Assembly: GCA_041671125.1 (NCBI GenBank)
Contig: JBAZCA010000002.1
Coordinates: 137,529 to 201,528 of the forward strand
DNA from: Patescibacteria group bacterium
Lineage (GTDB): Bacteria > Patescibacteriota > Patescibacteriia > Patescibacteriales > JBAZCA01
Direction of reading: 5' to 3'
Length of the DNA stretch: 64,000 nt
Made by a program: the position numbers and the translations under genes
Notes under the pieces: generated by a model
The model's database searches: none
What the model was told of the DNA's origin: nothing
The model's input: the letters and a program-made list of their open reading frames with translations, nothing else
In this document: piece after piece, positions 1 through 64,000 of the stretch
How positions within the stretch are numbered: the stretch's first letter is position 1
Layout of the letters: each line of letters begins with the position of its first letter

Positions 1-611
1 TGGTTGACAGTTACGGCATGTTTATAACAAAAGAACACCGTTTTTCCGATCTAAAGCAGGGCGAAAAAGACGATCCGGCGGTTAAGCAGGCCCGCGAGAT
101 TTTCGGGTTTACCGGCGCGGCGGTCCTTTTCAGGCTGGAGGCGTTAAAAGACACGGCTTTTTTCAACGGACAATACAGCGAATATTTTGACGAACTAATG
201 TTTATGTATAAAGAAGACTGCGACCTTTCATACCGGTTGCACCTCGCGGGTTGGAAAATAGTTTTCGCGCCAGAGGCGGTCGCGTATCACGACCGGAGCG
301 TCAGTCCAATCGGCGAGTCGGCTTTAAAAATCGCCTTAAACCGGAAAAATAAAAGCCAACAGGTTAAAAAATGGTCATTTTTAAACCATTGGATTCTTCT
401 TGCTAAAGTCCGGAATTTACCCTTTTCCCTCCGCGTAGTATTAGCTACGGCCAGTTATCAGGCAAAAGCTCTTTTCTATGTCCTGATTTTTGAACCTTAC
501 CTTTTAAGGGAATTTCTTAAATTTCTGGAGCTGAAAAATGAAATTAAAAAAAGAAGAGAGGCGCTAAAAATTAGAATCAATATTACTGAAATAGAAAAAT
601 TCATGGAATGA
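1..611 (+). CDS. Glycosyltransferase family 2, C-terminal part (5' end outside window)
   Basis: The frame is open from the window edge. FMYKEDCDLSYRLHLAGWKIVFAPEAVAYH matches the conserved ED-D...H block of COG1216-type GT2 enzymes. ATGA overlap with the next GT2 gene. Confidence 0.7.
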   Translation, partial: VDSYGMFITKEHRFSDLKQGEKDDPAVKQAREIFGFTGAAVLFRLEALKDTAFFNGQYSEYFDELMFMYKEDCDLSYRLHLAGWKIVFAPEAVAYHDRSVSPIGESALKIALNRKNKSQQVKKWSFLNHWILLAKVRNLPFSLRVVLATASYQAKALFYVLIFEPYLLREFLKFLELKNEIKKRREALKIRINITEIEKFME

Positions 612-1441
612 GCTTGCCAATATTTATGGAAAACTTTATTTCCGCCTGCCTTATTATCCGCGACGAGGCTGGGCTTTTGGAAAGATGCCTTGAAAGCCTC
701 AAAAAAGCGGCTGACGAAATAATCATTATCCATGACGGCGAATGCAAAGATAAAAGCCTTGAAATCGCCAGACGATTTAAGGCGAGAATATTTGAAAGGC
801 CGGAACGGGGATACATGGAAGCCCATCTGCCTTTTGCCTTTCGCGAGGCCCGGGGTAATTGGATTTTAAGGATTGACGCGGACGAGTATCTCTCGCCCGA
901 GCTGGCCGACAGTTTAAGAAGTCTAGCCGCGGCCGATTTTTCAGCTTACAGTTTTTTTTGGCCGCTTTGGGACGGAAAAAAGGAAATTACGTCCCGCTGG
1001 CCGGAGAAAACCTGCTTTTTTAAAAAGAGCGCCGTTTCTTTTATCGCCGTGCCGCACGCTTATATCCGGGTCGCCGGCAAGACCGCCAAATCCAGTTTTA
1101 CCTTGCGCCACCGTCCGGATTACGATAACCTGAGCCTGGCGGTTTTTAAAAACAAATGGCTTAAGTGGGCCGGACTGCAGGCAAAAATTTATTTAAAAGA
1201 TTTTTCAGAAATTGAAAAATTCAACTGTCAGGATATGGACTGGCCGCTTAAGATAATGATTAGAAAAAAATTCTCAATATTACTTTTGCCCGTTGAATTT
1301 ATTTTGGTCTTTGCCGATAGCCTCCTTGACGGCGGCCTGAAAGAGGGATGGGTCGGCGTAAAAACCGCTTTTTTCCGGGGGCTTTACCGGGCGGCGGTTA
1401 ACTGCCGGATATTCGCCGAAAAGAGGCGTCTAAAAAAATAA
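608..1441 (+). CDS. Glycosyltransferase family 2
   Basis: N-terminal GT2 fold pattern (SACLIIRDEAGLLERCLESL...IIIIHDGECKD...RIDADEY, a DxD-like motif). Translationally coupled to the upstream GT2. Confidence 0.7.
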   Translation: MSLPIFMENFISACLIIRDEAGLLERCLESLKKAADEIIIIHDGECKDKSLEIARRFKARIFERPERGYMEAHLPFAFREARGNWILRIDADEYLSPELADSLRSLAAADFSAYSFFWPLWDGKKEITSRWPEKTCFFKKSAVSFIAVPHAYIRVAGKTAKSSFTLRHRPDYDNLSLAVFKNKWLKWAGLQAKIYLKDFSEIEKFNCQDMDWPLKIMIRKKFSILLLPVEFILVFADSLLDGGLKEGWVGVKTAFFRGLYRAAVNCRIFAEKRRLKK

Positions 1442-1476
1442 AAACGCCATTAAAACAACTTTGAAACAAATTTAAC

Positions 1477-2388
1477 ATGGACTTATCAATAATCATTGTT
1501 TCTTGGAACGTAGCGGAAAAACTAAGGGAAAACCTGGCTGCCTTGTTCAAAAGCCGGGCTGATTTTTCGTTTGAGGTTTTTGTCGTGGATAATAATTCTT
1601 CCGACGGTTCGGCTGAGATGGTGAAAAGTGAATTTCCGCGGGCGGATTTAATTGCTAACAGCCATAACGCGGGGTTTGCCAAAGCTAATAACCAGGCCCT
1701 CCGCGAGGCTAAAGGCAATTATGTCCTCTTATTAAATCCAGACATGAAAGTTTTCCCCGACACCCTCGCTAAAATGCTGAAATGGATGAAAGAAAATCCT
1801 AAAGCCGCGGTCGCCGGCTGTCGCCTGGTTGGTAAAAAAGGTAACACGGTAAAACACGTCCGGCGCTTTCCAAAATTAAGCGACCAGTTAGCCATCGTTT
1901 TAAAACTTCCACATATTTTTAAAAATATCTTAAGAGAATATTTAAGGGAAGATTTTGATTATACGCGGGCGGCAAGAGTTGATTCAATCCGCGGCGGATT
2001 TTTTATGATTAACCGGGAGGCGGCGGAAAAACTTGGCCGCCGGACGGCGGAAGGGATTGAGAAAGAGTCCGCCAATCCAACCCTGCCTTTTTTAGACGAG
2101 CGTTATTTTCTCTGGTTTGAAGAAGTGGATTACTGCCAACAGATTAAAGCGGCCGGCGGCGAAGTCTGGTTTGCGCCGGCGGCCGAATGCGTTGATTATG
2201 TCGGGCAGAGTTTTAAGCTTTTAAGGAGGGGAGCCGCTCAAGGTTACTTCCGCGACTCAATGCTAAAATATTTTAAAAAATGGCGCCCGGTCTGGCAATA
2301 CTGGATTCTTAAAATCGTCTGGCCGGCCGGACAGCTTTTAACCGCAATCGGCGAATTTCTAAACATCAAGACTGGAGGAAAAACATAA
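1477..2388 (+). CDS. Glycosyltransferase family 2 (COG1216/rhamnosyltransferase-like)
   Basis: MDLSIIIVSWN...VVDNNSSDGS...NAGFAKANN...LLLNPDM...FEEVDYCQQIKAAGGEVWFAP. Confidence 0.8.
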   Translation: MDLSIIIVSWNVAEKLRENLAALFKSRADFSFEVFVVDNNSSDGSAEMVKSEFPRADLIANSHNAGFAKANNQALREAKGNYVLLLNPDMKVFPDTLAKMLKWMKENPKAAVAGCRLVGKKGNTVKHVRRFPKLSDQLAIVLKLPHIFKNILREYLREDFDYTRAARVDSIRGGFFMINREAAEKLGRRTAEGIEKESANPTLPFLDERYFLWFEEVDYCQQIKAAGGEVWFAPAAECVDYVGQSFKLLRRGAAQGYFRDSMLKYFKKWRPVWQYWILKIVWPAGQLLTAIGEFLNIKTGGKT

Positions 2389-3452
2389 TGAAAAAAGTTG
2401 GAATTATCATAGTTAACTACAAAAATTACGCGAATAAATTTCTGGCTGAATGCCGGGAAAGTTTGCGCGCGCAAAGCTATCCAAAGGAACTTACCCGAAT
2501 CTATATTATTGATAACGCGTCAACCGGCGAAACCCGGCGTTTTCTGGCGGAAAATTATCCCGAAGCCGCGGTCATGCCGAGAGATGATGGCAATTACGCC
2601 GCCGCCAACAACACTGGGATTAAGAAGGCCCTTCAAGACGGCCGTGAACTCATCGTGATCGCCAACATGGACGTAAAATTTGACCGGGACTGGCTTAGAG
2701 AGCTGGTAAGCGCGGTCTCTGCTCAGCGTTCAACCGGTATTGCCCAGTCAAAAATTTTATTATATCCTGAAAAAGACGGGGATAGGTTAAAGATTAACAG
2801 CCTGGGCAATGTTATCCATTATTTGGGTTTCGGATTCACTTCCGGCTACAACCAGCCAGACGAAGAAATTGAAGGGTTGCCGGAAATCGCCGGCTACGCG
2901 AGCGGCTGTTCGTTCATAATAAAGAAAGAAGTCCTGGAAAAAATCAACGGCTACGACGAGGAATTTTACATGTACCACGACGACATGGAAATAAGCCTTA
3001 AAGTGAGGCTCGCGGACTGGAAAATTATCCTCGCGCCAAAATCGGTTGTTTACCATAAATATGAATTTTCCCGGAGCGTTAAAATGCTCTATTTCATGGA
3101 AAGAAACCGGTATCTCGTGATGCTTATTTTTTACAGGCTGCCGACTATTTTGCTAATTTTTCCCGCGCTGGTTCTCATGGATCTTGGGATGCTATTATAT
3201 TCCATTCCCGGCGGCTGGCTTAAAACCAAACTGGCGGTTTACCGGTATTTCCTGAATGCCAAAAGCTGGAAAAAAATTATATCGGAAAGAAAACGCGTCC
3301 GAAGTTTGAGGACAATAGGCGACAGACAACTAATTAATAATTATAAAGGCCGGGTATTATTTCAGGAGATTGACAACCCGGTATTAAAATATATCGCCAA
3401 TCCTTTATTTAATCTTTACTGGAACATTGTTAAAAATATTATTTTTTGGTAA
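2388..3452 (+). CDS. Glycosyltransferase family 2 with C-terminal membrane segment
   Basis: GIIIVNYKN...IIDNASTGET...HDDMEISLKVRLADWKIILAPKSVVYH. Hydrophobic C-terminal region. ATGA-type overlap with the previous gene. Confidence 0.8.
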   Translation: MKKVGIIIVNYKNYANKFLAECRESLRAQSYPKELTRIYIIDNASTGETRRFLAENYPEAAVMPRDDGNYAAANNTGIKKALQDGRELIVIANMDVKFDRDWLRELVSAVSAQRSTGIAQSKILLYPEKDGDRLKINSLGNVIHYLGFGFTSGYNQPDEEIEGLPEIAGYASGCSFIIKKEVLEKINGYDEEFYMYHDDMEISLKVRLADWKIILAPKSVVYHKYEFSRSVKMLYFMERNRYLVMLIFYRLPTILLIFPALVLMDLGMLLYSIPGGWLKTKLAVYRYFLNAKSWKKIISERKRVRSLRTIGDRQLINNYKGRVLFQEIDNPVLKYIANPLFNLYWNIVKNIIFW

Positions 3453-3552
3453 CCATGTCCGCGTCGCCAACCCGTTTTTTTTGTTTGAAAATTGTCCGCC
3501 CGAGGCGGATCCGCCTTTGGCGGAGAATTTGGCGATTGAAAATTATCTAAAT

Positions 3553-4335
3553 ATGGATCTGAGTATAATCATCGTCAACTACAAAAACCTCGTAAAAACC
3601 CGCAAATGCCTTGAGGCGATCAGCGCTTCGGACTTTGACGGTTTGAGCCATGAGGTTATTGTCGTGGATAACGCCTCCGGCGACTATGTTGACGCCTTGA
3701 AAAAAGATTTTCCTTACGTTAAGATTATCAAATCACCGGATAATCCCGGAATGGGAGAAGGAAATAATTTAGGCATGAAAAATGCTTACGGCAATTTCTT
3801 CTTAATCCTTAACCCCGACACTTACGTTGAAAAAAACACCATCAAAATATTATTCCAACACATGGAAAATAATCCCCGGGCGGGAGTTATTGGGCCGAAA
3901 CTTCTTAATCCAGACGGCAGCCTCCAGTATTCCTGCCTGCGTTTTCCCAAAATTTACCTTCCCGTCATGCGGCGCACTTTTCTCGGCAAATTATTTAAGG
4001 CCGAATTAAACCGGTTTATGATGGCTGATTTTGACCATGATGAGGTAAAAGAAGTTGACTGGATGCTTGGCTCGGCCCTGATGATTAGGAGAAGCGTATT
4101 GAGCAAGATCGGGCCGGCTTTTGATAAAAGATTTTTTATGTTTTTTGAGGATACTGACCTTTGCCGGAGAGTCAAAGCCGCCGGGTTCGCGGTCACGTAC
4201 ATTCCGCCGGCGGTCGCGGTTCATGACCACGCCCGGTCAAGCGCCAAAGGATTATGGTTTATCGCGCCTTTTACCAATAAACTGGCCCGGGCGCATATCG
4301 CGTCCTGGATTAAATATTTTTGGAAATGGAAATAA
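3553..4335 (+). CDS. Glycosyltransferase family 2
   Basis: The ORF track starts at 3427, but the conserved GT2 N-terminus MDLSIIIVNYKN begins at ATG 3553. VVDNASGD...LILNPDT...FEDTDLCRRVKAAGFAVTYIP. Confidence 0.8.
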   Translation: MDLSIIIVNYKNLVKTRKCLEAISASDFDGLSHEVIVVDNASGDYVDALKKDFPYVKIIKSPDNPGMGEGNNLGMKNAYGNFFLILNPDTYVEKNTIKILFQHMENNPRAGVIGPKLLNPDGSLQYSCLRFPKIYLPVMRRTFLGKLFKAELNRFMMADFDHDEVKEVDWMLGSALMIRRSVLSKIGPAFDKRFFMFFEDTDLCRRVKAAGFAVTYIPPAVAVHDHARSSAKGLWFIAPFTNKLARAHIASWIKYFWKWK

Positions 4336-4336
4336 T

Positions 4337-4437
4337 CCACAAATTAACAAACCCGCGAATCAACGAATTAACAACGAATCTACGAATAAATTAAAAAATA
4401 TATTTGTAGATTTGTAAATGATTTGTTGATTTGTGGG
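4337..4437 (+). repeat. Imperfect palindrome built from ACAAAT/ACGAAT words (putative RNA hairpin after the GT2 stop codon)
   Basis: The left arm CCACAAATTAACAA...GAATCTACGAATA pairs with the right arm TATTTGTAGATT...TTGTTGATTTGTGGG. Several mismatches are G:T, which is wobble-compatible on the + strand. Confidence 0.6.
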
Positions 4438-4510
4438 TAAATTAAGGTGTTTAGACCAAGTTTTTTTCATTATTATTTATACTATTTTTAATGCATAAAT
4501 GCGGTTAACT

Positions 4511-5374
4511 ATGAAAAAAATCAAGAAAGCCATCGTGGCGGTCGCCGGTTCGGGGACGCGGTTCCTTCCGGCCACTAAAGCCATGCCTAAGGAAATGCTT
4601 CCCATCGTGGATAAGCCGATTATCCAGCTCGTGGTTGAGGAATTGGTGGAAGCCGGAATAGAGGACATAATCCTCGTTACCAAATGGGATAAGAAGCCTT
4701 TGGAAGATCATTTTGACAAAGCCTGGGCGCTGGAGAATGAGTTAAAAAAATCAGGCAAGGAAAAAATGTACCGGGAAATTAAGAACATTTCCGAAATGGC
4801 CAATTTTATTTATGTCCGCCAAAAAGGCCCTTACGGCAACGGGACGCCAATTCTCTCGGCCGCCAGCCTGGTTCGCGACGAACCATTCGTCCATGTCTGG
4901 GGGGATGATCTCGTTAAATCAAAAGTATCATTTACCAAGCAGATGGTGGATGATTACGCTCTGCACGGCTGTCCCATGATCGGGGTGCAGGAAGTGCCGG
5001 AATGCGAAACTTCCCGCTACGGCATTGTTAAGCTGAAAGATAAGACCATGGAAATTGAAGATATTATTGAAAAGCCGGAACCGGGAAAATCGCCCTCCTG
5101 CCTCGCTGATTTTGGGCGGATGATTTTAAACCAGGAAATTATAGACATCCTTCGGAAAATCCCGCTCGGGAAAGACGGCGAACTCTGGACCGTTGACGCT
5201 ATCCGCGAATACGTCCGGCAAGGCAATAAGTTCATGGCGAAAAAAATCATTGACGGCGAATGGCTTACTACCGGCGACCCGCTGAATTACCTTAAGGCTG
5301 TAGTTAAGTACGCCGTGGACAGGGAAGACATCGGCCAGGATTTCCGGGCGTTTGCCAAAGGAATTATAAATTAA
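4511..5374 (+). CDS. galU: UTP--glucose-1-phosphate uridylyltransferase
   Basis: KAIVAVAGSGTRFLPATKAMPKEMLPIVDKPIIQ is the GalU signature. Start moved to MKKIKK (4511) by analogy with GalU N-termini. Confidence 0.9.
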   Translation: MKKIKKAIVAVAGSGTRFLPATKAMPKEMLPIVDKPIIQLVVEELVEAGIEDIILVTKWDKKPLEDHFDKAWALENELKKSGKEKMYREIKNISEMANFIYVRQKGPYGNGTPILSAASLVRDEPFVHVWGDDLVKSKVSFTKQMVDDYALHGCPMIGVQEVPECETSRYGIVKLKDKTMEIEDIIEKPEPGKSPSCLADFGRMILNQEIIDILRKIPLGKDGELWTVDAIREYVRQGNKFMAKKIIDGEWLTTGDPLNYLKAVVKYAVDREDIGQDFRAFAKGIIN

Positions 5375-5393
5375 CATCCGGCGAGATAAAAAA

Positions 5394-5428
5394 GCAGGGA
5401 ACAAAATTTTTTGTTCCCTGCTTTTTTC
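5394..5428. terminator. Bidirectional rho-independent terminator between convergent galU and the PEGA gene
   Basis: GCAGGGAAC / GTTCCCTGC perfect 9-bp stem with an A/T-rich loop, flanked by an A-run on one side and a T-run on the other. Confidence 0.75.
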
Positions 5429-5438
5429 GCCTGAAAAA

Positions 5439-6809
5439 CTATCTTATCATTAATTTATATATCCCGTTCGCGCCCTTATCTGAACCGAAAAAATAAATTG
5501 CTTCTCCGCCGTCGTCCAGAGCCGGAGAGGAAACAAAATCCATTTTCGCGAGCGTTGTGACTTTTCTCTCGCTACCAGAAAGCTCCAGCATGTTAATTGA
5601 ATCAGGAGAGGTAAAAATTATGAATTTACCGTCCGGATGCCAGATCAGGTCTTTTACTTCCTGGCTTAGGCGGGTAAGGAGTTCGCGGCCGGCACCGCCG
5701 GATCCGGCTTTCCAGATCTCAAAATCATTGGCGAAAAAAAAATTATTACCGTCAATCCGGCTGACTTTCGCGGCATTATTTATGATTTCTTTTATTGGCG
5801 AAAAAGCGGTCGGGTCAATCAGGTAAAGGATTTTACGGTTTTTATCCAAAAGGCTTATGAGGCTGTTTCCGGCGTCAATAAATTCATAAGCCTGGGAAAA
5901 AGGCAGTTCTATGCTCCGTTCGGTTTTCGCGTCTTTGATATTCCAGATATTTAAGAATACTTTGCTGGAAATACGGCTAGCATAAGCGAGACGGTCCCCG
6001 AAAACAGAAAAATCTTCCGCCTCGCCGTTAATTTTAACCAGGCTTTCGGCGTCTTTCCGATCCGGGGCAATCCGGTAAATTTCGCCCGACCTTAAAAAAT
6101 AAATATTTTCCTGGTTCGCGCCGTCAAATTTTATCAGCCCATAATCTTTCACTAATATCGGCGCGAGATCAACGCCCGTCCAGCCAGCGGCCGCGCTGAA
6201 AAGTTTTTCTCTGATCACGGCCGCACTGCCGTCAGCCGCCCAAACGGCTTTTTCGGTTCCGGCCGCTCCGCCCAATCCGGATGTTGCTTTATTGCCGATG
6301 GAAAATATTTCTCCGCCTTTTTCGGCCGCGTAAAAATAATTTTTGCCATCGGGCGATAAAGAAGCTGAACTGCCAGACGACGCGGCCATGAGCAGGGGCA
6401 AATCTTTCCTTATAAGCACCACGCCCTCAAAATTAGCCGCCTCGCCGGAACTAATTTTAATTTTTCTTTCCCAGTCCCAGTAACCGGAGAGTTCCAGCTT
6501 TACCGCATATTCGCCGGGAAGAAGATTTTTTATTTTGACCGGCGTGGCTATCGGCCGCGCCCCGCCTAAAATTCCCGTCAGTCCGGCGACCGTCCGAAGA
6601 CTGCCGTTTAAGTAAACCGCCGCGCCTTTGGGGAGGGTTTCAATATTCAGCACCCCGGTTTTTTCCACCCGCCCGGAACTAAGGTTTAATTTATAGCCGG
6701 CCGCGTAAAGCATAACCAGCGGGGTGATCACGAGGAATGACGTTATAAATGATATAAATAGTATCTTTCTCAGTCTGCTGGACATGAATAATAAATCAAA
6801 AATTATCAA
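5439..6809 (-). CDS. Membrane-anchored PEGA-domain protein with PD40/TolB-like beta-propeller repeats
   Basis: N-terminal TM helix. A PEGA-like block (LNIETLPKGAAVYLNG...LPGEYAVKLELSGYWDWERKI). Repeated SPDGK/HPDGK motifs. An alternative start at 6785 is possible. Confidence 0.6.
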   Translation of the reverse strand: MIIFDLLFMSSRLRKILFISFITSFLVITPLVMLYAAGYKLNLSSGRVEKTGVLNIETLPKGAAVYLNGSLRTVAGLTGILGGARPIATPVKIKNLLPGEYAVKLELSGYWDWERKIKISSGEAANFEGVVLIRKDLPLLMAASSGSSASLSPDGKNYFYAAEKGGEIFSIGNKATSGLGGAAGTEKAVWAADGSAAVIREKLFSAAAGWTGVDLAPILVKDYGLIKFDGANQENIYFLRSGEIYRIAPDRKDAESLVKINGEAEDFSVFGDRLAYASRISSKVFLNIWNIKDAKTERSIELPFSQAYEFIDAGNSLISLLDKNRKILYLIDPTAFSPIKEIINNAAKVSRIDGNNFFFANDFEIWKAGSGGAGRELLTRLSQEVKDLIWHPDGKFIIFTSPDSINMLELSGSERKVTTLAKMDFVSSPALDDGGEAIYFFGSDKGANGIYKLMIR

Positions 6810-6923
6810 TAATCAATTACCAATGATCAATGAATTTCCAATTATCAATTTTTCAATTTAAAAATTGCATCATTGTAAAATTGAAAATTCATTGAAAATT
6901 GATCATTGATAATTGGTAATTAT
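6801..6923. repeat. Long AT-rich imperfect palindrome of CAATTA/CAATGA words between divergently ending genes
   Basis: AATTACCAATGATCAATGAATTT... on the left versus ...AAAATTGATCATTGATAATTGGTAATT on the right. Confidence 0.5.
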
Positions 6924-6966
6924 CTTCTCATTATTAATTTCTTATGTTAATTCATCGGTTAAATTC

Positions 6967-8268
6967 CTATTCTATCCTCTTTATGTCAGCTCCGAGTTTA
7001 TTAAGGCGGCCGACAATATCTTCGTATCCGCGTTCAATGGAATAGGAATTCCGGAGCACTGACTGTCCGCGGGCGGCAAGCATGGCGATAAGTAAATTTA
7101 TAGACGGCCGGAGCGCCGGGGGGCTGATTATTTCCGCCGGCTTGAGCTCGGTCGGGCCGGTAACGGCAACCCGGTGCGGATCGTAAAGCGCCACGTCGGC
7201 GCCGAGCTTATTCAACTCGGTGTAATAGATCGCCCGGTTTTCGTAAATCCAGTCATGCACCAGGGTTTTCCCTTCAGCCTGGGTTAAAATCGGGACAAAA
7301 AGCGGCAGGTTGTCAATATTTAAACCCGGATAAGGGAGCGGATGGATTTTGTCCGGCAATGCTAGAAGCCGGGAGGGGATGACCTCAATATCAACGAGGT
7401 CAAAATATCCATTCTCGGATTTGTAAATTTTTGAGATTTTTAATTTTTGGCCCATAACCCGGAGTTTTTCAATTTCCAGCCTTAAAAAATCAATCGGACA
7501 GCGCGTTATTTTAATCCGGGATTTTGTCGTTATGGCTATGGAAATAAAAGCCATGGATTCAACCGGGTCGGGCATAACCGGATAATTTTCCACCGGCGCT
7601 AATTTTTTCACTCCGGAAATTACGAGCTTGTTGGTGCCGATACCGGAAATGGAGGCCCCGGCCGCGGAAAGGAAGCAACATAAATCCTGCACCATGTAAT
7701 TGGACGAAGCAAAATAAATTTCCGTTTTTTTACTCCCGAGGATCGCGGCGAAAATCGTATTTTCCGTGGCCGTATCGCCGGTCTCGTGCATGGTTACCGA
7801 GCTGTCGCGCGGTTTTAATTTAACAACCTCGTATCGGCAGCCGCTATCTTTTATAGCAAAGCCCATCTGTTCCATGGCGAGCTTATAGGGGTTAACCGTC
7901 CTTTTCCCGAGCTTACAACCAGAACCTTTAGGCAGGCTGAAGCGGTCAAAAAGCGGTGAAAGCGACCCCATGAGAAGCAGAGCCGCCCGGGTTTTCGCGA
8001 ATGACTCCTGGTTTAAATTTTTCAGGCTGATTTTCCCGCCATTCACGATTTCCAGCTCATGGGCGCCGATCCATTTTATTTTCAGGTCGATTGATTTAAG
8101 GGTTTCAACCATCCTCTTTACTTCTTCAATAACCGGAACATTAACCAAGGTTGTACGTCCTGGAATCATCGGCATAGCCGCGAGAATCGCTACAGCCGAA
8201 TTTTTCGCCGAATTGGTCGCGACCGTCCCTTTTAATCTTTTTCCCCCGTTTATAACGTAGTTTGACAT
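6967..8268 (-). CDS. murA: UDP-N-acetylglucosamine 1-carboxyvinyltransferase
   Basis: EPSP-synthase/MurA fold over the full length. INGGKRLKGTVATNSAKNSAVAILAA; Cys-containing loop PKGSGCKLGKRTV. Confidence 0.9.
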   Translation of the reverse strand: MSNYVINGGKRLKGTVATNSAKNSAVAILAAMPMIPGRTTLVNVPVIEEVKRMVETLKSIDLKIKWIGAHELEIVNGGKISLKNLNQESFAKTRAALLLMGSLSPLFDRFSLPKGSGCKLGKRTVNPYKLAMEQMGFAIKDSGCRYEVVKLKPRDSSVTMHETGDTATENTIFAAILGSKKTEIYFASSNYMVQDLCCFLSAAGASISGIGTNKLVISGVKKLAPVENYPVMPDPVESMAFISIAITTKSRIKITRCPIDFLRLEIEKLRVMGQKLKISKIYKSENGYFDLVDIEVIPSRLLALPDKIHPLPYPGLNIDNLPLFVPILTQAEGKTLVHDWIYENRAIYYTELNKLGADVALYDPHRVAVTGPTELKPAEIISPPALRPSINLLIAMLAARGQSVLRNSYSIERGYEDIVGRLNKLGADIKRIE

Positions 8269-8435
8269 AATTCAATCAATTACGAATTAAGAATTATAAA
8301 TTAAAAGACGTCAAAATTCCTAACCCGCGATCGAAATAGCTGAATAATTATACCTTACCTAAAATCAGAACATTTTTCAAGGCTCAGGACAAACTCTGTT
8401 ATTCATTATTCATAATTAATCATTCATCTCAGGCT

Positions 8436-8463
8436 TTGACTTTCGGCTTAAAAATGGTAATCT
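8436..8463 (+). promoter_or_regulatory. Possible sigma70-type promoter for the L,D-transpeptidase gene
   Basis: TTGACT, a 16-nt spacer containing TGG, then TAATCT, 25 nt upstream of ATG 8488. Confidence 0.35.
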
Positions 8464-8487
8464 TAATTAATAGTTTAAGGCTTAAAT

Positions 8488-9240
8488 ATGAAAAATTCCA
8501 AATACGCGGTCGCGTTTTTTATTATCCTGGCGGGCCTTTGGGTCGGCGCGGCAAAGGCGAACAGCTTGCCGGACGAGGATCGGGACATGGTTCCGGACCA
8601 GGATGAAATTAACCTGTATAAAACCGACTCTAAAAATCCAGATACTGACGCTGACGGCTACAGCGACTGGGTTGAACTGACGAGCGGTTTTTCGCCGCAC
8701 TCCGCCAAGAAGAAACTTGAAGAAAATGACCTTGACGCTGACGGCTTAAACGACAGTCTGGAATTAAAATTCCATACTATCCTTGATAATCCGGATACGG
8801 ACGCTGACGGTCTTTCGGACGGCGAGGAAATTAAAACCGGTTTTAACCCTTTGGATCCGAATCCTGAAGCAAAGCTCGCGAAAAGGATTGAAATTGATTC
8901 CGGCCGGACGCAAACTTTAAGCTATTTTTTAGGAGGAGTGAGGCTCGGAAAATTCCAAGTCTCAACCGGCAAACCTTCCATGCCCACGCCAAAAGGCGAA
9001 TTCCTTATCAGTTCAAAAATTGAAAAAGCCTGGTCGCGGTCTTACGGGCTTTGGATGCCTTATTGGCTCGGCATGGGACGTTTCGGCATCCATGAACTGC
9101 CCGTCTGGCCCGGAGGCTACCGGGAAGGAGAAGACCATCTCGGCAAACCAGTTTCCCATGGCTGTATCCGCCTCGGCATCGGCCCGGCTAAAACGCTATA
9201 TGACTGGACCGAACCTGGCACCAAAGTGAGTATTTATTAA
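8488..9240 (+). CDS. Secreted L,D-transpeptidase (YkuD domain) with thrombospondin-type-3-like Ca-binding repeats
   Basis: Signal peptide. Four DxDxDGxxDxxE repeats (NPDTDADGYSDWVE, NDLDADGLNDSLE, NPDTDADGLSDGEE). C-terminal YkuD catalytic motif SHGCIRL. Confidence 0.8.
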   Translation: MKNSKYAVAFFIILAGLWVGAAKANSLPDEDRDMVPDQDEINLYKTDSKNPDTDADGYSDWVELTSGFSPHSAKKKLEENDLDADGLNDSLELKFHTILDNPDTDADGLSDGEEIKTGFNPLDPNPEAKLAKRIEIDSGRTQTLSYFLGGVRLGKFQVSTGKPSMPTPKGEFLISSKIEKAWSRSYGLWMPYWLGMGRFGIHELPVWPGGYREGEDHLGKPVSHGCIRLGIGPAKTLYDWTEPGTKVSIY

Positions 9241-9293
9241 TTAATAGCGCGCAGCAGGATCAATACATGTTCCTGCTATGTAATAATACGAAT

Positions 9294-9518
9294 ATGAAAG
9301 AAAAAATTGAAAAAGCTCTGGATCAAATTAGGCCTATGCTCCAAGCCGACGGCGGAGACGTCCGCTTCGTAAGCTTTGACGAGAAAACTGGTAAGCTTAA
9401 AATTGAACTCATGGGCGCCTGCTCCCATTGCCCGATGTCGCACATAACCTTGACGCAGGGAATAGAAGAAACCATAAAAAAAGAAGTTCCGGAAGTAAAA
9501 GAAATAGAAGCCATATAA
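9294..9518 (+). CDS. NifU-like Fe-S cluster scaffold domain protein
   Basis: IRPMLQADGGDVRFV...GACSHCPMSHITLTQGIE matches the NifU C-terminal domain CxxC pattern. The upstream ATG at 9267 lies inside a hairpin. Confidence 0.8.
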   Translation: MKEKIEKALDQIRPMLQADGGDVRFVSFDEKTGKLKIELMGACSHCPMSHITLTQGIEETIKKEVPEVKEIEAI

Positions 9519-9621
9519 TGGCAAATTCCAAAATACAAATTCCACCCGCCCGAACGCATCAGACGGGCGGGAATTCCAAAAATTCTTTGGAGCTTGGGTT
9601 TTGAAATTTGGAATTTACGCT

Positions 9622-10407
9622 ATGCGTAAATACTACATCATCTTCAAAAATTCCATCCAGGCCAACCTGGCTTACCGTTTTAATACGTTCGCTTTTTTAT
9701 TTGCCGAGGCATTCTCTTTTATTATAATGTTTTATCTTTTTTTCTCCATTTACGCCCAAGGGAAAAAAATGGGGAACTATAGCCTCTCCGGCCTGGTAAT
9801 TTATTTCGCCCTGACCAAATTAATCACCGTCACCCTGCTTTACGACAATTTCGGATTTACCGTGAGGGATGAAATAATGGAAGGCCGGATTGTTGAATAT
9901 CTCGTAAAGCCGATCGGCTACATGCTAAAATCCTTTTCCCTTAAAATGGGCAATATAGCTTTCCGCCTTCTGCCTTTTATTGTTTTTTTCGCGCCGTTAT
10001 ACTTTTTTTCCGGCCGGCCGCTTAACCCGGCCTCAGCTTTTTACGTTTTGATATTTTTTTTAATCGGATCTTTAATTAGTTTTTTTATTTTTTACATCGT
10101 CGGCATCGCATCTTTTTTTCTCGGGGAAATAGTCGGGTTTAATTTTCTTTTTCTGAACATCATTTATTTTTTTTCCGGCGGCGCGGTTCCGATTGACCTT
10201 TTTCCCGAAAACATCCGAGCCATCATCAATTTTTTTCCTTTTAAATTAATCGGTTTTGTCCCGGTCTCCATAATTACCGGCAATTACGACCTTGCTTTGG
10301 CTCCGGGAGAAATTTTATCCGGGATAATCTGGGTTTTAATTTTTTACGTTTTGGCGAAAATATTATTCGCGTCGGGCGTTAAGCGGCTTGAAGCTTACGG
10401 CGGCTGA
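9622..10407 (+). CDS. ABC-2 family permease (COG4587/COG3694-like), paralog 1
   Basis: About 6 TM segments. The N-terminus MRKYYIIFKNSIQANLAYRFNTF is shared with the three following paralogs. Conserved G(R/K)(I/L)..YL(V/I)KP(I/V) block. Confidence 0.7.
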   Translation: MRKYYIIFKNSIQANLAYRFNTFAFLFAEAFSFIIMFYLFFSIYAQGKKMGNYSLSGLVIYFALTKLITVTLLYDNFGFTVRDEIMEGRIVEYLVKPIGYMLKSFSLKMGNIAFRLLPFIVFFAPLYFFSGRPLNPASAFYVLIFFLIGSLISFFIFYIVGIASFFLGEIVGFNFLFLNIIYFFSGGAVPIDLFPENIRAIINFFPFKLIGFVPVSIITGNYDLALAPGEILSGIIWVLIFYVLAKILFASGVKRLEAYGG

Positions 10408-10412
10408 AACTT

Positions 10413-11207
10413 ATGCGGAGATACTTTAAAATCTGGAGAATCCACGTCCGGGCGGCTTTTATGCAAAGGATGGCTTACCGCTTTAACTTTTTTTTAATCG
10501 CGATCGCCGTAATAATCCACGCCGGCATAACCGTTATTTTTTTTCGGGTCTTATTCGGATACGTGAATAATATCGCGGGCTGGACCTTTGACCAGTCCAT
10601 GGTTATCGTCGGCTCGTTCCTTCTCGTTGACGGCCTGATCTGGACTACCTGCGCCCAGCTCACCGGAATCCCGAAGCATATAAAACTCGGGACGCTTGAC
10701 GGCCTCATCGTCAAACCCATAAGCACACAATTTCTAGTCAGCGTTTTTCGAGCCGACCCTGAAGACTGGGGCCGGGTCGCGACCGCGCTTTTCCTTCTAA
10801 CCAATAGCGCCATCCGGCTTAACTACGGTTCGGCGGAAATTTTTTCGCGCCTGCCTTTTTATCTTATTGCCATAGCCTGCGCTTGCGTGATAACTTACAG
10901 TATCGTCGCGTTTACGAGATGCCTTTCTTTCTGGTTCGTTGAAGCCGGCGGAACCTGGTATATCTGCGAGAATATCATCCGTTCGGCCGGCTATCCCACG
11001 GATATTTACAGCCATGTTTTTGTCCGCCTGATTTTTTCTACCATTATTCCCCTGGCTTTCATGGCGACCGTGCCGGCAAAAATTTTTATCCGCGGCTTTG
11101 ATTTCTGGCTCATGCTCGCTTCAATCGCCCTGGCCGCCATATTTTTCTACGCCTCCCGGCGATTTTGGAAGTTCGCCCTAAGGCATTATTCTAGCGCCTC
11201 TAGCTAA
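10413..11207 (+). CDS. ABC-2 family permease, paralog 2
   Basis: MRRYFKIWRIHVRAAFMQRMAYRFNFF; KLGTLDGLIVKPIS; multi-TM. Confidence 0.7.
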   Translation: MRRYFKIWRIHVRAAFMQRMAYRFNFFLIAIAVIIHAGITVIFFRVLFGYVNNIAGWTFDQSMVIVGSFLLVDGLIWTTCAQLTGIPKHIKLGTLDGLIVKPISTQFLVSVFRADPEDWGRVATALFLLTNSAIRLNYGSAEIFSRLPFYLIAIACACVITYSIVAFTRCLSFWFVEAGGTWYICENIIRSAGYPTDIYSHVFVRLIFSTIIPLAFMATVPAKIFIRGFDFWLMLASIALAAIFFYASRRFWKFALRHYSSASS

Positions 11208-11211
11208 ATTT

Positions 11212-11291
11212 CCCGTAACTCACAACTCATAACTTTATTTGCCAGTCTAAAAGTTAATTTGAGTTATGAGTTATGAGTTACGGGTTGTGAG
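11212..11291 (+). repeat. Imperfect palindrome of GTAACTCA/CATAACT words between permease genes
   Basis: CCCGTAACTCACAACTCATAAC pairs with GTTATGAGTTATGAGTTACGGG (one mismatch over 22 nt). Confidence 0.65.
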
Positions 11292-11293
11292 AT

Positions 11294-12091
11294 ATGCGTA
11301 AATACCTTACCATCGCCAAAAACAAAACCCAGGCCGAGTTCTCGCACCGGGCTAACGTCTTCGCCTATATCGGCGGCAACATGCTGGATTTATTCGTGCA
11401 GGTCGTTATCTGGACGGCGATTTTCAGTTCGGTTTCCGCGGTCGGCGGTTATACGAAAAACGAAATGATCACTTACGTTGTCGTCGGCTGGATTTTCATG
11501 TACCTCTCAACCAACTACGGCTATGAAGAATACATAAAAAAGGACGTCCACGAAGGCAAACTTTCAAACTATCTCATCAAGCCGGTTAATTACTTAAGTT
11601 ATATTTCTTTCCATTCAATCGGCCGGCTTCTTTTCGCTTTCTCTATTATCCTTCTTCAGGCTTTATTCTTTATTTTATTTTTTCGCGAGACGCTTATTTT
11701 CAGCCTGAATCCGGCCGGAGTGATAATTTTTATCTTGATGTTTATTTTTTCCTACGCCATAAAATTTTCCATCTCGGTTATTATCGGTTTTATGTCATTC
11801 TGGGCTTCTGACGTATCAGGCCTTTATTTCGCCTTAAATATCTTAAACCGTTTTTTATCCGGCGCTTTTTTTCCTATCGCTTTTCTTCCGCCCCTGGCCG
11901 CGAAGTTAAGTTATTTTTTTCCGTTCACTTACACCTATTTCCTTCCAATCCAGTTTTATCTCGGAAAAAACTCTTTGGCCGACGGAGCGTTGATATTAGC
12001 CGGCCAGGCGTTATGGATTATTATTTTGTACATAATTATAAAATTCGTCTGGAAAAAAGGAATATATAAATATGAAGGCACGGGAATATAA
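11294..12091 (+). CDS. ABC-2 family permease, paralog 3
   Basis: MRKYLTIAKNKTQAEFSHRANVF; HEGKLSNYLIKPVNYL; clearly paralogous to 12157-12954. Confidence 0.7.
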   Translation: MRKYLTIAKNKTQAEFSHRANVFAYIGGNMLDLFVQVVIWTAIFSSVSAVGGYTKNEMITYVVVGWIFMYLSTNYGYEEYIKKDVHEGKLSNYLIKPVNYLSYISFHSIGRLLFAFSIILLQALFFILFFRETLIFSLNPAGVIIFILMFIFSYAIKFSISVIIGFMSFWASDVSGLYFALNILNRFLSGAFFPIAFLPPLAAKLSYFFPFTYTYFLPIQFYLGKNSLADGALILAGQALWIIILYIIIKFVWKKGIYKYEGTGI

Positions 12092-12098
12092 AGAACTA

Positions 12099-12159
12099 CG
12101 TAACATGGAACACATAACACATAACATTTTTTGTTCCATGTTCCATGTTATATGTTATG
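12099..12159 (+). repeat. Imperfect palindrome of CATAAC/CATGGAAC words, right arm overlapping the next start codon
   Basis: AACATGGAAC...GTTCCATGTT 10-bp stem plus CATAACA/TGTTATG register variants. Confidence 0.6.
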
Positions 12160-12954
12160 AAAAAATACCTCGCTATCACCAAAATTGAAATGTCGCGCCA
12201 GCTTACGCACCGCTTTAACGTCTTAAGCTACCGGGTCGGAAACCTGATTGAAGTCCTGATCCCGCTTATAATCTGGACCGTCGCTTTCCGCTCCGCTGAC
12301 GTGATCAAAGGCTACACTTACGATGAAATGGTCACCTACGTCGTTGTCGGCTGGCTTATACTTTACCTTACCGCGAGCTACGGCTTTGAAAGGGTACTCG
12401 CGCTTTTAATTTACGATGGCACGCTTTCGCAGTTCATAACCAAGCCGATCAGTTTTCTTCGCTACGCTTTTACCCTTGGATTCAGCCGCTCGCTCTTAGC
12501 AATTCTTCTTTCGCTCGCCATCCAGGCCGGAGTGATATTCATCGCCCGGGACCATATTGTCTTCCGGGCCGGACTCCTTGATGCCCTGATTCTGATATTA
12601 ATGGTCGCCATGGCCGTTGTCATCCGGCTTTTTTATTCCATTTTAATCAGCCTCGCCGCTTTTTGGACTGACGAAATTTCGGGCGCCGACTTTACCGCCT
12701 CGTCCATTATTAAATTCTTTTCCGGCGCTTTTTTTCCAATCAATCTTCTGCCGGCCTTTTTCATGAACTTTTCTTTAGCCACGCCGTTCATTTATACCTA
12801 TTATTTTCCGGTTCAGATTGTTCTTGGCAAAGTAAGCGCCCGCCAGGCCGCGGAGGGCCTTATCGCCGAGCTATTATGGATTTTTATTATGTATGCTATC
12901 ATAAAAATAGTCTGGCGCGCGGGACTGAAAAAATATGAAAGCGTGGGAATTTAA
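12157..12954 (+). CDS. ABC-2 family permease, paralog 4
   Basis: MKKYLAITKIEMSRQLTHRFNVL; YDGTLSQFITKPISFL. Start moved to 12157 to match the paralog N-termini. Confidence 0.7.
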   Translation: MKKYLAITKIEMSRQLTHRFNVLSYRVGNLIEVLIPLIIWTVAFRSADVIKGYTYDEMVTYVVVGWLILYLTASYGFERVLALLIYDGTLSQFITKPISFLRYAFTLGFSRSLLAILLSLAIQAGVIFIARDHIVFRAGLLDALILILMVAMAVVIRLFYSILISLAAFWTDEISGADFTASSIIKFFSGAFFPINLLPAFFMNFSLATPFIYTYYFPVQIVLGKVSARQAAEGLIAELLWIFIMYAIIKIVWRAGLKKYESVGI

Positions 12955-13017
12955 TTAATGCAAAATGTAAATATCAAAATGTAAAATGACAAATCAAAAT
13001 TTTAAAATTATTTTGTC

Positions 13018-13095
13018 GTCATCCTGAGCGTAGCGAAGGATCCCGTGAATAGAGCTATTACCACGAGATTCTTCGGCCTTCGGCCTCAGAATGAC
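13018..13095. repeat. Miniature inverted-repeat element, short form (78 bp), GTCATCCTGAG...CTCAGAATGAC family
   Basis: GTCATCCTGAGCGTAGCGAAGGATCCCGTGAATAgagctattACCACGAGATTCTTCGGCCTTCGGCCTCAGAATGAC. Confidence 0.85.
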
Positions 13096-13129
13096 GAATT
13101 ATTTTTGATTTTTTCATTTTTAATTACTT

Positions 13130-14119
13130 ATGCCGATTATTTCCGTAAAAAATCTCAGTAAAACCTACGAGTACTATAAAAAAAGCCCGGGTCTTTGGGC
13201 CTCGGTTAAGGGCTTGTTCGCGCGGGAAAAACTTTTTACCAAAGCGGTAAAAGATATTAGTTTTACGATTGACGAAGGCGAGCTGGTCGGGTTTTTAGGC
13301 CCCAACGGGGCGGGGAAGACAACGACCCTAAAAATGCTCTCGGGAATTTTGTATCCTACTTCTGGCGAGGCGGGCGTCATGGGTCATACGCCCTGGAAAC
13401 GCGAAAAAGAATACCAAAAACAATTCGCCCTGGTCATGGGCCAGAAAAACCAGCTTTGGTGGGATTTGCCGGCCATGGAAAGTTTTATTTTAAACAAGGA
13501 AATTTACGAGGTATCAGACAAAGATTTTAAATACAACCTTGACGAACTGATTGAGCTTTTAGGCATAAAAGACATCCTGGACATCCAGGTCAGAAAACTT
13601 AGCTTAGGCCAGAGAATGAAGTGCGAGCTTACGGCCGCGCTTTTACATAAGCCCCGCGTTTTATACCTTGACGAACCAACCATCGGGCTGGACGTAATAG
13701 CTCAGAAAAATATCCGCGACTTCATAAAAAAGTACAACCGGGAAAATAAAACTACAATCATGCTAACGTCCCATTACATGGAAGATATAAAAGAGCTCTG
13801 CGGCCGGGTAATCATCATTGACCGGGGAACGATAGTTTACGACGGCGGGCTTGATTCGCTGATTACTAAATACGCGCCCTACAAGGAATTAAATATCACC
13901 TTTAACGGCGAAGGTGTAAAAAGGGAAGTAATAAAAAAATTCGGCCAGGTGGCAAAATACGAGCCGTACGCCGTTACCCTTAAAGTGGACCGGGAAAAGG
14001 TAAAAGACGCAGCGCAAAAAATTCTAGCTTCCGACCTGCCGGTGGACGATATTATGATTGACGAGGTTGACGTTGACGACGTGATAAGGCGGATGTTTGG
14101 CCAAAAATATAACACGTAA
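13130..14119 (+). CDS. ABC transporter ATP-binding protein (COG4586-like) with C-terminal extension
   Basis: Walker A GPNGAGKTT, signature LSLGQRMK, Walker B VLYLDEPTIGLD, H-loop TSHYM. Confidence 0.9.
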   Translation: MPIISVKNLSKTYEYYKKSPGLWASVKGLFAREKLFTKAVKDISFTIDEGELVGFLGPNGAGKTTTLKMLSGILYPTSGEAGVMGHTPWKREKEYQKQFALVMGQKNQLWWDLPAMESFILNKEIYEVSDKDFKYNLDELIELLGIKDILDIQVRKLSLGQRMKCELTAALLHKPRVLYLDEPTIGLDVIAQKNIRDFIKKYNRENKTTIMLTSHYMEDIKELCGRVIIIDRGTIVYDGGLDSLITKYAPYKELNITFNGEGVKREVIKKFGQVAKYEPYAVTLKVDREKVKDAAQKILASDLPVDDIMIDEVDVDDVIRRMFGQKYNT

Positions 14120-14142
14120 TATGTAACATAAAACAAATTCTT

Positions 14143-14265
14143 ATGTACTATACCAAGGGCTTTCCGGCCGGGAAAGCTTATGTCCTTGAAATAAACGCCG
14201 GATTTTTAAAAACCAATAATCTCAAAATCAATGACATCGCTAAAATCAATCTTCGCCGCTAATAA
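14143..14265 (+). pseudogene. Possible C-terminal remnant of a DUF192 (COG1430) gene
   Basis: A 40-codon ORF, MYYTKGFPAGKAYVLEINAGFLKTNNLKINDIAKINL, resembles the conserved DUF192 C-terminus (..YVLE..aG....gi..Gd.i). The frame closes just upstream, and the ORF overlaps the next gene's start. Confidence 0.3.
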
Positions 14266-15820
14266 AATCGCCGCCATTCTCATTTTAATTTTCTTGGCCG
14301 AATATTTTTCCTTGGCCTGCTACTTTATTTCGGTTTTGGAACCATTTTTTTTCGGCCTCATTATTATCCTCGCGCTGGCGTTATCGGTAAAAAATTTAAG
14401 GCTGGGAATTTTTATACTGCTCACCGAGCTTTTCATCGGTTCCAAAGGCTATCTATTCTTCTTTGATTTTGGAGAAAAAACCGTTTCCATCCGCATCGCC
14501 CTCTTTGGCGCCGTCATGGCAGTCTGGTTTTTTAAAAAAATCATCGGACTAATAAAAGAGAAAAAAATAACGCTTAATCTTCCGACCTTTAGAGAAAATG
14601 CTGATTTGCTCATCTTCTTCGCCCTCATCGCCATGGGCTTCTTAAACGGCCTTTATAACCGAAACGGAGCCGGGAATATTTTTTACGATTTTAACGGCTG
14701 GCTTTATTTTCTAATCGCCCTGCCGCTTCTTGATACGCTGAAAAAAACCGATTTAAAAATTATCAGGAACATTTTTATCGCGTCCGTTGCTTTTATCGGC
14801 CTAAAAACCCTGATTTTTCTTTATATCTTTTCCCATTTTTCCGCCTGGGACGTTTATCCTTATTACCGCTGGCTCCGCGATACCGGAGTCGGGGAGATTA
14901 CCCTGATGCCGAACGGATTTTACCGGATTTTTTTCCAGTCGCAGATTTTCGCTTTGGCCGGAATCTTTATCTTCTTAACTTCACTCCTGCCAAAATTGAA
15001 TTCCATAACCGAAAAAAGCGCGAGCATCCTTTTAAACCTGAAGCTTTTTATAAAAGAAAACTATCTTCTGTTATCCACTGTCTGCTGTCTTTTGTCTTCC
15101 GTCCTAATCTCTTTTTCCCGAAGCTATTTTGTCGGCTTAGCGGTCGGAATCGCGTTAATCATCTTCCTGGCCGTTTTTTCTTACGATTGGAAAATGTTTT
15201 TTAAAACCCTGTCCGCGCTCGCGCTAATCGGAGCCGGAAGCCTTATTATTGTTTTGCTGGTCGCCAAATTTCCTTTTCCGAGGGTTACGGCTAAATTCAG
15301 CGCCTCGTCCTTAGCCGACCGGGCCACCGAGCTTTCCGGGGAAGCCGGCGCCAGTTCGCGCTGGGCACTTCTTCCTCCACTTTGGAAAGAAATAAAATCC
15401 TCGCCAATTTTTGGTAAAGGGTTCGGCGCTACGGTTACTTATAAGTCAGGCGATCCGCGAGTGCTTCTAACCTCGCCGGACGGGGCTTATACGACTTACG
15501 CTTTTGAATGGGGCTGGCTGGATATCTGGCTTAAAATCGGCCTTCTTGGCCTTTTAGCCTATATAATTCTCATCCTTAGAGTTTCGCTTCAGGCCTTTCG
15601 TTCGCTCAAAAGCCCGGCCAAGGCTTATGAAAAATATAAATACCAAAACGCCGGAATTATCATCGGGCTTTTATTAATTTGCGCCGTCAGTGTCTTTTCT
15701 CCTTACATGAACCACCCTTTAGGCATCGGCTATTTAATCCTCGCGCTGGTTTTCACCCATCTTAGCCAGAAAGATAATAAAGTCCAAGATGAAAGAGAAC
15801 AAAATTTGCATATTTCATGA
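14231..15820 (+). CDS. O-antigen ligase/polymerase-like (Wzy_C) polytopic membrane protein
   Basis: More than 10 predicted TM helices. Central SRSYFVGLAVGIAL plus a large loop followed by GKGFG..., typical of O-antigen ligase family proteins. Confidence 0.6.
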   Translation: MTSLKSIFAANKIAAILILIFLAEYFSLACYFISVLEPFFFGLIIILALALSVKNLRLGIFILLTELFIGSKGYLFFFDFGEKTVSIRIALFGAVMAVWFFKKIIGLIKEKKITLNLPTFRENADLLIFFALIAMGFLNGLYNRNGAGNIFYDFNGWLYFLIALPLLDTLKKTDLKIIRNIFIASVAFIGLKTLIFLYIFSHFSAWDVYPYYRWLRDTGVGEITLMPNGFYRIFFQSQIFALAGIFIFLTSLLPKLNSITEKSASILLNLKLFIKENYLLLSTVCCLLSSVLISFSRSYFVGLAVGIALIIFLAVFSYDWKMFFKTLSALALIGAGSLIIVLLVAKFPFPRVTAKFSASSLADRATELSGEAGASSRWALLPPLWKEIKSSPIFGKGFGATVTYKSGDPRVLLTSPDGAYTTYAFEWGWLDIWLKIGLLGLLAYIILILRVSLQAFRSLKSPAKAYEKYKYQNAGIIIGLLLICAVSVFSPYMNHPLGIGYLILALVFTHLSQKDNKVQDEREQNLHIS

Positions 15821-15856
15821 TTTCGTTGTATATTACACTAAACTTATAATATTCGC

Positions 15857-15938
15857 TTAACGTGGAACGCATAACGCGTAACGATTTTCTTCTAAACGGT
15901 TTAATTCGTTACGCGTTCCACGTTACGCGTTATGCGTA
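15857..15938 (+). repeat. Imperfect palindrome of AACGCGTAACG/GGAACG words upstream of greA
   Basis: AACGTGGAACGC(ATAA)CGCGTAACGA pairs with TCGTTACGCGTTCCACGTT. Confidence 0.65.
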
Positions 15939-15942
15939 AATT

Positions 15943-16401
15943 ATGTCTGACCAAATTATTACTCCCGAAGGCTATAATAAGCTTAAACAGGAGCTTAACA
16001 ACCTCGTTAACGTCCGGCGGCGCGAGATTGCCGAGCGGATTGAAAAAGCCAAAGAGCTCGGAGACCTATCTGAAAACGCCGAATACACCGACGCGAAGGA
16101 AGCCCAGGCTTTTAACGAAGGCCGGATCCAGGAAATCCAGTCCATCCTGAAAAATTATACCGTCGTCGCTAACGGCGGCCAAAAGGGAATTGTGAGCATG
16201 GGTTCGCGAGTCACGGTAAAAGTTGAAGGCAAAACCAAAATTTATTCCATAGTATCATTTAACGAAGTTGATCCGGCTGAAGGAAAAATTTCCAACGAGT
16301 CGCCCCTGGGACACGCGTTTTTAGGCCACAAAAAAGGCGACCGAATAAAGGTAGAAACGCCGAGAGGGGAGACTGAATACGAGATTGTGAAGATTGAATA
16401 G
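15943..16401 (+). CDS. greA: Transcription elongation factor GreA
   Basis: ITPEGYNKLKQEL...RREIAERIEKAKELGDLSENAEYTDAKEAQAFNEGRIQEI plus the C-terminal FKBP-like domain. Confidence 0.9.
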   Translation: MSDQIITPEGYNKLKQELNNLVNVRRREIAERIEKAKELGDLSENAEYTDAKEAQAFNEGRIQEIQSILKNYTVVANGGQKGIVSMGSRVTVKVEGKTKIYSIVSFNEVDPAEGKISNESPLGHAFLGHKKGDRIKVETPRGETEYEIVKIE

Positions 16402-16412
16402 ACTCCCTATCT

Positions 16413-16556
16413 GTCATCCTGAGGCCGATTAGGCCGAAGGATCTAATAATGGATGAGGGTGTTATAATTATCACATCCGTAGATCCCCGCCCGACTGAAC
16501 GTCGTTCGGGCGAGGTCGGTTCGGGCGGGCTTCCTCCCTGCGGTCGTCAGGATGAC
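16413..16556. repeat. Inverted-repeat element, long form (144 bp), same family
   Basis: GTCATCCTGAGGCCGATTAGGCCGAAGGATC...GATCCCCGCCCGACTGAACGTCGTTCGGGC...CTGCGGTCGTCAGGATGAC. Confidence 0.85.
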
Positions 16557-16623
16557 AAAAAACAGTTTTGTCCTTTTAAATTGCCGGCAGTTAAAAGTTC
16601 TTTAGACGGTTTTGCTGATATTT

Positions 16624-16758
16624 GTCATTCCCATCCCGTGTCAACGCACGGGATAAACTTCAACGGGAATCCAAGATTATAACGCTGGGATGTGGTTTGC
16701 TAGATTACAAGCATTATCATCTCCTAACCCTGGATTCCGGCTCGCTGGCCGGAATGAC
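16624..16758. repeat. Inverted-repeat element, diverged GTCATTCC...GGAATGAC subfamily (135 bp)
   Basis: GTCATTCCCATCCCGTGTCAACGCACGGGATA...GGGAATCC ... GGATTCCGGCTCGCTGGCCGGAATGAC. Confidence 0.7.
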
Positions 16759-16826
16759 AAAATAATTTATCCTCAAAATTGTCTGAGGAACTTTTTAAAA
16801 AAACATTTTTACCCGGAAAGGGGGTG

Positions 16827-17111
16827 ATGGAAATGACGGCGAAGTGGATTTTGGCGGCTGTTCTGGCCGCCTTTGCTTTTTTAGCAGTCGCCTTTACTCT
16901 CTACGGAGAGTGGAGGCGTCGGCGGGGAGCGACCCCGCCGGCGGAGCTGGAAAGATGGCGAGAGGGCAACCGGGCAGCCCTCGACGCCCTGGGCGAGAAG
17001 CAGAGGGTTAAAGAAAAAACCCTTTGCGAAATCGCCTTCGGCGAGCTCCAAAAGGAACTCGCCGAACCAGCTCAGGGGCAAGGCCGTCCTCAGAGGACGG
17101 CCAGACAATGA
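16827..17111 (+). CDS. GC-rich orphan single-pass membrane protein
   Basis: AAGGGGG Shine-Dalgarno-like site before ATG 16827. TM helix WILAAVLAAFAFLAVAFTLY followed by a charged Arg/Glu-rich tail. Codon usage is visibly GC-rich compared with neighbours. It has its own terminator. Confidence 0.5.
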   Translation: MEMTAKWILAAVLAAFAFLAVAFTLYGEWRRRRGATPPAELERWREGNRAALDALGEKQRVKEKTLCEIAFGELQKELAEPAQGQGRPQRTARQ

Positions 17112-17148
17112 CGCCAATAACCCGCGCGCGGTTGAGCGCGCCAACAAC

Positions 17149-17182
17149 CCGGCCTATTTTCCACCACAGGCCGGTTTTTTTT
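17149..17182 (+). terminator. Rho-independent terminator
   Basis: CCGGCCT / AGGCCGG stem followed by T8. Confidence 0.75.
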
Positions 17183-17236
17183 GACTTTTGGGGTAAAATG
17201 GGGTAAGTTTAGAGTAGTTATTTTGAATTACAAAAC

Positions 17237-17314
17237 GTCATCCTGAGCGAAGCGAAGGATCTCGTGTTTAGCGGAAATACCACGGGATTCTTCGGCTTTC
17301 GGCCTCAGAATGAC
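17237..17314. repeat. Miniature inverted-repeat element, short form (78 bp)
   Basis: GTCATCCTGAGCGAAGCGAAGGATCTCGTG...CACGGGATTCTTCGGCTTTCGGCCTCAGAATGAC, nested between GAATTACAAAAC and GTTTTGTAATT. Confidence 0.85.
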
Positions 17315-17418
17315 GGAGTAAAAAAGATGTTTTGTAATTTAAAGTAGTCAGACATTCACTTTTTATGATCTGTTTATTATTTACTGTTTACTATTGTCTA
17401 TTTACTTTTTACTAACTT

Positions 17419-18900
17419 ATGCCTGAAAAAATAAGCGAACGAAGCGACCGGATTAAAAAACTGGAAGAACTGCGAAAAATCGGAGTTAATCCTTACCCTT
17501 CGCGGGTTAAACGCACGCATGCCGTAAAAGAAGTTTTTGACGGATTTAAAGAACTGGCGAAAAACGAGACCGAGATCGCCCTAACCGGGCGCCTCCGGGC
17601 CATCCGCTCGCACGGCAACCTCACTTTCGCGCATCTGGAGGACGGTAGCGGAAAAATCCAGATCGCCCTCTCAAAAAAAGATACCGGACCGGAAAGCTAC
17701 AAAAATTTTATCAAACTTATTGATATCGGCGACTTTATTTCGGTCGTTGGGACGGCTTTCGTTACCCATAAAGGCGAAAAATCGCTCATGGCCGCGGAAT
17801 GGAATATAATTTCAAAGGCGCTCCGGCCTTTGCCCGATAAATATGCCGGCTTTAAGGATGAAGAGGAACGCTTCCGCAAAAGATACATGGATATCCTTTT
17901 TAACCCTGAAACACGCGACATGGTGGAAAAACGGGCGAGGTTCTGGCAGGCAGTAAGGGCTTTTTTTATTGAACGCGGCTTTCTTGAAGTTGAAACCCCG
18001 GTTTTAGAAACGACGACCGGCGGCGCCGACGCCCGGCCGTTTATAACGCATCATAACGCTTTGGACATGGACGTATACTTAAGAATTTCCATGGGCGAAC
18101 TTTGGCAGAAACGCCTCTTAGTCGCCGGCTTTGAAAAAACTTTTGAAATCGGCCGCCAATTTCGCAACGAAGGCATGGACGCCGAACACCTGCAGGATTA
18201 TACCCAGATGGAATTTTACCAGGCTTACGCCGATTACGAAGCCGGCATGGAAACTGTTGAAGAACTTATTAAATTTACAGCCGATAAAACTTTCGGGGCG
18301 CTTAAATTTAAAATCAACGGTTTTGAAATTGACCTCGGAAAAAAATGGGAACGCTACGATTATCGCGAGACCATCTTAAAGTTTACCGGCGTTGACGTCC
18401 TTTCAGCGGATATGGAAACGATTGAAAAAAAGTTAAAAGAGCTCAAAGTCAAATACGATAAAAAAGGCTTTAATATCACCCGGGCCATAGACAACCTTTG
18501 GAAATACTGCCGGAAAAAAATCGCCGGCCCCGGCTTTCTCATTAACCTGCCGATAACCGTGAGCCCGCTGGCGAAAAAATCGGAAAATGACTCCCGGACT
18601 GTTGAGCGGTTCCAGGTTTTAATCGCCGGCTCTGAACTCGGCAACGGCTATTCGGAATTAAACGACCCGTTGGATCAGTCGCAAAGATTTTGCGAGCAGG
18701 CAAAGCTTAGGGCTGCCGGAGACGAAGAAGCGCAGATGTACGACGAGGATTTTGTTGAAGCTTTAGAATACGGCATGCCCCCGGCCTGCGGGTTCGGCAT
18801 GTCCGAGCGGGTATTCGCGTTTTTAATGGATAAATCCATGCGCGAAACCCAAATTTTCCCCTTAATGAAACCAAAAATCATCCCCACGGCGGAAAAATAA
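17419..18900 (+). CDS. lysS: Lysine--tRNA ligase (class II)
   Basis: Full-length LysRS pattern: OB-fold N-domain, FRKRYMDILFNPETRD, FLEVETPVL, FRNEG, C-terminal GFGMSERV. Confidence 0.95.
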   Translation: MPEKISERSDRIKKLEELRKIGVNPYPSRVKRTHAVKEVFDGFKELAKNETEIALTGRLRAIRSHGNLTFAHLEDGSGKIQIALSKKDTGPESYKNFIKLIDIGDFISVVGTAFVTHKGEKSLMAAEWNIISKALRPLPDKYAGFKDEEERFRKRYMDILFNPETRDMVEKRARFWQAVRAFFIERGFLEVETPVLETTTGGADARPFITHHNALDMDVYLRISMGELWQKRLLVAGFEKTFEIGRQFRNEGMDAEHLQDYTQMEFYQAYADYEAGMETVEELIKFTADKTFGALKFKINGFEIDLGKKWERYDYRETILKFTGVDVLSADMETIEKKLKELKVKYDKKGFNITRAIDNLWKYCRKKIAGPGFLINLPITVSPLAKKSENDSRTVERFQVLIAGSELGNGYSELNDPLDQSQRFCEQAKLRAAGDEEAQMYDEDFVEALEYGMPPACGFGMSERVFAFLMDKSMRETQIFPLMKPKIIPTAEK

Positions 18901-19010
18901 ACTTACAAATCCACGAATCTTTTTACCAGCCTCGCCTAGCGCGGGTCTAGGCGGGCAAACACACAAATATAAAGCTAATACGCGAATGGACGCGAATAAC
19001 ATTTACATTT

Positions 19011-19161
19011 GTCATCCTGAGCGAAGTGAAACGAAGCGAAGGATCTACAAATGTGATAAATAATTTAAAGGTTATTTTAGAGGCAAAATTATTTCTTAGA
19101 TTGTTTCCTTGCCTGATTATCGCAGCCGCAGATCCTTCCTCCCTTCGGTCGTCAGGATGAC
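19011..19161. repeat. Inverted-repeat element, long form (151 bp)
   Basis: GTCATCCTGAGCGAAGTGAAACGAAGCGAAGGATC + 85-nt AT-rich core + GATCCTTCCTCCCTTCGGTCGTCAGGATGAC. Confidence 0.85.
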
Positions 19162-19169
19162 AAAAAAAT

Positions 19170-19763
19170 ATGGATATTTTAAAATTAGGGATAGACTATA
19201 GCAAGGCTCTAAGCCTTGTTGACGAACATATTACTGATAAAATCACCAGGCTTCACCTTATTGAATCCGAAGCGATTATGCGCGCCCTGGCTCGGAATTT
19301 TAAGGAAGACGAAGAGAAATGGGGTATTGTCGGGCTTTTGCATGACATTGACTGGGATTTAACGAAAAATAATACCAAAGAGCATTGCGTTAAATGTGTT
19401 CAGATTTTAAAAGACGCCGGAGCGACTGATTTTTTAATTGACACAATCGTCTCACACGGCTGGGGCATTGAAGCTTGCGGCGCGGGCATGGATAAAACGC
19501 GATCCACTAAGCTTGAGCATTGCTTAGTAGCGGCCGAAACCCTAACCGGACTAATAATCGCCACCGCTTTAATGCAGCCGGACAAAAAATTAGCCAGCGT
19601 CAGGCCCGAATCCTTAAGAAAAAAATTTAAGACTAAAGGCTTTGCCGCGAAATGCAACCGCGAGCTTATCATGGAATGCGAAAAATGCGGGCTGACTTTG
19701 GATGAATTTCTTAATTTAGGCTTAAAAGCTTTGCAGGATATTTCTGATAAACTAGGATTATAA
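19170..19763 (+). CDS. HD-domain phosphohydrolase (COG2316-like)
   Basis: HLIESEAIMRALAR...WGIVGLLHDIDW...SHGWG matches the HD-superfamily pattern. Confidence 0.7.
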   Translation: MDILKLGIDYSKALSLVDEHITDKITRLHLIESEAIMRALARNFKEDEEKWGIVGLLHDIDWDLTKNNTKEHCVKCVQILKDAGATDFLIDTIVSHGWGIEACGAGMDKTRSTKLEHCLVAAETLTGLIIATALMQPDKKLASVRPESLRKKFKTKGFAAKCNRELIMECEKCGLTLDEFLNLGLKALQDISDKLGL

Positions 19764-19816
19764 TTTATAATAAAGCTCAATGCTGACTTATTTTTCCGCA
19801 TTGCGTTAACAAATTT

Positions 19817-20164
19817 ATGCGAAGCGCCGATCTCCGCGAGTCTGCGCGGATAGAAAAAGCTGATCCGCCGATCACCTTTAATAGCCTTGAGGAATTGGCT
19901 GTATTTTTACAGGAGAATATAAACGATATAAGCATGGCTTTGACGATTGAAGAAATTGAAAAATACAATAAATCCAAAGGCGAAAAAGAGTATCCAAGAT
20001 TTCCTGCCGGAAATAGTTTTCCGTACTTAACGACAAACGATTATCGGATTTTTACTATTCAGGATACCGGTCATGACTCATATACTGTTGAGTTTTACGA
20101 CCATAACGAGGGAAATGCTATGGAAGATGAATGGCTAAAAGAAACTGGACAATTGCAAGAATAA
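19817..20164 (+). CDS. Hypothetical protein
   Basis: Intact ORF abutting the next gene. No recognisable motifs. The true start may be internal. Confidence 0.4.
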   Translation: MRSADLRESARIEKADPPITFNSLEELAVFLQENINDISMALTIEEIEKYNKSKGEKEYPRFPAGNSFPYLTTNDYRIFTIQDTGHDSYTVEFYDHNEGNAMEDEWLKETGQLQE

Positions 20165-20165
20165 T

Positions 20166-20780
20166 ATGTCCAAACAAAAAAAACTGGTGATTTTCCTGGT
20201 GACATTTTTTCTTCTGCTCGCCTGGTCAGCCATAAAACCGCATGATTATCTTACCTGGGCGCTTGAAGTTTTTCCGGCGGTTATCGGGGTGGCGATTTTA
20301 TTGTTGACTTACAAAAAATTCCAGTTCACGACTTTTATTTATTTTCTGATTCTTTTGCATACGATTATTCTTGTGGTCGGCGGCCATTACACCTACGCGC
20401 TCAATCCGCTCTTTGAATATATTAAAGAAATTTTTAACCTGAGCCGGAACCATTATGACCGGCTCGGACATTTTGCCCAGGGATTTCTGCCGGCTCTGAT
20501 CGTGAGAGAAATATTAATCCGCAAATCCCCGCTAAAGGGCGGCGGCTGGCTCTCTTTCACTATTATTTCATTCTGTCTGGCGGTCAGCGCGGTTTATGAA
20601 CTTATAGAATGGGCTGGAGCGATTATCTTCGGCAGCGGGGCGGACGCCTTTTTAGGAACCCAGGGAGATATTTTTGACACCCAAAAAGACATGCTCATGG
20701 CGTTAATCGGCGCGACGCTCGCCTTATTGTTTTTTAGCCGTATGCATGATAAAAAGCTTAAAGCTGAAGGAATGGTTTAA
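20166..20780 (+). CDS. DUF2238 (YjdF-like) inner-membrane protein
   Basis: Multi-TM. The WALEVFP...GGHYTYA..P...NHYDRLGHFAQGF pattern is typical of DUF2238. Confidence 0.7.
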   Translation: MSKQKKLVIFLVTFFLLLAWSAIKPHDYLTWALEVFPAVIGVAILLLTYKKFQFTTFIYFLILLHTIILVVGGHYTYALNPLFEYIKEIFNLSRNHYDRLGHFAQGFLPALIVREILIRKSPLKGGGWLSFTIISFCLAVSAVYELIEWAGAIIFGSGADAFLGTQGDIFDTQKDMLMALIGATLALLFFSRMHDKKLKAEGMV

Positions 20781-20782
20781 TT

Positions 20783-21379
20783 ATGACAATAAAACGCCCG
20801 ATACCTAAATTAATAACGCCAAAAAACGCCAAAAAAGTCTTTAAGGGGGAAATTTTTGATGTTTACCAGTGGAAGCAGAAAATGTACGACGGGAGTTTCG
20901 CGACTTTTGAAAAATTAAAGCGAGCTGATACGGTGCAGGTTATTCCGGTCAGGGAGGATGGAAAAATAATCCTTTTAAAACAATCCCAGCCCGGATTTAG
21001 AAAGCCTTGCTGGAGCGTGGCCGGCGGAAGAATTGACGGGAATGAAACGCCTTTAGCCGCGGCAAAAAGGGAACTTTTGGAAGAAACCGGATACAAGGCG
21101 GAAAAAATGGAGCTTTGGTTCAGCGTCCAGCCGAACGCGAAAATTGATTACGCGGTTTACGGTTTTATTGCCAAAGGCTGTAAAAATGTTTCCGCCCAAA
21201 ATCTTGACCCTGGAGAAAAAATATCCTTAGAACCGGTGAGCTTTGAGGAATTTTTAAGAATTACTTTTGAGGAAGGATTTTACGACCCCCAAATCGCCAT
21301 GATGATTTTAAGAGAAAGCGAAAACTGGAAAGCATGTTTTAAAAATTTAAAATTGATAAAAAAAAGATTTTTAGGCTAG
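20783..21379 (+). CDS. NUDIX hydrolase (ADP-ribose pyrophosphatase-like)
   Basis: Nudix box GGRIDGNETPLAAAKRELLEETGY. Confidence 0.85.
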   Translation: MTIKRPIPKLITPKNAKKVFKGEIFDVYQWKQKMYDGSFATFEKLKRADTVQVIPVREDGKIILLKQSQPGFRKPCWSVAGGRIDGNETPLAAAKRELLEETGYKAEKMELWFSVQPNAKIDYAVYGFIAKGCKNVSAQNLDPGEKISLEPVSFEEFLRITFEEGFYDPQIAMMILRESENWKACFKNLKLIKKRFLG

Positions 21380-21449
21380 CGGAGACACTTACACCTTTTA
21401 TAAAAATTTAGCTAATATTTAAAATTAATCAACTTAAACATCTTGATAT

Positions 21450-21537
21450 ACCTACGAATCAACAAATCAACAACGAATACACAAATATTGCATTTTTGTG
21501 TATTTGTATATTCGTAGTGAATTAGTTGATTCGTGGG
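21450..21537 (+). repeat. Imperfect palindrome of ACGAAT/ACAAAT words upstream of eno
   Basis: CCTACGAATCAACAAATCAACAACGAATACACAAATA versus TATTTGTATATTCGTAGTGAATTAGTTGATTCGTGGG. Confidence 0.6.
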
Positions 21538-21545
21538 TTAATTAT

Positions 21546-22826
21546 ATGAAAATCAAAAACATAACTGCCATGGAAATTTTAGACAGCCGGGGCAATCCGA
21601 CGGTCTTAGCGACGGTTTTTTTAGAAAACGGCATTACTGGAACGGCCGCGGTTCCTTCGGGCGCTTCTACCGGTACTTATGAAGCCGTTGAATTAAGGGA
21701 CAAAGACAAAGCGCGGTTCGGCGGAAAAGGCGTCTTAACCGCTGTTCACAATATTGAGACAGTAATAAAAGACGCTTTACTCGGAATGGACGCGGGCGAC
21801 CAGAATGCCATAGACAGGAAAATGATTGAATTGGACGGGACGCCGAATAAATCCCGGCTGGGAGCGAACGCGATTTTAGCCGTGTCTCTTTCAACGTCCC
21901 GGGCCGCCGCTCAATCGGAAAATAAACCGCTCTATGAATATTTAACAAAATTCAATCCTAATTTTAACGGCGTTTACCAGATGCCGGTGCCGATGATGAA
22001 TATCATGAACGGCGGAAAGCACGCTGACTGGGCGACTGACATCCAGGAATTCATGATCATGCCAATCGGAGCGAAAACAATCGCCGATGCCGTTCGGATG
22101 GGCGCCGAAGTTTATGGGAACCTGAAAAAAGTTTTAAAAGGAAAAAAAATGAATATCAATGTCGGGGATGAAGGCGGATTCGCCCCGGCGGTGAATTCTA
22201 ATGAAGAGCCTTTCCAGCTTATTACTGAAGCCGTTTCAGCCGCCGGTTATAACCTTGGCGCGGACATAGTTTTTGCCATTGACCCGGCTTCGTCGGAATT
22301 TTTCAAAGACGGGGCATATCAGCTGAACAAAGAAGGGAAAACTTTAAATAGCGGGGAACTGGCTGAATTTTATCTTAACCTGGCGAAAAAGTATCCGATT
22401 AAATCCATGGAAGACCATTTTTCCGAAGACGATTGGGACGGCTTTCGCGCTTTTATGGAAAAAACAGAAGGAAAATTTCAGGTGGTCGGCGACGACTTGT
22501 ACGTAACAAACATAGAGCGGCTGAAGCGGGGGATTGAGGAAAAAACCACCAATTCCATTTTAATCAAAGTCAACCAGATCGGGACGCTATCCGAAGCCAT
22601 TGACGCTATTCTCATGGCTCGCCGGGCTAATATGACCGCGGTTATTTCGCACCGCTCAGCCGAAACCGAGGATGCCTTTATCGCCGATTTGGCCGTTGCC
22701 ATGGGCACCGGACAGATTAAAACCGGCGCTCCGGCGAGATCAGAACGAACCGCTAAATACAACCGGCTCATTGCCATTGAAAAAGAACTCGGCGAAAAAG
22801 CAATTTACGCGAAATTTCCGTTTTAG
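21546..22826 (+). CDS. eno: Enolase
   Basis: [19 protein letters not shown]...[17 protein letters not shown]. The ORF-track N-terminal extension (21498) runs through the hairpin repeat and is discarded. Confidence 0.95.
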
Positions 22827-22833
22827 CCACACC

Positions 22834-23264
22834 GTCATCCTGAGGCCGATTAGGCCGAAGGATCCCGTGAATATATAGAAATATGCGAAATACAAAATAT
22901 GGCTACGTATATATCAACACTAATAAGCGACATACTGTTCTTTATACGGGAGTTACCTCAAGATTATTCGGAAGATCTGGCGAGCATAAAGAAAAACTTA
23001 ACAAAAGCAGTTTCACATCCAAATACAATGTGGACAAGTTAGTATATTATGAGCATTATGAAAGCATCACCGACGCAATCGCGAGAGAAAAACAGATTAA
23101 GGGATATCTGCGGAAGAAAAAAATTGTATTAATTAATAGTCTAAATCCTGAGTGGAAAGATTTAAGCCTGGATTACTAATTATTATTCTGAATAAAGTAA
23201 AAGTAGTGAAAAATTCCACATTATTAGCTACTAACACGAGATTCTTCGCTACGCTCAGAATGAC
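22834..23264 (+). mobile_element. ORF-bearing (putatively autonomous) copy of the GTCATCCTGAG...CTCAGAATGAC element, carrying a GIY-YIG nuclease gene
   Basis: The same two arms as the 69-78 bp copies (left ...GAAGGATCCCGTGAATA, right ACACGAGATTCTTCGCTACGCTCAGAATGAC) are separated by an AT-rich 98-codon ORF instead of a short loop. Confidence 0.7.
22883..23179 (+). CDS. Small GIY-YIG nuclease family protein (COG2827/UPF0213-like)
   Basis: YGYVYI...HTVLYTGVTSRL..R..EHK...AIAREKQIKG: GIY/YIG elements, a conserved Arg and a distal Glu. Confidence 0.85.
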   Translation: MRNTKYGYVYINTNKRHTVLYTGVTSRLFGRSGEHKEKLNKSSFTSKYNVDKLVYYEHYESITDAIAREKQIKGYLRKKKIVLINSLNPEWKDLSLDY

Positions 23265-23273
23265 GTTGAAAAA

Positions 23274-24788
23274 ATGAAAAAAAAAGTTCTCCTAATCATC
23301 TGCGACGGCATGGGCTATAGGGAAGAAAAAGAGCATAACGCCATCGCCCAAGCCGACACTCCCAACCTTGATAAATATTTTAAGGATTATCCTTGGGCGC
23401 TTTTAGGCGCTTCAGGCGAAGATATCGGCTTGCCGGCGGGTCAGATGGGAACGTCGGAAGCGAACCACCTTGTCATGGGTTCCGGCCGGATAGTTTACCA
23501 AAACCTTTTAAAGATCAATAAGCATATTGAATCCGGGGAACTGAAAAATAACCCGGCCATCCGCGAAGCCCTTGACCATGTAAAAAAATATAAAAGCACC
23601 CTGCATATTAAAGGCATGGCTTCGCCCGGCGGAGTGCACGGCCATGTTGATCATGTAAAAGCCATAATTAAAATGGCTAAGGACGCGGGGGTGGAAAAAG
23701 TCCAAATCCATCTTTTTACCGACGGCCGGGATACGCCGCCAAGAAGCGCGGTCGCTTACGTTAAAGATCTTGAAGGTTTTATCAAAGAGCGGGGGATAGG
23801 GAGGATTGCGACTATCGGCGGGCGCTACTTCGGACTGGACCGCGATTCAAATTATGACCGGATTGAAAAACATTTTCTTCTGCTTACTAAGGCGGGCGGC
23901 CTTAAGTTTCCCTCGGCTCTTTCCGCGATTGAGCACGCTTACAAAAATAATTTAGGCGACGAATTTATTGAACCGTCCGTAATTGCGGCTGACGGCGACG
24001 AGGCAACCCTCATCGCCCCGAACGACGCGGTTATTTTTTCTAATTTCCGCTCTGACCGGGCGCGCCAGCTCGCGAGAAAATTTATTGACGCTAAAATTGA
24101 AAATTTAAAATACGTAACCATGACCAGGTTTGACGATGATTACGATAGCCTGGACGTTCGGGTGGCTTTTCCTCCGGAAACCATTAATAACTGCCTTTCA
24201 GAAACCTTAAGCCAAGCCGGCTTAAAACAGCTGAAAATAACCGAAACGGAAAAATACCCGCATCTTACCTTTTTTTTCAACGCCCAGAAATACAAAGCTT
24301 TTTCCGGCGAGGATCGGATCCTTATTGATTCCAATAAAGACGTCGCTTATCACGACGAAAAACCGGAAATGAAAGTTTTTGAAATCGCCGAAAAGCTCGC
24401 GAAAGAGTTAAAAAGCGGGCGATACGATTTTATCGCCGCCAACTTTGTTAACTGCGACATGGTTGGCCATACCGGTAATTTTCCCGCTATTTTAAAAGGT
24501 ATCTCCACCCTGGATAAAGCTATTGGCAAAACCGTGAATGCCGCCAAAGAAGCAGGTTATGAAATAATCATCACCGCCGACCACGGCAATGCCGAGGAAA
24601 CTTTTGACCCGGCAATAAACCAGCCCATCACCTCGCACACCCTGAATCCGGTGCCTTTTATTCTTATTTCGGAAAACCACAAAAAGCTTAAGAAAAAACG
24701 CGCTTTACTCTCCGACGTCGCGCCCACGATTCTTAAAATTATGGACATAAAAAAACCGGATGAGATGACAGGGGAAAGCCTTATTTAA
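23274..24788 (+). CDS. gpmI: 2,3-bisphosphoglycerate-independent phosphoglycerate mutase
   Basis: LIICDGMG...TSEANHLVMGSGR...ITADHGNAE...HTLNPVPF across the full length. Confidence 0.95.
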   Translation: MKKKVLLIICDGMGYREEKEHNAIAQADTPNLDKYFKDYPWALLGASGEDIGLPAGQMGTSEANHLVMGSGRIVYQNLLKINKHIESGELKNNPAIREALDHVKKYKSTLHIKGMASPGGVHGHVDHVKAIIKMAKDAGVEKVQIHLFTDGRDTPPRSAVAYVKDLEGFIKERGIGRIATIGGRYFGLDRDSNYDRIEKHFLLLTKAGGLKFPSALSAIEHAYKNNLGDEFIEPSVIAADGDEATLIAPNDAVIFSNFRSDRARQLARKFIDAKIENLKYVTMTRFDDDYDSLDVRVAFPPETINNCLSETLSQAGLKQLKITETEKYPHLTFFFNAQKYKAFSGEDRILIDSNKDVAYHDEKPEMKVFEIAEKLAKELKSGRYDFIAANFVNCDMVGHTGNFPAILKGISTLDKAIGKTVNAAKEAGYEIIITADHGNAEETFDPAINQPITSHTLNPVPFILISENHKKLKKKRALLSDVAPTILKIMDIKKPDEMTGESLI

Positions 24789-24820
24789 ATAATACTGACC
24801 TGCTATATCATTATCCAACC

Positions 24821-24918
24821 ATTACAAATACACAAATAAAAACACAAATTCACAAATTTTACATTAATGCGTTAAACAAACATTCGTGAATTTGTGATAA
24901 AATTTGTGAATTTGCAAT
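24821..24918 (+). repeat. Imperfect palindrome of CACAAAT words
   Basis: ATTACAAATACACAAATAAAAACACAAATTCACAAAT versus ATTCGTGAATTTGTGATAAAATTTGTGAATTTGCAAT. Confidence 0.6.
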
Positions 24919-24924
24919 AACACT

Positions 24925-25542
24925 ATGGATAATTTATCAAAAATTTTTGACTTCCTGCATTTAATAAGAGATTTAAAAACTACTTACCGCTACGGCGCGC
25001 AGGAGAGGGAAAACGGCATCCATAGAGATTCATCGGCCGACCATTCCTGGCGCGTCGCCATCATGACTTTTATTTTTGCCGAAGAGCTTAAGCTCCCGAT
25101 TGATATTTACAAAGCCGTAAAAATCGCTTTGGTGCATGACCTTGTTGAAGCCATTGCCGGCGATATTGATTACCGGCTGATTTGGCTGAAAAAAGTTTCA
25201 CCCGAGGACAAGTTTAAAAACGAATACGCGGCCATGGAAAAAATCAGGGCGGCCCTGCCCGAGCCGGTCGGAGGCGAAATTTTTGACCTTTGGCTGGAAT
25301 TTGAAAAAGGTCTTACCCCGGAAGGGAAGTATGTAAACGCTCTGGATAAAATGGAAGGTATGACGCATTTGATTGAAGAAGGGCACGCGACCTACGATAT
25401 TCCGGAATCAATTCCGCGCTACGCCGACCAGGCGATCAAAGATTTTCCCCGGCTGAAAAATGCCTATAAGATCATGAAAGAAAGACTGAAAAAAGAATTT
25501 GAAAAAGGCAATCTTCCGTGGAAGGATGAATATGACGAATAA
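24925..25542 (+). CDS. HD-domain 5'-nucleotidase-like protein (YfbR family)
   Basis: LKTTYRYG...DSSADHSWRVAIMTF...ALVHDLVEAIAGDI. Confidence 0.75.
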   Translation: MDNLSKIFDFLHLIRDLKTTYRYGAQERENGIHRDSSADHSWRVAIMTFIFAEELKLPIDIYKAVKIALVHDLVEAIAGDIDYRLIWLKKVSPEDKFKNEYAAMEKIRAALPEPVGGEIFDLWLEFEKGLTPEGKYVNALDKMEGMTHLIEEGHATYDIPESIPRYADQAIKDFPRLKNAYKIMKERLKKEFEKGNLPWKDEYDE

Positions 25543-25556
25543 GCGAACATCCCGGC

Positions 25557-25662
25557 GTCATCCTGAGCGTAATGAAATGAAGCGAAGGATCTCGCGTTTA
25601 CACGGAAAAAGACGAGATCCTTCACTGCGTCCCGAAAAAATCGGGACTCCGTTCAGGATGAC
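25557..25662. repeat. Inverted-repeat element, intermediate form (106 bp)
   Basis: GTCATCCTGAGCGTAATGAAATGAAGCGAAGGATCTCG...CGAGATCCTTCACTGCGTCCCGAAAAAATCGGGACTCCGTTCAGGATGAC. Confidence 0.85.
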
Positions 25663-25669
25663 GAGGGTT

Positions 25670-26095
25670 ATGGTTTTTGGCACTTTTGATATTTTTCATC
25701 CGGGACATAAAAATTTTTTAGAGCAGGCGAAAAAATTCGGACACCATCTTACTGTTATTATCGCGAGAGACCGGACGGTAAAAGAAGTAAAAGGGAAATT
25801 GCCAAAAAATAAGGAAAATGTTAGGCTTAAAAAGGTACAGCTTTCCGGCTTGGCTCTAGAAGTTATTTTAGGCAATCTAAGCGATAAATACGCCGTCATT
25901 AGGAAACATAAACCCGACGTAATCGCCTTGGGGTATGACCAAAGGAATTTTACGCGAGATTTAGCGAAAACTTTTCCAAAAGTAAAAATCGTCAAGCTAA
26001 AAGCCTTTAAACCGGAGGTCTATAAGTCGTCATTGATAAATCAACGCCATAAAACTAATCGTCATCCTGAGCGGAGCGAAGGATCCCGCATCTAA
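25670..26095 (+). CDS. Cytidylyltransferase-like nucleotidyltransferase (RibL/FAD-synthase-like)
   Basis: MVFGTFDIFHPGHKNFLEQAKKFG..LTVIIARD...PDVIALGYDQ. Upstream ORF-track residues are a translation of the repeat element. The last ~11 codons and the stop lie inside the next repeat copy. Confidence 0.7.
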   Translation: MVFGTFDIFHPGHKNFLEQAKKFGHHLTVIIARDRTVKEVKGKLPKNKENVRLKKVQLSGLALEVILGNLSDKYAVIRKHKPDVIALGYDQRNFTRDLAKTFPKVKIVKLKAFKPEVYKSSLINQRHKTNRHPERSEGSRI

Positions 26096-26129
26096 CACGA
26101 GATTCTTCGGCTTTCGGCCTCAGAATGAC
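26061..26129. repeat. Miniature inverted-repeat element, short form (69 bp)
   Basis: GTCATCCTGAGCGGAGCGAAGGATCCCGCATCTAACACGAGATTCTTCGGCTTTCGGCCTCAGAATGAC. Confidence 0.85.
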
Positions 26130-26142
26130 GTATTAAGAAAAT

Positions 26143-27465
26143 ATGCTTGACATCAAATACATCCGCGATAACGCGGAGGAGGTGAAAAAAAACTGCGAAC
26201 TGCGCAATATTAAATGCGACATTAATCGCCTGCTTTTACTTGATGTAAAAAAAAGAAAGATCCAAAAAGAAGCCGAAAACCTTAACGCGGAAAAAAATAA
26301 ATTAAATGACCTAGTAAGATCGGCCAGCCCTGACGAGCGGGCTAAATTTATTGAACAGGGAAAAGCTGTTAAAGAAAAACTGGAAAAAATAAAACCCGAT
26401 CTAGAAGAGGCGGAAAAGGAATTTAAACTGATTTCCAATAAAGTGCCTAATGCCATTTCTTCGGATACTCCCATCGGACCAGATGAATCGGGAAATAAAG
26501 TGATCGAAAAAGTCGGCGAACCAAAAAAATTTGACTTTGAGCCGAAAGAGCATTGGCAACTCGGCGAAGAGCTTGATATTATTGATATCCCGAGAGCCGC
26601 TAAGGTAAGCGGCAGCCGTTTTAACTATCTTAAGGGCGAAGCGGCCCTTTTAGAATTCGCTCTTATCCAGCACTGCTTTTCCATTTTAACCAATGAAAAA
26701 ATCCTTAAAGAAATAATTGATAAAAATAATCTTAAAATTTCCTCAAAGCCTTTTGTTCCGGTAGTCCCGCCCGTACTCATAAAGCCCGATTCAATGGATC
26801 GGATGGCGAGGCTTGAACCAAGAGAGGAAAGATATCACACCGCCGCCGACGACATGTACCTGGTCGGAAGTGCCGAACACACCTTAGGCGCCATGTATAT
26901 GGACGAAACGCTGGAAGAGGATAAATTTCCTCTTCGCTATATCGGCTTTTCAACGGCTTTTAGAAGAGAGGCGGGATCTTATGGCAAGGACATGAAAGGA
27001 ATTTTACGGGTCCATCAGTTTGATAAGCTGGAAATGGAATCATTTACCTTGCCGGAAAATTCACTGGCAGAGCAGGATTTCATAGTGGCGATTCAAAAAT
27101 ACTTAATAGGTTCTCTGGGGCTGGCGTATCAGGTCGTGGCCATCTGTACCGGCGATATGGGCGGACCGGATTACCGGCAGATTGATATTGAAACCTGGAT
27201 GCCGGGGCAGAATAAATATCGCGAAACAAATACTTCCGACCTGATGAATGATTATCAGTCCCGCCGCCTCAATACCAGAGTAAAAAGAAAGGACGGAAAA
27301 ACCGAATATGTCCATATGAACGACGCGACCGCTTATGCCATCGGAAGAACTATCATAGCTATAATGGAAAATTACCAGCGCTCTGACGGCTCAATAGTTA
27401 TCCCTGAAGTCCTAAAAAAATACCTGCCGGAAGGGATGGAAGTGATTAAGAGAAAAAAAACGTAG
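26143..27465 (+). CDS. serS: Serine--tRNA ligase
   Basis: N-terminal coiled-coil arm; class II motifs FRREAGSYGKDMKGILRVHQFDKLE and GRTIIAIMENYQ. Confidence 0.95.
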   Translation: MLDIKYIRDNAEEVKKNCELRNIKCDINRLLLLDVKKRKIQKEAENLNAEKNKLNDLVRSASPDERAKFIEQGKAVKEKLEKIKPDLEEAEKEFKLISNKVPNAISSDTPIGPDESGNKVIEKVGEPKKFDFEPKEHWQLGEELDIIDIPRAAKVSGSRFNYLKGEAALLEFALIQHCFSILTNEKILKEIIDKNNLKISSKPFVPVVPPVLIKPDSMDRMARLEPREERYHTAADDMYLVGSAEHTLGAMYMDETLEEDKFPLRYIGFSTAFRREAGSYGKDMKGILRVHQFDKLEMESFTLPENSLAEQDFIVAIQKYLIGSLGLAYQVVAICTGDMGGPDYRQIDIETWMPGQNKYRETNTSDLMNDYQSRRLNTRVKRKDGKTEYVHMNDATAYAIGRTIIAIMENYQRSDGSIVIPEVLKKYLPEGMEVIKRKKT

Positions 27466-27546
27466 CCCTGATTTAATTCACTCCCGGAAAAATACGCTCA
27501 AACCCGCAAACGAAGTATTTAGATATTATTATTAACTAATACTTCT

Positions 27547-28041
27547 ATGGAAATGGGAAATTATGAGTTAAAAAAGGGAGGAATTTTAGAGTTGCCGCCG
27601 GGACTGGATCCGGAGGATAAGAGACAGGTGGATTTTGAATTTTCCCAGGGCAAACTGATCGACGGCGACTCGCTTAATACCTGGAGCGCCCTGATGATGC
27701 CTGACAATATTGATTTTAAGAACTTGAAACCGGTTTTAAGCTACGCCGATTTTTATGGGCGGCAATCTGCCGAAGCCGTTGAAAAAAAGACAAAAGATCT
27801 TCCGCCCAAGCTTAAAAATACGGAAATCGCCCGCCTTAAAAATAAACATAAAGCAAAAGATGATTATATAATGAAATTAAGCGATAAAGAACAAATAAGG
27901 GCATTTAATAAATTAGTGATAAGGTTTAATACGGATTTAACGAGGATTAAAAGAGAAGAAGATATTGAAATATTGAAGTATTACATGTTCTGGGCTAAAA
28001 AAATTTGTTCTGAAAAAAAGCGGCTCAAAGACGCGGTATAA
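27547..28041 (+). CDS. Hypothetical protein
   Basis: Intact 164-codon ORF abutting murG. Lys-rich, with no recognisable motif. Confidence 0.4.
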   Translation: MEMGNYELKKGGILELPPGLDPEDKRQVDFEFSQGKLIDGDSLNTWSALMMPDNIDFKNLKPVLSYADFYGRQSAEAVEKKTKDLPPKLKNTEIARLKNKHKAKDDYIMKLSDKEQIRAFNKLVIRFNTDLTRIKREEDIEILKYYMFWAKKICSEKKRLKDAV

Positions 28042-28042
28042 A

Positions 28043-29173
28043 ATGACTCTATCAGTAAAAAAACGGATACTATTTTCCGGCGGGGGAACGGCGGGCTCGG
28101 TGAGTCCGCTTTTGGCGATTTACGATAGAATAACCTCACCCCCAACCCCTCTCCTTATTAAGGAGAGGGGAGAGTTTGAATTTTTCTGGATTGGAACCAA
28201 AAATGGAATTGAGCGGGAAATGGTTAAGCGCGAGGGCATACCTTTCAAGGCCATCTATTCCGGAAAATTACGCCGTTATTTCAGCCTGAAAAATTTTTCC
28301 GACATCTTTTTTTTAAAACTCGGATTTTTCCAGTCGCTTTTCATCATGCTAAAATGGCGGCCGGATTTAGTTATGAGCGCCGGCGGATTCGTTAGCGTCC
28401 CGGTTGTCTTCGCGGCCTGGGTCTTACGCGTCCCGGCGCTAATCCATCAGCAGGACGTCCGGCCGGGTTTAGCCAATAAAATAATGGCGCCGTTCGCCAA
28501 AGTGATTACCGTCACTTTTGAAAAATCATTAAAAGATTACGGCGAAAAAGCGGCATGGGTCGGGAATCCGGCGAGGAAAGTTCTCACGACTAAAAACTCA
28601 CAACTCAAAACTCAAAATTTTTTTAAGGGCGCGGATGAGGATAATAATTTGCCGGTTTTGCTAATTGTCAGTGGCGGTACCGGAGCAATGTTTATAAATA
28701 ATTTAGTCGCTAAATCAAAAAGCGAGCTCACAAAATTCTGTCAGGTTATTCATGTAACCGGTAAGAATAAAATTCCAAACTCCATCCCGCAAATTGTGGG
28801 ACCAAATATCAAATATCATCTTTTTGAATTCCTTCCGGCCGATAAAATGGCAGAAGCCATGAAAAAAGCCGACCTGGTCATAACAAGAGCCGGCATGAGC
28901 TTTTTAACCGAGCTTTCTTTTTTAGGCAAACCGGCGATAATCATTCCGATTCCGGATTCGCACCAGACTGACAACGCGCGGGTTTTTTTAGAAAGGGAGG
29001 CGGCGGTTATTTTAGAACAAAAAAATCTGGACGAGGATAAATTCGTTTTTCAGGTAAAATCTCTTTTAACGGACGTCCGGACACGCGAAAAACTTAGTGC
29101 CAACATAAGCCGGATCATGAAACCGGGAGCGAACGAAGAAATGCTGAAAATCATCAGCCGGTTGCTGGCTTGA
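28043..29173 (+). CDS. murG: Undecaprenyldiphospho-muramoylpentapeptide beta-N-acetylglucosaminyltransferase
   Basis: G-loop GGGTAGSVSPLLAI; C-terminal TRAGMSFLTELSFLGKPAIIIPIPDSHQTDNA. Contains two repeat-derived in-frame insertions (see findings). Confidence 0.9.
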   Translation: MTLSVKKRILFSGGGTAGSVSPLLAIYDRITSPPTPLLIKERGEFEFFWIGTKNGIEREMVKREGIPFKAIYSGKLRRYFSLKNFSDIFFLKLGFFQSLFIMLKWRPDLVMSAGGFVSVPVVFAAWVLRVPALIHQQDVRPGLANKIMAPFAKVITVTFEKSLKDYGEKAAWVGNPARKVLTTKNSQLKTQNFFKGADEDNNLPVLLIVSGGTGAMFINNLVAKSKSELTKFCQVIHVTGKNKIPNSIPQIVGPNIKYHLFEFLPADKMAEAMKKADLVITRAGMSFLTELSFLGKPAIIIPIPDSHQTDNARVFLEREAAVILEQKNLDEDKFVFQVKSLLTDVRTREKLSANISRIMKPGANEEMLKIISRLLA

Positions 29174-29273
29174 TTACTCTGCCTGCCAGTTCGGCATTCA
29201 ATTCGCCGGCCAGTTTTTCGGCGGCTTTTTTTGTTATTCCCGTGCGGGAATAGTAGGTGATGAGGGTTTTCAT
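29154..29273 (-). pseudogene. N-terminal remnant of a flavodoxin-like gene
   Basis: The minus-strand ORF MKTLITYYSRTGITKKAAEKLAGELNAELAGRVIKPATG* resembles the flavodoxin N-terminus and phosphate-binding loop (MK.LIvYYSrTGNTkk.Ae.ia). It stops after 39 codons, inside the murG 3' end. Confidence 0.45.
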
Positions 29274-29287
29274 GGGTATGTAAAATT

Positions 29288-29515
29288 TTACTCGCAATCT
29301 CTGCACATGCATTTGCATATTTTATTTACACATTCAGGGCTGTAGCCGGATTTGGCTGGAGAATCATAAACGGAGCAATCTATCGCTTGGCATTCTTGGT
29401 CTGACTTGCACTTGATGCTTTCTTTGGCTTCAACCGCGGGTTTTTGTTGGGCAGGGGCACTACCGCAACCAGACAGTAAAAGGACGGATATCAGTATTAA
29501 AAATATATGTTTCAT
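29288..29515 (-). CDS. Small Cys-rich lipoprotein
   Basis: Lipobox LLLSGC after a signal peptide. The roughly 56-residue mature part contains 8 further Cys (CKSDQECQAIDC...CVNKICKCMCRDCE). Confidence 0.55.
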   Translation of the reverse strand: MKHIFLILISVLLLSGCGSAPAQQKPAVEAKESIKCKSDQECQAIDCSVYDSPAKSGYSPECVNKICKCMCRDCE

Positions 29516-29694
29516 AAAATTAGGGTTAGAACATTACGAGTATCCGAAATTTTGTGCAACAATAGCGGAACGGAATTTAGGCGAAGGCTTCCAATACCTA
29601 TCAGAACACTAATAGGTCCAATTATAACAACTAAGATGTTATACCAATTAACTGCTATAAACCAGTCAACTAGTTTATTTAATAAAGAAATCAT
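29512..29694 (-). CDS. Small hydrophobic protein, ATGA-coupled to the Cys-rich lipoprotein gene
   Basis: 60 codons with one clear TM stretch (WYNILVVIIGPISVLIGIG). Its stop overlaps the downstream ATG (ATGA). Confidence 0.35.
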   Translation of the reverse strand: MISLLNKLVDWFIAVNWYNILVVIIGPISVLIGIGSLRLNSVPLLLHKISDTRNVLTLIL

Positions 29695-29899
29695 AAATGA
29701 TTATTTTAAAACTTCACCTAACGCAAGCGCAGCGAGCACATTTCGTCTAACGTTTCGGCGTATCTGAAGTTCTGCGGAGTGAAACGGAGCAGAATTTGGG
29801 CGAAGCTAGTAAAATAATCTTTTAATTTTTTAAATCTTTTATAGTGTTTATAATCGATGTGGAATGCACCCATTTCGTCGGACACTTTTGTCCACATAA

Positions 29900-30709
29900 T
29901 CAACCTTTGGCGGCAATGGCGTAATACTTTGATGGCGGCATCCTAAGATCACCCTGAATCCTAATATTATTGTAATAATATATCTGATGGTAAATTCTTT
30001 CAATCAGTTCACCCTCTGTTTCACACCGGTTCGGGTTTTCCAGCTCCAGCTTGAACTGCGAATAAAATGATTCCTGATGATGATTTTCCCAGGGACTGCC
30101 TTTCTTGCTCATTGACACAACCACCCCTAGTTTTTCCAGAAATACCGCGTGCTCTTCAGACTGATATTCGGATCCTTGGTCTGAATGGAAATATCGGGGC
30201 AGAATGCCCCGTTTCCTGATAGCATCCATGACTGCCGCTTTAACCAAGTGCCGGTTGTGCCGGCTGGATACGGCGAAGCCGATTATTTCCTTGCCGTAAA
30301 CGTCAATTACCGTGGCCAGATAAAGAAACCTGTCTTTGTGCCGGATGTAGGTGAAATCGGCCGCCCAGGCAATATTGTGATCAGATATATCTTTGTCTTT
30401 TATCTCATTCCTGTAATGAGCGACCGGCAAATTGATATCGCCTTTCTTTTTTGGCCATTTGCGGCGGCAGAGCCGGGGCTTTAGTCCGTTTGCCTGCATT
30501 ACCCGGAATATTTTCTTGTGGTTTTTTCCGAGGACAATGGCTACCCGGCGGTAGCCGTAGGCCGGATTGGAATCCATGACTTCGACAACTTCCTTTCTTA
30601 CTTCTTCATCCTGAACTTTCTTTTTTGACCGGTAATACAGAGTGGAACGGGCAATTCTTAGTTTCCTGGCTAATGCTTTTTTAGATATCACTCCTTTTTC
30701 TGCCAGCAA
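29900..30709 (-). CDS. IS3-family transposase OrfB (DDE integrase domain), normally expressed as an OrfAB fusion by -1 frameshift
   Basis: WAADFTYI (D), HSDQGSEY (D), and an ENHHQESFYSQFKLE region (E), giving the DDE triad spacing typical of IS3. Confidence 0.9.
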   Translation of the reverse strand: MLAEKGVISKKALARKLRIARSTLYYRSKKKVQDEEVRKEVVEVMDSNPAYGYRRVAIVLGKNHKKIFRVMQANGLKPRLCRRKWPKKKGDINLPVAHYRNEIKDKDISDHNIAWAADFTYIRHKDRFLYLATVIDVYGKEIIGFAVSSRHNRHLVKAAVMDAIRKRGILPRYFHSDQGSEYQSEEHAVFLEKLGVVVSMSKKGSPWENHHQESFYSQFKLELENPNRCETEGELIERIYHQIYYYNNIRIQGDLRMPPSKYYAIAAKG

Positions 30710-30716
30710 TCTGGCC

Positions 30717-30965
30717 TTAGCGATTTTTTTTCCCCTTGCCCGAGTCGAGCATTACTTCGGCGATTATCATCTTCAGTTGTTGGTTTTCCCGCCGCAGGCG
30801 GGCTACCTCCAGCGTATCCGCTCCGATCTTGCCTCGCCCGAGCCAGCCGTAGATGGTATTGGTGGAAATTCCAAATTCTTTGGCCGCCTGATAGACGGAC
30901 AGGCCTTCGGCCTTGATTCTTTCCACGATTTTATCCCTTATTTCCTGGCTAATTCGTTTAGCCAT
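30717..30965 (-). CDS. IS3-family transposase OrfA (helix-turn-helix)
   Basis: HTH (LSVYQAAKEFGISTNTIYGW) followed by a leucine-zipper-like LEVARLRRENQQLKMIIAE. Confidence 0.85.
   Translation of the reverse strand: MAKRISQEIRDKIVERIKAEGLSVYQAAKEFGISTNTIYGWLGRGKIGADTLEVARLRRENQQLKMIIAEVMLDSGKGKKNR
30734..30741 (-). other. Probable programmed -1 frameshift slippery run (GGGAAAAAAAAT on the coding strand)
   Basis: An A8 run sits at the orfA/orfB overlap. A -1 shift yields ...GKGKK-IAKARLLAEKGVISKK, continuous with OrfB. Confidence 0.6.
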
Positions 30966-31238
30966 ATTGTTGGCAATGATTAATTTAAATACTAGCTATT
31001 CCTATTTTAAACCATTGCCGCTTTATGTGAAAATAGGTGTCCGAATTTTGGGGTGCATTCCAAACATATAAAAACGAATTTCATTTTTTCCTCATATTCG
31101 GTGTTGTACGTAGTAAATTTTTTATCTGGTTTTAAAATGTATAAACTTAATCTTCTCTAAAAAGAAAATTTGATTTTTTGTTTTGAAAAAATGGAAGAGG
31201 GGAATTAAAGGGGTGAATTCCATTTTTTTCAAAACTCA

Positions 31239-32054
31239 TTATTCGACAATTATTTTAAAGAATCTACCTATTTTGCTTCCAATATCAAGCTCTTTAAATT
31301 CTTCAATTCCTACATTTGCATCTTTAAAATCTGTAACACTGACCTTATCGCATACTATTTCAATTCCTTGTCGATTATGATTAAGCATCAGTTTTATCTT
31401 ATTCTGATTACTTTTGTCTTGAAATAACAGAAAAATTCCTCCATTAATATCAGTATCAACTTTTTTATATTCTATATTCTCACACGTCAAATGGCCAAAA
31501 CCATAAAAAGGAACATGATACCATGCTCCTTTTTCATTTATGTCTTTCGTGCCAGTTTGTCTAATTTCTATCTTCGCCTCTTTAGATTTTTCATTTATTA
31601 AAATTTGACCGATTTGCCACCCTTGTATAGGTAAGCTACCACCATTTTTTTCAATAGTTTCAAAATTTAAAACTCTATTCTTGAAAAAATCCAAATCTTT
31701 ATTTTCTTTAGAGCTAGAAGAAGAATTATGTTGATTATTATTAAAATAGTTTTTAGCTCCAACCTGCTCTCCAAATTCTATTGAATCAGAATCAATCGTA
31801 TATCCGTTTTTTTCAAGAAAATCTAAACCTGTTAAGACTGCTGTTGCTGGATCTGCGGCTCGTTTTGAAAATGTTTTCCAGGTTTTTTCCCACCAGTGTT
31901 TTTTTTCTTTCTTCACCTTAACAATAAACATATATCCAATGCCGTTAACCAATAAAAGACTGGCGAGTGCTCTATCTGGTATTTCCCATTCAATGGTATT
32001 TTTTAAAGGCGCTTTGCTTTCCACGCGTGGAATAGAAGTTAAATTTTGTGGCAT
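31239..32054 (-). CDS. AT-rich orphan protein with N-terminal membrane anchor
   Basis: Intact 271-codon ORF. Hydrophobic stretch LASLLLVNGIGYMFIV. Asn/Lys/Ser-rich low-complexity linker. No recognisable domain. Confidence 0.45.
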   Translation of the reverse strand: MPQNLTSIPRVESKAPLKNTIEWEIPDRALASLLLVNGIGYMFIVKVKKEKKHWWEKTWKTFSKRAADPATAVLTGLDFLEKNGYTIDSDSIEFGEQVGAKNYFNNNQHNSSSSSKENKDLDFFKNRVLNFETIEKNGGSLPIQGWQIGQILINEKSKEAKIEIRQTGTKDINEKGAWYHVPFYGFGHLTCENIEYKKVDTDINGGIFLLFQDKSNQNKIKLMLNHNRQGIEIVCDKVSVTDFKDANVGIEEFKELDIGSKIGRFFKIIVE

Positions 32055-32119
32055 AAATTTTGTTAAATTAAAATTGTCTTTGTAGCGGAGCGGAGAAGAC
32101 TCCTTATATCCGAACTAAT

Positions 32120-32148
32120 TTGACTAAATAACTAAAATTAAATAAAAT
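32120..32148 (+). promoter_or_regulatory. Possible promoter reading into the integrase remnant and murC
   Basis: TTGACT, a 17-nt spacer, then TAAAAT. Followed by the strong SD AAGAGGAGG before ATG 32182. Confidence 0.4.
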
Positions 32149-32181
32149 ATAGGTATAATAATTCCAGGTATAAGAGGAGGT

Positions 32182-32379
32182 ATGGCTGGAAACAACAATT
32201 ATCCGAGTAAAAATCCGCTGGAACGCCTTAAACGGGAGATGAAACTCCGGAATTTTAGTAACAGGACGGTTAAAGCTTATCTATATTATATAGCAGATCT
32301 GCTAAAGTTTGCAAATTTTTACTATTTACTTAATTATGGACATCTCCAAAATAAAAAAAATCTACATGATCGGGATTAA
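32182..32379 (+). pseudogene. N-terminal fragment of a tyrosine recombinase/integrase (SAM-like N-domain only)
   Basis: NPLERLKREMKLRNFSNRTVKAYLYYIADLLKF matches the integrase N-terminal core-binding motif (L...ir.r.yS.rT.k.Y..wi..f..F). Similarity ends after about 45 aa and the ORF runs out of frame into murC. Confidence 0.55.
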
Positions 32380-33742
32380 GGGCGTAGGGATGACTATGCT
32401 CGGCCAGTTTCTCGCGGAAAAAGGCTTTAGCGTTAGCGGGTCGGATACTGAGGAAAAATTCATGACCGAAAAAGCGCTCGCTAAAGCCGGCATTCAGGTA
32501 ATTGAAGGCTTTAATGAAAATAACATCCCGCCGGACGCCGACCTTATAATCCATTCCATCGCCTATAACCCGGAAAACAACTCGGAAGTCGCGAAGGCTC
32601 AAACCGGAAAAATAAAGACCCTTAATTACGGCGAAGCGGCCGGTATGTTTTTTAACGAATATTACGGCATTGCCGTCGCCGGATCGCACGGCAAGACTAC
32701 TACTACGGCCTGGCTCGGATACGTGCTCCTGAAATCAGGATTTCACCCCAATGTCATGGCCGGTTCGCACGTCCCCCAGTTCGGCGGAACGAGCATTGCC
32801 GGAGACTCGGATTATCTTGTCGCCGAGGTGGATGAATACGGCAACAAATTCCAGTATTACCGCCCGCGGGTCGCGCTCTTAAATAACATTGATTATGACC
32901 ATCCGGATTTTTTTCCGACTCCGGACGACTATGAAAAAGTATTTATTGAATTCATAAAAAAAATCCCGAAAAAGGGTTTTCTTGTCGCTAATTTTGACGA
33001 CCCGGTTATAAAAAAAATTGCCCGGGTAAATTGCTTAGGCAAAGTTATAAGCTACGCTTTGAATGATTCGGAAGCCGATTATATCGCTTCGGAAATAACC
33101 CAAAAAGGCGACCGCCAGTATTTCCGCGTTATGGCCGAGGATAATGATTTGGGAATTTTTTCCATCCGGCTTTCCGGCAGGCATAACGTTTTTAACGCGC
33201 TCGCGGTTATTGCCGCGGCGGTTGAGCTTTCCGCCGGGCTTTCGGACATAAGAGAGCATCTCGGCGAATTCGCCGGGACTGACCGGCGGATGGAATTTTT
33301 AGGCGAATTTAACGGCGCGGCTCTATACGACGATTACGCGCATCACCCGACCGAAATAAAGACCACTCTGGAAGGGGTAAGGGAAAGCCATCCGGATAAA
33401 AAATTAATCGTAGTTTTTCATCCGCATACTTTTACGAGGACTAAAGCGCTCTTAAACGACTTTGCCCGAAGTTTTGCCGCGGCTCACGAGCTTATTGTTC
33501 TTGATATCTACGGTTCAGCCCGGGAAAAACAGGGCGGAGTGCATTCTAAAGACTTAATTGAAAAAATAATTTTAAGAAACGCTGAAACAGGGAATACGAC
33601 CCAGACGGTAAGACACATCGCGACCTTGGCCGAGTGCGAAAAATATTTAAGCGGTCGGCTTGGGCGCGGCGATTTATGCCTTCTTATGGGCGCCGGCGAC
33701 GTATTTAGAATTGGAGAAAATCTCGTAACCCGTAACTCATAA
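32336..33742 (+). CDS. murC: UDP-N-acetylmuramate--L-alanine ligase
   Basis: IYMIGIKGVGMTMLGQFL; P-loop VAGSHGKTTTTAWL; DYAHHP. Start moved to MDISKIKK (32336). Confidence 0.95.
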   Translation: MDISKIKKIYMIGIKGVGMTMLGQFLAEKGFSVSGSDTEEKFMTEKALAKAGIQVIEGFNENNIPPDADLIIHSIAYNPENNSEVAKAQTGKIKTLNYGEAAGMFFNEYYGIAVAGSHGKTTTTAWLGYVLLKSGFHPNVMAGSHVPQFGGTSIAGDSDYLVAEVDEYGNKFQYYRPRVALLNNIDYDHPDFFPTPDDYEKVFIEFIKKIPKKGFLVANFDDPVIKKIARVNCLGKVISYALNDSEADYIASEITQKGDRQYFRVMAEDNDLGIFSIRLSGRHNVFNALAVIAAAVELSAGLSDIREHLGEFAGTDRRMEFLGEFNGAALYDDYAHHPTEIKTTLEGVRESHPDKKLIVVFHPHTFTRTKALLNDFARSFAAAHELIVLDIYGSAREKQGGVHSKDLIEKIILRNAETGNTTQTVRHIATLAECEKYLSGRLGRGDLCLLMGAGDVFRIGENLVTRNS

Positions 33743-33815
33743 TTCATAACTCATTTTATTGGCACGTTAAATAATTAAATTTAAGTTGCGAGTTACGAGT
33801 TATGGGATATGAGAG
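33724..33815 (+). repeat. Imperfect palindrome of GTAACTCA/CATAACTC words; the left arm encodes the last murC codons
   Basis: CGTAACCCGTAACTCATAATTCATAACTCAT versus GTTGCGAGTTACGAGTTATGGGATATGAG. Confidence 0.5.
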
Positions 33816-33836
33816 AATGCTAAAATAACATTAAAC

Positions 33837-34790
33837 ATGGACCAAAATAAATCCGTAAACATTAGATCTAACATCCCCCTCGCGCCTTACACCACCTTTA
33901 AAATCGGCGGTCCGGCGAAATTTTTTTGCGAAGTAAAGACTAAAGCTGAACTTAAAAAAGCTATTGCTTTTGCCCGAAAAAACAAAGAAAAAATCTTTAT
34001 TATCGGTGGCGGAAGCAACCTGCTCGTAAACGACGCCGGCGTAAACGGACTAATAATTAAATTTTCTAACAACAGCGTAAAAATCGTAAAAAATATCCTG
34101 ACTGCCGGAGCCGGCGCGAGCCTGGCTGACGCGCTAAAAGCCGCTACGCTAAAGGGGCTTTCCGGACTGGAATGGACGTCCGGCATTCCGCGCGCCACGA
34201 TTGGCGGGGGAGTGAGGGGTAACGCCGGAGCCTTTGGAGCGTCAATGGGAGATTGCGTGAGCGAGATTCAGGTTTATGATTTAAAAAAAAATAAATTCAT
34301 GAAATTCACGCGCGCTGAATGTTGCTTTAAATACCGGGAAAGTATTTTTAAAGAAGAAGAAAAATATTTAATCTGGGAGGTTAAACTGGAATTAAAAAAA
34401 GACGATCCAAAAAAAATTAAAAACCAAATCATGGAAAATCTTAAATTAAGAAAAAACACTCCGGCAATACCTAGCGCCGGAAGCGCGTTTAAGAATATTC
34501 TCCTGGAAGAAATAGAAAAAGCCAATCCGGAATTAGCAAAAAGGCTTAACCGGATGGAAGCGGTAAAATTCGGAAAAGTCGGCGCCGGACTGATAATTGA
34601 CAAAATTCTTGACCTTAAAGGAAAAACAATCGGTGGCGCGAAAATATCGGAAGAGCACGGTAATTTTATAGTTAACACGGGAAAGGCTACCGCTGAAGAC
34701 ATTATAACGCTTATAAGTTTTATTAAACAGCAATGCCGGGATAAACTCGGCCTTGAGCTTCGGGAAGAAATTCAGTATCTTGGGTTTTAA
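33837..34790 (+). CDS. murB: UDP-N-acetylenolpyruvoylglucosamine reductase
   Basis: PLAPYTTFKIGGPAKFF...IIGGGSNLLV...GLSGLEW.SGIP...GG..GNAGA. Confidence 0.9.
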   Translation: MDQNKSVNIRSNIPLAPYTTFKIGGPAKFFCEVKTKAELKKAIAFARKNKEKIFIIGGGSNLLVNDAGVNGLIIKFSNNSVKIVKNILTAGAGASLADALKAATLKGLSGLEWTSGIPRATIGGGVRGNAGAFGASMGDCVSEIQVYDLKKNKFMKFTRAECCFKYRESIFKEEEKYLIWEVKLELKKDDPKKIKNQIMENLKLRKNTPAIPSAGSAFKNILLEEIEKANPELAKRLNRMEAVKFGKVGAGLIIDKILDLKGKTIGGAKISEEHGNFIVNTGKATAEDIITLISFIKQQCRDKLGLELREEIQYLGF

Positions 34791-34796
34791 ATATTT

Positions 34797-35117
34797 TTGC
34801 TACCTATGAAAATTGACCACGGCTTCCAACAGCTCGGCGACTATCTTACCGGCGCGAAAAATCCACGGAAAAAACCGCCGGCTTATGAATGGCAGGATCT
34901 CGCCCTTAGTCTGATAAAAGAACTTGGCGTGCCGGGCTTTAAAAGAAGCGCGATTTTTAAGATCGCCAAAGAGATGCCGAAAAACGCCGTTTTAAACGCC
35001 TTGAATGATACAAAAGAACTCTGCAAAACCGGAGAAAAATGGAAATATTTTTTTAAAGTCATAGATAATTATAACGCGGGAATAAAAAAAGACGCCGACC
35101 CGGCGCCGAAAGCATAA
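34797..35117 (+). CDS. Hypothetical protein
   Basis: Intact ORF with no recognisable motif. A start at 34806 (MKIDHG) is equally possible. Confidence 0.4.
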   Translation: MLPMKIDHGFQQLGDYLTGAKNPRKKPPAYEWQDLALSLIKELGVPGFKRSAIFKIAKEMPKNAVLNALNDTKELCKTGEKWKYFFKVIDNYNAGIKKDADPAPKA

Positions 35118-35138
35118 TGACAATTGCCGGACAGTCCG

Positions 35139-35927
35139 TCAGAGCTTAAATTCCATAACCATGTAGCCAATGCCAAAAGGGGACTCGTAAGACAAAAGTT
35201 CCGGACGGGCTTTTATTCCGTCCAGGATGCCGAGAAGAATGGCGGCGGATTTAAGGCCGCATTCGCAGGCTTCATGGACGAATTCAGAATCAATTTTCAA
35301 AAGCTCTTCGGTATTAAGGCCGCTTAAAAGTTCAATCACTTTTTTATCAAATTTCTTTCCTTTGGCAGAGAAACCGGCCGGCGACTCCTTACTGAGCCGA
35401 TGCGAAAGGTCGCCGGAAGCGACTACCGCGATTCGCTCGTTGGAGACAAGAATCTCCCTTTTTAAAAGCTGGCCGAATTTAAAATTGGCCGCGAGGCTTA
35501 ATCCGGAATAATAAACCGGAATTATTTTTACTTTAGGCAGATGCGGGGTTAAGAGAAAAAGCGGCACCGAAGATCCGTAATCCAGCTTGGGTTCGGTAAG
35601 CATCTGGACCGGCGCCCGGGTTTCAAGCCGCTCCCGGATTTTATGGGTAAGCACTACGTCTCCGGCAAGCGTGGCTTTAGCTGAAAAATCGCCGAAACTT
35701 TCCATGTTGGCGGTGAATTCCGGACTCTGGTTCAGGCAAAAGGAATTTTCGTAAACGCAACCATGCGGGGAAATTATAATAATCGTGTCCGGCTGGCTGG
35801 TATAAAGTTCGCCTTCCAGTTTTTTATATGCCGCGGCGGTTTTTTTCAGCTTAAGGGCGTTTTTTTTCCCGACCGAAGGGATAATCAGGGGAGGGTGGGG
35901 AACAATGGCGGAAAAAATTAAAGACAT
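35139..35927 (-). CDS. LigB-family (class III extradiol dioxygenase / Memo-like) protein
   Basis: The N-terminus AIVPHPPLIIPSVG...IIIISPHG and ...VVASGDLSH... match the LigB/AmmeMemoRadiSam-B type fold pattern. Confidence 0.6.
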   Translation of the reverse strand: MSLIFSAIVPHPPLIIPSVGKKNALKLKKTAAAYKKLEGELYTSQPDTIIIISPHGCVYENSFCLNQSPEFTANMESFGDFSAKATLAGDVVLTHKIRERLETRAPVQMLTEPKLDYGSSVPLFLLTPHLPKVKIIPVYYSGLSLAANFKFGQLLKREILVSNERIAVVASGDLSHRLSKESPAGFSAKGKKFDKKVIELLSGLNTEELLKIDSEFVHEACECGLKSAAILLGILDGIKARPELLSYESPFGIGYMVMEFKL

Positions 35928-35969
35928 ATACTCAATTTACAATTATCAATTAACAATTTACAATAAATT

Positions 35970-37466
35970 TTAAATTTGATTGTTAACGCCGGAAATTATA
36001 TCGCCTTCCGGGTATAAATTCAGCACTTTCTGCGGGACGGTTATCACGTTCGCCCATCTATATCCCATTTTTTCAAAAACTTCTCCGGAAATAAACGCCC
36101 GTTTCGCGCCGTTAGCAAGAAGATAAACACCCGGGGCCAGGGAAGACTTCATGAGTTCGCCGTCGCCGAATTTAACCGGTTCTCCGGTTAAGTATTTATC
36201 CAGCTCTTCGGGCGCGACCGGAATGGGTTTCTTGTTTTTAAATTTAGTGGCTAGAAAAATCTTATCCCAAAGCGCCTGTTTTACTCCGTCCATGACAAAA
36301 TAAATTCCGCCGGTTTTTTTATTCTGCAAAAGAGCGCCGGAGGGGTAGGTGGAGGTGGCCGTAATCGGCGCGCCTTCAATAAAAAAATTAAGGTCTTCAA
36401 AGCTCACGTCTTCAATTTCTTCCGGATTAATTCCGATTTTTCTCAATGCTTCGCCGGAAGCAAAGCCGCGTTTTGTATCATCCGCGAGGAGATAAACTGT
36501 TCCTCTAGGCGAGCGGACAAAAGAATATTGGGCAAATTTTATCGGATCACCGAGCGGATATTTATCAATATCAGAGCGGTTAACAATTATTATTTTGTTA
36601 ATGTCATAACGCGAGGTAAGCGCGCCCCGGCTCATAAAAGCCCGTCTTTTTCCGTTCTGGATTAAAAAGACTCCGGCCTCGCCTTCAGCCTGCAGGAGCG
36701 AACCGTCCGGATAGTTGATAACAAAATATCTCAGCCAAAGCTTATAAAAATTATAATTGCCGTTGTAAACGTGCGGAGTGTAATTATAGAGCGCGGCTGT
36801 CGCCTGGTTGGCCGGAGTAACTGTCATCGGCTCGTTGGAAATCGTGCCGTACGGGTTGGTAAAAGTATAAGTCTCTCCGGCCCGGTATTTATAAAGCTGG
36901 GGGCTCACTATATAATCCTTGAACTGCAGGGCGGCCGAATTTACCTGCTTGCCGAATCCCCGCCAGTATTCAAGGCATTTTGATCCGTCCGGACAGCCGT
37001 AACCGACGGCCCAATCAAGCTGGCTTTGGGTTGGCGCGGTTTCGTCTATGAGGCTCATTTCTTTTTGGAGGAGAACGAGGAGAAATTTCGGGTTAACGGT
37101 TTTTACCGGGACGCACTTTGAGCTTATTTCCGCCACGGTCGGCGCGTCGGAAAGTTTTAACGAACAGTCATAACTGTTATTAGAGGCGTCATAAATAATC
37201 TGCGCCGCGGTTTTTACTTCGCCCATCCAATTTTTACAGGAGTAGCGCGCGAGATAACTGCCTTTGGTTTCTAAAAATGCCTGAATTTCACTAAGGCTCA
37301 TGGCGTTAGTATGGAGTATTTCCGAGTCGCTGATGATATAGTTCGGGTTAAAATTGGGATCAATTACAGTCTGAGCCAGGACGAACAAAGGCCCCGCCGA
37401 AGAACCGAGCAAAAAGGCCGTAAACAAAAAAAGTAACCCTGCTTTTGATTTAAATATTTTTATCAT
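35970..37466 (-). CDS. Secreted protein with four ~55-aa internal repeats
   Basis: Signal peptide. Repeats of the type G(V/I)Y(L/F)(L/I)..G.KR.F.S.E.F...G........V....L..YP.G.PI (four copies in the C-terminal half). Confidence 0.5.
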   Translation of the reverse strand: MIKIFKSKAGLLFLFTAFLLGSSAGPLFVLAQTVIDPNFNPNYIISDSEILHTNAMSLSEIQAFLETKGSYLARYSCKNWMGEVKTAAQIIYDASNNSYDCSLKLSDAPTVAEISSKCVPVKTVNPKFLLVLLQKEMSLIDETAPTQSQLDWAVGYGCPDGSKCLEYWRGFGKQVNSAALQFKDYIVSPQLYKYRAGETYTFTNPYGTISNEPMTVTPANQATAALYNYTPHVYNGNYNFYKLWLRYFVINYPDGSLLQAEGEAGVFLIQNGKRRAFMSRGALTSRYDINKIIIVNRSDIDKYPLGDPIKFAQYSFVRSPRGTVYLLADDTKRGFASGEALRKIGINPEEIEDVSFEDLNFFIEGAPITATSTYPSGALLQNKKTGGIYFVMDGVKQALWDKIFLATKFKNKKPIPVAPEELDKYLTGEPVKFGDGELMKSSLAPGVYLLANGAKRAFISGEVFEKMGYRWANVITVPQKVLNLYPEGDIISGVNNQI

Positions 37467-37779
37467 AGGTCTATTGATTGCGTTAAAGCCATTATCAGCG
37501 TCAATTCAGCGTTTTAATCCGCGTCCCAAGCGTCATAAACAAAGATATATGGACAAAATTATTAGCTTAATGAAAAAACCGGTAAATTAGATTATTCAGC
37601 GCATCTCTATTATAGTATACGCAGGGCAGTTGTGGCAAATTACAGGCTGGACATTTGCTAATATTTGTGCTTTAATAGGGAGTCTCACTGATCCTTTAAA
37701 ACCAGCCAGCGCTTTTTTTTGGCTGAAAAGATATTCTGTCAACAACTATAATGCATTATTCAACTTGAAGGGAGAAGTT

Positions 37780-38757
37780 ATGGAAAACTTGAAAAATGCG
37801 ACTAAGGTAGCCCTGCTAGCAATTTTTATTCTTATTGTCGGGCTTTTTATTGCACTCTATATCCGTACCGGCGTGGAACACCGGCGGGTTGAAGAAAACC
37901 GGTTGTTTTCGCTTGAAACCGTCGGTCAGGTGGCCGTCGGTGTCCTCCTAGATGAGGCGGCCAGCCACCCCGAGGCGAGGTCTTGGTTCCTCGTTCCGCG
38001 ACCCTGGGCTGAGGACAGCGTTCGAAACGCCTATGAGAAGCTCTTGAACGATAAGGGCTTCGCTACACGGGAGAGCGCGAACGGCGACCGCTTCAGGGAA
38101 ACCTGGCGGTCGTTCCTGGGCAAATGCCAGGCGGACCCCGGGTTCGCCTGGGAAGTCTACCAAGCCAACCGGGCGGAAGTTATCGCCCGGGCCAAGGCCA
38201 ATCCAGCCCTCACCAAGGAGGTCGCTTTCTTCGCGGCCTACTTAGAATTCGTTTCTCACGACGGGGTTGTCCGCGATCTCGTTACTCGTATGTGGTCGCA
38301 GGATGAGGAGCGTCGGGAGGCATACCTCGCCGCTCGGGACAAAAAGCTCGCCTTCGTCCAAAATTTTGAGGGGAAGTGGAAGCAATGGAAGGACGAATCC
38401 TCCCGGGAAGACATTGACTGGACCTGGGGAGAGTTCAGCCTGGAAGAGAATCTCGGACGCCTGCGGGCCGAGGAACAGGCCGCCATAAAAGCCTGCAAAG
38501 GCATCCGCGAGGCCCAGGAGGAGGTCAAAAAATCTCTCCTCGGCTATTTGCGAATAGCCCAGCCTCGGGTTTTTGAAATCCGGGGCGTTGACCGAGCCGC
38601 GCTTGACGCCATCATCGATCACTGGCTCTCCGGGAGCCAAATCGTGAACAAAATCCTTTTGCCCGTCTACGAGGCTGAACGCCTCAGACGGGATGGGCGA
38701 TTGGACGTCGCCCGGAGCATTAGCAACGATTTGGTAAAGGCGCTAAAGACTGAATAA
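37780..38757 (+). CDS. GC-rich orphan single-pass membrane protein
   Basis: The SD AAGGGAGA precedes ATG 37780. TM helix VALLAIFILIVGLFIALYI. The remaining ~290 codons are strikingly GC-rich, and several long shadow ORFs in other frames confirm the compositional shift. Confidence 0.5.
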   Translation: MENLKNATKVALLAIFILIVGLFIALYIRTGVEHRRVEENRLFSLETVGQVAVGVLLDEAASHPEARSWFLVPRPWAEDSVRNAYEKLLNDKGFATRESANGDRFRETWRSFLGKCQADPGFAWEVYQANRAEVIARAKANPALTKEVAFFAAYLEFVSHDGVVRDLVTRMWSQDEERREAYLAARDKKLAFVQNFEGKWKQWKDESSREDIDWTWGEFSLEENLGRLRAEEQAAIKACKGIREAQEEVKKSLLGYLRIAQPRVFEIRGVDRAALDAIIDHWLSGSQIVNKILLPVYEAERLRRDGRLDVARSISNDLVKALKTE

Positions 38758-39042
38758 GCCAGAAGCTCCTCAGGACTGCCCGTCGTTAAAGGATAATATA
38801 ATCAAACCAATTCCAGCGGCGGGCATGGCTAAACCATTAAAACAACCAACAAAGGACGCTTACGATTAACAGAATGGAAACGAGACACCCATTCAGTTGA
38901 TTGCCCGCGTCCTTTTTAACTGCAAAAATTGACACCAAAAATTGACTTTTTGCCAAAAATGAGTTATTCTGGTGCTAGGTTAAATTAGCTGAATTTTAAC
39001 GATTTGGCATTTTTATTATAGCTCTTTAAATTCCATTAATTT

Positions 39043-39582
39043 CAGGGTAAACGGATAGCTACTTTGCCCCGCATTTGCGGGACAGAGAGGAAAGTCCGGA
39101 CTCCCTCCGGCGTGAGCGCTGGCGTAGCGGCAGTGGGTAATACCCACCCGCCGACGTCCCGCATTTGCGGGAATAAGACGAGGGAAAGTGCCACAGAGAC
39201 AATACTAGCCGATGCTTCGCATCGGAAATTACAAATTACAAATTCCAAAATTGCTTAAAATTTTTGGAAATTGGGATTTGGCGCTTGGAATTTCTGGCGC
39301 GGAGCACCGGTGAAAGGTGAAAAGTTATCCTATGTTTATGGTTATAAGCTTGTCCCGAATCGGCGCGAGCCGGAGGGATGGATATCCATATAACTATAAG
39401 CCAGGGATTTTTCCGGCTGGCAACAGCCGAGAACGGTAAACCCTGCCTGGAGCAAGAGCAAAGTCCGCCCTAGGCGGATAAAAAGTGGCTCGCTTGATTT
39501 CGCGGAGTAATCCGCGGGACAGATAAATGGCTATCCATCCTTCGCGAGAAGGTGGACAGAATCCGGCTTACAGTTTGCCCTG
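39043..39582 (+). ncRNA. rnpB: RNase P RNA, bacterial type A, unusually long (~540 nt)
   Basis: P1 pairing AGGGTAAAC/GTTTGCCCT. P2 GGATAGC/GCTATCC. CR-I GAGGAAAGTCCGG (39087). AGTGCCACAGAGACAA. GGTAAACCCTGCCTGGAGCAAGAGCAAA. CR-V ACAGAATCCGGCTTA (39556). Confidence 0.9.
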
Positions 39583-39602
39583 AAATTAGTGGAATTTTGA
39601 TT

Positions 39603-39641
39603 CACATAACATGTTACATGTTATGTGTTACATGTTATGTG
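39603..39641 (+). repeat. Palindrome of CACATAACATGT words directly before the sugar-transferase start codon
   Basis: CACATAACATGTTACATGTTATGTGTTACATGTTATGTG. Confidence 0.6.
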
Positions 39642-39644
39642 TTT

Positions 39645-41081
39645 ATGAAACGCTCCGAACTCATATTTTCATTCCTCCTTGTCCCGCTTGATTTTCTAAT
39701 GATCATCGCCGCCGGCCTTTCGGCTTACTCCATCCGGTACGCCGAGTTCTTTACGGAAATCAGGCCGGTTATTTTTAATCTGCCTTTTGATAAGTACTTG
39801 CGGGTCATGACGCCAATCGCTTTGGCCTGGATTGTCATTTTCGCTTTGGCCGGGCTTTACCGGATAAAAGGCAAAAGGGGATTTGGGAAGGAATTTTACC
39901 GGATAATCCTTGCCTGCTCAACCGGCTTTATGCTGATCGTATTTTTAATTTTTTTCCGCCGGGAGCTTTTTGACTCCCGTTTTATTGTTTTAGCCGGCTG
40001 GATTTTTTCCATTGTTTATATCACGCTCGCCCGGAAAATCGTCCGCGCGGCTCAGAATTTTCTCTACCGCTTCGGCATCGGCGCCCATAATCTCGTCATA
40101 ATCGGCGCCGCGAAAACAACGGACATCCTGGCTGATGAATTTTCTTCCGATAAAAAATCCGGTTACGCCGTTGTTGCCCGCTTCCGGGGCTTTGGCGAAA
40201 AAGAAGCCGCGGCGCTGAAAGAATTATTAAAAAAAAATGGGGTTGACGAAATAATCCAGGGCGACCCGAACTTAGAAAAAGACGAAGTCATCCGACTCTA
40301 TGATTTCGCCGGCGAGCACCACCTAACCTTTAAATACGCCGCTGATCTCTTAGGCGCCAAAGTCTTAAAAACCGAAGTAACGGACATCTCCGGGATTCCG
40401 GTCGTTGAAGTCGTAAAGACCCCTTTGGAAGGCTGGGGTCGGATCGTGAAGCGAACTTTTGACATAGTTTTGACGATTTTTTTATTAATCATTTTAAGCC
40501 CGCTTTTTCTCCTTATTGCCATAATTATAAAGTTTGATTCCCGCGGCCCGGTATTTTATCTTGATTACCGCTCCGGCCAATACGGCCATAAATTCCTTTT
40601 CTATAAATTCCGCTCCATGCGGGCCGATCTCTGCGATGGCGAAGGGCCGACCGCAACATGCGAAGGCAACGAATATTTAAATAAACTCATAAACGACCCG
40701 GAGCGCAACACCCGGCAAGAAGGCCCGCTCCATAAAATAAAAGACGACCCTCGCGTTACCCGGACCGGAAAATTCTTAAGGCGCTGGAGCCTTGACGAAC
40801 TGCCCCAATTTTTTAACGTCCTCATTGGCGATATAAGCCTTGTCGGGCCGCGTTGCCACATGACACTGGAAACCGCGAAGTATGAATCCCGGCACAAATA
40901 TATTTTAGCCATCAAGCCGGGAATTACCGGTTTGGCTCAGATCTCCGGCCGGAGCGACCTCTTCTTTGAGGATGAGATTAAGCTGGACGCTTATTATATT
41001 GAAAACTGGTCATTGTCTTTAGACCTTTCAATACTTTTCAGGACGCCGCTGGCAATAATAAGGCCGCGGAAAGCGGAATGA
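39645..41081 (+). CDS. Undecaprenyl-phosphate sugar phosphotransferase (WbaP/exopolysaccharide priming enzyme family)
   Basis: N-terminal TM bundle and a C-terminal bacterial sugar transferase domain (KRTFDIV...GPVFY...KFRSM...DELPQFFNVLIGDISLVGPR). The ORF-track start at 39552 lies within rnpB. Confidence 0.9.
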   Translation: MKRSELIFSFLLVPLDFLMIIAAGLSAYSIRYAEFFTEIRPVIFNLPFDKYLRVMTPIALAWIVIFALAGLYRIKGKRGFGKEFYRIILACSTGFMLIVFLIFFRRELFDSRFIVLAGWIFSIVYITLARKIVRAAQNFLYRFGIGAHNLVIIGAAKTTDILADEFSSDKKSGYAVVARFRGFGEKEAAALKELLKKNGVDEIIQGDPNLEKDEVIRLYDFAGEHHLTFKYAADLLGAKVLKTEVTDISGIPVVEVVKTPLEGWGRIVKRTFDIVLTIFLLIILSPLFLLIAIIIKFDSRGPVFYLDYRSGQYGHKFLFYKFRSMRADLCDGEGPTATCEGNEYLNKLINDPERNTRQEGPLHKIKDDPRVTRTGKFLRRWSLDELPQFFNVLIGDISLVGPRCHMTLETAKYESRHKYILAIKPGITGLAQISGRSDLFFEDEIKLDAYYIENWSLSLDLSILFRTPLAIIRPRKAE

Positions 41082-41120
41082 ATTACGACATAACATATTT
41101 TATGTTCCATGTTTCATACT

Positions 41121-42314
41121 ATGAAAGTCGCCTTAATCCACGACCATCTCGCCCAGGACGGCGGGGCGGAAAAAGTTTTAAAAAGCCTTTCGGAAATTTA
41201 TCCGGACGCGCCGATTTATACTTTGCTTTACAATAAAAAAAACGTCGCGAAGTATTATCCCGGCCGCAAAATAGAAGCTTCCATAATCCAGAAAATGCCC
41301 GGCGGAATAAAACACTACCGGTGGTACATGCCGTTCATGCCCATGGCCATAGAATTTTTTGATTTGCGCGGCTATGACGTCGTTATCTCCGATACGGCTT
41401 CGTTCGCCAAAGGAGTCATCACTTCGCCTGATACTTTACATATCTGCTACTGCCATACGCCGACCCGCTACCTCTGGAGCGATACTCACCAGTATATTAA
41501 CGAACTCCGCTACAACAAATTTTTTAAAAAAATCATTTCCATGGTTTTAAATTACGTCCGGATGTGGGATAGGCTGGCCGCCGACCGGGTTGACGTTTTT
41601 ATCGCCAATTCCAAAGTCGTCCAAAAACGGATAAAAAAATATTACAGCCGCGAGTCGGACGTAATTTATCCGCCGACGGAAATAAAAAAATTCCATGTCG
41701 CCGATTTAGAAACAGGCAACAAAAAAAGCGGCTATTTTCTCTGCGGCTGCCGGTTAGTTCCTTACAAAAGAATTGATATTGTTATAGAAGCGTTTAAAAA
41801 ATTAAACTCCTCTAACCCGAATTTACAGCCGGACGCCCTGAAAGCTGAGCGTCAGAGCGAAAGTGAAACCGGACAATACAAACTAAAAATTTTCGGCGAC
41901 GGCATTGATTTGCCGCGCTTAAAGGAAATCGCCGGCGGCGCGCCGAATATAGAATTCCTCGGCCGGGTGTCGGACGAAGAGCGAGCCAGTCTTTATGCCG
42001 AATGCCAGGCGTTTATTAATCCGCAGGCCGAAGATTTCGGGATTACGATCATGGAAGCGTTCGCTTCTGGCCGACCGGCCATCGCCTTAAAGAGCGGCGG
42101 CGCTTGCGAGACAATCATAGAAGGAAAATGCGGAGAATTTTTTAATGAGGAAACGCCCGAAGCTATAATGAAGGCCGTAAAAAATTTCCGGCCGGAAAAA
42201 TACGATCCGAAGGAAATCCGGGCCCACGCGGAAAAATTTTCCGAAGAGAAGTTTAAAAAAGAAATAAAAGAATTCGTTGATAAGGAATATAAAAAATTTA
42301 TAAGCAACTATTAA
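41121..42314 (+). CDS. Glycosyltransferase family 4 (GT-B, group 1)
   Basis: MKVALIHD...GGAEKV; C-terminal EDFGITIMEAFASGRPAIALKSGGACE (E-x7-E region). Confidence 0.85.
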   Translation: MKVALIHDHLAQDGGAEKVLKSLSEIYPDAPIYTLLYNKKNVAKYYPGRKIEASIIQKMPGGIKHYRWYMPFMPMAIEFFDLRGYDVVISDTASFAKGVITSPDTLHICYCHTPTRYLWSDTHQYINELRYNKFFKKIISMVLNYVRMWDRLAADRVDVFIANSKVVQKRIKKYYSRESDVIYPPTEIKKFHVADLETGNKKSGYFLCGCRLVPYKRIDIVIEAFKKLNSSNPNLQPDALKAERQSESETGQYKLKIFGDGIDLPRLKEIAGGAPNIEFLGRVSDEERASLYAECQAFINPQAEDFGITIMEAFASGRPAIALKSGGACETIIEGKCGEFFNEETPEAIMKAVKNFRPEKYDPKEIRAHAEKFSEEKFKKEIKEFVDKEYKKFISNY

Positions 42315-42361
42315 AGTATAAACCGCTAAATCTTTATTAACGATAAAAATATTAATACAAT

Positions 42362-43936
42362 ATGCCGGAATCAAATCCTAAAAACAGCGTCCGTCTCCGT
42401 TTCGCGCCATCGCCAACCGGCTTTCTCCACATCGGCAGTTTAAGGACCGCGCTTTTTGATTATGTTATCGCTAAAAAACTCGGCGGCAAATTAATTTTGA
42501 GGATTGAAGACACTGACCAGAAAAGGGAAGTGCCGGGTGCCGTTGAAAGCCTCGTAAAAATCCTTAACTGGATTGGAATTGAATTTGACGAAGGTCCACA
42601 CGCTGGCGGCGATTACGACCCTTACACACAAACCGAGCGGCTGGATATTTATAAGAAATACGAGGAAGAATTAGTGAAAAAAGGCGGAGCTTATTATTGT
42701 TTTTGCTCGCCGGAACGGCTGGAAGAATTAAGGAATAAACAGCAAGCTGAAAAAAGGGCTCCGCGTTACGACCGGCATTGCCGCGAAATGAAGGCGGAAG
42801 AAGTAAACGAAAGAATCGCGGCCGGAGAAAGATACGTCATCCGGCAGAAAATGCCTTTGGAAGGAAAAATCTTAGTACACGATGAACTTAGGGGCGACAT
42901 TGAGTTTGACGCGAACGAGCTGGAAGACCATGTCCTCGTAAAATCCAACGCTATTCCGACCTACCAGTTCGCGTCGGTCGTTGATGATCACCTGATGGAA
43001 ATTTCCCATGTTGTCCGGGGCGAAGAATGGCTGCCGTCTTTCCCAAAAAACATTTTACTCTACCAATCGTTCGGCTGGACGCCGCCGAAATTCGTCCATC
43101 TCGCCCTTACCTTAAACAAAGGCGGCGGCAAGCTAAGTAAGCGCCAGGGAGACGTAGCGGTTGAAGATTACCGCGCCAAAGGCTATCTACCCGAAGCCTT
43201 GATTAATTTTTGTATATTGCAGGGCTGGCACCCGAAAGGCGATAATGAAGTCCTGACCCTGGATGAAATAATTGAAAAATTTGAAATTAAAGACATGGGA
43301 ACGAGCCCAGCGGTTTTTGATATTGAAAAACTGGATTATTTTAACGGCTATTATATCCGGCAAAAGCCTTTAGACGAGTTAACAAAATTATGCGTTCCAT
43401 ATTTAGTTGAGGCGGGAATGATAAATTCTCATAACTCGCAACCCATAACTCATAACGCCCAACCGATAAACCCGGATTCTCAATTTAAAACCAAGGGCGA
43501 AAGAATCGTTAACCTGGCTTTCCTGAAAGATGTAATCGCGCTGGAGCAGGAGCGGATGAAAAAATTATCGGAAATTATCGTACTGACCGAATTTTTCTTC
43601 TTGGATAAACTGGAATATGATCCGGAACTTTTAGTCTGGAAAAAAATGAAAAAAGAAGACGTCCAGCCGAAACTTAAGGAAATTTCGAAAGTTTTGGAGA
43701 GAATCCCGGAAAATTTCTGGACCAACGATTCCATAGAAGAAGCGATAAAATCCCATATTGAAGCGAAAAACGGCCAGATGGGCGAATATCTCTGGCCCCT
43801 GCGCGTCGCCTTAACCGGCCTTAAAGCCTCGCCCCCGCCCTTTGATATTGCCGAGGTTTTAGGGAAAGAGGAAAGTATAAAGAGAGTTAAGCAGGCGATT
43901 AATAAAGAATGGTTGATTTATGAAGTACAGAGCTGA
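42362..43936 (+). CDS. gltX: Glutamate--tRNA ligase
   Basis: RFAPSPTGFLHIGSLRTALF (HIGH) and KLSKRQG (KMSKS). Contains a low-complexity insertion (see findings). Confidence 0.95.
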   Translation: MPESNPKNSVRLRFAPSPTGFLHIGSLRTALFDYVIAKKLGGKLILRIEDTDQKREVPGAVESLVKILNWIGIEFDEGPHAGGDYDPYTQTERLDIYKKYEEELVKKGGAYYCFCSPERLEELRNKQQAEKRAPRYDRHCREMKAEEVNERIAAGERYVIRQKMPLEGKILVHDELRGDIEFDANELEDHVLVKSNAIPTYQFASVVDDHLMEISHVVRGEEWLPSFPKNILLYQSFGWTPPKFVHLALTLNKGGGKLSKRQGDVAVEDYRAKGYLPEALINFCILQGWHPKGDNEVLTLDEIIEKFEIKDMGTSPAVFDIEKLDYFNGYYIRQKPLDELTKLCVPYLVEAGMINSHNSQPITHNAQPINPDSQFKTKGERIVNLAFLKDVIALEQERMKKLSEIIVLTEFFFLDKLEYDPELLVWKKMKKEDVQPKLKEISKVLERIPENFWTNDSIEEAIKSHIEAKNGQMGEYLWPLRVALTGLKASPPPFDIAEVLGKEESIKRVKQAINKEWLIYEVQS

Positions 43937-43965
43937 TAACTTATTTAAAAAATAAAATAACGGTT

Positions 43966-44253
43966 ATGGAAAATGAATCAAAAATATTTGAATCAAGTGC
44001 TGTGGAAGCGCTTGAAAATAAAAAACAAATTGCTTTAGAAAAAATTATCGGCGAACATGTGCGGACTGCCAAGGAGGCGTTAGATAGGGTGCAAGGGGCT
44101 CTTGTATTTTTTAAATTAGGGCTGGAATTGGGGAGGGAAAATCCCGAAATTGCCGAAAAAATAATTTCCGAAATATTTGAGGAATTGCGTATTCAAGAAG
44201 TGGGAGGCCAAAAGACACTGGGTGGAATGAGACGGTCAATAATAGATGAATAG
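43966..44253 (+). CDS. Hypothetical protein
   Basis: Intact 95-codon ORF, helical/charged, with no motif. Confidence 0.35.
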   Translation: MENESKIFESSAVEALENKKQIALEKIIGEHVRTAKEALDRVQGALVFFKLGLELGRENPEIAEKIISEIFEELRIQEVGGQKTLGGMRRSIIDE

Positions 44254-44343
44254 GCGAATCTATTTAATAAGTTTATTTTTCAAATGCGTAAGTCCTAAAG
44301 TTTTATAATTTACTATGCCAACCTACATCTTTTAGCGGAGTAT

Positions 44344-44372
44344 TTGACTAATTTTTTCTCTTTAGCTAATAT
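44344..44372 (+). promoter_or_regulatory. Probable sigma70-type promoter of hicB
   Basis: TTGACT, a 17-nt spacer, then TAATAT, 25 nt upstream of ATG 44397. Confidence 0.55.
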
Positions 44373-44396
44373 TAAAACATAAAAATAGCTTAGTAT

Positions 44397-44615
44397 ATGC
44401 GCAAAATTGATCTAAAAAACGTGGTTTGGAAAGAAGGGAAGTATTACGTTTCCTGGAACTTAAATACCGGCATTTCCAGTTTTGGCGACTCAAGGAAGGA
44501 AGCTTTAGAGAGTCTTAAGGAGGCACTGGAACTCTATTTTGAAGATATGCCGGTTTCAAAAATCGCTAAAGTGGAACGGCCGTTTCTCGCGCCGCTTCTT
44601 TTTAAGCATGCCTAG
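44397..44615 (+). CDS. hicB: HicB-like antitoxin (UPF0150 N-domain only)
   Basis: VVWKEGKYYVSWNLNTGISSFGDSRKEALESLKEALELYFED matches the HicB/UPF0150 pattern. Overlaps the hicA-like ORF. Confidence 0.7.
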   Translation: MRKIDLKNVVWKEGKYYVSWNLNTGISSFGDSRKEALESLKEALELYFEDMPVSKIAKVERPFLAPLLFKHA

Positions 44616-44832
44616 GCCGATCAAGCTAAGATTAATTATCAAAGTCCTTAACGAAAAGGGCTTCTTTTTTGTTTGCCAAAAAGGTTCGCACGCTAAGTTC
44701 AGGAAGTAGGGCAACCCGGCTAAAACCGTAATCGTGAAAATGGGCAAAAAGGAGGTGCCGCATGGAACTTTTCAGTCAATCTTACTCCAGTCCGGTCTGA
44801 AAGAACGCGATTTCAGGGAAGAAGTTAAATAA
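44608..44832 (+). pseudogene. hicA: hicA-like toxin gene interrupted by an in-frame TAG (44707-44709)
   Basis: MPRPIKLRLIIKVLNEKGFFFVCQKGSHAKFRK*GNPAKTVIVKMGKKEVPHGTFQSILLQSGL: the HicA pattern (..GSH..f......tv......l..Gt..sIl.q.Gl) is continuous across the stop. Confidence 0.7.
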
Positions 44833-45028
44833 CTTTAAAATATCCATTATGCATTATCCAATATTTATTTTACCGGCAAAAAGCCGTACCGGACATTGCT
44901 ATTCCGATCATTAGATTATAATACCTTAATATTCGCCCTGATAATCGCGCTGTTCTACTTTTAGCACCATCTATAAGTCATCCACCAAGGCCGTTGATTT
45001 CCTCGCTATTTTAAGCTAAAATAAAAAC

Positions 45029-45295
45029 ATGCTTTACCAAACAATTGGCTACCTGGCCGCGTTTTTTATTACCATTAGTTTCATTCCTCAGGTAATAAAA
45101 TCCTATAAAACCAAAAAGGTTGAAGATGTATCTATCGGCTTAATTATTACGACCCTTATCGGCACTGTTCTTTGGTGGTTTTACGGGTTAATACTAAAAG
45201 ACGGTCCGCTTTTAGTCTATAATACTATTCTGGGAATCGTCGTAATTTGCCAATTGCGTTTAAAAATTAAATATGGACGAAACAAACTTTCATAA
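45029..45295 (+). CDS. SemiSWEET / PQ-loop sugar transporter (3-TM half-unit)
   Basis: 88 aa with three TM helices. IGYLAAFFITISFIPQVIKSYKTK carries the PQ motif and closely follows known bacterial SemiSWEETs. Confidence 0.85.
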   Translation: MLYQTIGYLAAFFITISFIPQVIKSYKTKKVEDVSIGLIITTLIGTVLWWFYGLILKDGPLLVYNTILGIVVICQLRLKIKYGRNKLS

Positions 45296-46187
45296 AGAAC
45301 TCTTAGACCATATAGAGCTTCTGGAAAAACATTTTCCGGGGATAGGGATCTGCTGTTTTGGCATGTCTTTGGACGACGCCATCGGGATTTTTAATACAAC
45401 CTCCATCCCGATGCAATTTAAACCTAAGTCAATCGCGGACATGAAAAAAATTTTCGCCGGAATAAAAGAAAACGGCGAACGGGCAAGCATCCATCTTCCT
45501 AATTTGCGTTTTGACGAGAATGGCAATATTTTAAGGAAAGAAGAACTGCTTTTAATGCTTAGCGAAAAAACTCCGGCCGGGCTGGATATAATTACGATCC
45601 ATCTCGGCTGGAAAGACGTTGACGCCGTTTTGGACGCCCGCTGGAATTGGAAAAATACGGAGCTGGCCGTTAAAATCAAAAATGAACTATTGGAAGTAGT
45701 CACGACCGGAATTGAATCAGGAAAAACCATGACCCTGGAAAATTTAAGGTACAAGCCCTGGAAGCACCAGTTCCGCGAGCTTTTCAGCTCCCGAAGCGAA
45801 CACCTTATCGCCGCCCGAAAAACACTTTGTGAAACCCTTGCCGAAAAAACCGGCCGCCCGGTTGAAGAAATTACCGCTAAGACCGGATTTACGCTGGACG
45901 CCGGACACGCGTCAGGCAACGCTCACCTTAATGAAAAATATACTTTAGAATTTTGGCTAAAAACCCTTGGCAAAAACATAAAAATTATCCATCTTCATGA
46001 CATGCGGCCGGAAGATGATGATGGCGCGAAAATTGAGCAGACTCATACGCCGATCGGCGAGGGAATCGTTGACTGGAAAAAATTTTTCGCGGCCAAAGAT
46101 AAATATTGCCCGGACGCGCCGATGGTTATTGAGCTTCCGGAAGACGATACCATTAAGTCCATTGAGTACTTAGTAACGCTAAAATAA
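45273..46187 (+). CDS. Xylose-isomerase-like TIM-barrel (sugar-phosphate isomerase/epimerase family) protein
   Basis: IHLPN...ITIHLG...LEN...DAGHA...IIHLHD...HTPIGEGIVDW pattern. Overlaps the SemiSWEET gene by 23 nt. Confidence 0.55.
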   Translation: MDETNFHKELLDHIELLEKHFPGIGICCFGMSLDDAIGIFNTTSIPMQFKPKSIADMKKIFAGIKENGERASIHLPNLRFDENGNILRKEELLLMLSEKTPAGLDIITIHLGWKDVDAVLDARWNWKNTELAVKIKNELLEVVTTGIESGKTMTLENLRYKPWKHQFRELFSSRSEHLIAARKTLCETLAEKTGRPVEEITAKTGFTLDAGHASGNAHLNEKYTLEFWLKTLGKNIKIIHLHDMRPEDDDGAKIEQTHTPIGEGIVDWKKFFAAKDKYCPDAPMVIELPEDDTIKSIEYLVTLK

Positions 46188-46218
46188 TTTATGCAATCCC
46201 GCCCCGAATAACCCTTTT

Positions 46219-46368
46219 GTCATCCTGACGACCGCAGGGAGGAAGGATCTACGGACATAATAATCAAGCTATGGGTTAATTTTTAGATTGATTTTATCTA
46301 GAGAATTACCCCTGGATTAATTACCGCATTTGCAGATCCTTCCCCCGAAGACTCGGGGTCAGGATGAC
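46219..46368. repeat. Inverted-repeat element, long form (150 bp), opposite orientation to the 16413/19011 copies
   Basis: The left arm GTCATCCTGACGACCGCAGGGAGGAAGGATC is the reverse complement of the right arm of the 16413 copy. The 85-nt AT-rich core shares TTTAGATTG with the 19011 copy. Confidence 0.85.
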
Positions 46369-46451
46369 AAAGAAATTAGTGGTTGCCAGAGTGGCAAAAT
46401 GTGTTTATTAATCAAACGAGCAAGTTCTATAAAAAATTTTGACAGAAAATT

Positions 46452-47204
46452 ATGCAAATTGATTTAAAAGGGAAAAACATTTTAGTTACGGGCGCGAGCG
46501 GAGGGATAGGGAAGGCGATTACCGAAACGCTTGGCCAGGCCGGCGCCCGGGTGGCGGTTCATTTTTATAACGGGGAAGAGGGAGCTTCCAGGCTGGCGGA
46601 AACGGCCGGAAACGGAGCGAAAACTTTTCAGGCCAACCTGGAATCGCCTGAGGAATGTAAAAAACTTTTTAAAAGCGTAGTAAATGATTTTGGCGGCCTG
46701 GATGTTCTTATAAATAACGCCGGCGCCATGATTATGGCCGGTTTAAAAGATGATGATTGGCTGGAAAAGTGGGATCGGATAATGGCCATAAACTTAAGAT
46801 CAGCCGGCATTCTAACACGTCTCGCAGTCTTGCACTTTAAAGAAAGGGGCGGAGGAAGAATAATAAATATCGCCTCGCGCGCGGCCTTCCGCGGCGATAC
46901 CCCGGAATTTTTAGCCTACGCTGCTTCTAAGGGCGGCATGGTGGCTTTAAGCCGTTCAATCGCCAGGGGTTTTGGCAAAGACGGCATTAAATCATTCATT
47001 ATCGCCCCGGGCTGGGTGCGGACTGACGCGACTAAAGAATCTATTGAAGAGTATGGGGAAGAAAATATTGCCGGCGATATCGCCCTTGATCGCCTTACTG
47101 AACCCCGCGATATAGCGCCCTTAGTCGCGTTTTTAGCGAGCGGTCTCGCTGACCATTCAACCGGCGGAACCTTTGACGTCAACGCCGGGAGTTACGTGCA
47201 TTAA
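46452..47204 (+). CDS. Short-chain dehydrogenase/reductase (FabG-like)
   Basis: TGASGGIGKA, NNAG, and the catalytic YAASKGG (YxxxK). Confidence 0.9.
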   Translation: MQIDLKGKNILVTGASGGIGKAITETLGQAGARVAVHFYNGEEGASRLAETAGNGAKTFQANLESPEECKKLFKSVVNDFGGLDVLINNAGAMIMAGLKDDDWLEKWDRIMAINLRSAGILTRLAVLHFKERGGGRIINIASRAAFRGDTPEFLAYAASKGGMVALSRSIARGFGKDGIKSFIIAPGWVRTDATKESIEEYGEENIAGDIALDRLTEPRDIAPLVAFLASGLADHSTGGTFDVNAGSYVH

Positions 47205-47242
47205 TAAAATAAAGGGCAAAATAATTTACTAACAAAAAATTT

Positions 47243-47617
47243 ATGGAAGATAAAAGGTCAGAAAAATTATTAAATATTCCCGCGAAAGAACAAGCGGAAA
47301 TAAAAAGAAAAAATTGGGATGAATTCGTTGATTCATTACAATTTATAAAAAACAGCATATTTCAGAGAGCAAAAAAATTTAATGTCGGCGGACAAAACGG
47401 CATGCTTTGGCTTAATGATCAATATATTAAATTTACTGAAAAAGTAAAAAAAGCTATTCCTGATCATGAAAAATATGCCGGATATCACATATTCGGAAGC
47501 ACGCCCGAATATAGCAGGTCTCCACACCTAGATCTTCCCGGCGAATATTCGGCCGTAACTTTTTTTGAAAATTTAGAAAGGGAATTGGACGAACTTGAGA
47601 AAGGGAAACAAGAGTAA
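47243..47617 (+). CDS. Hypothetical protein
   Basis: Intact 124-codon ORF with no motif. Confidence 0.4.
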   Translation: MEDKRSEKLLNIPAKEQAEIKRKNWDEFVDSLQFIKNSIFQRAKKFNVGGQNGMLWLNDQYIKFTEKVKKAIPDHEKYAGYHIFGSTPEYSRSPHLDLPGEYSAVTFFENLERELDELEKGKQE

Positions 47618-47682
47618 TTTTGAATCCGAATTTTTCGCGTAATAACCTGAGTTTTAAAGTTGATTTTTAAAAGTTAAAAATA

Positions 47683-48429
47683 ATGTCTTACGGTTATGTT
47701 CAAGTTAAGTCGCACATAAAAGCCTGTAAGCGGCTGGATAAAATTATTGGCGAGGTTTTTAAATACCTGAAAGCTAATAAATCCTGCTCCGAACATGAAG
47801 TCCAGCAATTCATATTGAAACGCTTTGGTCATTATCAGCTGGAAACGGATAAAGACCGGACGCCGATAGTCGCTTTCGGGAAAAACACAGCCGACATCCA
47901 TCATTACCCGGCGAAAAAATCGTCAAAACGCCTGAAACCCGATTCGCTTATCATGATTGACATCTGGGCGAGGCTGGATAAAAAAGGTGCAGTTTTTAGC
48001 GATATCACCTGGATGGCCTGGTACGGGAAAAAAATTCCGGCTGAAGTCATGAAAGTTTATGATCTGGTAATTTCTGCCCGGGACAACGCACTGAAATATA
48101 TTAAACTAAACCTGAAGAACAAAAAATTTCCCCAAGGCAGGGAAACTGATTTAACGGCCCGGAATATAATCGCCCGCGACGGGCACGCTAAACGCTTTCT
48201 CCATACTACCGGCCACAGCCTCGGTTTAAACCATCCGCATGGCGTTTACAAAGGCATAAGGACTGATAACCGACGGCCGCTTAAAATAAACATCCCTTAC
48301 ACGATTGAACCCGGAGTATACCTGAAAAATGAATTCGGCGTCCGGAGCGAAATAAATTTTTATATTACATCTTCTTTGCGGCTAAAAATCACGACAAAAA
48401 GGCAGAAAAATATGGTTTTACTCGGATAA
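47683..48429 (+). CDS. M24-family metallopeptidase-like protein (catalytic pita-bread domain only)
   Basis: IMIDIWARLD..., HTTGHSLGLNHPHG and YTIEPGVY resemble creatinase/prolidase-fold metal-site motifs. Confidence 0.6.
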   Translation: MSYGYVQVKSHIKACKRLDKIIGEVFKYLKANKSCSEHEVQQFILKRFGHYQLETDKDRTPIVAFGKNTADIHHYPAKKSSKRLKPDSLIMIDIWARLDKKGAVFSDITWMAWYGKKIPAEVMKVYDLVISARDNALKYIKLNLKNKKFPQGRETDLTARNIIARDGHAKRFLHTTGHSLGLNHPHGVYKGIRTDNRRPLKINIPYTIEPGVYLKNEFGVRSEINFYITSSLRLKITTKRQKNMVLLG

Positions 48430-48498
48430 TGTTTTATGATATAATTATAAATAATCAGCAATTAATTCAAATTCCTATTTGGATTATTTTTTAAAATT

Positions 48499-49533
48499 AT
48501 GGGAAACGCAAAAAAAACTAAATTGAACGTTGCCATTAACGGCTTTGGGAGAATCGGCCGGGCGGCTTTTAAAGCCATGATTGAACGGCACCCGGAAATA
48601 AATATTGCCGCCATCAACAACCTGGCCGACCCGAAAACGACGGCGCATCTTTTTAAATATGACAGCTGTTACGGCGCTTATCCGGAAGCGGTGAGTTGCA
48701 CAGACAAAAGCCTCGTTGTCGCGGGAAAGGAATACAGGCTTCTAGCCGAAAAAAATCCGGCTAATCTCCCTTGGAAAGAGCTGGGAATAGATATTGTCAT
48801 TGAATCAACCGGCATCTTCCGGGATTTAGTTGGCGCTTCCGAGCACATCAAGGCCGGAGCGAAAAAAGTTATAATTTCCGCCCCGGCTAAAGACGACACG
48901 ATAAAAAACATCGTATTAGGCGTCAACCAGGAAGAACTGAAAAAAGAAGATGAAATAATTTCTATGGCCTCCTGCACTACTAATTGCCTCGCGCCGGTTA
49001 CGGACGTGATAAAAAATAATTTTGGCATAAAAAAGGCGATCATGACGACCATCCACGCTTATACTTCCGACCAAAACCTTATTGACAATCCGCACAAGGA
49101 TTTAAGAAGGGCTCGGGCGGCGGCTCTTAATATGATTCCGACGACGACCGGCGCGGCCCGGGCCGTTGCCAAAGCTATCCCGGAAATCGCGGGAAAATTT
49201 GACGGCATGGCGATCCGCGTTCCCACCCCGGTTGTTTCTATTTCCGACGTGGTTTTTCTGACTGAAAAAAAAGTTACTGCCGAGGAAGTAAATAGCGCCC
49301 TTAAGAAAGCTTCGAAAGAACCAAAATACAAAAACATTCTCGGCGTTACTGATGAACCGGTTGTTTCAACGGATCTTCAAAGAAATTCCCACAGCGCCAT
49401 CGTTGACCTTTCCTTAACCAAAGTCGTAGATAATGACCTCTTAAAAATTATTGCCTGGTATGATAATGAATGGGGTTATTCCTGCCGCTTGGGCGACCTT
49501 TGCGGTTATATAGCGGAAAACAACCTGGTTTAA
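48499..49533 (+). CDS. gap: Glyceraldehyde-3-phosphate dehydrogenase
   Basis: INGFGRIGR; the catalytic SCTTNCLAP; WYDNEWGYS. Confidence 0.95.
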   Translation: MGNAKKTKLNVAINGFGRIGRAAFKAMIERHPEINIAAINNLADPKTTAHLFKYDSCYGAYPEAVSCTDKSLVVAGKEYRLLAEKNPANLPWKELGIDIVIESTGIFRDLVGASEHIKAGAKKVIISAPAKDDTIKNIVLGVNQEELKKEDEIISMASCTTNCLAPVTDVIKNNFGIKKAIMTTIHAYTSDQNLIDNPHKDLRRARAAALNMIPTTTGAARAVAKAIPEIAGKFDGMAIRVPTPVVSISDVVFLTEKKVTAEEVNSALKKASKEPKYKNILGVTDEPVVSTDLQRNSHSAIVDLSLTKVVDNDLLKIIAWYDNEWGYSCRLGDLCGYIAENNLV

Positions 49534-49556
49534 TTAATAAACAGGCTGACCCTTTT

Positions 49557-49706
49557 AATTCCCCTCCTCGGAGGGGTGAGCCGGTTTTACCGGCTCGGGG
49601 TGGGTTGGAATGACGGATTTCCGTCCGTTACCCTCCTGAAGCCAAAACAAATATCCGCCATCCCTACACACCCCGGCCTTCGGCCACCCCTCTCAAGAGG
49701 GGAATT
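49557..49706. repeat. 150-bp composite hairpin element bounded by AATTCCCCTC..GAGGGGTG / CACCCCTC..GAGGGGAATT
   Basis: The two ends are near reverse complements of each other and each is itself a hairpin. Internal hairpins: GAGCCGGTTTTACCGGCTC, GACGGATTTCCGTC, CCGGCCTTCGGCC. Confidence 0.65.
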
Positions 49707-49737
49707 GCTAACTATAAAATCTCCAAAAACAACAATC

Positions 49738-50841
49738 ATGAATAACATAATTAGCAAATTAAAGCATGCCGGCCTGATCGGCCGGGGAGGCGCCTGCTTT
49801 CCGGTTTGGCAAAAATGGTCCGCCGTTGCCAAGGCTATGGCGGATAAAAAAGGCTCTGAGAATAAATGCTTCGTGATCTGTAACGCGTCCGAAGGCGAAC
49901 CGGACGTAAAAAAAGACTTTTACATCCTGAAAAAACATCCAGAAAAAGTAATCGCCGGCATGCTCGCGGCTATGGCTTACCTGGGATCTAAGCGGGGCTA
50001 TCTCTATATTAAGGCCGACTACTACCGTCTGCTTAAGGCAAAGCTGGAAAAAGCCGCGGCTGACACGCCGATTGAAGTACTAATTAAGCCCCGCGAAGCC
50101 GGCTATATCGGCGGGGAAGAATCGTCAATATTAAACGCCATTGAAGGCAAAAGGATTGAGCCGCGCCTTAAGCCGCCTTTTCCTTTTGAAAAAGGGTTGT
50201 TTGGACTGCCGACGCTTTTGAATAATGTTGAAACGTTCTATAACGTTGCTTTAGTGCTGAAAGGAACTTATCGCCCCGATCGCTTCGTTACGATCATTGA
50301 ACAGTCGCCCAAGCCGTCGTTTAAGGCTTTTGCCCGACTGAGAAAAATAATTGAAAGGGAGGTTTTTTTATTTCCCAAAGACTGGACAGTAGAAAAAATA
50401 CTGAAAAAATCCGGCCGCCTGCCATCGTACAAATTTTTTGTACAGCTGGGCGGAGGCGCGAGCGGAATAGTCCTTAATTCCGCCCAGCTTAAAAATCCGC
50501 TCTCCGGGTCCGGATCAATTACGATCTACAGCCTTGAGGCTCATGATCCTATAGAAACCGTAAAGCGCTGGATAGACTTTTTTTGCGGAGAATCCTGCGG
50601 AAAATGCGTCCCTTGCCGGGAAGGCACTTTCCGCGTTAAAGAACAGCTGGAAAAAAAAGATACTGACTGGCCGCTCGTCAAGGAAATATTAGACAACCTT
50701 AAAGAAACGTCCTTTTGCGGTCTCGGCTGTTCGGCGCCGATCGCTATAACCAGTTATTTTAATAATGTTTTTCCCCTGGTCTCAGATAAAGATTACGGGC
50801 TCGGGAACCGGCTTAAAACGGTTTGCGAATGTTTTTCATAA
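49738..50841 (+). CDS. NuoF-like NADH-binding/FMN/4Fe-4S subunit (hydrogenase diaphorase-type)
   Basis: GRGGACFPVWQKW, CNASEGEPDVKKD, ESCGKCVPCREGT, SFCGLG. The ORF-track N-terminal extension is a translation of the repeat at 49557. Confidence 0.85.
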   Translation: MNNIISKLKHAGLIGRGGACFPVWQKWSAVAKAMADKKGSENKCFVICNASEGEPDVKKDFYILKKHPEKVIAGMLAAMAYLGSKRGYLYIKADYYRLLKAKLEKAAADTPIEVLIKPREAGYIGGEESSILNAIEGKRIEPRLKPPFPFEKGLFGLPTLLNNVETFYNVALVLKGTYRPDRFVTIIEQSPKPSFKAFARLRKIIEREVFLFPKDWTVEKILKKSGRLPSYKFFVQLGGGASGIVLNSAQLKNPLSGSGSITIYSLEAHDPIETVKRWIDFFCGESCGKCVPCREGTFRVKEQLEKKDTDWPLVKEILDNLKETSFCGLGCSAPIAITSYFNNVFPLVSDKDYGLGNRLKTVCECFS

Positions 50842-50844
50842 CTT

Positions 50845-52635
50845 ATGCATAAGTTGATTACCATAACCATAAACAATAAAAAAATAAAATGCTCCCCGGA
50901 GGAAACCATATTTAAAATTGCCAAAGATAACGGGATAGAAATACCCGGGCTTTGCGGCCATCCGGATTTTCCGCCTAAAGCTAATTGCCGGGTCTGCGTT
51001 GTTGAAATTAAAGGAAGAAGCAAACTCGTCACTTCCTGTTCGGAAAAACCGGAAGCCGGCATGATAATATCAACGGAAAGCGAACGGGTAAAAAAATCCC
51101 GCAACCTTAATCTGGAGCTTATATTCGCCGAACATATTGAAAAGTGCCCGACCTGCGCCATCAATAGCAGTTGCCGGCTTCTTTATTATGCCGAAAAATA
51201 TAAGATTAACGTCCGGCGCTTCGGGGAACGGAAGACAAAAAGAAAAACTTATAAATTCGCCAATGCCGTGGAAATTGACGGCTCGCAATGCATTGACTGC
51301 CGCAATTGCGTTGATGCCTGTTCCATTCTCCAGAAAATTAATTACCTTGAAATCGCGGGAAAGGGAATAAATCAGGAAATCGTCCCGTCAAAAGATCCGG
51401 AAACCGACTGCATCTACTGCGGGCAATGCGCCCTCCATTGTCCGGTAAATTCCGCGGCCGAGCAGACCGAATGGCCGGAAGTGGAAAAATTGCTCCAGGA
51501 CAAAGGCGATAAAACTATCGTTGCCATGTTCGCGCCTTCAATCCGGGTAAGTATCGGCGAAGAATTCGGCCTGCCTTACGGCAAAGTGGTTACCGGCCAG
51601 CTTACTGCCAGCTTAAAAAGGCTGGGATTTGACTACGTTTTTGACGTGATTTTCGGAGCGGATATTACCACGGTAGTAGAGGCAAACGAACTTATTAACA
51701 GATTAAAAGCCAAAAAACAAGCCGATATCAATAAATCGTCAATCGTCAATCGTCAATCGTCAATTCCCAGTCTGCCAATGATTACTTCCTGCTGTCCAGG
51801 CTGGGTAAAATACGCGGAATTCTACCATCCCGAACTTCTGCCGAATTTAACGACGGCTCGCTCGCCTCATGTCCATCTTGGCGGCGCGATAAAAACTCAC
51901 TGGGCGGAAAAATCCGGCCTTGACCCGAAAAAAATTGTTACGGTTTCCATTATGCCCTGCACGGCGAAAAAATTTGAAGCCATAAGAAAAGAGTTGGCGA
52001 TTGGCGGCCAAAGGCCGGTTGACCACGTCCTTACTACGCGCGAATTCGCTTTTCTTTTGAAAAAAAATAATATTAACCTGGGAAAATTAAAACCGGAAAG
52101 CTCCGACAACCCCGCTCTAGCCGGTAAAAACAGCGCCAACGCGGGAGCGGAGCAGTCGGACGGGGCCGGTTCCATATACGGGGCTTCGGGCGGAGTAATG
52201 GAGTCGGCTTTGCGGACTGCCGCCTCCCTTATATGCAAAGACGATAAAGTTTGCGATAATAGAATTGACTTTAAGGAAGTCCGCGGCATGGAGGGAGTAA
52301 AAGAAGCCAAGGTGGTAATCGGAGGCCGTGAATTAAGAATTGCCGTGGTTAACGGCATCGGCCATGTCGGTTCAGTGATAAAAAAACTTAACAATTACGA
52401 TTACATAGAAGTCATGGCCTGCCCGGGCGGCTGTATCGGCGGCGGCGGCCAGCCTATCCCAACCACTCCGGAAATCCGCAAAAAACGGGCCGAAGCTCTC
52501 TATAAAATTGATAAAAACGCGCGCCTAAGAAAGGCTCATGAAAATAAGGGGGTAATGGAAATTCTAGAATGGCTTAAGGATAAGGGCAAGCTGGAATCGC
52601 AGGTATTGCACACGAAATATATTAAGCGCTCGTAA
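50845..52635 (+). CDS. hydA: [FeFe]-hydrogenase catalytic subunit (2Fe-2S + 4Fe-4S N-terminal domains + H-cluster domain)
   Basis: H-cluster motifs TSCCPGW, MPCTAKKFE and EVMACPGGCIGGGGQP. N-terminal NuoG-like 2Fe-2S domain and CIDCRNCVDAC / CIYCGQCALHCP ferredoxin motifs. Confidence 0.9.
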   Translation: MHKLITITINNKKIKCSPEETIFKIAKDNGIEIPGLCGHPDFPPKANCRVCVVEIKGRSKLVTSCSEKPEAGMIISTESERVKKSRNLNLELIFAEHIEKCPTCAINSSCRLLYYAEKYKINVRRFGERKTKRKTYKFANAVEIDGSQCIDCRNCVDACSILQKINYLEIAGKGINQEIVPSKDPETDCIYCGQCALHCPVNSAAEQTEWPEVEKLLQDKGDKTIVAMFAPSIRVSIGEEFGLPYGKVVTGQLTASLKRLGFDYVFDVIFGADITTVVEANELINRLKAKKQADINKSSIVNRQSSIPSLPMITSCCPGWVKYAEFYHPELLPNLTTARSPHVHLGGAIKTHWAEKSGLDPKKIVTVSIMPCTAKKFEAIRKELAIGGQRPVDHVLTTREFAFLLKKNNINLGKLKPESSDNPALAGKNSANAGAEQSDGAGSIYGASGGVMESALRTAASLICKDDKVCDNRIDFKEVRGMEGVKEAKVVIGGRELRIAVVNGIGHVGSVIKKLNNYDYIEVMACPGGCIGGGGQPIPTTPEIRKKRAEALYKIDKNARLRKAHENKGVMEILEWLKDKGKLESQVLHTKYIKRS

Positions 52636-52638
52636 ATT

Positions 52639-52756
52639 GTCATTCTGAGCCGAAGGCGAAGAATCTGCATATGCGAATTTATTAAGGTTGCAGATCCCCG
52701 CCCGACTGAACGTCGTTCGGGCAGGCTTCGCTCCACTGCGTTCCGCTCAGGATGAC
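52639..52756. repeat. Inverted-repeat element (118 bp)
   Basis: GTCATTCTGAGCCGAAGGCGAAGAATC...AGATCCCCGCCCGACTGAACGTCGTTCGGGC...CTCAGGATGAC. It shares an identical 31-nt block with the 16413 copy. Confidence 0.85.
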
Positions 52757-52813
52757 AAAAAAGTGCTTTTAATCTATCCTGAATTTTTTAGTAATTCATT
52801 AACATAATATTAT

Positions 52814-53083
52814 ATGCCAAAAGAATATATCGCGGCCCTAAATATCCTCGTCAACGACAGGGAAGTGAACGCCCCGGAAATAAACGAAATTATTACGAAA
52901 AACGGGCGCCTGGTGCTGGCGCGGCTCGGCATGCATTTAAGCCGGAAATGCGTTAAAAACTGCTCCGGACTGATAACTTTAATAGTGGAGGGAGAAAAAA
53001 AAGAACTGGAGAAATTAGCCAAAGATTTTTCAAAATATAAATTCACGGTAGTAAAACTTTGTTTTATCTCGGAAGTTAAATAA
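52814..53083 (+). CDS. TM1266-like putative iron-only hydrogenase system regulator (ACT/NikR-C-like)
   Basis: ALNILVNDREVNAPEINEIITKNGRLVLARLGM...GLITLIVEGEKKELEKLAKDFSKYKFTVVKL parallels the TM1266 family layout as recalled from memory. Its position next to hydA supports the call. Confidence 0.6.
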   Translation: MPKEYIAALNILVNDREVNAPEINEIITKNGRLVLARLGMHLSRKCVKNCSGLITLIVEGEKKELEKLAKDFSKYKFTVVKLCFISEVK

Positions 53084-53166
53084 AATCTCCCAAGATTCAT
53101 AGGTGGGAAGGCAGGTGGCATCAGTTTTCCATAATTCATAATTTATTATTCATAATTCATTTTCTT

Positions 53167-53703
53167 ATGAACTACTTAAAAGAAACTGTTTTGGCCAGGG
53201 TTGACGCCCGGGCCATAACCCAATTTCTTATTTTAGGCTCAATCGCGACATTCCTGCCGTTTTTTATCCACGCCCAATTTTTAACCGGACCGATAGTTAA
53301 CGCGATTCTGATTATCACGTTGTTCCTGGTCGGAATCCGGAGCGCGATTACGCTCGCCCTAATCCCGAGCCTTATGGCTCTATCCGGCGGACTCTTGCCG
53401 GCGGTTCTCGCCCCGGTCGTTCCGTTTATTATGATTAGTAATTGCCTCTTAATTTTTACCATGGAATACCTGTACAAAAAATTTGAACAGGGTAAAAACG
53501 GATTCTGGTTAAGCCTTGTCGCCGGCGCCGGACTAAAATGGATTTTCCTACTTTCTACCACCGGACTGATTTCAAAACTTCTTTTAAAGCAGGAGCTGGC
53601 CGTTAAGGTGGCGCAGATGATGAGCTGGCCGCAATTCGCGACCGCCATAATCGGCGGAATAATCGCTTACGGAATCTTAAAGCCGCTGAAGGCAATAAAG
53701 TGA
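53167..53703 (+). CDS. Polytopic membrane protein of unknown function (possibly ECF S-component-like)
   Basis: Five to six hydrophobic helices and an intact ORF. The family assignment is tentative. Confidence 0.4.
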   Translation: MNYLKETVLARVDARAITQFLILGSIATFLPFFIHAQFLTGPIVNAILIITLFLVGIRSAITLALIPSLMALSGGLLPAVLAPVVPFIMISNCLLIFTMEYLYKKFEQGKNGFWLSLVAGAGLKWIFLLSTTGLISKLLLKQELAVKVAQMMSWPQFATAIIGGIIAYGILKPLKAIK

Positions 53704-53718
53704 TTTGCGGGTGAGCAA

Positions 53719-53745
53719 ATCATCCCGAAGCGTTAGCGAGGGATC
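53719..53745. repeat. Degenerate solo left arm of the inverted-repeat element
   Basis: ATCATCCCGAAGCGTTAGCGAGGGATC compared with GTCATCCTGAGCGTAGCGAAGGATC. No matching right arm. Confidence 0.4.
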
Positions 53746-53751
53746 TGGTTT

Positions 53752-53786
53752 AACACCGAATTTCGCTTAAATTCGGTGTTTTTTTG
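53752..53786 (+). terminator. Rho-independent terminator
   Basis: AACACCGAATTT / AAATTCGGTGTT 12-bp stem, 5-nt loop, then a T-run. Confidence 0.8.
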
Positions 53787-53818
53787 ACTTAAAACCTTAA
53801 GTTCTATATAATTACAGC

Positions 53819-55309
53819 ATGGAAATACCTCAATACATTAAGGAAATACTGACGAACCTGGAAAAAGCCGGTTATGAAGCTTTTATCGTGGGCGGCTGTG
53901 TGCGGGATTTACTGATGGAAAAAAAACCGAAAGATTGGGATATAACGACTAATGCCCGACCGGAAGAAATTTTAAAAGTTTTCCCTAACGGAAAATATGA
54001 AAACATTTTCGGCACCGTGCTTATCCCGGTAAAAAATGAAGGTGGGGAAGTGCTGGATGTCGTGGAAACGACTACCTATCGGAGCGAACAAGGCTACTCT
54101 GACCGCCGCCATCCGGATGAGATTACCTTTGAAACCCGGCTGGATAAGGATCTGGAGCGCCGTGATTTTACTATCAACGCGATGGCCATGTCAATTGACA
54201 ATTGTCAATTGACAATTGTCAATTCCAAAAAATACTGCGAAAAAATTAATGATTATTTTTTAATTGACCTGTTCGGCGGCCGGAAGGATATGAAAGACAA
54301 AGTTATCCGGGCCGTCGGCGAGCCGGCTGACCGTTTTAAAGAAGACGCCTTGCGCATGATGCGAACCGTCAGGTTTTTCTCCGAGCTCGGGTTTGAGATT
54401 GAGCCGAAAACCGAGCGGGCGATTACTAAACTAGCCGGCTCTATTAAGTTTGTTTCCAAAGAAAGGATTCGGGACGAGCTCGTCCGGATGCTTAGCTCAG
54501 ACCGGCCGTACGAAGCCGTCATAAAACTCCATGAATTAAAACTGCTCCAATATATTATCCCCGAGCTGGAAAAGGGGATCGGAGTAGCTCAGGACCGGCA
54601 CCATATCCACACGGTTTTTAAACACTCTGTCCTTGCCCTGAAATTCTGCCCCTCCAAAGACTGGCGCGTCCGGCTGGCCGCCCTTTTACATGATATTGCC
54701 AAACCTGATACCAAAAGGATGGACAAAGGCCACGCTACTTTTTATAACCACGACATTCTCGGCGCCAAATACGCGAAAAAAATCGCCCAAAGGCTAAAAT
54801 TGTCTGTTGCTGATTCGGAAAAAGTCGCCACCCTGGTTAGAAACCACATGTTTTATTATAATGTTGATGAAGTGACGGCCGCCTCGGTCCGGCGGCTGAT
54901 AAAAAAAGTCGGGGAAGAAAACTTAAAAGACCTGATTGATTTAAGGATCGCCGACCGGCTCGGTTCCGGCGTCCCCAAAGCCAAACCCTATAAGCTCCGA
55001 CACCTGGAATACATGATGAAAAAAGTCCGAAAAGATCCGCTCTCGGTAAAAATGCTAAAAATCAGCGGAAATGATATAATGAAAATACTGAATACTCGGC
55101 CGGGCCCGAAAATCGGCGCCATGCTTGACGTACTTTTGGCTGAGGTGATTGAAGATCCGGAACTAAACGTAAAAGTTAAACTGGAAAAAAGGGCGAGAGA
55201 GCTGGATAGTTTTGGCCTGGACGAGCTAAGAGAAAAAGCTAGGGAAAAAATTGATGAAAAAAAAGAGGAAGAAGACAATGAATTAAAAAAAGAATTTTGG
55301 GTAAAATAG
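53819..55309 (+). CDS. cca: CCA-adding tRNA nucleotidyltransferase with C-terminal HD domain
   Basis: GGCVRDLLMEKKPKDWDITT, RDFTINAMA, RAVGEP..RF.ED.LRMMR, HD motif LLHDIAKP. Contains a palindromic in-frame insertion. Confidence 0.9.
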   Translation: MEIPQYIKEILTNLEKAGYEAFIVGGCVRDLLMEKKPKDWDITTNARPEEILKVFPNGKYENIFGTVLIPVKNEGGEVLDVVETTTYRSEQGYSDRRHPDEITFETRLDKDLERRDFTINAMAMSIDNCQLTIVNSKKYCEKINDYFLIDLFGGRKDMKDKVIRAVGEPADRFKEDALRMMRTVRFFSELGFEIEPKTERAITKLAGSIKFVSKERIRDELVRMLSSDRPYEAVIKLHELKLLQYIIPELEKGIGVAQDRHHIHTVFKHSVLALKFCPSKDWRVRLAALLHDIAKPDTKRMDKGHATFYNHDILGAKYAKKIAQRLKLSVADSEKVATLVRNHMFYYNVDEVTAASVRRLIKKVGEENLKDLIDLRIADRLGSGVPKAKPYKLRHLEYMMKKVRKDPLSVKMLKISGNDIMKILNTRPGPKIGAMLDVLLAEVIEDPELNVKVKLEKRARELDSFGLDELREKAREKIDEKKEEEDNELKKEFWVK

Positions 55310-55338
55310 TTAGTATCTATAGAATTAATCAAATAATT

Positions 55339-56079
55339 ATGAAAATTCTAATCTTAATTATAACGGCACTGGCCCTTACCGGCTGCAGCGCGAAAAAAAA
55401 TATGACTATTGACGAAAAAAACGCGACCGGCAAAGTTCCGGCTTATGACGGCTCGGACGCGGTACAGCGGATTAATGACTTAAAAAACGGCCTCACGCCT
55501 AAAGTTAAGCCGACCGGCAAAAAATCAGAAGAGACAGGGGAAGGGGCAGCCGACCAAAACGAGGATCAGAAGCAGGTTCAGATGGAAGATCTTGTATCGC
55601 AATATGGCAAAGCGACAATAAAAACCAATCTTGGCGACATTAAAGTTGAATTTTATAAAGCTGAATCGCCGGTTACAGTCAATGTTTTCATGAATCTCGC
55701 GAAAACCGGCTTTTATGAAGGCGTAAAATTTCACCGGATAATAAAAGATTTTATGATCCAGGGAGGCGATCCGCTTTCAAAAGACGACGATCCGTCTAAT
55801 GACGGGCAAGGAGGCCCGGGCTTTAAGTTCCAGGACGAGATAAATTCCCATAAGCTGGTTCATGGATCGCTAGCCATGGCCAACTCCGGCCCCAATACTA
55901 ACGGCTCACAGTTTTTTCTCGTAACCGCCAAGGAGACTCCCTGGCTGGACGGCAAACATACAAACTTCGGGCGGGTTATTGAAGGCTTGGATGTGATGGA
56001 AAAAATCGGAAATCTGGCGACCGACGAGACTGACCATCCTTTGGAAACGGTGGTTATTGAAAAAGTTGAACTGGAATAA
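55339..56079 (+). CDS. Cyclophilin-type peptidyl-prolyl isomerase, lipoprotein
   Basis: Lipobox LALTGC. FHRIIKDFMIQGGDP...SLAMANSGPNTNGSQFF. Confidence 0.9.
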   Translation: MKILILIITALALTGCSAKKNMTIDEKNATGKVPAYDGSDAVQRINDLKNGLTPKVKPTGKKSEETGEGAADQNEDQKQVQMEDLVSQYGKATIKTNLGDIKVEFYKAESPVTVNVFMNLAKTGFYEGVKFHRIIKDFMIQGGDPLSKDDDPSNDGQGGPGFKFQDEINSHKLVHGSLAMANSGPNTNGSQFFLVTAKETPWLDGKHTNFGRVIEGLDVMEKIGNLATDETDHPLETVVIEKVELE

Positions 56080-56147
56080 TAATCAGTTAACCGTTGTTTA
56101 GGACTGATTATATTGTGCCGAATGCGGCGGTCACTATTCAAAAATAT

Positions 56148-56915
56148 ATGAAAACCATTCTAAAATTCGCGCTTAGCATTTACCTTAAAGCCATGGCTCG
56201 GCTGGCGCTTTTAATCCATCGACCGAAAATAATCGTGGTTGCCGGTTCAGCCAACAAAATTTTTATTAAAGAGCGGATCGCGCTGGAGCTTTCTTTGGCC
56301 GGAAAAACCGTTAAAGCGGCGCCGAGGAGCTTTAATACCGAAATCGGCCTACCGGTTGCCATCCTCTCACTGCCTTCGGGCTACGGCTCGTACCAGGCCT
56401 GGCTGCCCATAATTTTAAGGGCTCCGCTGGCGGCGATAAAAAACCGCTTGCCAGATTTTTTAGTCCTTGAATTCGGCATCTCAAAGCCGGGAGACATGAA
56501 ATTTCTCCTGTCCATAGTCAAGCCGGACGTCGCGGTCATTTCCGACATCACCCAGCGGTACATGGATAATTTCAGTTCAGTGGAAAAACTGCTGGATGAA
56601 TACCGCCGACTTTTAAAAAACATTAAAAAAGGTGGAACAGCTATTCTTAATTCGGATAACGAAAAGGTAAAAAACCTCGGAGCCGGGAGGTTCGCGGCAA
56701 AAAAGATATTTTTTGGCTTCAACGACGGGGCAGATTGGCGGATTATGGAATCATCCAGCCGCCTTGAGAAACAGACCGCGAAAATTTTAGCCGGGGATGT
56801 TGAAATGACCTGCGAAATAGGAAGGCCTGGCCGGCACCAGCTTTACGCGCTTTTGGCCGGAAAAATCATCGGTAAAATTTATGGCGCAAAAATGGGGAAG
56901 AGCGAGAAAAAATAA
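56148..56915 (+). CDS. MurF-like Mur-ligase central-domain protein with degenerate P-loop, lacking N- and C-terminal domains
   Basis: IIVVAGSANKIFIKE (compare GSNGKTTTKE), SFNTEIGLPVAIL, LEFGISKPGDMKFLLSIVKPDVAVISDIT, AILNSDNEKV. About 255 aa only. Confidence 0.55.
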   Translation: MKTILKFALSIYLKAMARLALLIHRPKIIVVAGSANKIFIKERIALELSLAGKTVKAAPRSFNTEIGLPVAILSLPSGYGSYQAWLPIILRAPLAAIKNRLPDFLVLEFGISKPGDMKFLLSIVKPDVAVISDITQRYMDNFSSVEKLLDEYRRLLKNIKKGGTAILNSDNEKVKNLGAGRFAAKKIFFGFNDGADWRIMESSSRLEKQTAKILAGDVEMTCEIGRPGRHQLYALLAGKIIGKIYGAKMGKSEKK

Positions 56916-57741
56916 TTATCACCCTGAAGAACGCGGGAGAAGGAGGGGCAATCCTCTTTTTAACCGCGCCAAGAAGGAAAGCCGGTTTTCGGCTAGATTC
57001 AAGCTCATAGCGCTGGCCGCGGCGGGCGTAATTTCAGGCATAGTCTGGCTTTTGTTTTTTTCCCGTTTTTTCCTAATCGCCGGACCGGAAATCTCCGGAA
57101 CGAACGAAACGACTAAGCGGGAAATCGCGGAAAAATTTTCTGAACAATCCGGAAAAAGCCGCTGGATATTTTTTCGGCAAAATAATCTTTTTATTTTTGA
57201 TAAATCCGGTTTTATTTCCCGCTTAAACAATGATTATATCTTTCAAAAGCTGGAAATAAAAAAAAGACTTCTAAACCGCCTGATAATTAATTTTGAGGAA
57301 AAAGAAAATTCTTTTGTTCTAAGGGAAGGGGATAAGTTTTATTATATTGACGACGCCGGACGGATATTAAAAGAAGCTGACCCGCTAAGCATCAGCACTA
57401 GCCGCCTGGCGGTCGTTGAAAACCAGACCGCTCCCCTGGCCGGGGAAAAAACCGTGGATCGCGAAGCAAAAAGGGTCGCGTATGTCCGCTCCCTTTATGA
57501 AGCTCTAAAAGAACCGGGGGACAAAGCTTTCGTAGCGGAGCGGTTTATTATTGACAGCGACCTCCATACCGTAAAGCTTAAAGTAGCCTCATCCGGTCCG
57601 GAAATATTATTTAATACCGAAAGCACGCCCGAGAGCCAGCTTGACCGCCTCTACATACTGATTAAGGACAAACTCGGGGAAGAGTACCTGAAAAAAAGAT
57701 ATATTGACCTCCGTTTCGGAGAATTAATTTATTATCAATAA
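56881..57741 (+). CDS. ftsQ: FtsQ/DivIB-like cell-division protein (POTRA domain)
   Basis: Basic N-tail, one TM helix, then a POTRA-like segment (I.G....T..EI.......G.....F......I...L). Sits in a dcw-type position after a Mur-ligase-like gene. Confidence 0.55.
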   Translation: MAQKWGRARKNNYHPEERGRRRGNPLFNRAKKESRFSARFKLIALAAAGVISGIVWLLFFSRFFLIAGPEISGTNETTKREIAEKFSEQSGKSRWIFFRQNNLFIFDKSGFISRLNNDYIFQKLEIKKRLLNRLIINFEEKENSFVLREGDKFYYIDDAGRILKEADPLSISTSRLAVVENQTAPLAGEKTVDREAKRVAYVRSLYEALKEPGDKAFVAERFIIDSDLHTVKLKVASSGPEILFNTESTPESQLDRLYILIKDKLGEEYLKKRYIDLRFGELIYYQ

Positions 57742-57769
57742 TCCCGAGGACTTGGGATAAAATTATTTT

Positions 57770-57922
57770 ATGGAGAAACTTTTTAAATTTTTATTTTATC
57801 TGGCAATCGTAATTTTCATCCTGCTTATTATCGGGGTATTCCTTTTAATCATCAAGATCCTTTTTATATTTTTTCCCGGAATAAGTTTCTTCGGAATTAA
57901 TTTCACCCCGGCCGGGTCATAG
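57770..57922 (+). CDS. Possible 50-aa hydrophobic peptide (below the ORF-track cutoff)
   Basis: MEKLFKFLFYLAIVIFILLIIGVFLLIIKILFIFFPGISFFGINFTPAGS fills the ftsQ-xer gap. One long TM stretch. Confidence 0.3.
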   Translation: MEKLFKFLFYLAIVIFILLIIGVFLLIIKILFIFFPGISFFGINFTPAGS

Positions 57923-57985
57923 AGATAGTTAGCGGAAGAGGAGGGAAACGACCATAAGCGCGGGGCTATTTTCAAACCTGACTTA

Positions 57986-58013
57986 ATGTCTCATAATATA
58001 TGTTAATAGACAC
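57986..58013. other. Candidate Xer recombination (dif-like) site
   Basis: ATGTCTCATAA-TATATG-TTAATAGACAC has 11-6-11 architecture. The arms match in 8 of 11 positions as inverted repeats, and the inner CATAA/TTA(T/A) resembles dif cores. Lies 18 nt upstream of the xer gene. Confidence 0.3.
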
Positions 58014-58030
58014 TATATACACTCAAAACC

Positions 58031-59029
58031 ATGGCTAAAAGCGATAATACAATAAAAATCCATAAGGACTCTCTGACCGGCCACGTAACCGGTTTTCTTG
58101 AATATTGTGAAGTGGAAAAAGGCCTCTCCCCTAAGACCGTGGAAAATTATTCGCGTTTTTTAAAAAAATTTACTTTCTGGCTTAACGGTTGCGGACTTAA
58201 AAATTTAAGACCCGGGGAACTGAGCGACAAGGTTATCTGGGACTACCGGCTCTACCTCTCCCGCGCCAAGGACTCCCGGACCAGCCAGAACCTAAAAAAA
58301 ACCACCCAAAACTATTACCTGGTAGCTTTAAGAGCACTTTTAGATTATTTTTCCATTAAAGACATAAAATCATTAGCGCCGAATAAAATCCGTCTGCCAA
58401 AATTGACTGACAAGGATAAGGTGATAAAATTTTTAAGCATCAGCCAGGTGGAAGATCTTCTGTCTCAGCCGGATATAAATACCGAAGCCGGCCTCCGGGA
58501 CCGGGCGATGTTGGAAATTCTCTTTTCAACCGGTTTCCGCGTATCTGAGTTAGTGTCTCTTAATATAAACCAGTTTAATATCCCAGTCATTGAAAAGCAC
58601 CTAAAAAACGGGAAAAGTTTTGAATTGAATATTATCGGTAAAGGCGGACGGGCGCGGGTGGTTTATTTTTCTCCGCGGGCTCTTCATTGGCTGGCTAAAT
58701 ATTATAATAAGCGGAAAGATAACGAAAAACCGCTTTTTATTAACTACCGCTCCCCTGCTATTGCCGGAGCCAGACTTTCCATCCGCTCGGTAGACCGGAT
58801 AATTGCTAAATACGTGAAGACAGCCGGTCTGCCAATTTCCGCCACCCCACATTCGCTCCGGCACTCTTTTGCGACCGATTTATTAAACCAGGGCGCGGGT
58901 TTAAGGGACATCCAGGAACTATTGGGCCATAAAAATATTTCCACCACCCAGATATATACCCATATAACCAACAAAAAACTCCGCGAAGTTCACGAAAAAT
59001 TCCACGGAATCAAGGAAATAAATATCTGA
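58031..59029 (+). CDS. Tyrosine recombinase, XerC/XerD family
   Basis: N-terminal SAM-like domain (FLEYCEVEKGLSPKTVENYSRFL). Catalytic ..GLRVSEL.., HSLRHSFATDLL, LLGHKNISTTQIYTH. Confidence 0.9.
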   Translation: MAKSDNTIKIHKDSLTGHVTGFLEYCEVEKGLSPKTVENYSRFLKKFTFWLNGCGLKNLRPGELSDKVIWDYRLYLSRAKDSRTSQNLKKTTQNYYLVALRALLDYFSIKDIKSLAPNKIRLPKLTDKDKVIKFLSISQVEDLLSQPDINTEAGLRDRAMLEILFSTGFRVSELVSLNINQFNIPVIEKHLKNGKSFELNIIGKGGRARVVYFSPRALHWLAKYYNKRKDNEKPLFINYRSPAIAGARLSIRSVDRIIAKYVKTAGLPISATPHSLRHSFATDLLNQGAGLRDIQELLGHKNISTTQIYTHITNKKLREVHEKFHGIKEINI

Positions 59030-59064
59030 ATTTTAAAGCAACTGACTAACCCAGAACAACGTAA

Positions 59065-59589
59065 TTATTGTCCCTGACCGACTAGGACATGATAAGCGTT
59101 GGCAGACCCTTCGGACGCTATTTCCGTTCCCGACCAAGGCGTTGTGCAAAGTTGCGCGGCATTTCCGGCTGTCTTTTCCATTGCACTCGCGAAAATCAGG
59201 GTCGCGTTAGCATACTCTCCACCATTACATGGTTGGCCAGCGTCATAATAATAATAGTGAACTGAATTAACCGGCGAGTCCGTTGCCCCTAAAGGATCGC
59301 GAGGCATTGTAGTAAGATAAGATTTTAAAAGCACATCCAAACTGCCGCCGACTCCGATTTTACCGTTATGTTCGGCGGACGGAAAACCGCGGAAATCGTT
59401 GTAATACATTTCCATTGCGTTTTTTATCTGCCTTAAATCAGCCAAACGATTGGCGTCACGGGCTTTTTCCCTGGCATTTTTTAAACTCACAACGGCCAAC
59501 GTGGATAAAAACCCTACTATTGATATTGCTACAAGAAGCTCAATTAAGGTGAACCCTCTAATCGGATTAATTTTTTTCTTGGACATCAT
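59065..59589 (-). CDS. Type IV pilin / pseudopilin (prepilin-type N-terminal cleavage/methylation domain)
   Basis: RG|FTLIELLVAISIVGFLSTLAVVSL after a short basic leader. Confidence 0.8.
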   Translation of the reverse strand: MMSKKKINPIRGFTLIELLVAISIVGFLSTLAVVSLKNAREKARDANRLADLRQIKNAMEMYYNDFRGFPSAEHNGKIGVGGSLDVLLKSYLTTMPRDPLGATDSPVNSVHYYYYDAGQPCNGGEYANATLIFASAMEKTAGNAAQLCTTPWSGTEIASEGSANAYHVLVGQGQ

Positions 59590-59657
59590 ATATTCATTTG
59601 GAGCGCTAATGAAACACGTGAATAAGCCCCTAATATAAAGTATATCAATTAACCGAG

Positions 59658-60911
59658 CTAAGGCAAATAGTCTAGCGGATTTACCGGAATGCCGTTTAAG
59701 CGCGTTTCAAAATGCAGGTGCGGTCCGGTAGTGAGGTTTCCTGCCCCGGGAGTCCCGGGCATGCCGCCTGAAGCGCCGATGACCTGGCCCTGGGTTACAT
59801 ATTCGTCTTCCTCAACGTAGATTTTTGAAACATGGCCGTAAACCGAAGATAAACCGTCGCCATGGATAAGCATTATATAGCTGTAACCCATGCCGCTATT
59901 TTTTGCCCGGGCAACATAACCAGAAGCGACCGCCCTAATGCTTGTTCCTTGCCCGGCGCGGACATCAATGGCCGGGTGCTCAAAAATATACCTAAAAGGA
60001 TAATCCGGATCATGAAAACTGGCGGTAATTACATTCCTCGGCACCGGCCAGATCATAGCGGAGTCAAGAAGCTCCAGCTTTCCGGCGTCCAGTTTCGCTA
60101 GTTTTTCCCGGGCGGTCCGCTCAAGCCCGGCGATATCGGCCGCCGCCGAAGCCTGCTCCCTTTTAGCTAAAGCCAATAATCGCTGATATTCAGCTTCCGA
60201 GGAACGAGTCTGTTCCAAAAGAATATTTTTATTGTCATACTCGGCCGCCAAGGCCAATTTTTTATTTTCAAGGGCTTCTTTTTGTTTTTCCAACTCCTTA
60301 TTCTTCGCACCTAAAGCCGTCCTATCCGCCTCCAGCGCGATTTTATCGGATTTCAGCGCCTCAATCGTGTCTTTTATTTCGGAATTGATATCTTCAAGGT
60401 ATTTAACCTCGTTTAAAAATTCGGAAAAGGAATCGTTTAAAAGAAGAATTTCCAAGATGCTCGTATCATCCTTCTTATAAACCATCCTGATTATTTTTGA
60501 AATATGTTCTTTTTTTTCGTTGATTATTTCTTCCTTTTCTTTTATTTCCAATCCGGTTTTCTCAATTTCCAAAAGCACCCGATCAATTTCAACCTGGGTT
60601 CCCATAATATCCAATTCGGCTTTTTTCTCCCGATTATCAATAATCGCCAGCTGATTATTCAGGTCGGCCCGTTCGCCCTGTTTATTTTTTATGGCCTGGC
60701 TGTAAGCGGATTGCGTCTCTTCTATTTCCTTTAATTTATTTTTCTTTTCCTCTATCTGACGGTTAATATTCCGCACTTCCTCGTTGACTTCGGTCGAAGC
60801 GGATTGGCTGCTTACGGCCCCCTTTATTTCCCTTCCGAAAAAAATAAATGACCCGCAGAGGGAAAATAAAAGAATTCCGAGGATGAGTTTAAATCTTTTT
60901 GGCATGGACAT
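59658..60911 (-). CDS. M23-family peptidoglycan endopeptidase with long coiled-coil (EnvC-like)
   Basis: Signal/TM N-terminus, about 230 aa of heptad-rich coiled coil, and a C-terminal M23 domain (HPAIDV...GYSYIMLIHGDGLSSVYGH...GPHLHFE). Confidence 0.85.
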   Translation of the reverse strand: MSMPKRFKLILGILLFSLCGSFIFFGREIKGAVSSQSASTEVNEEVRNINRQIEEKKNKLKEIEETQSAYSQAIKNKQGERADLNNQLAIIDNREKKAELDIMGTQVEIDRVLLEIEKTGLEIKEKEEIINEKKEHISKIIRMVYKKDDTSILEILLLNDSFSEFLNEVKYLEDINSEIKDTIEALKSDKIALEADRTALGAKNKELEKQKEALENKKLALAAEYDNKNILLEQTRSSEAEYQRLLALAKREQASAAADIAGLERTAREKLAKLDAGKLELLDSAMIWPVPRNVITASFHDPDYPFRYIFEHPAIDVRAGQGTSIRAVASGYVARAKNSGMGYSYIMLIHGDGLSSVYGHVSKIYVEEDEYVTQGQVIGASGGMPGTPGAGNLTTGPHLHFETRLNGIPVNPLDYLP

Positions 60912-61010
60912 ACATCCATTATACCAAAAAACTTAAAACCAAGCAAAGCCCCCCGCCAAAATAAGCTGGCACCTGCCGGCTAATTTAATATTTAACTAAT
61001 ATTAAACGAT

Positions 61011-62750
61011 TTATTCCATCAGCCGCTTTTCAATTTTTTTCTTCACTTCCCCGATTAATTCCTCTTTAACCATTAATTTCAGCTCTTTTATTCCCCGGAC
61101 GCGGACAGCCAATTTTTCTCCGCCCATTTCCTTATCCCCGATTACAATAACATACGGGATTTTTTCCCCGCTGGCTTTGCGAATTTTGTTGCCGACCGTC
61201 TCGTCGCCGGTATCAGTCTCGGCGCGAATTCCTTCCTCTTCCAGTTCTTTCTTTAATTTCAGGCTAAATTCGGTGTGCTTTTCGCCGACGGAAATTATTT
61301 TAACCTGGACCGGAGAAAGCCAGACCGGCCAGGCGCCGGCAAAATGTTCTATTAAAATTCCAAAAAATCTTTCTACTGATCCGTAAATTACCCTGTGAAT
61401 CATGACCGGCCGTTTTTCGCCTCCGTCCGAATCAATATAATGCAAATCAAATCTTTCCGGCATGTTCATATCCAGCTGGATTGTTCCGCATTGCCACGTG
61501 CGGCCGATAGCGTCTTTAATATGAACGTCAATTTTAGGGCCATAAAAGGCTCCGTCTCCTTCATTAATTTTATATTCCCGGCCAATAGCATCCAGCGCCT
61601 CCTTTAAGCCGGCAGTCGCGGTTTCCCAGGCTTCGTCCGTGCCAATAGATTTTTCCGGCCGAGTGGAAAGCTCCAGATGATAAGTCAGGCCAAAAATAGA
61701 ATATATTTTTTCCGCTAAACTTAAAACTCCGAGAATTTCTTCTTTAATCTGATCCGGCCGCATATAAATATGGGCGTCATCCTGGTGGAATTGGCGCACC
61801 CGAAATAAACCCGATAAGACGCCGGACAGCTCGTGGCGATGAACCAGCCCGACTTCCCCCATGCGAAGCGGTAAATCCCGGTAAGAATGTATGCCTTCCT
61901 TATAAATCAGCATGCCGCCCGGGCAATTCATGGGCTTAATCGCGAATTCCATATCATCAATTTTACTTTCGTACATATTTTCCCGATAATTCATCCAGTG
62001 TCCGGAAATTTCCCATAATTTCCTTGATAGCATTATCGGGGTTTTTATTTCATCGTATCCGGCCTGCCTATGAATTTCGCGCCAAAAATCAAGCAACTCA
62101 TTCCAAATTATCATGCCTTTGGGCTTAAAAAAAGGAAAACCCGGTCCAACGTCATGAAAAGAAAATAAATCCAGCTCTTTACCTAATTTCCGGTGGTCCC
62201 TTTTTTCCGCTTCTTCCTGTATCTTTAAATATTCTTCCAATTCAGTCTTCGTCCCGAAAGCCACGCCGTAAATCCGCTGGAGCATTTTATTTTTTTCGTC
62301 GCCTTTCCAATAAGCGCCGGCGAGTTTCGTCAGTTTAAAAGCGTCTGGATTAATTTTTCCGGTAGCGGCGAGATGCGGCCCTTTGCACATGTTAATAAAA
62401 TCTCCCTGCCGGAAAAAAGTCAGAGTTCCCTCCCCTTCTTTCTTAAGATCGCGAGCCAGTTCGGCCGTATAAACATATTTTTTCTCCCGAAGCAACTCAA
62501 TGGCTTTGTCGGCCGTCATTTCGCTTTTTTCAATTTCCAGATTTTCTTTAATTATTTTACGCATCTCTTCTTCAACACGAATCAGGTCTCCCTCGGACAT
62601 TTTATGTTCGGCGTCAAAATCATGGTAAAAGCCGTTTTCAATGGCCGGACCGACGCCAGGCACGGCCTTAAAAAGATTCTCCAACGCCTGCATTAATACG
62701 TGCGACAAGCTGTGCCTTAAAGCTTCAAGATTTTTTTCTTCGTTTTTCAT
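61011..62750 (-). CDS. thrS: Threonine--tRNA ligase (no N-terminal TGS domain)
   Basis: Starts at the editing/SAD domain (LRHSLSHVL). Class II core HRHELSGVLSGLFRVRQFHQDDAHIY. C-terminal anticodon-binding domain. Confidence 0.95.
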   Translation of the reverse strand: MKNEEKNLEALRHSLSHVLMQALENLFKAVPGVGPAIENGFYHDFDAEHKMSEGDLIRVEEEMRKIIKENLEIEKSEMTADKAIELLREKKYVYTAELARDLKKEGEGTLTFFRQGDFINMCKGPHLAATGKINPDAFKLTKLAGAYWKGDEKNKMLQRIYGVAFGTKTELEEYLKIQEEAEKRDHRKLGKELDLFSFHDVGPGFPFFKPKGMIIWNELLDFWREIHRQAGYDEIKTPIMLSRKLWEISGHWMNYRENMYESKIDDMEFAIKPMNCPGGMLIYKEGIHSYRDLPLRMGEVGLVHRHELSGVLSGLFRVRQFHQDDAHIYMRPDQIKEEILGVLSLAEKIYSIFGLTYHLELSTRPEKSIGTDEAWETATAGLKEALDAIGREYKINEGDGAFYGPKIDVHIKDAIGRTWQCGTIQLDMNMPERFDLHYIDSDGGEKRPVMIHRVIYGSVERFFGILIEHFAGAWPVWLSPVQVKIISVGEKHTEFSLKLKKELEEEGIRAETDTGDETVGNKIRKASGEKIPYVIVIGDKEMGGEKLAVRVRGIKELKLMVKEELIGEVKKKIEKRLME

Positions 62751-62780
62751 ATTTGTTGCTGAATATTTAAATAAAGTATT

Positions 62781-62965
62781 AAAAAAAAGCCTCGTCTCAA
62801 TACAATCAATAAATGATCATACTGGGACGAGGCTTCCTCGCGGTTCCACCCAGCTTTTCCGCCAATTAAAGGCGGAACGCTTAATTAGAGAGGCTTGGCT
62901 CCGCTATCGCGGAATGCCCCGCTTAATGCGGGACAGCCGGCTTGGTAAACCGACCAATCGCCTTG
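62781..62965 (-). promoter_or_regulatory. T-box riboswitch leader of thrS (terminator/antiterminator type)
   Basis: On the minus strand: T-box sequence AAAGCTGGGTGGAACCGCGAGG (62836-62858), a preceding stem III TTCCGCC/GGCGGAA, the terminator GCCTCGTC...GACGAGGC + T8 (62781-62833), and a candidate Thr specifier ACC-A at 62946-62944. Confidence 0.8.
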
Positions 62966-62970
62966 ATAGG

Positions 62971-62999
62971 ATATTACAAAAAATGGCTGTTTTTGTCAA
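62971..62999 (-). promoter_or_regulatory. Sigma70-type promoter of the thrS T-box leader
   Basis: Minus strand: TTGACA (62999-62994), a 17-nt spacer, then TAATAT (62976-62971). Confidence 0.7.
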
Positions 63000-63084
63000 A
63001 CTCCGACAGCAAAGAACCACCCTAAGTCCCCGCGCTTAATTCCGCGTTCTTAATTCCACGAGCCAAAACATCCGCCAAATCCGG

Positions 63085-64000
63085 TTACTTTAATACTTCA
63101 ATCTCTATCCGGTCTAAAAGGTTCGGGACTCGACGGACGAAAGAAGGATAAAACCTGATTTCATAATCGGCGATTTCTTCCTTTCCTTTCAAATATTCTT
63201 CAAGCTGGGCGCGGGTGAGGCCGGCCAGATCCTCGGGATTTAAAATATTCGTGCTTTCGCTTAGGGCGAGCTTGCCGGTAAAGTCAGCCCTTACTTTAGC
63301 TTTTCCGTTCTCAAACCCTTCCTCAACCAGCGCGTATTTTACTCCCTGGTCATCAAAACCTAAAAGCTGTTTTTCCCGCGGAACGGTCAGGGAGAATTTC
63401 TCGCGGATTAAATCAAGGGAGCTGTTTTTGGAAAAAGCCGCCGCGTTTACCTCGGCCGAAATCTTAATCTTAAAAACTTCCTTTTCTTCATCGGCCTTGG
63501 AATCAACATCTACTTTCACGGAATTTTCATTTATACCGTAAACCACCTGATCGTACTGGGGATACTTAGCGCTTATTTCGGCTTTCGCATTAGCGAGCAG
63601 GGTTTGTCTGGCTTTAGCCGTCCCGTTCTCAATATCGGCAAGGGTAATAAATTTTTTTACTTCTTTTTTTACTTCAATCGCTTTCTGGCTTTCGGCGTAA
63701 ATCTTATCCTGCAGTCCGGACCAAAGACCGGGGAACGTAAAATGGGTGGCGGGCAGACTGGAAATCTCTCCCGGATTATCGGCGTAAATTTGGATTTTAA
63801 CCTCTCCGCCGGCCGGAACATTAACTGTTTCTTTCAGGCGAAAAAGTTTACCGTCCGGAGTTAAAAGCCTGGTTGAGGCGACTAAAGGCTGATTTTTTAT
63901 ATATTTATTATAAACTATGGCTTCCCCTCCCGCTTCTTCGCTTAACACTTTCTCGCCGGTCGCGGGATACTCTTCTTCATACTCCAAAACCAATTTTTCC
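63085..64000 (-). CDS. Hypothetical protein (5' end outside window)
   Basis: The frame stays open to the window edge. At least 302 codons, with no motif I can assign confidently. Confidence 0.4.
   Translation of the reverse strand, partial: EKLVLEYEEEYPATGEKVLSEEAGGEAIVYNKYIKNQPLVASTRLLTPDGKLFRLKETVNVPAGGEVKIQIYADNPGEISSLPATHFTFPGLWSGLQDKIYAESQKAIEVKKEVKKFITLADIENGTAKARQTLLANAKAEISAKYPQYDQVVYGINENSVKVDVDSKADEEKEVFKIKISAEVNAAAFSKNSSLDLIREKFSLTVPREKQLLGFDDQGVKYALVEEGFENGKAKVRADFTGKLALSESTNILNPEDLAGLTRAQLEEYLKGKEEIADYEIRFYPSFVRRVPNLLDRIEIEVLK

Follow-up and report, generated by a model that had tools for sequence, protein, structure and literature searches.

Heptamer repeats in other genomes

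Heptamer repeats such as the STRRs (short tandemly repeated repetitive sequences) have lacked an explanation since 1990. The classic STRR units are few and contain G and C, for example CCCCAGT. In cyanobacteria STRR heptamers form inverted arrays between genes, able to produce hairpins between co-transcribed genes such as hupS and hupL, and roles in transcript stability or translational coupling have been proposed for them (PMC2670836). STRR heptamers are also reported in cyanobacterial rnpB (Vioque 1997). Another heptamer, TAACTGA, occurs as direct repeats in marine Beggiatoaceae, some Cyanobacteria and Bacteroidetes (MacGregor 2015, PMC4679880). Heptamers are described as the commonest unit of long simple sequence repeats in bacteria and are ascribed to polymerase slippage (Mrazek 2007, as summarized in PMC4679880).

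The DNA considered here, a 64-kb stretch (the window) from a genome of the Patescibacteria, or candidate phyla radiation, contains repeats much like the STRRs: tandem 7-nt units, located between genes, in inverted arrays able to form hairpins. One such array is inserted in helix P12 of RNase P RNA, and the insertion is absent from a related locus, L082. The setting is different, the cyanobacterial genomes being large and multicellular and the window coming from streamlined Patescibacteria, another phylum. So are the words, which in the window's clade are AT-rich, very diverse and as a rule palindromic. The STRR unit CCCCAGT is absent here, as is TTGGTCA.

The TAACTGA repeats are similar in position. 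They too are heptamer arrays that end within a few nucleotides of a start codon, in spacers without Shine-Dalgarno sequences; copies occur now and then in open reading frames, and the genes that follow the arrays share no functional pattern. One word of the window (TAACTCA, family B) is a single base away. Proximity to start codons is common to both, but a single forward word is not: in BOGUAY the repeats are essentially one word in one orientation (1 inverted set in 170), whereas the window and the related loci use at least 88 distinct heptamers, most arrays being paired with inverted copies. No tandem TAACTGA was found in the window or related loci.

Two other kinds of element can be set aside. 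The attC sites of integrons are imperfect palindromes of the form R''/L''...L'/R', with cores RYYYAAC...GTTRRRY, and follow promoterless cassettes near intI. The hairpins of the window are flanked by housekeeping genes in conserved synteny, have ends (such as GAGTTACGGG) that do not fit GTTRRRY, and have no integron integrase adjacent. TIGR-Tas arrays are made of units of about 36 nt, or of stem-loops, with box C/D motifs, beside a Nop-domain Tas gene (PMC12045711). The window has units of 7 to 8 nt in singly dispersed hairpins and no Nop/Tas domain.

Periodic hairpins in the window

An earlier note on this DNA had listed long inverted repeats, built from short words and filling the gaps between genes. 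An inverted repeat was found at every position listed, and others had been missed (Table 1). All nine of the main hairpins are far more stable than dinucleotide shuffles of the same sequence (z from -3 to -12.7), and the one that had been called weaker is so. Ungapped inverted repeats with a score of at least 12 number 21 in the window, where shuffles that preserve local composition lead one to expect 0.5; with a score of at least 17 there are 7, where none is expected. The words are real tandem units, since TRF finds a period of 7 or 8 at every hairpin: 7 at 6801, 11260, 12109, 15907, 33722 and 39609, and 8 at 4356/4402, 21457/21495 and 24824. The elements are 40 to 165 bp long, their stems have a GC content of 19-38%, and they fall into at least five word families of one to three copies each in the 64 kb.

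Table 1. Periodic hairpins, heptamer arrays and an associated box in the window. Folding is given as z relative to dinucleotide shuffles, + strand / - strand, with the folded segment where its limits differ. Hairpins and arrays marked † were not in the earlier note.
Position	Strand	Feature	Context	Folding
4337-4438		Family A hairpin of period 8, built from ACGAAT/ACAAAT, with ends CCC...GTGGG	directly after GT2 stop codon	4337-4437: -12.7 / -5.8 (-42.8 / -26.3 kcal/mol)
6781-6945		CAAT-word hairpin, period 7	flanked by two minus-strand genes; PEGA-domain gene start 16 nt away	-4.9 / -4.4
9521-9620†		AAATTCCA-word hairpin	exactly fills gap from NifU stop to ABC-2 start
11208-11295		Family B hairpin, GTAACTCA/ATAACTCA, period 7	stop 4 nt before, start codon 9 nt after	-6.6 / -8.8
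12099-12159		Family C hairpin, CATAACA/GGAACA words	abuts ABC-2 start codon	-3.2 / -3.4
12957-13127†		period-7 AT-rich hairpin	loop holds class-1 repeat 13014-13098
14112-14142†		Family C hairpin, decayed left arm	intact orthologue is L087:1436-1517
15826-15834	+	promoter (-10)-like box TTGTATATT	after wzy stop, upstream of greA hairpin
15844-15944		greA leader hairpin, xxAACGy heptamers	3' arm homologous to relatives' (GCGTTAT)3-GCGAAAAT-ATG	15846-15944: -6.0 / -5.2
17373-17414†	+	direct-only heptamer array (TTTACTA)x6	lysS start codon 5 nt downstream
21450-21538		Family A hairpin	enolase ATG 7 nt downstream	-9.8 / -8.2
24821-24918		ACAAAT-word hairpin	between iPGM and HD gene	-4.3 / -5.5
33721-33815		Family B hairpin	overlaps murC stop codon; then TGCTAAAAT box, murB start	33724-33815: -5.8 / -4.6
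35933-35964†	-	direct-only heptamer array, TTAATTG on minus strand	Memo-family gene start 6 nt downstream
39209-39310†	+	heptamer-word hairpin, (AAATTAC)3.4 + complement	lengthens RNase P RNA helix P12	-5.4 (-42.5 kcal/mol)
39603-39641		Family C hairpin	RNase P RNA ends 16 nt before it; sugar-transferase start about 4 nt downstream	-3.3 / -3.7
41085-41117		weak Family C hairpin	between sugar-transferase and GT1 genes	-2.0 / -0.8
54189-54228†		self-complementary heptamer array GTCAATT/GACAATT	within CCA-adding enzyme coding sequence

It had been said that the hairpins are not copies of one sequence. This is partly wrong: two pairs, 4337 with 21450 and 11212 with 33724, are about 77-80% identical throughout, loop and flank included. 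Both pairs reach a local alignment score of 41, where the background is 9 +/- 3.4, and the members of each pair have irregular units, loops and tails in common. The hairpin at 6781 resembles others in related loci (L121:9850, L094:3197 and L145:2881), and a GC mini-hairpin (9548-9575) is nested in that at 9521.

The phenomenon is not confined to the window. Periodic hairpins occur 6.4 times per 100 kb in 846 kb of relatives and 0.66 times in 1.36 Mb of controls. Period-7 arrays number 26.6 per 100 kb in the window, 16.5 in the relatives (80 Patescibacteria loci) and 1.8 in the controls, an excess of about tenfold in the relatives. The arrays favor non-coding DNA, which makes up 13% of the sequence and holds 55% of them, and the palindromic arrangement is the rule among those between genes (116/153).

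Position relative to genes

The gaps that the hairpins fill are gaps between genes read in the same direction. Co-directional gaps hold 43 of the 45 intergenic periodic hairpins (43 in 75.3 kb), as against 1 in 11.2 kb of divergent gaps and 1 in 53 convergent gaps. About one fifth of the co-directional spacers in the window contain a heptamer-repeat palindrome of 60 to 165 bp. In most of the window copies a stop codon lies 0 to 10 nt ahead of the 5' arm or inside it, and the 3' arm ends 0 to 10 nt before the next ATG. The start codons next to hairpins have no Shine-Dalgarno sequence. In long spacers the hairpin adjoins the downstream start in 13 cases and the upstream stop in 4 (p ~0.05). Hairpins or arrays are also found in the 5' leader of greA, in coding sequence and, in RNase P RNA, at the tip of helix P12. 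The 3' arms are rich in ATG, and several ORF starts in the window are called inside them.

Comparison with close relatives

L082 has the same gene order as the window and a MurC that is 81% identical, and its junctions lack the hairpins: NUDIX and eno are separated by 20 nt, murC and murB by 44 nt, and the iPGM and HD genes overlap. A second relative, L087, has 22 nt between NUDIX and eno, 10 nt between eno and iPGM, the same iPGM/HD overlap, and hairpins at other spacers. In RNase P RNA, the window has a helix P12 that exceeds the minimal P12 of L082 by about 85 nt. The hairpins at the window junctions are lineage-specific insertions or expansions, since the corresponding junctions of close relatives measure 20 nt or consist of overlapping genes.

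Some orthologous spacers have kept a hairpin in other words: wzy to greA and ABC2 to ABC-ATPase (window and L087), and the one that follows RNase P RNA (window and L082). Others, such as NUDIX to eno and iPGM/HD in L082 and L087, have none. In the greA leader, relatives share the words of the 3' arm until GreA identity falls to about 60-70%, and the TTGTATATT box after the wzy stop is conserved in about 40 related loci; in many species the leader is 43 to 60 nt long and has no hairpin. Hairpins kept despite full turnover of their words, and the conserved words of the greA arm, point to selection at some sites.

The hairpins are unlikely to be the main terminators

The suggestion that transcription in this genome ends mainly at these hairpins, which have no U-tract, retains very little probability. 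Like rho-independent terminators they are stable stem-loops after stop codons. In addition, the 3' arms in the window are rich in T and G, so that partial hairpins would be followed by U-rich words, and promoter-like boxes follow the hairpins at 4337 and 33724. They differ from rho-independent terminators, however, in being longer, AT-rich and without a U-tract (their tails, GGGTAAATTAAGG, TTGTGAGAT and TAATTATATG, contain no run of U), and none appears in the lists of terminator-like sequences. Most stand so near the next ATG that a promoter would not fit between. The greA copy is downstream of the conserved promoter-like box, the essential RNase P RNA contains a hairpin of the same word family and a coding sequence contains another copy, and genes overlap at the same junctions in relatives. 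Convergent gene ends, where terminators should be found, almost never have a periodic hairpin and use ordinary GC-stem/T-run terminators instead (5388-5427, 29203-29234 and 62787-62835), so it is unlikely that the hairpins serve as the main terminators.

RNA devices, mobile DNA or DNA sites?

A second suggestion was that G:U pairs on the coding strand, as at 4337, hint at function as RNA. Only 4337 and 33724 fit. In a set of 40 periodic hairpins from co-directional gaps in the clade, mismatches that would be G:U in the sense strand number 34 and those that would be C:A number 41 (p = 0.49), and the sense strand folds better in 14 cases, the antisense strand in 23. Such a lack of bias is among the outcomes that the earlier note had itself named as speaking against functional RNA structures. 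At 24821 the antisense fold is better by 10.6 kcal/mol. The lack of a G:U bias or an energy advantage in the sense strand counts against the view that the hairpins are functional RNA stem-loops punctuating polycistronic or leader mRNAs, whether by coupling translation or by setting mRNA stability as barriers to RNase III or exonucleases. So do the high diversity of their sequences, the bare housekeeping junctions of the closest relatives and the many short greA leaders. That view has attractions: the way most window copies fit between stop and ATG, the excess next to starts, the depletion of divergent gaps (which contain only promoters), the orthologous spacers that retain a hairpin in other words and the similar roles proposed for STRR hairpins and TAACTGA repeats. 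I regard it as possible but doubtful. In its coupling version, the base of the stem would join stop and start, and the terminating ribosome would melt the outer stem, exposing a start region that has no Shine-Dalgarno sequence. It is a good deal less probable that the stem base abutting the start serves these Patescibacteria, which lack Shine-Dalgarno sequences, as an initiation landmark (either a coupling device that the upstream ribosome melts or a pseudo-5' end), whose architecture is conserved while its words turn over by slippage.

Might the hairpins instead be non-autonomous mobile DNA, akin to REPs, REPINs or MITEs and mobilized in trans by a hairpin-recognizing enzyme encoded elsewhere in the genome, their periodicity being secondary? 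REPs, which are linked to RAYT transposases, resemble them, as do BIMEs and REPINs, in being short imperfect palindromes between the genes of operons, in families that vary between relatives. The arms of REPs are not tandem arrays of words, as those of the window hairpins are, and REPs are 20-40 bp, G/C-rich, high in copy number and of one consensus, with GTAG/CGTC tags (PMC3733652); the ends of the window elements carry no such tag, and their length and few copies per family do not fit. Organelles offer another likeness, microsatellite-like palindromic units that fill the intergenic spacers of compact genomes, though they share no sequence with the window hairpins. The palindromic microsatellites of Fusarium mtDNA are optional between sister species and have been considered selfish or mobile (PMC7218506), and sponge RHEs and Volvox palindromic repeats are described in the same terms (PMC2800124, PMC2670323). 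Mobility would account for homologous copies dispersed in the genome, for ends (CCCAC...GTGGG and CCCGTAAC...GTTACGGG) that recur across genomes, for presence or absence that varies among relatives and for insertions nested at hairpin tips. I nonetheless think it unlikely. Target-site duplications or defined ends are not demonstrable (the elements at 4337, 21450, 11212 and 33724 show no evident duplication, and the relatives' empty sites have diverged too far for alignment). A MITE has terminal inverted repeats and a target-site duplication and derives from a parent IS; here the inverted repeat takes up the entire element. The proteins of the window include no RAYT (Y1 transposase) or matching transposase; the sole transposase is an IS3-type rve protein, and its IS (29900-30709), the only one in the window, is unrelated to the hairpins. 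Viral contigs lack the family termini, 88 heptamers are hard to square with a single recognition sequence, and the likeness of AT-rich periodic words across genomes could be partly chance. Least credible of all is that the arrays are operator- or iteron-like sites on DNA, bound by proteins or resembling promoters. Family A words do resemble the greA box TTGTATATT, the hairpin at 21450 contains TTTGTATATTCG, the greA leader of locus L138 has TTGTATATT twice where the box usually stands, and TGATAAAAT in the 3' arm at 24895 looks like an extended -10 box. But AT-rich words match -10 boxes by chance, a period of 7 to 8 bp puts successive sites on different faces of the helix, the words are too many, copies lie within RNA and protein genes, and divergent promoter regions are depleted.

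A proposed reading: STRR-like palindromes and how they may arise

I propose, with moderate confidence, that the elements are STRR-like tandem repeats of 7 to 8 nt, arranged as inverted arrays, and thus a palindromic form of the long simple sequence repeats of prokaryotes. Their arms would lengthen or shorten one unit at a time through replication slippage. Slippage is inferred from the arms, which differ by unit-sized (7-nt) offsets and have extra unpaired units at stem ends, as it would predict; in pairs of loci that are 99% identical the hairpins are identical, with no unit indels. The likeness of the two arms may be maintained by selection dependent on pairing or by templated correction, and whole elements may occasionally reach new spacers.

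The STRR-like model would also explain why such insertions are tolerated: they fold back on themselves. A self-folding insert would rejoin stop and start, or the strands of an RNA helix that it interrupts, so its cost would be low and it could persist. The transcripts would form AU-rich stem-loops of 25 to 45 bp that RNA polymerase presumably reads through, as the contexts of some copies suggest (the greA leader past the TTGTATATT box, RNase P RNA and coding sequence). Pure neutrality does not predict the excess of hairpins next to starts. A possible secondary role is to influence the stability of mRNAs or the coupling of translation.

Significance

Patescibacteria are regarded as having streamlined genomes poor in repeats. 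Heptamer-repeat palindromes run through the whole clade nonetheless, misleading gene callers and inflating predictions of terminators and non-coding RNA. Natural pairs with and without a hairpin can be used to test the translation of leaders that lack a Shine-Dalgarno sequence. The STRR phenomenon is extended to a very different lineage, with hairpins between cistrons, nearness to start codons and an insertion in helix P12 of RNase P RNA common to both. These shared hallmarks suggest that the cause is a general one, mutational or structural, and not something in the biology of cyanobacteria.

Hairpins built from heptamers

The window comes from k141_371109, a metagenomic contig of 206.8 kb (ENA ERZ27249449). 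Homologues of its MurC (59-81% identity) bear the source names 'Patescibacteria group', 'Parcubacteria' or 'Candidatus Falkowbacteria', which places the organism, an uncultured one, in the candidate phyla radiation (CPR). Its genes are housekeeping ones, among them those for glycosyltransferases and ABC-2 permeases, greA, lysS, eno, iPGM, serS, murC, murB and gltX. An earlier note listed intergenic hairpins in it, named here by their start positions, and every listed region does contain an imperfect inverted repeat. On one strand or both, nine of the ten regions fold much more stably than dinucleotide shuffles (z = -12.7 for 4337-4437, -9.8 for 21450-21538, -6.6/-8.8 for 11208-11295), and 41085-41117, described as weaker, is so (z = -2.0/-0.8). 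Against 21 ungapped inverted repeats scoring at least 12 in the window and seven scoring at least 17, the numbers in shuffles with local composition kept are 0.5 and 0. The arms were said to be made of repeated words, and Tandem Repeats Finder resolves them into tandem arrays with a period of 7 or 8. Raw folding-energy scans mainly follow GC content and required correction for it. A screen for 6-mer words plus their reverse complements was too unspecific, with 8.6 matches per 64 kb in controls; in its place, periodic hairpins were defined by ungapped inverted-repeat score and arm periodicity. Heptamer tandem arrays also lie within genes, at 28583-28617, 43428-43469, 51734-51764 and 54189-54228 (MurG, GluRS, Fe-hydrogenase and CCA-adding enzyme), one of them a perfect (AATCGTC)4.4.

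Periodic-arm hairpins occur 6.4 times per 100 kb in related Patescibacteria loci (846 kb) versus 0.66 in unrelated bacterial loci (1.36 Mb). For period-7 tandem arrays the values are 26.6 in the window, 16.5 in relatives and 1.8 in controls, where periods 6 and 9 predominate; the non-CPR controls include loci of other phyla with enolases 54-61% identical, among the matches listed. The non-coding 13% of the sequence holds 55% of the arrays, and an inverted partner lies near 116 of the 153 intergenic ones. Counted in canonical form, 88 different heptamers serve as array units, a diversity that speaks for a process governed by the length of the unit and against a single factor binding one specific sequence.

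Features of the window (new: absent from the earlier note)
Position	Strand	Feature	Remarks
5388-5427		Ordinary terminator	Perfect 19-bp stem, A6/T6 on its sides
29203-29234		Ordinary terminator	
62787-62835		Ordinary terminator	
9521-9620		Hairpin, new	
12957-13127		Hairpin, new	Loop holds another repeat
39209-39310		Hairpin, new	Within RNase P RNA
14112-14142		Decayed copy, new	
17373-17414		Direct-only array, new	Just upstream of lysS
35933-35964		Direct-only array, new	Just upstream of minus-strand gene
54189-54228		Self-complementary GTCAATT/GACAATT array, new	Inside CCA-adding enzyme gene; translated ...MSIDNCQLTIVNS...
13014-13098, 17236-17316, 22830-22870 + 23235-23266, 25560-25660		G+C-richer repeat	GTCATCCTGAGCG...GAAGGATC...CTCAGAATGACG
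near 19140-19160 and 26113-26131		G+C-richer repeat	Partial ends
16440-17180		GC-rich (55-73%), strongly folding region	Between greA and lysS; preceded by TGTTATAAT (16460)
29900-30709	-	IS3-type transposase (rve integrase core + HTH domains)	Between murG and murC, beside AT-rich flanks
39043-39586		Class A RNase P RNA	
49550-49710		GC-rich 160-nt structured inverted repeat	AATTCCCCTCCTCGGAGGGG...CCCCTCTCAAGAGGGGAATT; between GAPDH and NuoF-like genes; z -6 to -8

Word families and other repeats

The hairpins had been held not to be copies of one sequence. There are indeed several word families, but within two of them the members are homologous. Hairpins 4337 and 21450 (family A, ACGAAT/ACAAAT words) are about 80% identical over some 95 nt, with a common irregular 11-nt unit and the tail GTGGGTwAATTA, and 11212 and 33724 (family B) are 77% identical, loop and trailing GGGwTrTGAGA included. 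Clustering by blastn-short overlooked these AT-rich pairs; local alignment against all hairpin pairs found them, both at a score of 41, about 9 SD over the all-pairs background. ACATAAC/GGAACA words are common to 12099, 39603, 41085 and a hairpin of a related locus (L087:1436), 6801 is similar to hairpins of L121, L094 and L145, and family A recurs in L107, L115, L123 and L138 with common CC(C)ACRAAT...ATTYGTGGG ends. Such cross-genome likeness of AT-rich periodic sequence is suggestive only. In viral contigs, family A termini gave one match, a chance one, and family B termini none.

The G+C-richer repeat of the table is presumably the first class to which the earlier note's 'second repeat class' is the sequel. 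For two copies the site is the loop of an AT-rich hairpin, and a pair stands on both sides of a small GIY-YIG-like ORF (22883-23179) between eno and iPGM, an insertion missing from the relatives L082 and L087. Small GC-rich hairpins of the CCCGCCC...GGGCGGG type are nested in periodic-hairpin loops (9548-9575, L135:3375-3415, L123:11605-11660, the L092 greA leader); they are also found as 30-nt and 87-nt presence/absence indels within Wzy coding sequence of loci 90-99% identical (L092/L097/L111), a pattern reminiscent of mitochondrial GC clusters. A small protein of the transmembrane/coiled-coil type, encoded in the region 16440-17180, is also conserved in L087, and no Rfam family is significant there. 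The long ORF call of the NuoF-like gene begins within the inverted repeat at 49550-49710. The transposase shows no relation to the hairpins.

Gain, loss and replacement among relatives

L082 has its gene order in common with the window and an 81% identical MurC. The window's NUDIX>eno, iPGM>HD and murC>murB spacers measure 166, 136 and 94 nt, each with a hairpin; in L082 the first is 20 nt, the iPGM and HD genes overlap and the third is 44 nt, all without hairpins. L087, with proteins 75-94% identical, also lacks them at NUDIX>eno and iPGM/HD. Two of its other spacers do carry periodic hairpins: HD>next gene and ABC-ATPase>wzy, the second of which has nothing but a decayed arm in the window. 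Some orthologous spacers keep a hairpin while its words change, as the earlier note proposed to test: wzy>greA and ABC2>ABC-ATPase (window versus L087); in the spacer after RNase P RNA, L082 has a hairpin with words other than the window's. These junction differences indicate that hairpins are gained, lost and replaced over short evolutionary time, with certain spacers persistently occupied. Between near-identical locus pairs, no unit-number polymorphism was seen in hairpins.

Position relative to genes and transcripts

Surveyed over 678 co-directional, 53 convergent and 42 divergent gaps, intergenic periodic hairpins number 43, 1 and 1, respectively. Divergent gaps are depleted per base, with one hairpin against about six expected from gap lengths by my own arithmetic. 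Many hairpins take up the spacer from stop to start codon; in longer spacers 13 adjoin the downstream start and four the upstream stop (p about 0.05, with starts taken as first-ATG ORF calls). The 3' stem base lies no more than about 10 nt from the likely start at 6801, 9521, 11212, 12099, 15846, 21450, 24821, 39603 and 41085, the distance at 6801 ranging from overlap to about 16 nt by choice of start and stem boundary. Mechanical ORF starts fall within ATG/GTG-rich 3' arms at 12145, 39552/39618, 41109 and 21498, and comparison with paralogues and orthologues suggests true starts 8-48 nt downstream (12157, about 39646, 41121, 21546). No Shine-Dalgarno signal precedes the window's start codons, where the bases are merely A/T-rich. 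Several TGnTAnAAT-like -10 boxes stand just 7-17 nt from ATG (e.g. 60926(-), 33818, 53800-53818, 4478-4498), pointing to mRNAs with a very short leader or none.

The order wzy>greA>lysS is kept in about 50 metagenome loci, and in nearly all a TTGTATATT-like sequence, most simply read as a -10 region, directly follows the wzy stop. The shortest spacers (43-60 nt) contain this box alone; many of the remaining loci have a hairpin between it and the greA ATG, its 3' arm often (GCGTTAT)3-GCGAAAAT-ATG, homologous to ...CGTTACGCGTTATGCGTAAATT-ATG in the window. Given that placement, the hairpin at this site is part of the 5' leader, and transcription has to pass through it. In L094 the order is opposite, with the hairpin upstream of the box.

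A hairpin is also found in RNase P RNA. By covariance-model alignment, the tip of helix P12 carries some 85 nt of inserted sequence. In this insert (AAATTAC)3.4 precedes its complementary words GGAAATT/GGGATTT, of the word family of 9521, and the region folds into a single extended helix (-42.5 kcal/mol, z = -5.4). P12 is minimal in L082 (UCCCGA-GCAA-UCGGGA) and bears a different insert in L084. Since this essential RNA contains such a hairpin, RNA polymerase evidently reads through structures of this kind, and a self-folding insert appears to be tolerated at a helix tip. Large inserts differ between the RNase P RNAs of the window, L082 and L084, as do the helices that carry them (at L082:15497-15640 about 109 nt ahead of P11; at L084:16098-16300 79 nt plus the P12 insert), and the RNAs reach 517-584 nt compared with a 367-position model.

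Origin and possible roles

The suggestion that the hairpins are the genome's main terminators is not borne out: ordinary terminators serve convergent gene ends and operon ends, and termination is the least likely role for the hairpins. Scans for consensus promoters and terminators stayed at or near shuffle level and were uninformative. The argument for sense RNA from G:U pairs in the arms fits 4337, with folding energies of -42.8 versus -26.3 kcal/mol, and 33724; 24821 favours the antisense strand (-22.2 versus -32.8), and the rest are roughly balanced. Among 40 co-directional periodic hairpins of the window and related loci, the better-folding strand is sense in 14 and antisense in 23, and arm mismatches would give 34 G:U and 41 C:A in sense RNA (p = 0.49), so that strand bias, whose absence the earlier note itself listed among the signs against functional RNA structures, is lacking. 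The AC-rich arm comes first in all eight informative window hairpins; this chirality is not upheld across the clade (28 versus 20), and a reading as Rho rut sites, built upon it, was dropped for that reason. A role at the RNA level, in translational coupling, stability or processing, seems to me rather unlikely; it stays alive because some spacers still have a hairpin after all its words have turned over and because hairpins favour the start-codon side.

A literature search found no description of such elements in Patescibacteria. On defining features, an assignment to TIGR-Tas arrays, attC sites, CRISPR or classical REPs was rejected; TIGR-Tas arrays, likewise common in CPR, have units of another size, other motifs and the need for an adjacent Tas gene (PMC12045711). 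The elements match the phenomenon of cyanobacterial STRR (short tandemly repeated repetitive) sequences, tandem repeats of 7 bp whose hairpins are found in the hupS-hupL spacer and close to further genes, with proposed roles in transcript stability or translational coupling (PMC2670836). They also resemble the TAACTGA repeats of marine Beggiatoaceae, which lie a few nucleotides from start codons in spacers without Shine-Dalgarno sites (PMC4679880). As summarized there, Mrazek et al. (2007) found heptamers to be the commonest unit of long simple sequence repeats in bacteria; a possible reason is that a slipping polymerase engages a stretch of 7 nt. Organelle genomes have analogues, 'palindromic microsatellites' and hairpin elements, optional between sister species (PMC7218506, PMC2800124, PMC2670323).

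The most economical account takes the elements for heptamer repeats akin to STRR and arranged as palindromes. I infer mechanism, dispersal and any function alike: unit-step slippage on a hairpin scaffold would make arrays grow, and occasional copying would carry them to new sites. A fixed unit length with free word choice, extra unpaired units at stem ends, arms offset by 7 nt, and fast gain and loss are all in keeping with this. The elements occupy what would be the places least harmful for a self-folding insert: gaps between stop and start codons, a leader, the tip of an RNA helix.

Follow-up and report, generated by a model that had tools for sequence, protein, structure and literature searches.

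A probably decayed, recombinase-linked hypervariable locus between murG and murC in a Patescibacteria genome

The closest described counterparts of the locus analyzed here are sedentary chromosomal integrons and CALINs, genomic- or defence-island hotspots, IS200/IS605-derived PATEs, and Xer-dependent modules. Elements of the IS200/IS605 type, such as IS608 and ISDra2, insert 3′ of a tetranucleotide (TAAC, for instance), carry subterminal hairpins and are mobilized by a Y1 transposase. Some members of the IS3 family, e.g. IS1397, insert in palindromic REP sequences. In integron integrases, the IntI-specific additional domain is the defining feature of IntI (PMC9668308).

The segment between the cell-wall genes murG and murC was analyzed in a window of 64,000 nt from a Patescibacteria group bacterium. 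It is accessory and variable: the four related genomes each carry different genes here. It is not one recent foreign insertion; more likely than not, the 3.2 kb upstream of murC are what decay has left of an old gene-swapping site, also present in relatives: a recombinase-linked hypervariable locus, ancient and vertically inherited, in one Patescibacteria lineage. The features are as follows.

28043–29173, plus strand: murG (Pfam Glyco_transf_28 N and C domains, E 3e-30 and 5e-29)
29186–29273, minus strand: flavodoxin gene remnant, first 29 codons (Flavodoxin_4 profile positions 1–29)
29288–29515, minus strand: gene for a 75-aa Cys-rich putative lipoprotein (LSGC lipobox, 8 Cys, weak LPAM_1 match)
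29512–29694, minus strand: 60-aa hydrophobic ORF from the ORF list, of uncertain reality
29716–29859: junction repeat, 5′ part and AT-rich center (ACCTAAC at 29716–29722; GTCTAAC at 29745–29751, then GTTTCGGCGTATCTGAAGTT)
29860–31062, minus strand: intact IS3-family insertion sequence of 1203 bp (inverted repeats, rve and HTH_Tnp_1)
29900–30709: orfB of the IS3 element (rve, E 3e-26)
30717–30965: orfA of the IS3 element (HTH_Tnp_1)
31063–31238: junction repeat, 3′ part (half-site TTTCCTCATATTCGGTGTTGTACG at 31087–31110; conserved hairpin H at 31180–31235)
31239–32054, minus strand: AT-rich 271-aa gene (GC 0.314; 12 homologues)
32055–32181, no strand: divergent control region (promoter scan and conservation)
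32182–32335, plus strand: 5′ stub of a tyrosine recombinase gene (~45 homologous codons; the ORF runs on out of frame to 32379, inside murC)
32336–33742, plus strand: murC, the right flank (three Mur ligase domains, Pfam)
33837–34790: murB, downstream of murC

All five items that the initial annotation listed between murG and murC were recovered from the ORFs and Pfam matches, at coordinates exact or a few bases off. They differ in age and origin: the stub and the flavodoxin gene are ancient, the AT-rich gene was horizontally acquired, and the IS was found without a second copy. At the left edge, the flavodoxin remnant annotated at 29154–29273 on the minus strand is present, but its ORF spans 29154–29318 and homology is confined to 29186–29273. 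This stretch is 94% identical in nucleotides to the full-length gene of locus L001 (8503–8591) and 93% identical to L004; relative to L001, ~415 nt are missing, corresponding to flavodoxin codons ~30–156, an intergenic hairpin and the last murG codons. The flavodoxin gene, full-length in L001, L002 and L012, is an old resident, as it forms the left edge even in L012, where MurC is 67% identical. The murG gene shares 72–75% nucleotide identity with L001 and L002; as left neighbor of the locus it is confined to the window clade, L012 having an MFS transporter gene there. The coupled small genes described as encoding a TM peptide and a Cys-rich lipoprotein correspond to two minus-strand ORFs with a 4-nt overlap. 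The 75-aa Cys-rich protein matches a 115-aa Cys-rich protein encoded at the corresponding place in L012 (2707–3054; BLASTP E 6e-5), the gene for which sits immediately left of the first L012 junction repeat, and its gene is probably an old locus resident. The 60-aa ORF had no match in Pfam and PADLOC searches. Its 3′ third (29540–29587) is a partial junction-repeat copy with a reading frame different from that of the other copy, and a direct repeat joins 29566–29586 with 29785–29805 (0.02 expected by chance).

The IS3-family element is complete, as had been claimed, with inverted repeats, an HTH_Tnp_1 domain in orfA and an rve domain in orfB. Its ends are 40-nt imperfect inverted repeats (29860–29899 and 31023–31062) starting with TGGAATGCACCC, and the A-run slippery site GGGAAAAAAAAT lies at the orfA/orfB junction. 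No target-site duplication was found, the flanks being ATG and AAC; no second copy is present within the window, and the exact OrfA sequence was found on no contig but that of the window itself (206,823 bp). The element interrupts the center of the AT-rich gene's junction repeat, and its deletion in silico makes the window unit colinear with L012 3195–3375.

The AT-rich gene has a GC content of 0.314 against 0.445 ± 0.032 in the remaining window (z = −4.2), and equal-sized stretches outside the island never fall under 0.36. The compositional shift ascribed to the whole island holds for this gene and its flanks but not for the rest, e.g. the IS (0.46) or the lipoprotein gene (0.43). The gene had also been called an orphan, yet it has 12 homologues at 49–66% identity; in six other contigs the homologue is followed 22 nt on by a 258-aa HSDR_N_2 gene, a partner that is absent from the window. 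The GC content of this two-gene module fits the 0.33-GC hosts L009 and L010, and the AT-rich gene is horizontally acquired. An AF2 model of the protein (pLDDT 76) gave no significant PDB fold match.

The 5′ remnant of a tyrosine integrase abutting murC was confirmed by a Phage_int_SAM_4 match (E 1.6e-5, 25.7 bits, narrowly missing the 27-bit cut-off) and by tblastn against residues 4–37 of the L012 integrase (41% identity over 34 residues, E 6e-4). Variable DNA gives way to conserved DNA at 32100/32101, and a remnant repeat motif, GTAGCGGAGCGGAG, lies at 32083–32096 in the control region. The same region holds a promoter-like TTGACT-N17-TAAAAT at 32120–32148 (promoter scan 10/12) and TATAAT at 32154–32159; the number of promoter-like sites in the region is not above that in shuffled sequence. 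Of the promoter and SD signals annotated upstream of murC, the promoter-like site stood up, being identical or near-identical in L001, L002 and L004, and this conservation suggests that it may act as the murC promoter, whereas the strong SD GAGGAGG at 32174–32180 serves the stub ORF rather than murC. The murC start at 32336 (MDISKIKKIY) is conserved among relatives in MurC alignments; gene callers chose a later ATG, and the P0015 call is 458 aa long.

L001, L002 and L004 are the closest relatives (MurC 80–86% identical), and L012 is more distant (67%). In all three close relatives the locus is bordered on the left by the flavodoxin gene and on the right by the promoter-like site with the stub's 3′ part; stub segment 32263–32320 is common to them, and 32150–32262 is missing there. 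Each has cargo of its own: GNAT and PNPOx genes, GH3 with a type II R-M system (L002), or a membrane protein; between L001 and L004 the flavodoxin 5′ ends are 99% identical while the cargo is completely different. In the window clade, all ten relative- or window-specific cargo genes are minus-strand genes and point away from the stub; some of the small ORFs lying between repeats in L012 are on the plus strand. No intact integrase is present at the locus in the window clade though cargo differs between close relatives, so turnover needs a recombinase in trans or ordinary homologous recombination.

L012, sampled over 17 kb of a 463-kb contig, is the sole intact integrase-plus-array case found. 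It encodes an intact 273-aa tyrosine recombinase (7178–7999), with murC from 8001 and downstream synteny as in the window. The recombinase scores 221.3 bits with NF040815 (cut-off 220), and among PDB entries its sequence best matches the integron integrase VchIntIA (E 1e-43). It reaches 199.9 with TIGR02249 (cut-off 265), though the N-terminal half matches well, and has no counterpart of IntI4 residues ~211–242, the IntI-specific additional domain. In L017, an independent 3′ integrase remnant abuts murC. The stub parts shared by relatives, the intact L012 gene and the L017 remnant show that the integrase–murC link is ancient and vertically inherited.

The cargo of L012 is separated by imperfect-palindrome repeats with YCTAAC...GTTRRRY ends and covarying inner arms. 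Three 207-nt copies are 96–98% identical, and diverged units occur alongside them; the near-identical 187-nt blocks have TAAC at both borders. In the window, the repeat at 29716–29859 is 82% identical over 51 nt to an intergenic palindrome of L001 (9301–9350), and 31063–31238 is 81% identical over 160 nt to L012 3375–3524, where core genes reach just 66–72%. In the latter part, the half-site gave an nhmmer E value of 0.015, the DNA fold z is −2.9, and the end of hairpin H lies 3 nt away from the AT-rich gene's stop codon; the half-sites on either side of the IS3 element do not pair together. Across seven units, 91.6% of cells are paired, six pairs show compensatory changes and none of 500 shuffles reached the observed score, statistics inflated because the arms were picked visually and in view of their pairing. 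AAC/GTT is paired every time and outer core positions are often unpaired. The repeats are nearly restricted to the locus (~300 kb examined): half-site HMM matches with E < 0.1 occur only upstream of murC, bar one L001 match (268 kb searched). The switch from variable to conserved DNA in L001 and L002 occurs at ...TAAC, ATTTCAnnTAAC. On the left side of the locus, genes follow one another without recognizable repeats between them (the window's lipoprotein and flavodoxin genes; a deacetylase gene in L012).

The ancestral layout, intact in L012, would have had a minus-strand flavodoxin gene at the far edge, then a run of mostly minus-strand cargo genes with imperfect-palindrome junction repeats between them, and a promoter with a plus-strand gene for a 273-aa XerA/IntI-like tyrosine recombinase, the murC start lying 1 nt past its stop codon. 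In the window lineage, the recombinase gene would have been truncated after ~codon 45, its promoter and 5′ end being retained, most likely because transcription now reaches murC from them. The cargo would have been reduced to the single AT-rich gene from a low-GC donor, without the usual nuclease-like partner; an IS3 element would have entered the center of this gene's junction repeat, and a deletion of ~415 nt would have removed flavodoxin codons and the 3′ end of murG. The junction repeats are plausible candidates for integron-like recombination sites. Tentatively, cargo turnover may be, or may once have been, driven by the recombinase acting site-specifically on the repeat cores (TAAC/GTTA) in the manner of a sedentary integron, in which case the window would hold a CALIN-like remnant.

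The initial annotation saw a decayed integrated element; on that model, a single integrative element (prophage, ICE or island) with its own integrase entered where murG adjoined murC and then decayed. An IS and a compositionally deviant gene do lie side by side with remnants of an integrase and of another gene, and L012 has a KilA-N gene, a kind often phage-associated. However, murG does not adjoin murC in any of the 13 related loci whose sequence extends upstream of murC; the stub does not belong to a recently arrived element, as its 3′ part and the promoter are common to relatives with different cargo and an intact orthologue exists in L012; integrase–murC adjacency holds across relatives with 65–67% MurC identity, and the flavodoxin gene is part of the locus in all these genomes. 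A repeat search found no att-like direct repeats joining 29174–29290 with 32300–32340, the window has no tRNA gene, and just one gene is deviant in composition. The single-element origin is thus largely refuted and quite improbable; what survives is that an integrase once acted or resided here, in a variable segment with one foreign gene. An assembly artefact, with the MAG contig chimeric at the IS or the AT-rich segment, is scarcely credible: IS elements and repeats are common mis-assembly points, but both IS flanks are colinear with one intact L012 unit, the outer flanks (murG/flavodoxin and stub/murC) are ordered as in three independent relatives, and several sources list the same 206,823-bp contig.

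Unlikely, but better placed, is a passive hotspot of dispensable DNA upstream of murC, where cargo is exchanged by homologous recombination in the flavodoxin and murC flanks after DNA uptake, the repeats being selfish hairpin elements (IS200/IS605-type PATEs or MITEs) and the old integrase gene unrelated to them. The near-identical L012 blocks, bounded by TAAC, with hairpins near both ends and in one orientation, fit elements mobilized by a Y1 transposase, and a Y1_Tnp gene immediately precedes murC in L013; L001 and L004 differ in cargo, both without an intact integrase, and unrelated small genes without an integrase lie upstream of murC in many Patescibacteria. On the other hand, the remaining 60 kb of the window and ~200 kb of other loci contain no half-sites with E < 0.1, bar the L001 match, neither the window nor the repeat-bearing loci contain a Y1 transposase homologue, and the R′′/R′ and L′′/L′ arms of diverged units form pairs that span the full unit, not two separate end hairpins. 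Moreover, variable/conserved boundaries coincide with repeat cores, and an IntI/XerA-like recombinase gene adjoins the repeats. In a further reading, L012 would be a bona fide integron with IntI, attI and attC cassettes, and the window a CALIN. Cargo genes pointing away from the integrase, unit ends matching RYYYAAC/GTTRRRY, and the VchIntIA and N-terminal TIGR02249 matches speak for this, but the missing domain, the TIGR02249 score below cut-off, R-L box spacers of 4–5 nt vs 0–1 nt, unlike the symmetric unpaired attC spacer, and several units of 150–200 nt or longer make it very improbable indeed.

The favored reading, a decayed recombinase-linked locus, can be set against the known systems. 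The IS3 element is typical of its family in its 1203 bp, TG...CA imperfect inverted repeats, orfA (HTH) and orfB (rve DDE) and A-run −1 frameshift site, unlike it in having no 3–5 bp target-site duplication, and resembles IS1397-type members in its placement inside a palindromic repeat. Like genomic- and defence-island hotspots, the locus has fixed flanks with hypervariable content among close relatives, an R-M system (L002), a compositionally foreign gene, an IS insertion and gene remnants; unlike them, it has a long-conserved resident recombinase gene and locus-specific structured junction repeats, with neither a tRNA gene nor an att duplication. The L012 blocks share with PATEs their short, ORF-less build, terminal hairpins, TAAC borders, lack of target duplication and single orientation, but the repeat-bearing loci have no Y1 transposase, the repeats did not turn up in other parts of the DNA examined, and both ends of a unit pair together. 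Xer-dependent modules (pdif modules of Acinetobacter plasmids, IMEX elements at dif) likewise combine an Xer-type tyrosine recombinase with discrete accessory modules between recombination sites, here candidate ones; a 28-bp dif-like site of two 11-bp arms and a 6-bp spacer is not recognizable, and the palindromes here are long and hairpin-forming.

From sedentary chromosomal integrons and CALINs, such as the Vibrio cholerae superintegron with its VCR attC repeats, the locus differs in its 273-aa recombinase lacking the IntI-specific domain, its asymmetric R-L spacers, some units far above 141 nt, the head-to-tail fusion of the integrase with the essential gene murC, and the missing repeat at some gene boundaries. 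It resembles them in a recombinase gene divergent from co-oriented, unrelated accessory genes; in gene-separating imperfect palindromes whose ends are of the RYYYAAC...GTTRRRY type and which combine a conserved AAC/GTT core with covarying inner arms and a variable center; in near-identical repeats within a single array (L012); in cargo of kinds typical of integron cassettes (GNAT, R-M, small unknowns); and in being passed on vertically with the chromosome. As known from its sequence, the window resembles a CALIN struck by an IS.

At face value, the segment between murG and murC is ordinary: two core genes are separated by a foreign gene, an IS and the stub of an integrase gene. The ORF list, a Pfam scan and the raw sequence confirmed the five items that the initial annotation had placed there:

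28043-29173, murG, clear call
29186-29273, minus strand, flavodoxin-like ORF (extent of true homology)
29288-29515, minus strand, Cys-rich lipoprotein ORF of 75 aa, with a 4-nt overlap with the 60-aa ORF
29512-29694, minus strand, hydrophobic ORF of 60 aa
29860-31062, minus strand, IS3-family element
31239-32054, minus strand, AT-rich gene of 271 aa
32182-32379, plus strand, stub ORF of 65 codons; tyrosine-integrase SAM-like domain (N-terminal) recognised in residues 13-45
32336-33742, murC, clear call
33837-34790, murB, clear call

Rfam returned nothing in 28900-32500 at E <= 1 apart from one chance snoRNA match, and the AT-rich gene, the lipoprotein and the hydrophobic (TM) ORF had no match in PADLOC. 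Compositional deviance is confined to 31063-32181 (GC 0.25-0.31), the IS, lipoprotein and flavodoxin parts being near the genome mean; nowhere in the 64 kb is the composition further from the rest than in the AT-rich gene (GC 0.314, z = -4.2).

The segment had been regarded as a decayed integrated element splitting a murG-murC pair that is normally adjacent in dcw-type clusters. The two genes are contiguous at 0 of the 13 related loci with sequence upstream of murC. Flavodoxin and cargo, i.e. variable genes between shared edges, lie between murG and murC in the window clade, an amidohydrolase gene does so in L013, L014, L016 and L020, and the left edge of L012, a more distant locus (MurC 67% identical) with an intact integrase, is an MFS gene, not murG. 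Neither att-like direct repeats linking the two island junctions nor a tRNA gene within the 64 kb was found. Of the further traits of a classical integrated island, polymorphism in content is present, four genomes having four different contents. It is well supported that the locus is an ancient recombinase-linked hypervariable site and not a single recent insertion, that its version in the window is decayed, and that the parts of this version differ in history.

The loci of the three closest relatives (L001, L002 and L004; MurC 80-86% identical) are colinear with the window on both sides, and murG adjoins murC in none of them. L001, another Patescibacteria MAG, is the closest genome (MurC 81% identical). 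All three share with the window the minus-strand flavodoxin gene, a promoter-like TTGACT-N17-TAAAAT just upstream of murC and the 3′ part of the stub (window about 32263-32320); absent from them is window 32150-32262, where the stub has its SD, its start codon and about its first 27 codons. Their cargo consists of GNAT and PNPOx-like genes in L001, a GH3 hydrolase gene and a type II methyltransferase/endonuclease pair in L002, and one membrane protein gene in L004. All these relative-specific genes and all window genes of the locus are encoded on the minus strand and thus diverge from the plus-strand stub. The flavodoxin 5′ ends of L001 (8456-8596) and L004 (1-141) are 99.3% identical, their cargo is entirely different, and their murC regions are 93% identical. 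The 29 codons retained in the window are 94% identical at the nucleotide level to L001 at the syntenic position, far above the 72-80% of the flanking genes. The high identity of this short 5′ piece suggests recent exchange or strong constraint. Unrelated small genes without an assigned function, mostly on the minus strand, lie directly upstream of murC in many Patescibacteria (L013, L015, L016, L017 and L054), and L013 carries a Y1 (IS200-like) transposase gene there (7182-7739); the 5′ side of murC seems to be a general insertion-tolerant spot across the phylum.

Full-length flavodoxin genes carry Flavodoxin_4/5 domains, and the window ORF proved to be a remnant of such a gene, as initially annotated. 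Where L001 has about 415 nt, the window has only about 34 nt, so that the final codons of murG, an intergenic hairpin and roughly codons 30-156 of the flavodoxin gene are lost; the fine alignment of window 29152-29185 with the L001 murG/flavodoxin junction was not resolvable. A terminator-like hairpin (TCGCCGG...CGGCGG plus a T-run; 29203-29234, plus strand) lies 30 nt past the murG stop codon and is the antisense of the retained flavodoxin stub. Since two substitutions relative to L001 strengthen its stem, the flavodoxin stub may have been kept as a murG terminator once the original intergenic hairpin was deleted.

The IS3-family element is complete, as had been proposed: a DDE transposase (orfB; rve, E 3e-26), an HTH orfA (HTH_Tnp_1, E 2e-6), an A-run (-1) frameshift site seen in the raw sequence where orfA stops, and terminal inverted repeats of the form TG...CA (TGGAATGCACCC... 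and ...GGGTGCATTCCA; 40 nt, imperfect, 75% complementary) are all present. In the rve/HTH pair, frameshift site and ends it resembles the IS3 family, but it differs in the absence of a 3-5 bp target-site duplication, the flanks being ...CGATG and AACAT.... The non-coding DNA around it is built from junction units, imperfect palindromes found between cargo genes. On its left, window 29716-29808 matches a palindrome of L001 and the 5′ part of an L012 unit. Directly to its right, window 31066-31219 is 81% identical over 160 nt to L012 3375-3524; the flanking core genes of the two loci, at 66-72%, fall below this value. Because the window minus the IS is colinear with L012 3195-3550, the element has simply inserted into a junction unit, at its AT-rich centre. 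The two half-sites (the sides of a unit) that flank the IS do not pair together; the split unit is dead and may be a hybrid. The conserved repeat segment reaches to within 3 nt of the AT-rich gene's stop codon, and its L012 counterpart extends as far as the stop of a KilA-N gene, which is unrelated. Unrelated genes ending at a similar segment are the pattern of different cassettes with a similar downstream repeat.

The AT-rich gene has 12 homologues, which on six contigs are followed, 22 nt on, by a gene for a 258-aa HSDR_N_2 (PD-(D/E)xK-like) protein. This conserved module of a 274-aa protein and its HSDR_N_2 partner (L006 8001-9623, L009 125-1751, also L007, L008, L010 and L011) is AT-rich even in a 0.48-GC host and may be an uncharacterised mobile or defence-type pair; against PADLOC the partner gave a weak mad2 match only. 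The GC of the pair is 0.33-0.36 whatever the host, equalling host GC only in 0.33-GC genomes, and this independence points to transfer from a low-GC donor. A remnant of the partner was sought in the window by tblastn and none was found. Deletion of the partner by the IS was rejected, given this result and the colinearity of the IS-free reconstruction with an intact L012 unit; the partner was thus never present or was lost before the IS arrived. The AF2 model of the AT-rich product (pLDDT 76) has an all-beta N-terminal part and a beta-rich C-terminal domain, and its N-terminal hydrophobic stretch is modelled as strands, not as a membrane helix. A fold search of the PDB gave no match at E < 0.07; an immunity protein of a polymorphic toxin (8owu_D) was matched in part, with prob 0.98 and E 0.16, and serves as a lead only.

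The stub abutting murC is recognisable as the 5′ remnant of an integrase gene, in agreement with the initial annotation, by its N-terminal SAM-like domain: it scores 25.7 bits against Pfam SAM_4, under the 27-bit cut-off, and tblastn aligned it with the N-terminus of the syntenic intact L012 integrase at 41% identity over 34 residues (E 6e-4). Nothing is left of the catalytic domain (RKHRH-Y). When the source integrase was sought with the stub peptide in an index of 5.8 billion proteins, only the self match was returned. The L012 integrase is a 273-aa tyrosine recombinase (SAM_4 + Phage_integrase) whose gene ends 1 nt before the murC start codon; the downstream order murC-murB-small ORF-Memo is alike in L012 and the window, and the far edge of L012 is a flavodoxin gene 6 kb upstream. 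L017 has a stop-riddled 3′ remnant of the integrase gene immediately upstream of murC. Because the L012 N-terminus aligns with the window stub and L017 retains this 3′ remnant, the integrase-murC fusion is older than these lineages, and its decay took place separately in each. In the remaining relatives sampled (MurC 62-66%), murC is preceded by an amidohydrolase gene or by small unknown genes, the latter mostly on the minus strand, and there is no integrase.

The L012 integrase scored 221.3 against the NCBIfam "XerA / integron integrase" model, barely above the cut-off of 220, and 199.9 against the integron-integrase model TIGR02249, below the cut-off of 265. Its best solved relative by sequence is VchIntIA (E 1e-43), in an alignment that skips chain residues about 211-242, the IntI-specific additional domain; its alignment with XerA is colinear. 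The only intact tyrosine recombinase seen in the window, a full-length 332-aa XerC/D-type enzyme (58031-59029, plus strand; TIGR02225 230 bits, below cut-off), is a candidate for acting in trans.

Gene callers place the murC start at a later ATG, 32366 (458 aa, MIGIKG...). The 10 codons upstream of it (MDISKIKKIY) are conserved in relatives down to 62% identity, and this sequence conservation favours a start at 32336 rather than 32366. An SD-like sequence for murC is absent in all close relatives. Since murC, directly after the integrase in L012, would be transcribed through the promoter and stub, these have presumably survived for its transcription, and the locus may exemplify the retention of a defunct mobile-element gene whose promoter is needed by an essential gene of cell-wall synthesis.

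In the variable region of L012, a 207-nt direct repeat occurs three times, at 96-98% identity, alongside several diverged units. Each unit comprises a 5′ half (YCTAAC, 4-5 nt, an 11-nt arm), a variable centre of 30-160 nt and a 3′ half (the complementary arm, 0-1 nt, GTTRRRY). Homologous units lie at cargo boundaries in the window, L001, L015, L016 and L004, where they flank the one cargo gene on either side. Half-sites were defined by nhmmer profiles, which replaced a regex definition that was too crude, and over 268 kb matches at E < 0.1 were located only upstream of murC, with one exception in L001. This exception (L001 20255-20284, E 0.037) is at the place matching window 43937-45272, a 1.3-kb stretch with no ORF >= 110 aa and low GC (0.39), close to where the synteny of L001 ends (window 43899); the two may represent a second variable locus. 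Across seven units, 91.6% of arm positions are paired, with compensatory double changes at six arm positions and 0/500 shuffles reaching the observed score, in a test biased towards pairing because the arms were picked by eye. AAC/GTT is paired in 7/7 units, and outer core bases are often unpaired. Most units fit the cores RYYYAAC (R″) and GTTRRRY (R′), e.g. GCCTAAC...GTTAGGC, GCCTAAC...GTTAGAC and GTCTAAC...GTTAGGT, and some depart by one base. TAAC bounds the three near-identical L012 blocks on both sides, and in L001 and L002 the variable-to-conserved switch beside murC falls at ATTTCAnnTAAC. Between two junction units of L012 (6050-6310, plus strand), a 67-aa ORF is followed by a textbook intrinsic terminator; this plus-strand ORF is an exception to the minus-strand orientation of cargo. 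A 14-mer of the repeat gave 33 single matches in viral contigs, which were dismissed as chance because none extends to the half-site model.

What is notable is that a tyrosine recombinase gene has stayed fused to the start of murC across deep divergence. On its upstream side, accessory genes for restriction-modification, acetyltransferase, membrane and unknown proteins turn over fast, and structured repeats whose cores are of the integron type lie among them. We infer that cargo exchange may have run as in a sedentary integron, with the recombinase acting at the repeat cores. The main rival explanation takes the same palindromes for IS200/IS605-type hairpin elements piling up in a passive hotspot. 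We hold it possible, though rather doubtful, that this Patescibacteria lineage has an integron-like cassette platform, in which a small XerA/IntI-like tyrosine recombinase lacking the IntI-specific I2 domain is placed head-to-tail with the essential murC and each cassette lies between long palindromes that fold and have AAC/GTT cores; the window would then hold a CALIN-like (integrase-less), IS-damaged remnant whose recombinase promoter and 5′ end were kept as the transcription entry of murC. Such a platform would represent a living relative of the step from Xer to IntI, and full-text literature searches found no report of integrons in its phylum (Patescibacteria/CPR).

Routes of gene gain in the Candidate Phyla Radiation are poorly understood. 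If the repeats are recombination sites, the locus would be a gene-capture system in these reduced genomes and a natural test case for the evolution of integron integrases from Xer-type enzymes, the two being evolutionarily linked (PMC4792948, PMC7790495). The IntI-specific additional domain around patch III is the defining feature of an integron integrase (PMC9668308; Messier and Roy, 2001), and the L012 orthologue, on which this was tested, is without it. As it fails this defining test for a true integron integrase, the system is not to be classed among the integrons, which it resembles at most in its way of working. Its units also differ from attC, whose symmetric unpaired central spacer, extrahelical bases and length of 57-141 nt they do not share: their spacers are 4-5 nt on the 5′ side vs 0-1 nt on the 3′ side, and their lengths range from 77 to about 200 nt, the window unit measuring about 285 nt once the IS is subtracted. 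The likeness to attC lies in the pairing RYYYAAC/GTTRRRY cores and the inner arms (L″/L′), which in both are conserved in structure more than in sequence.
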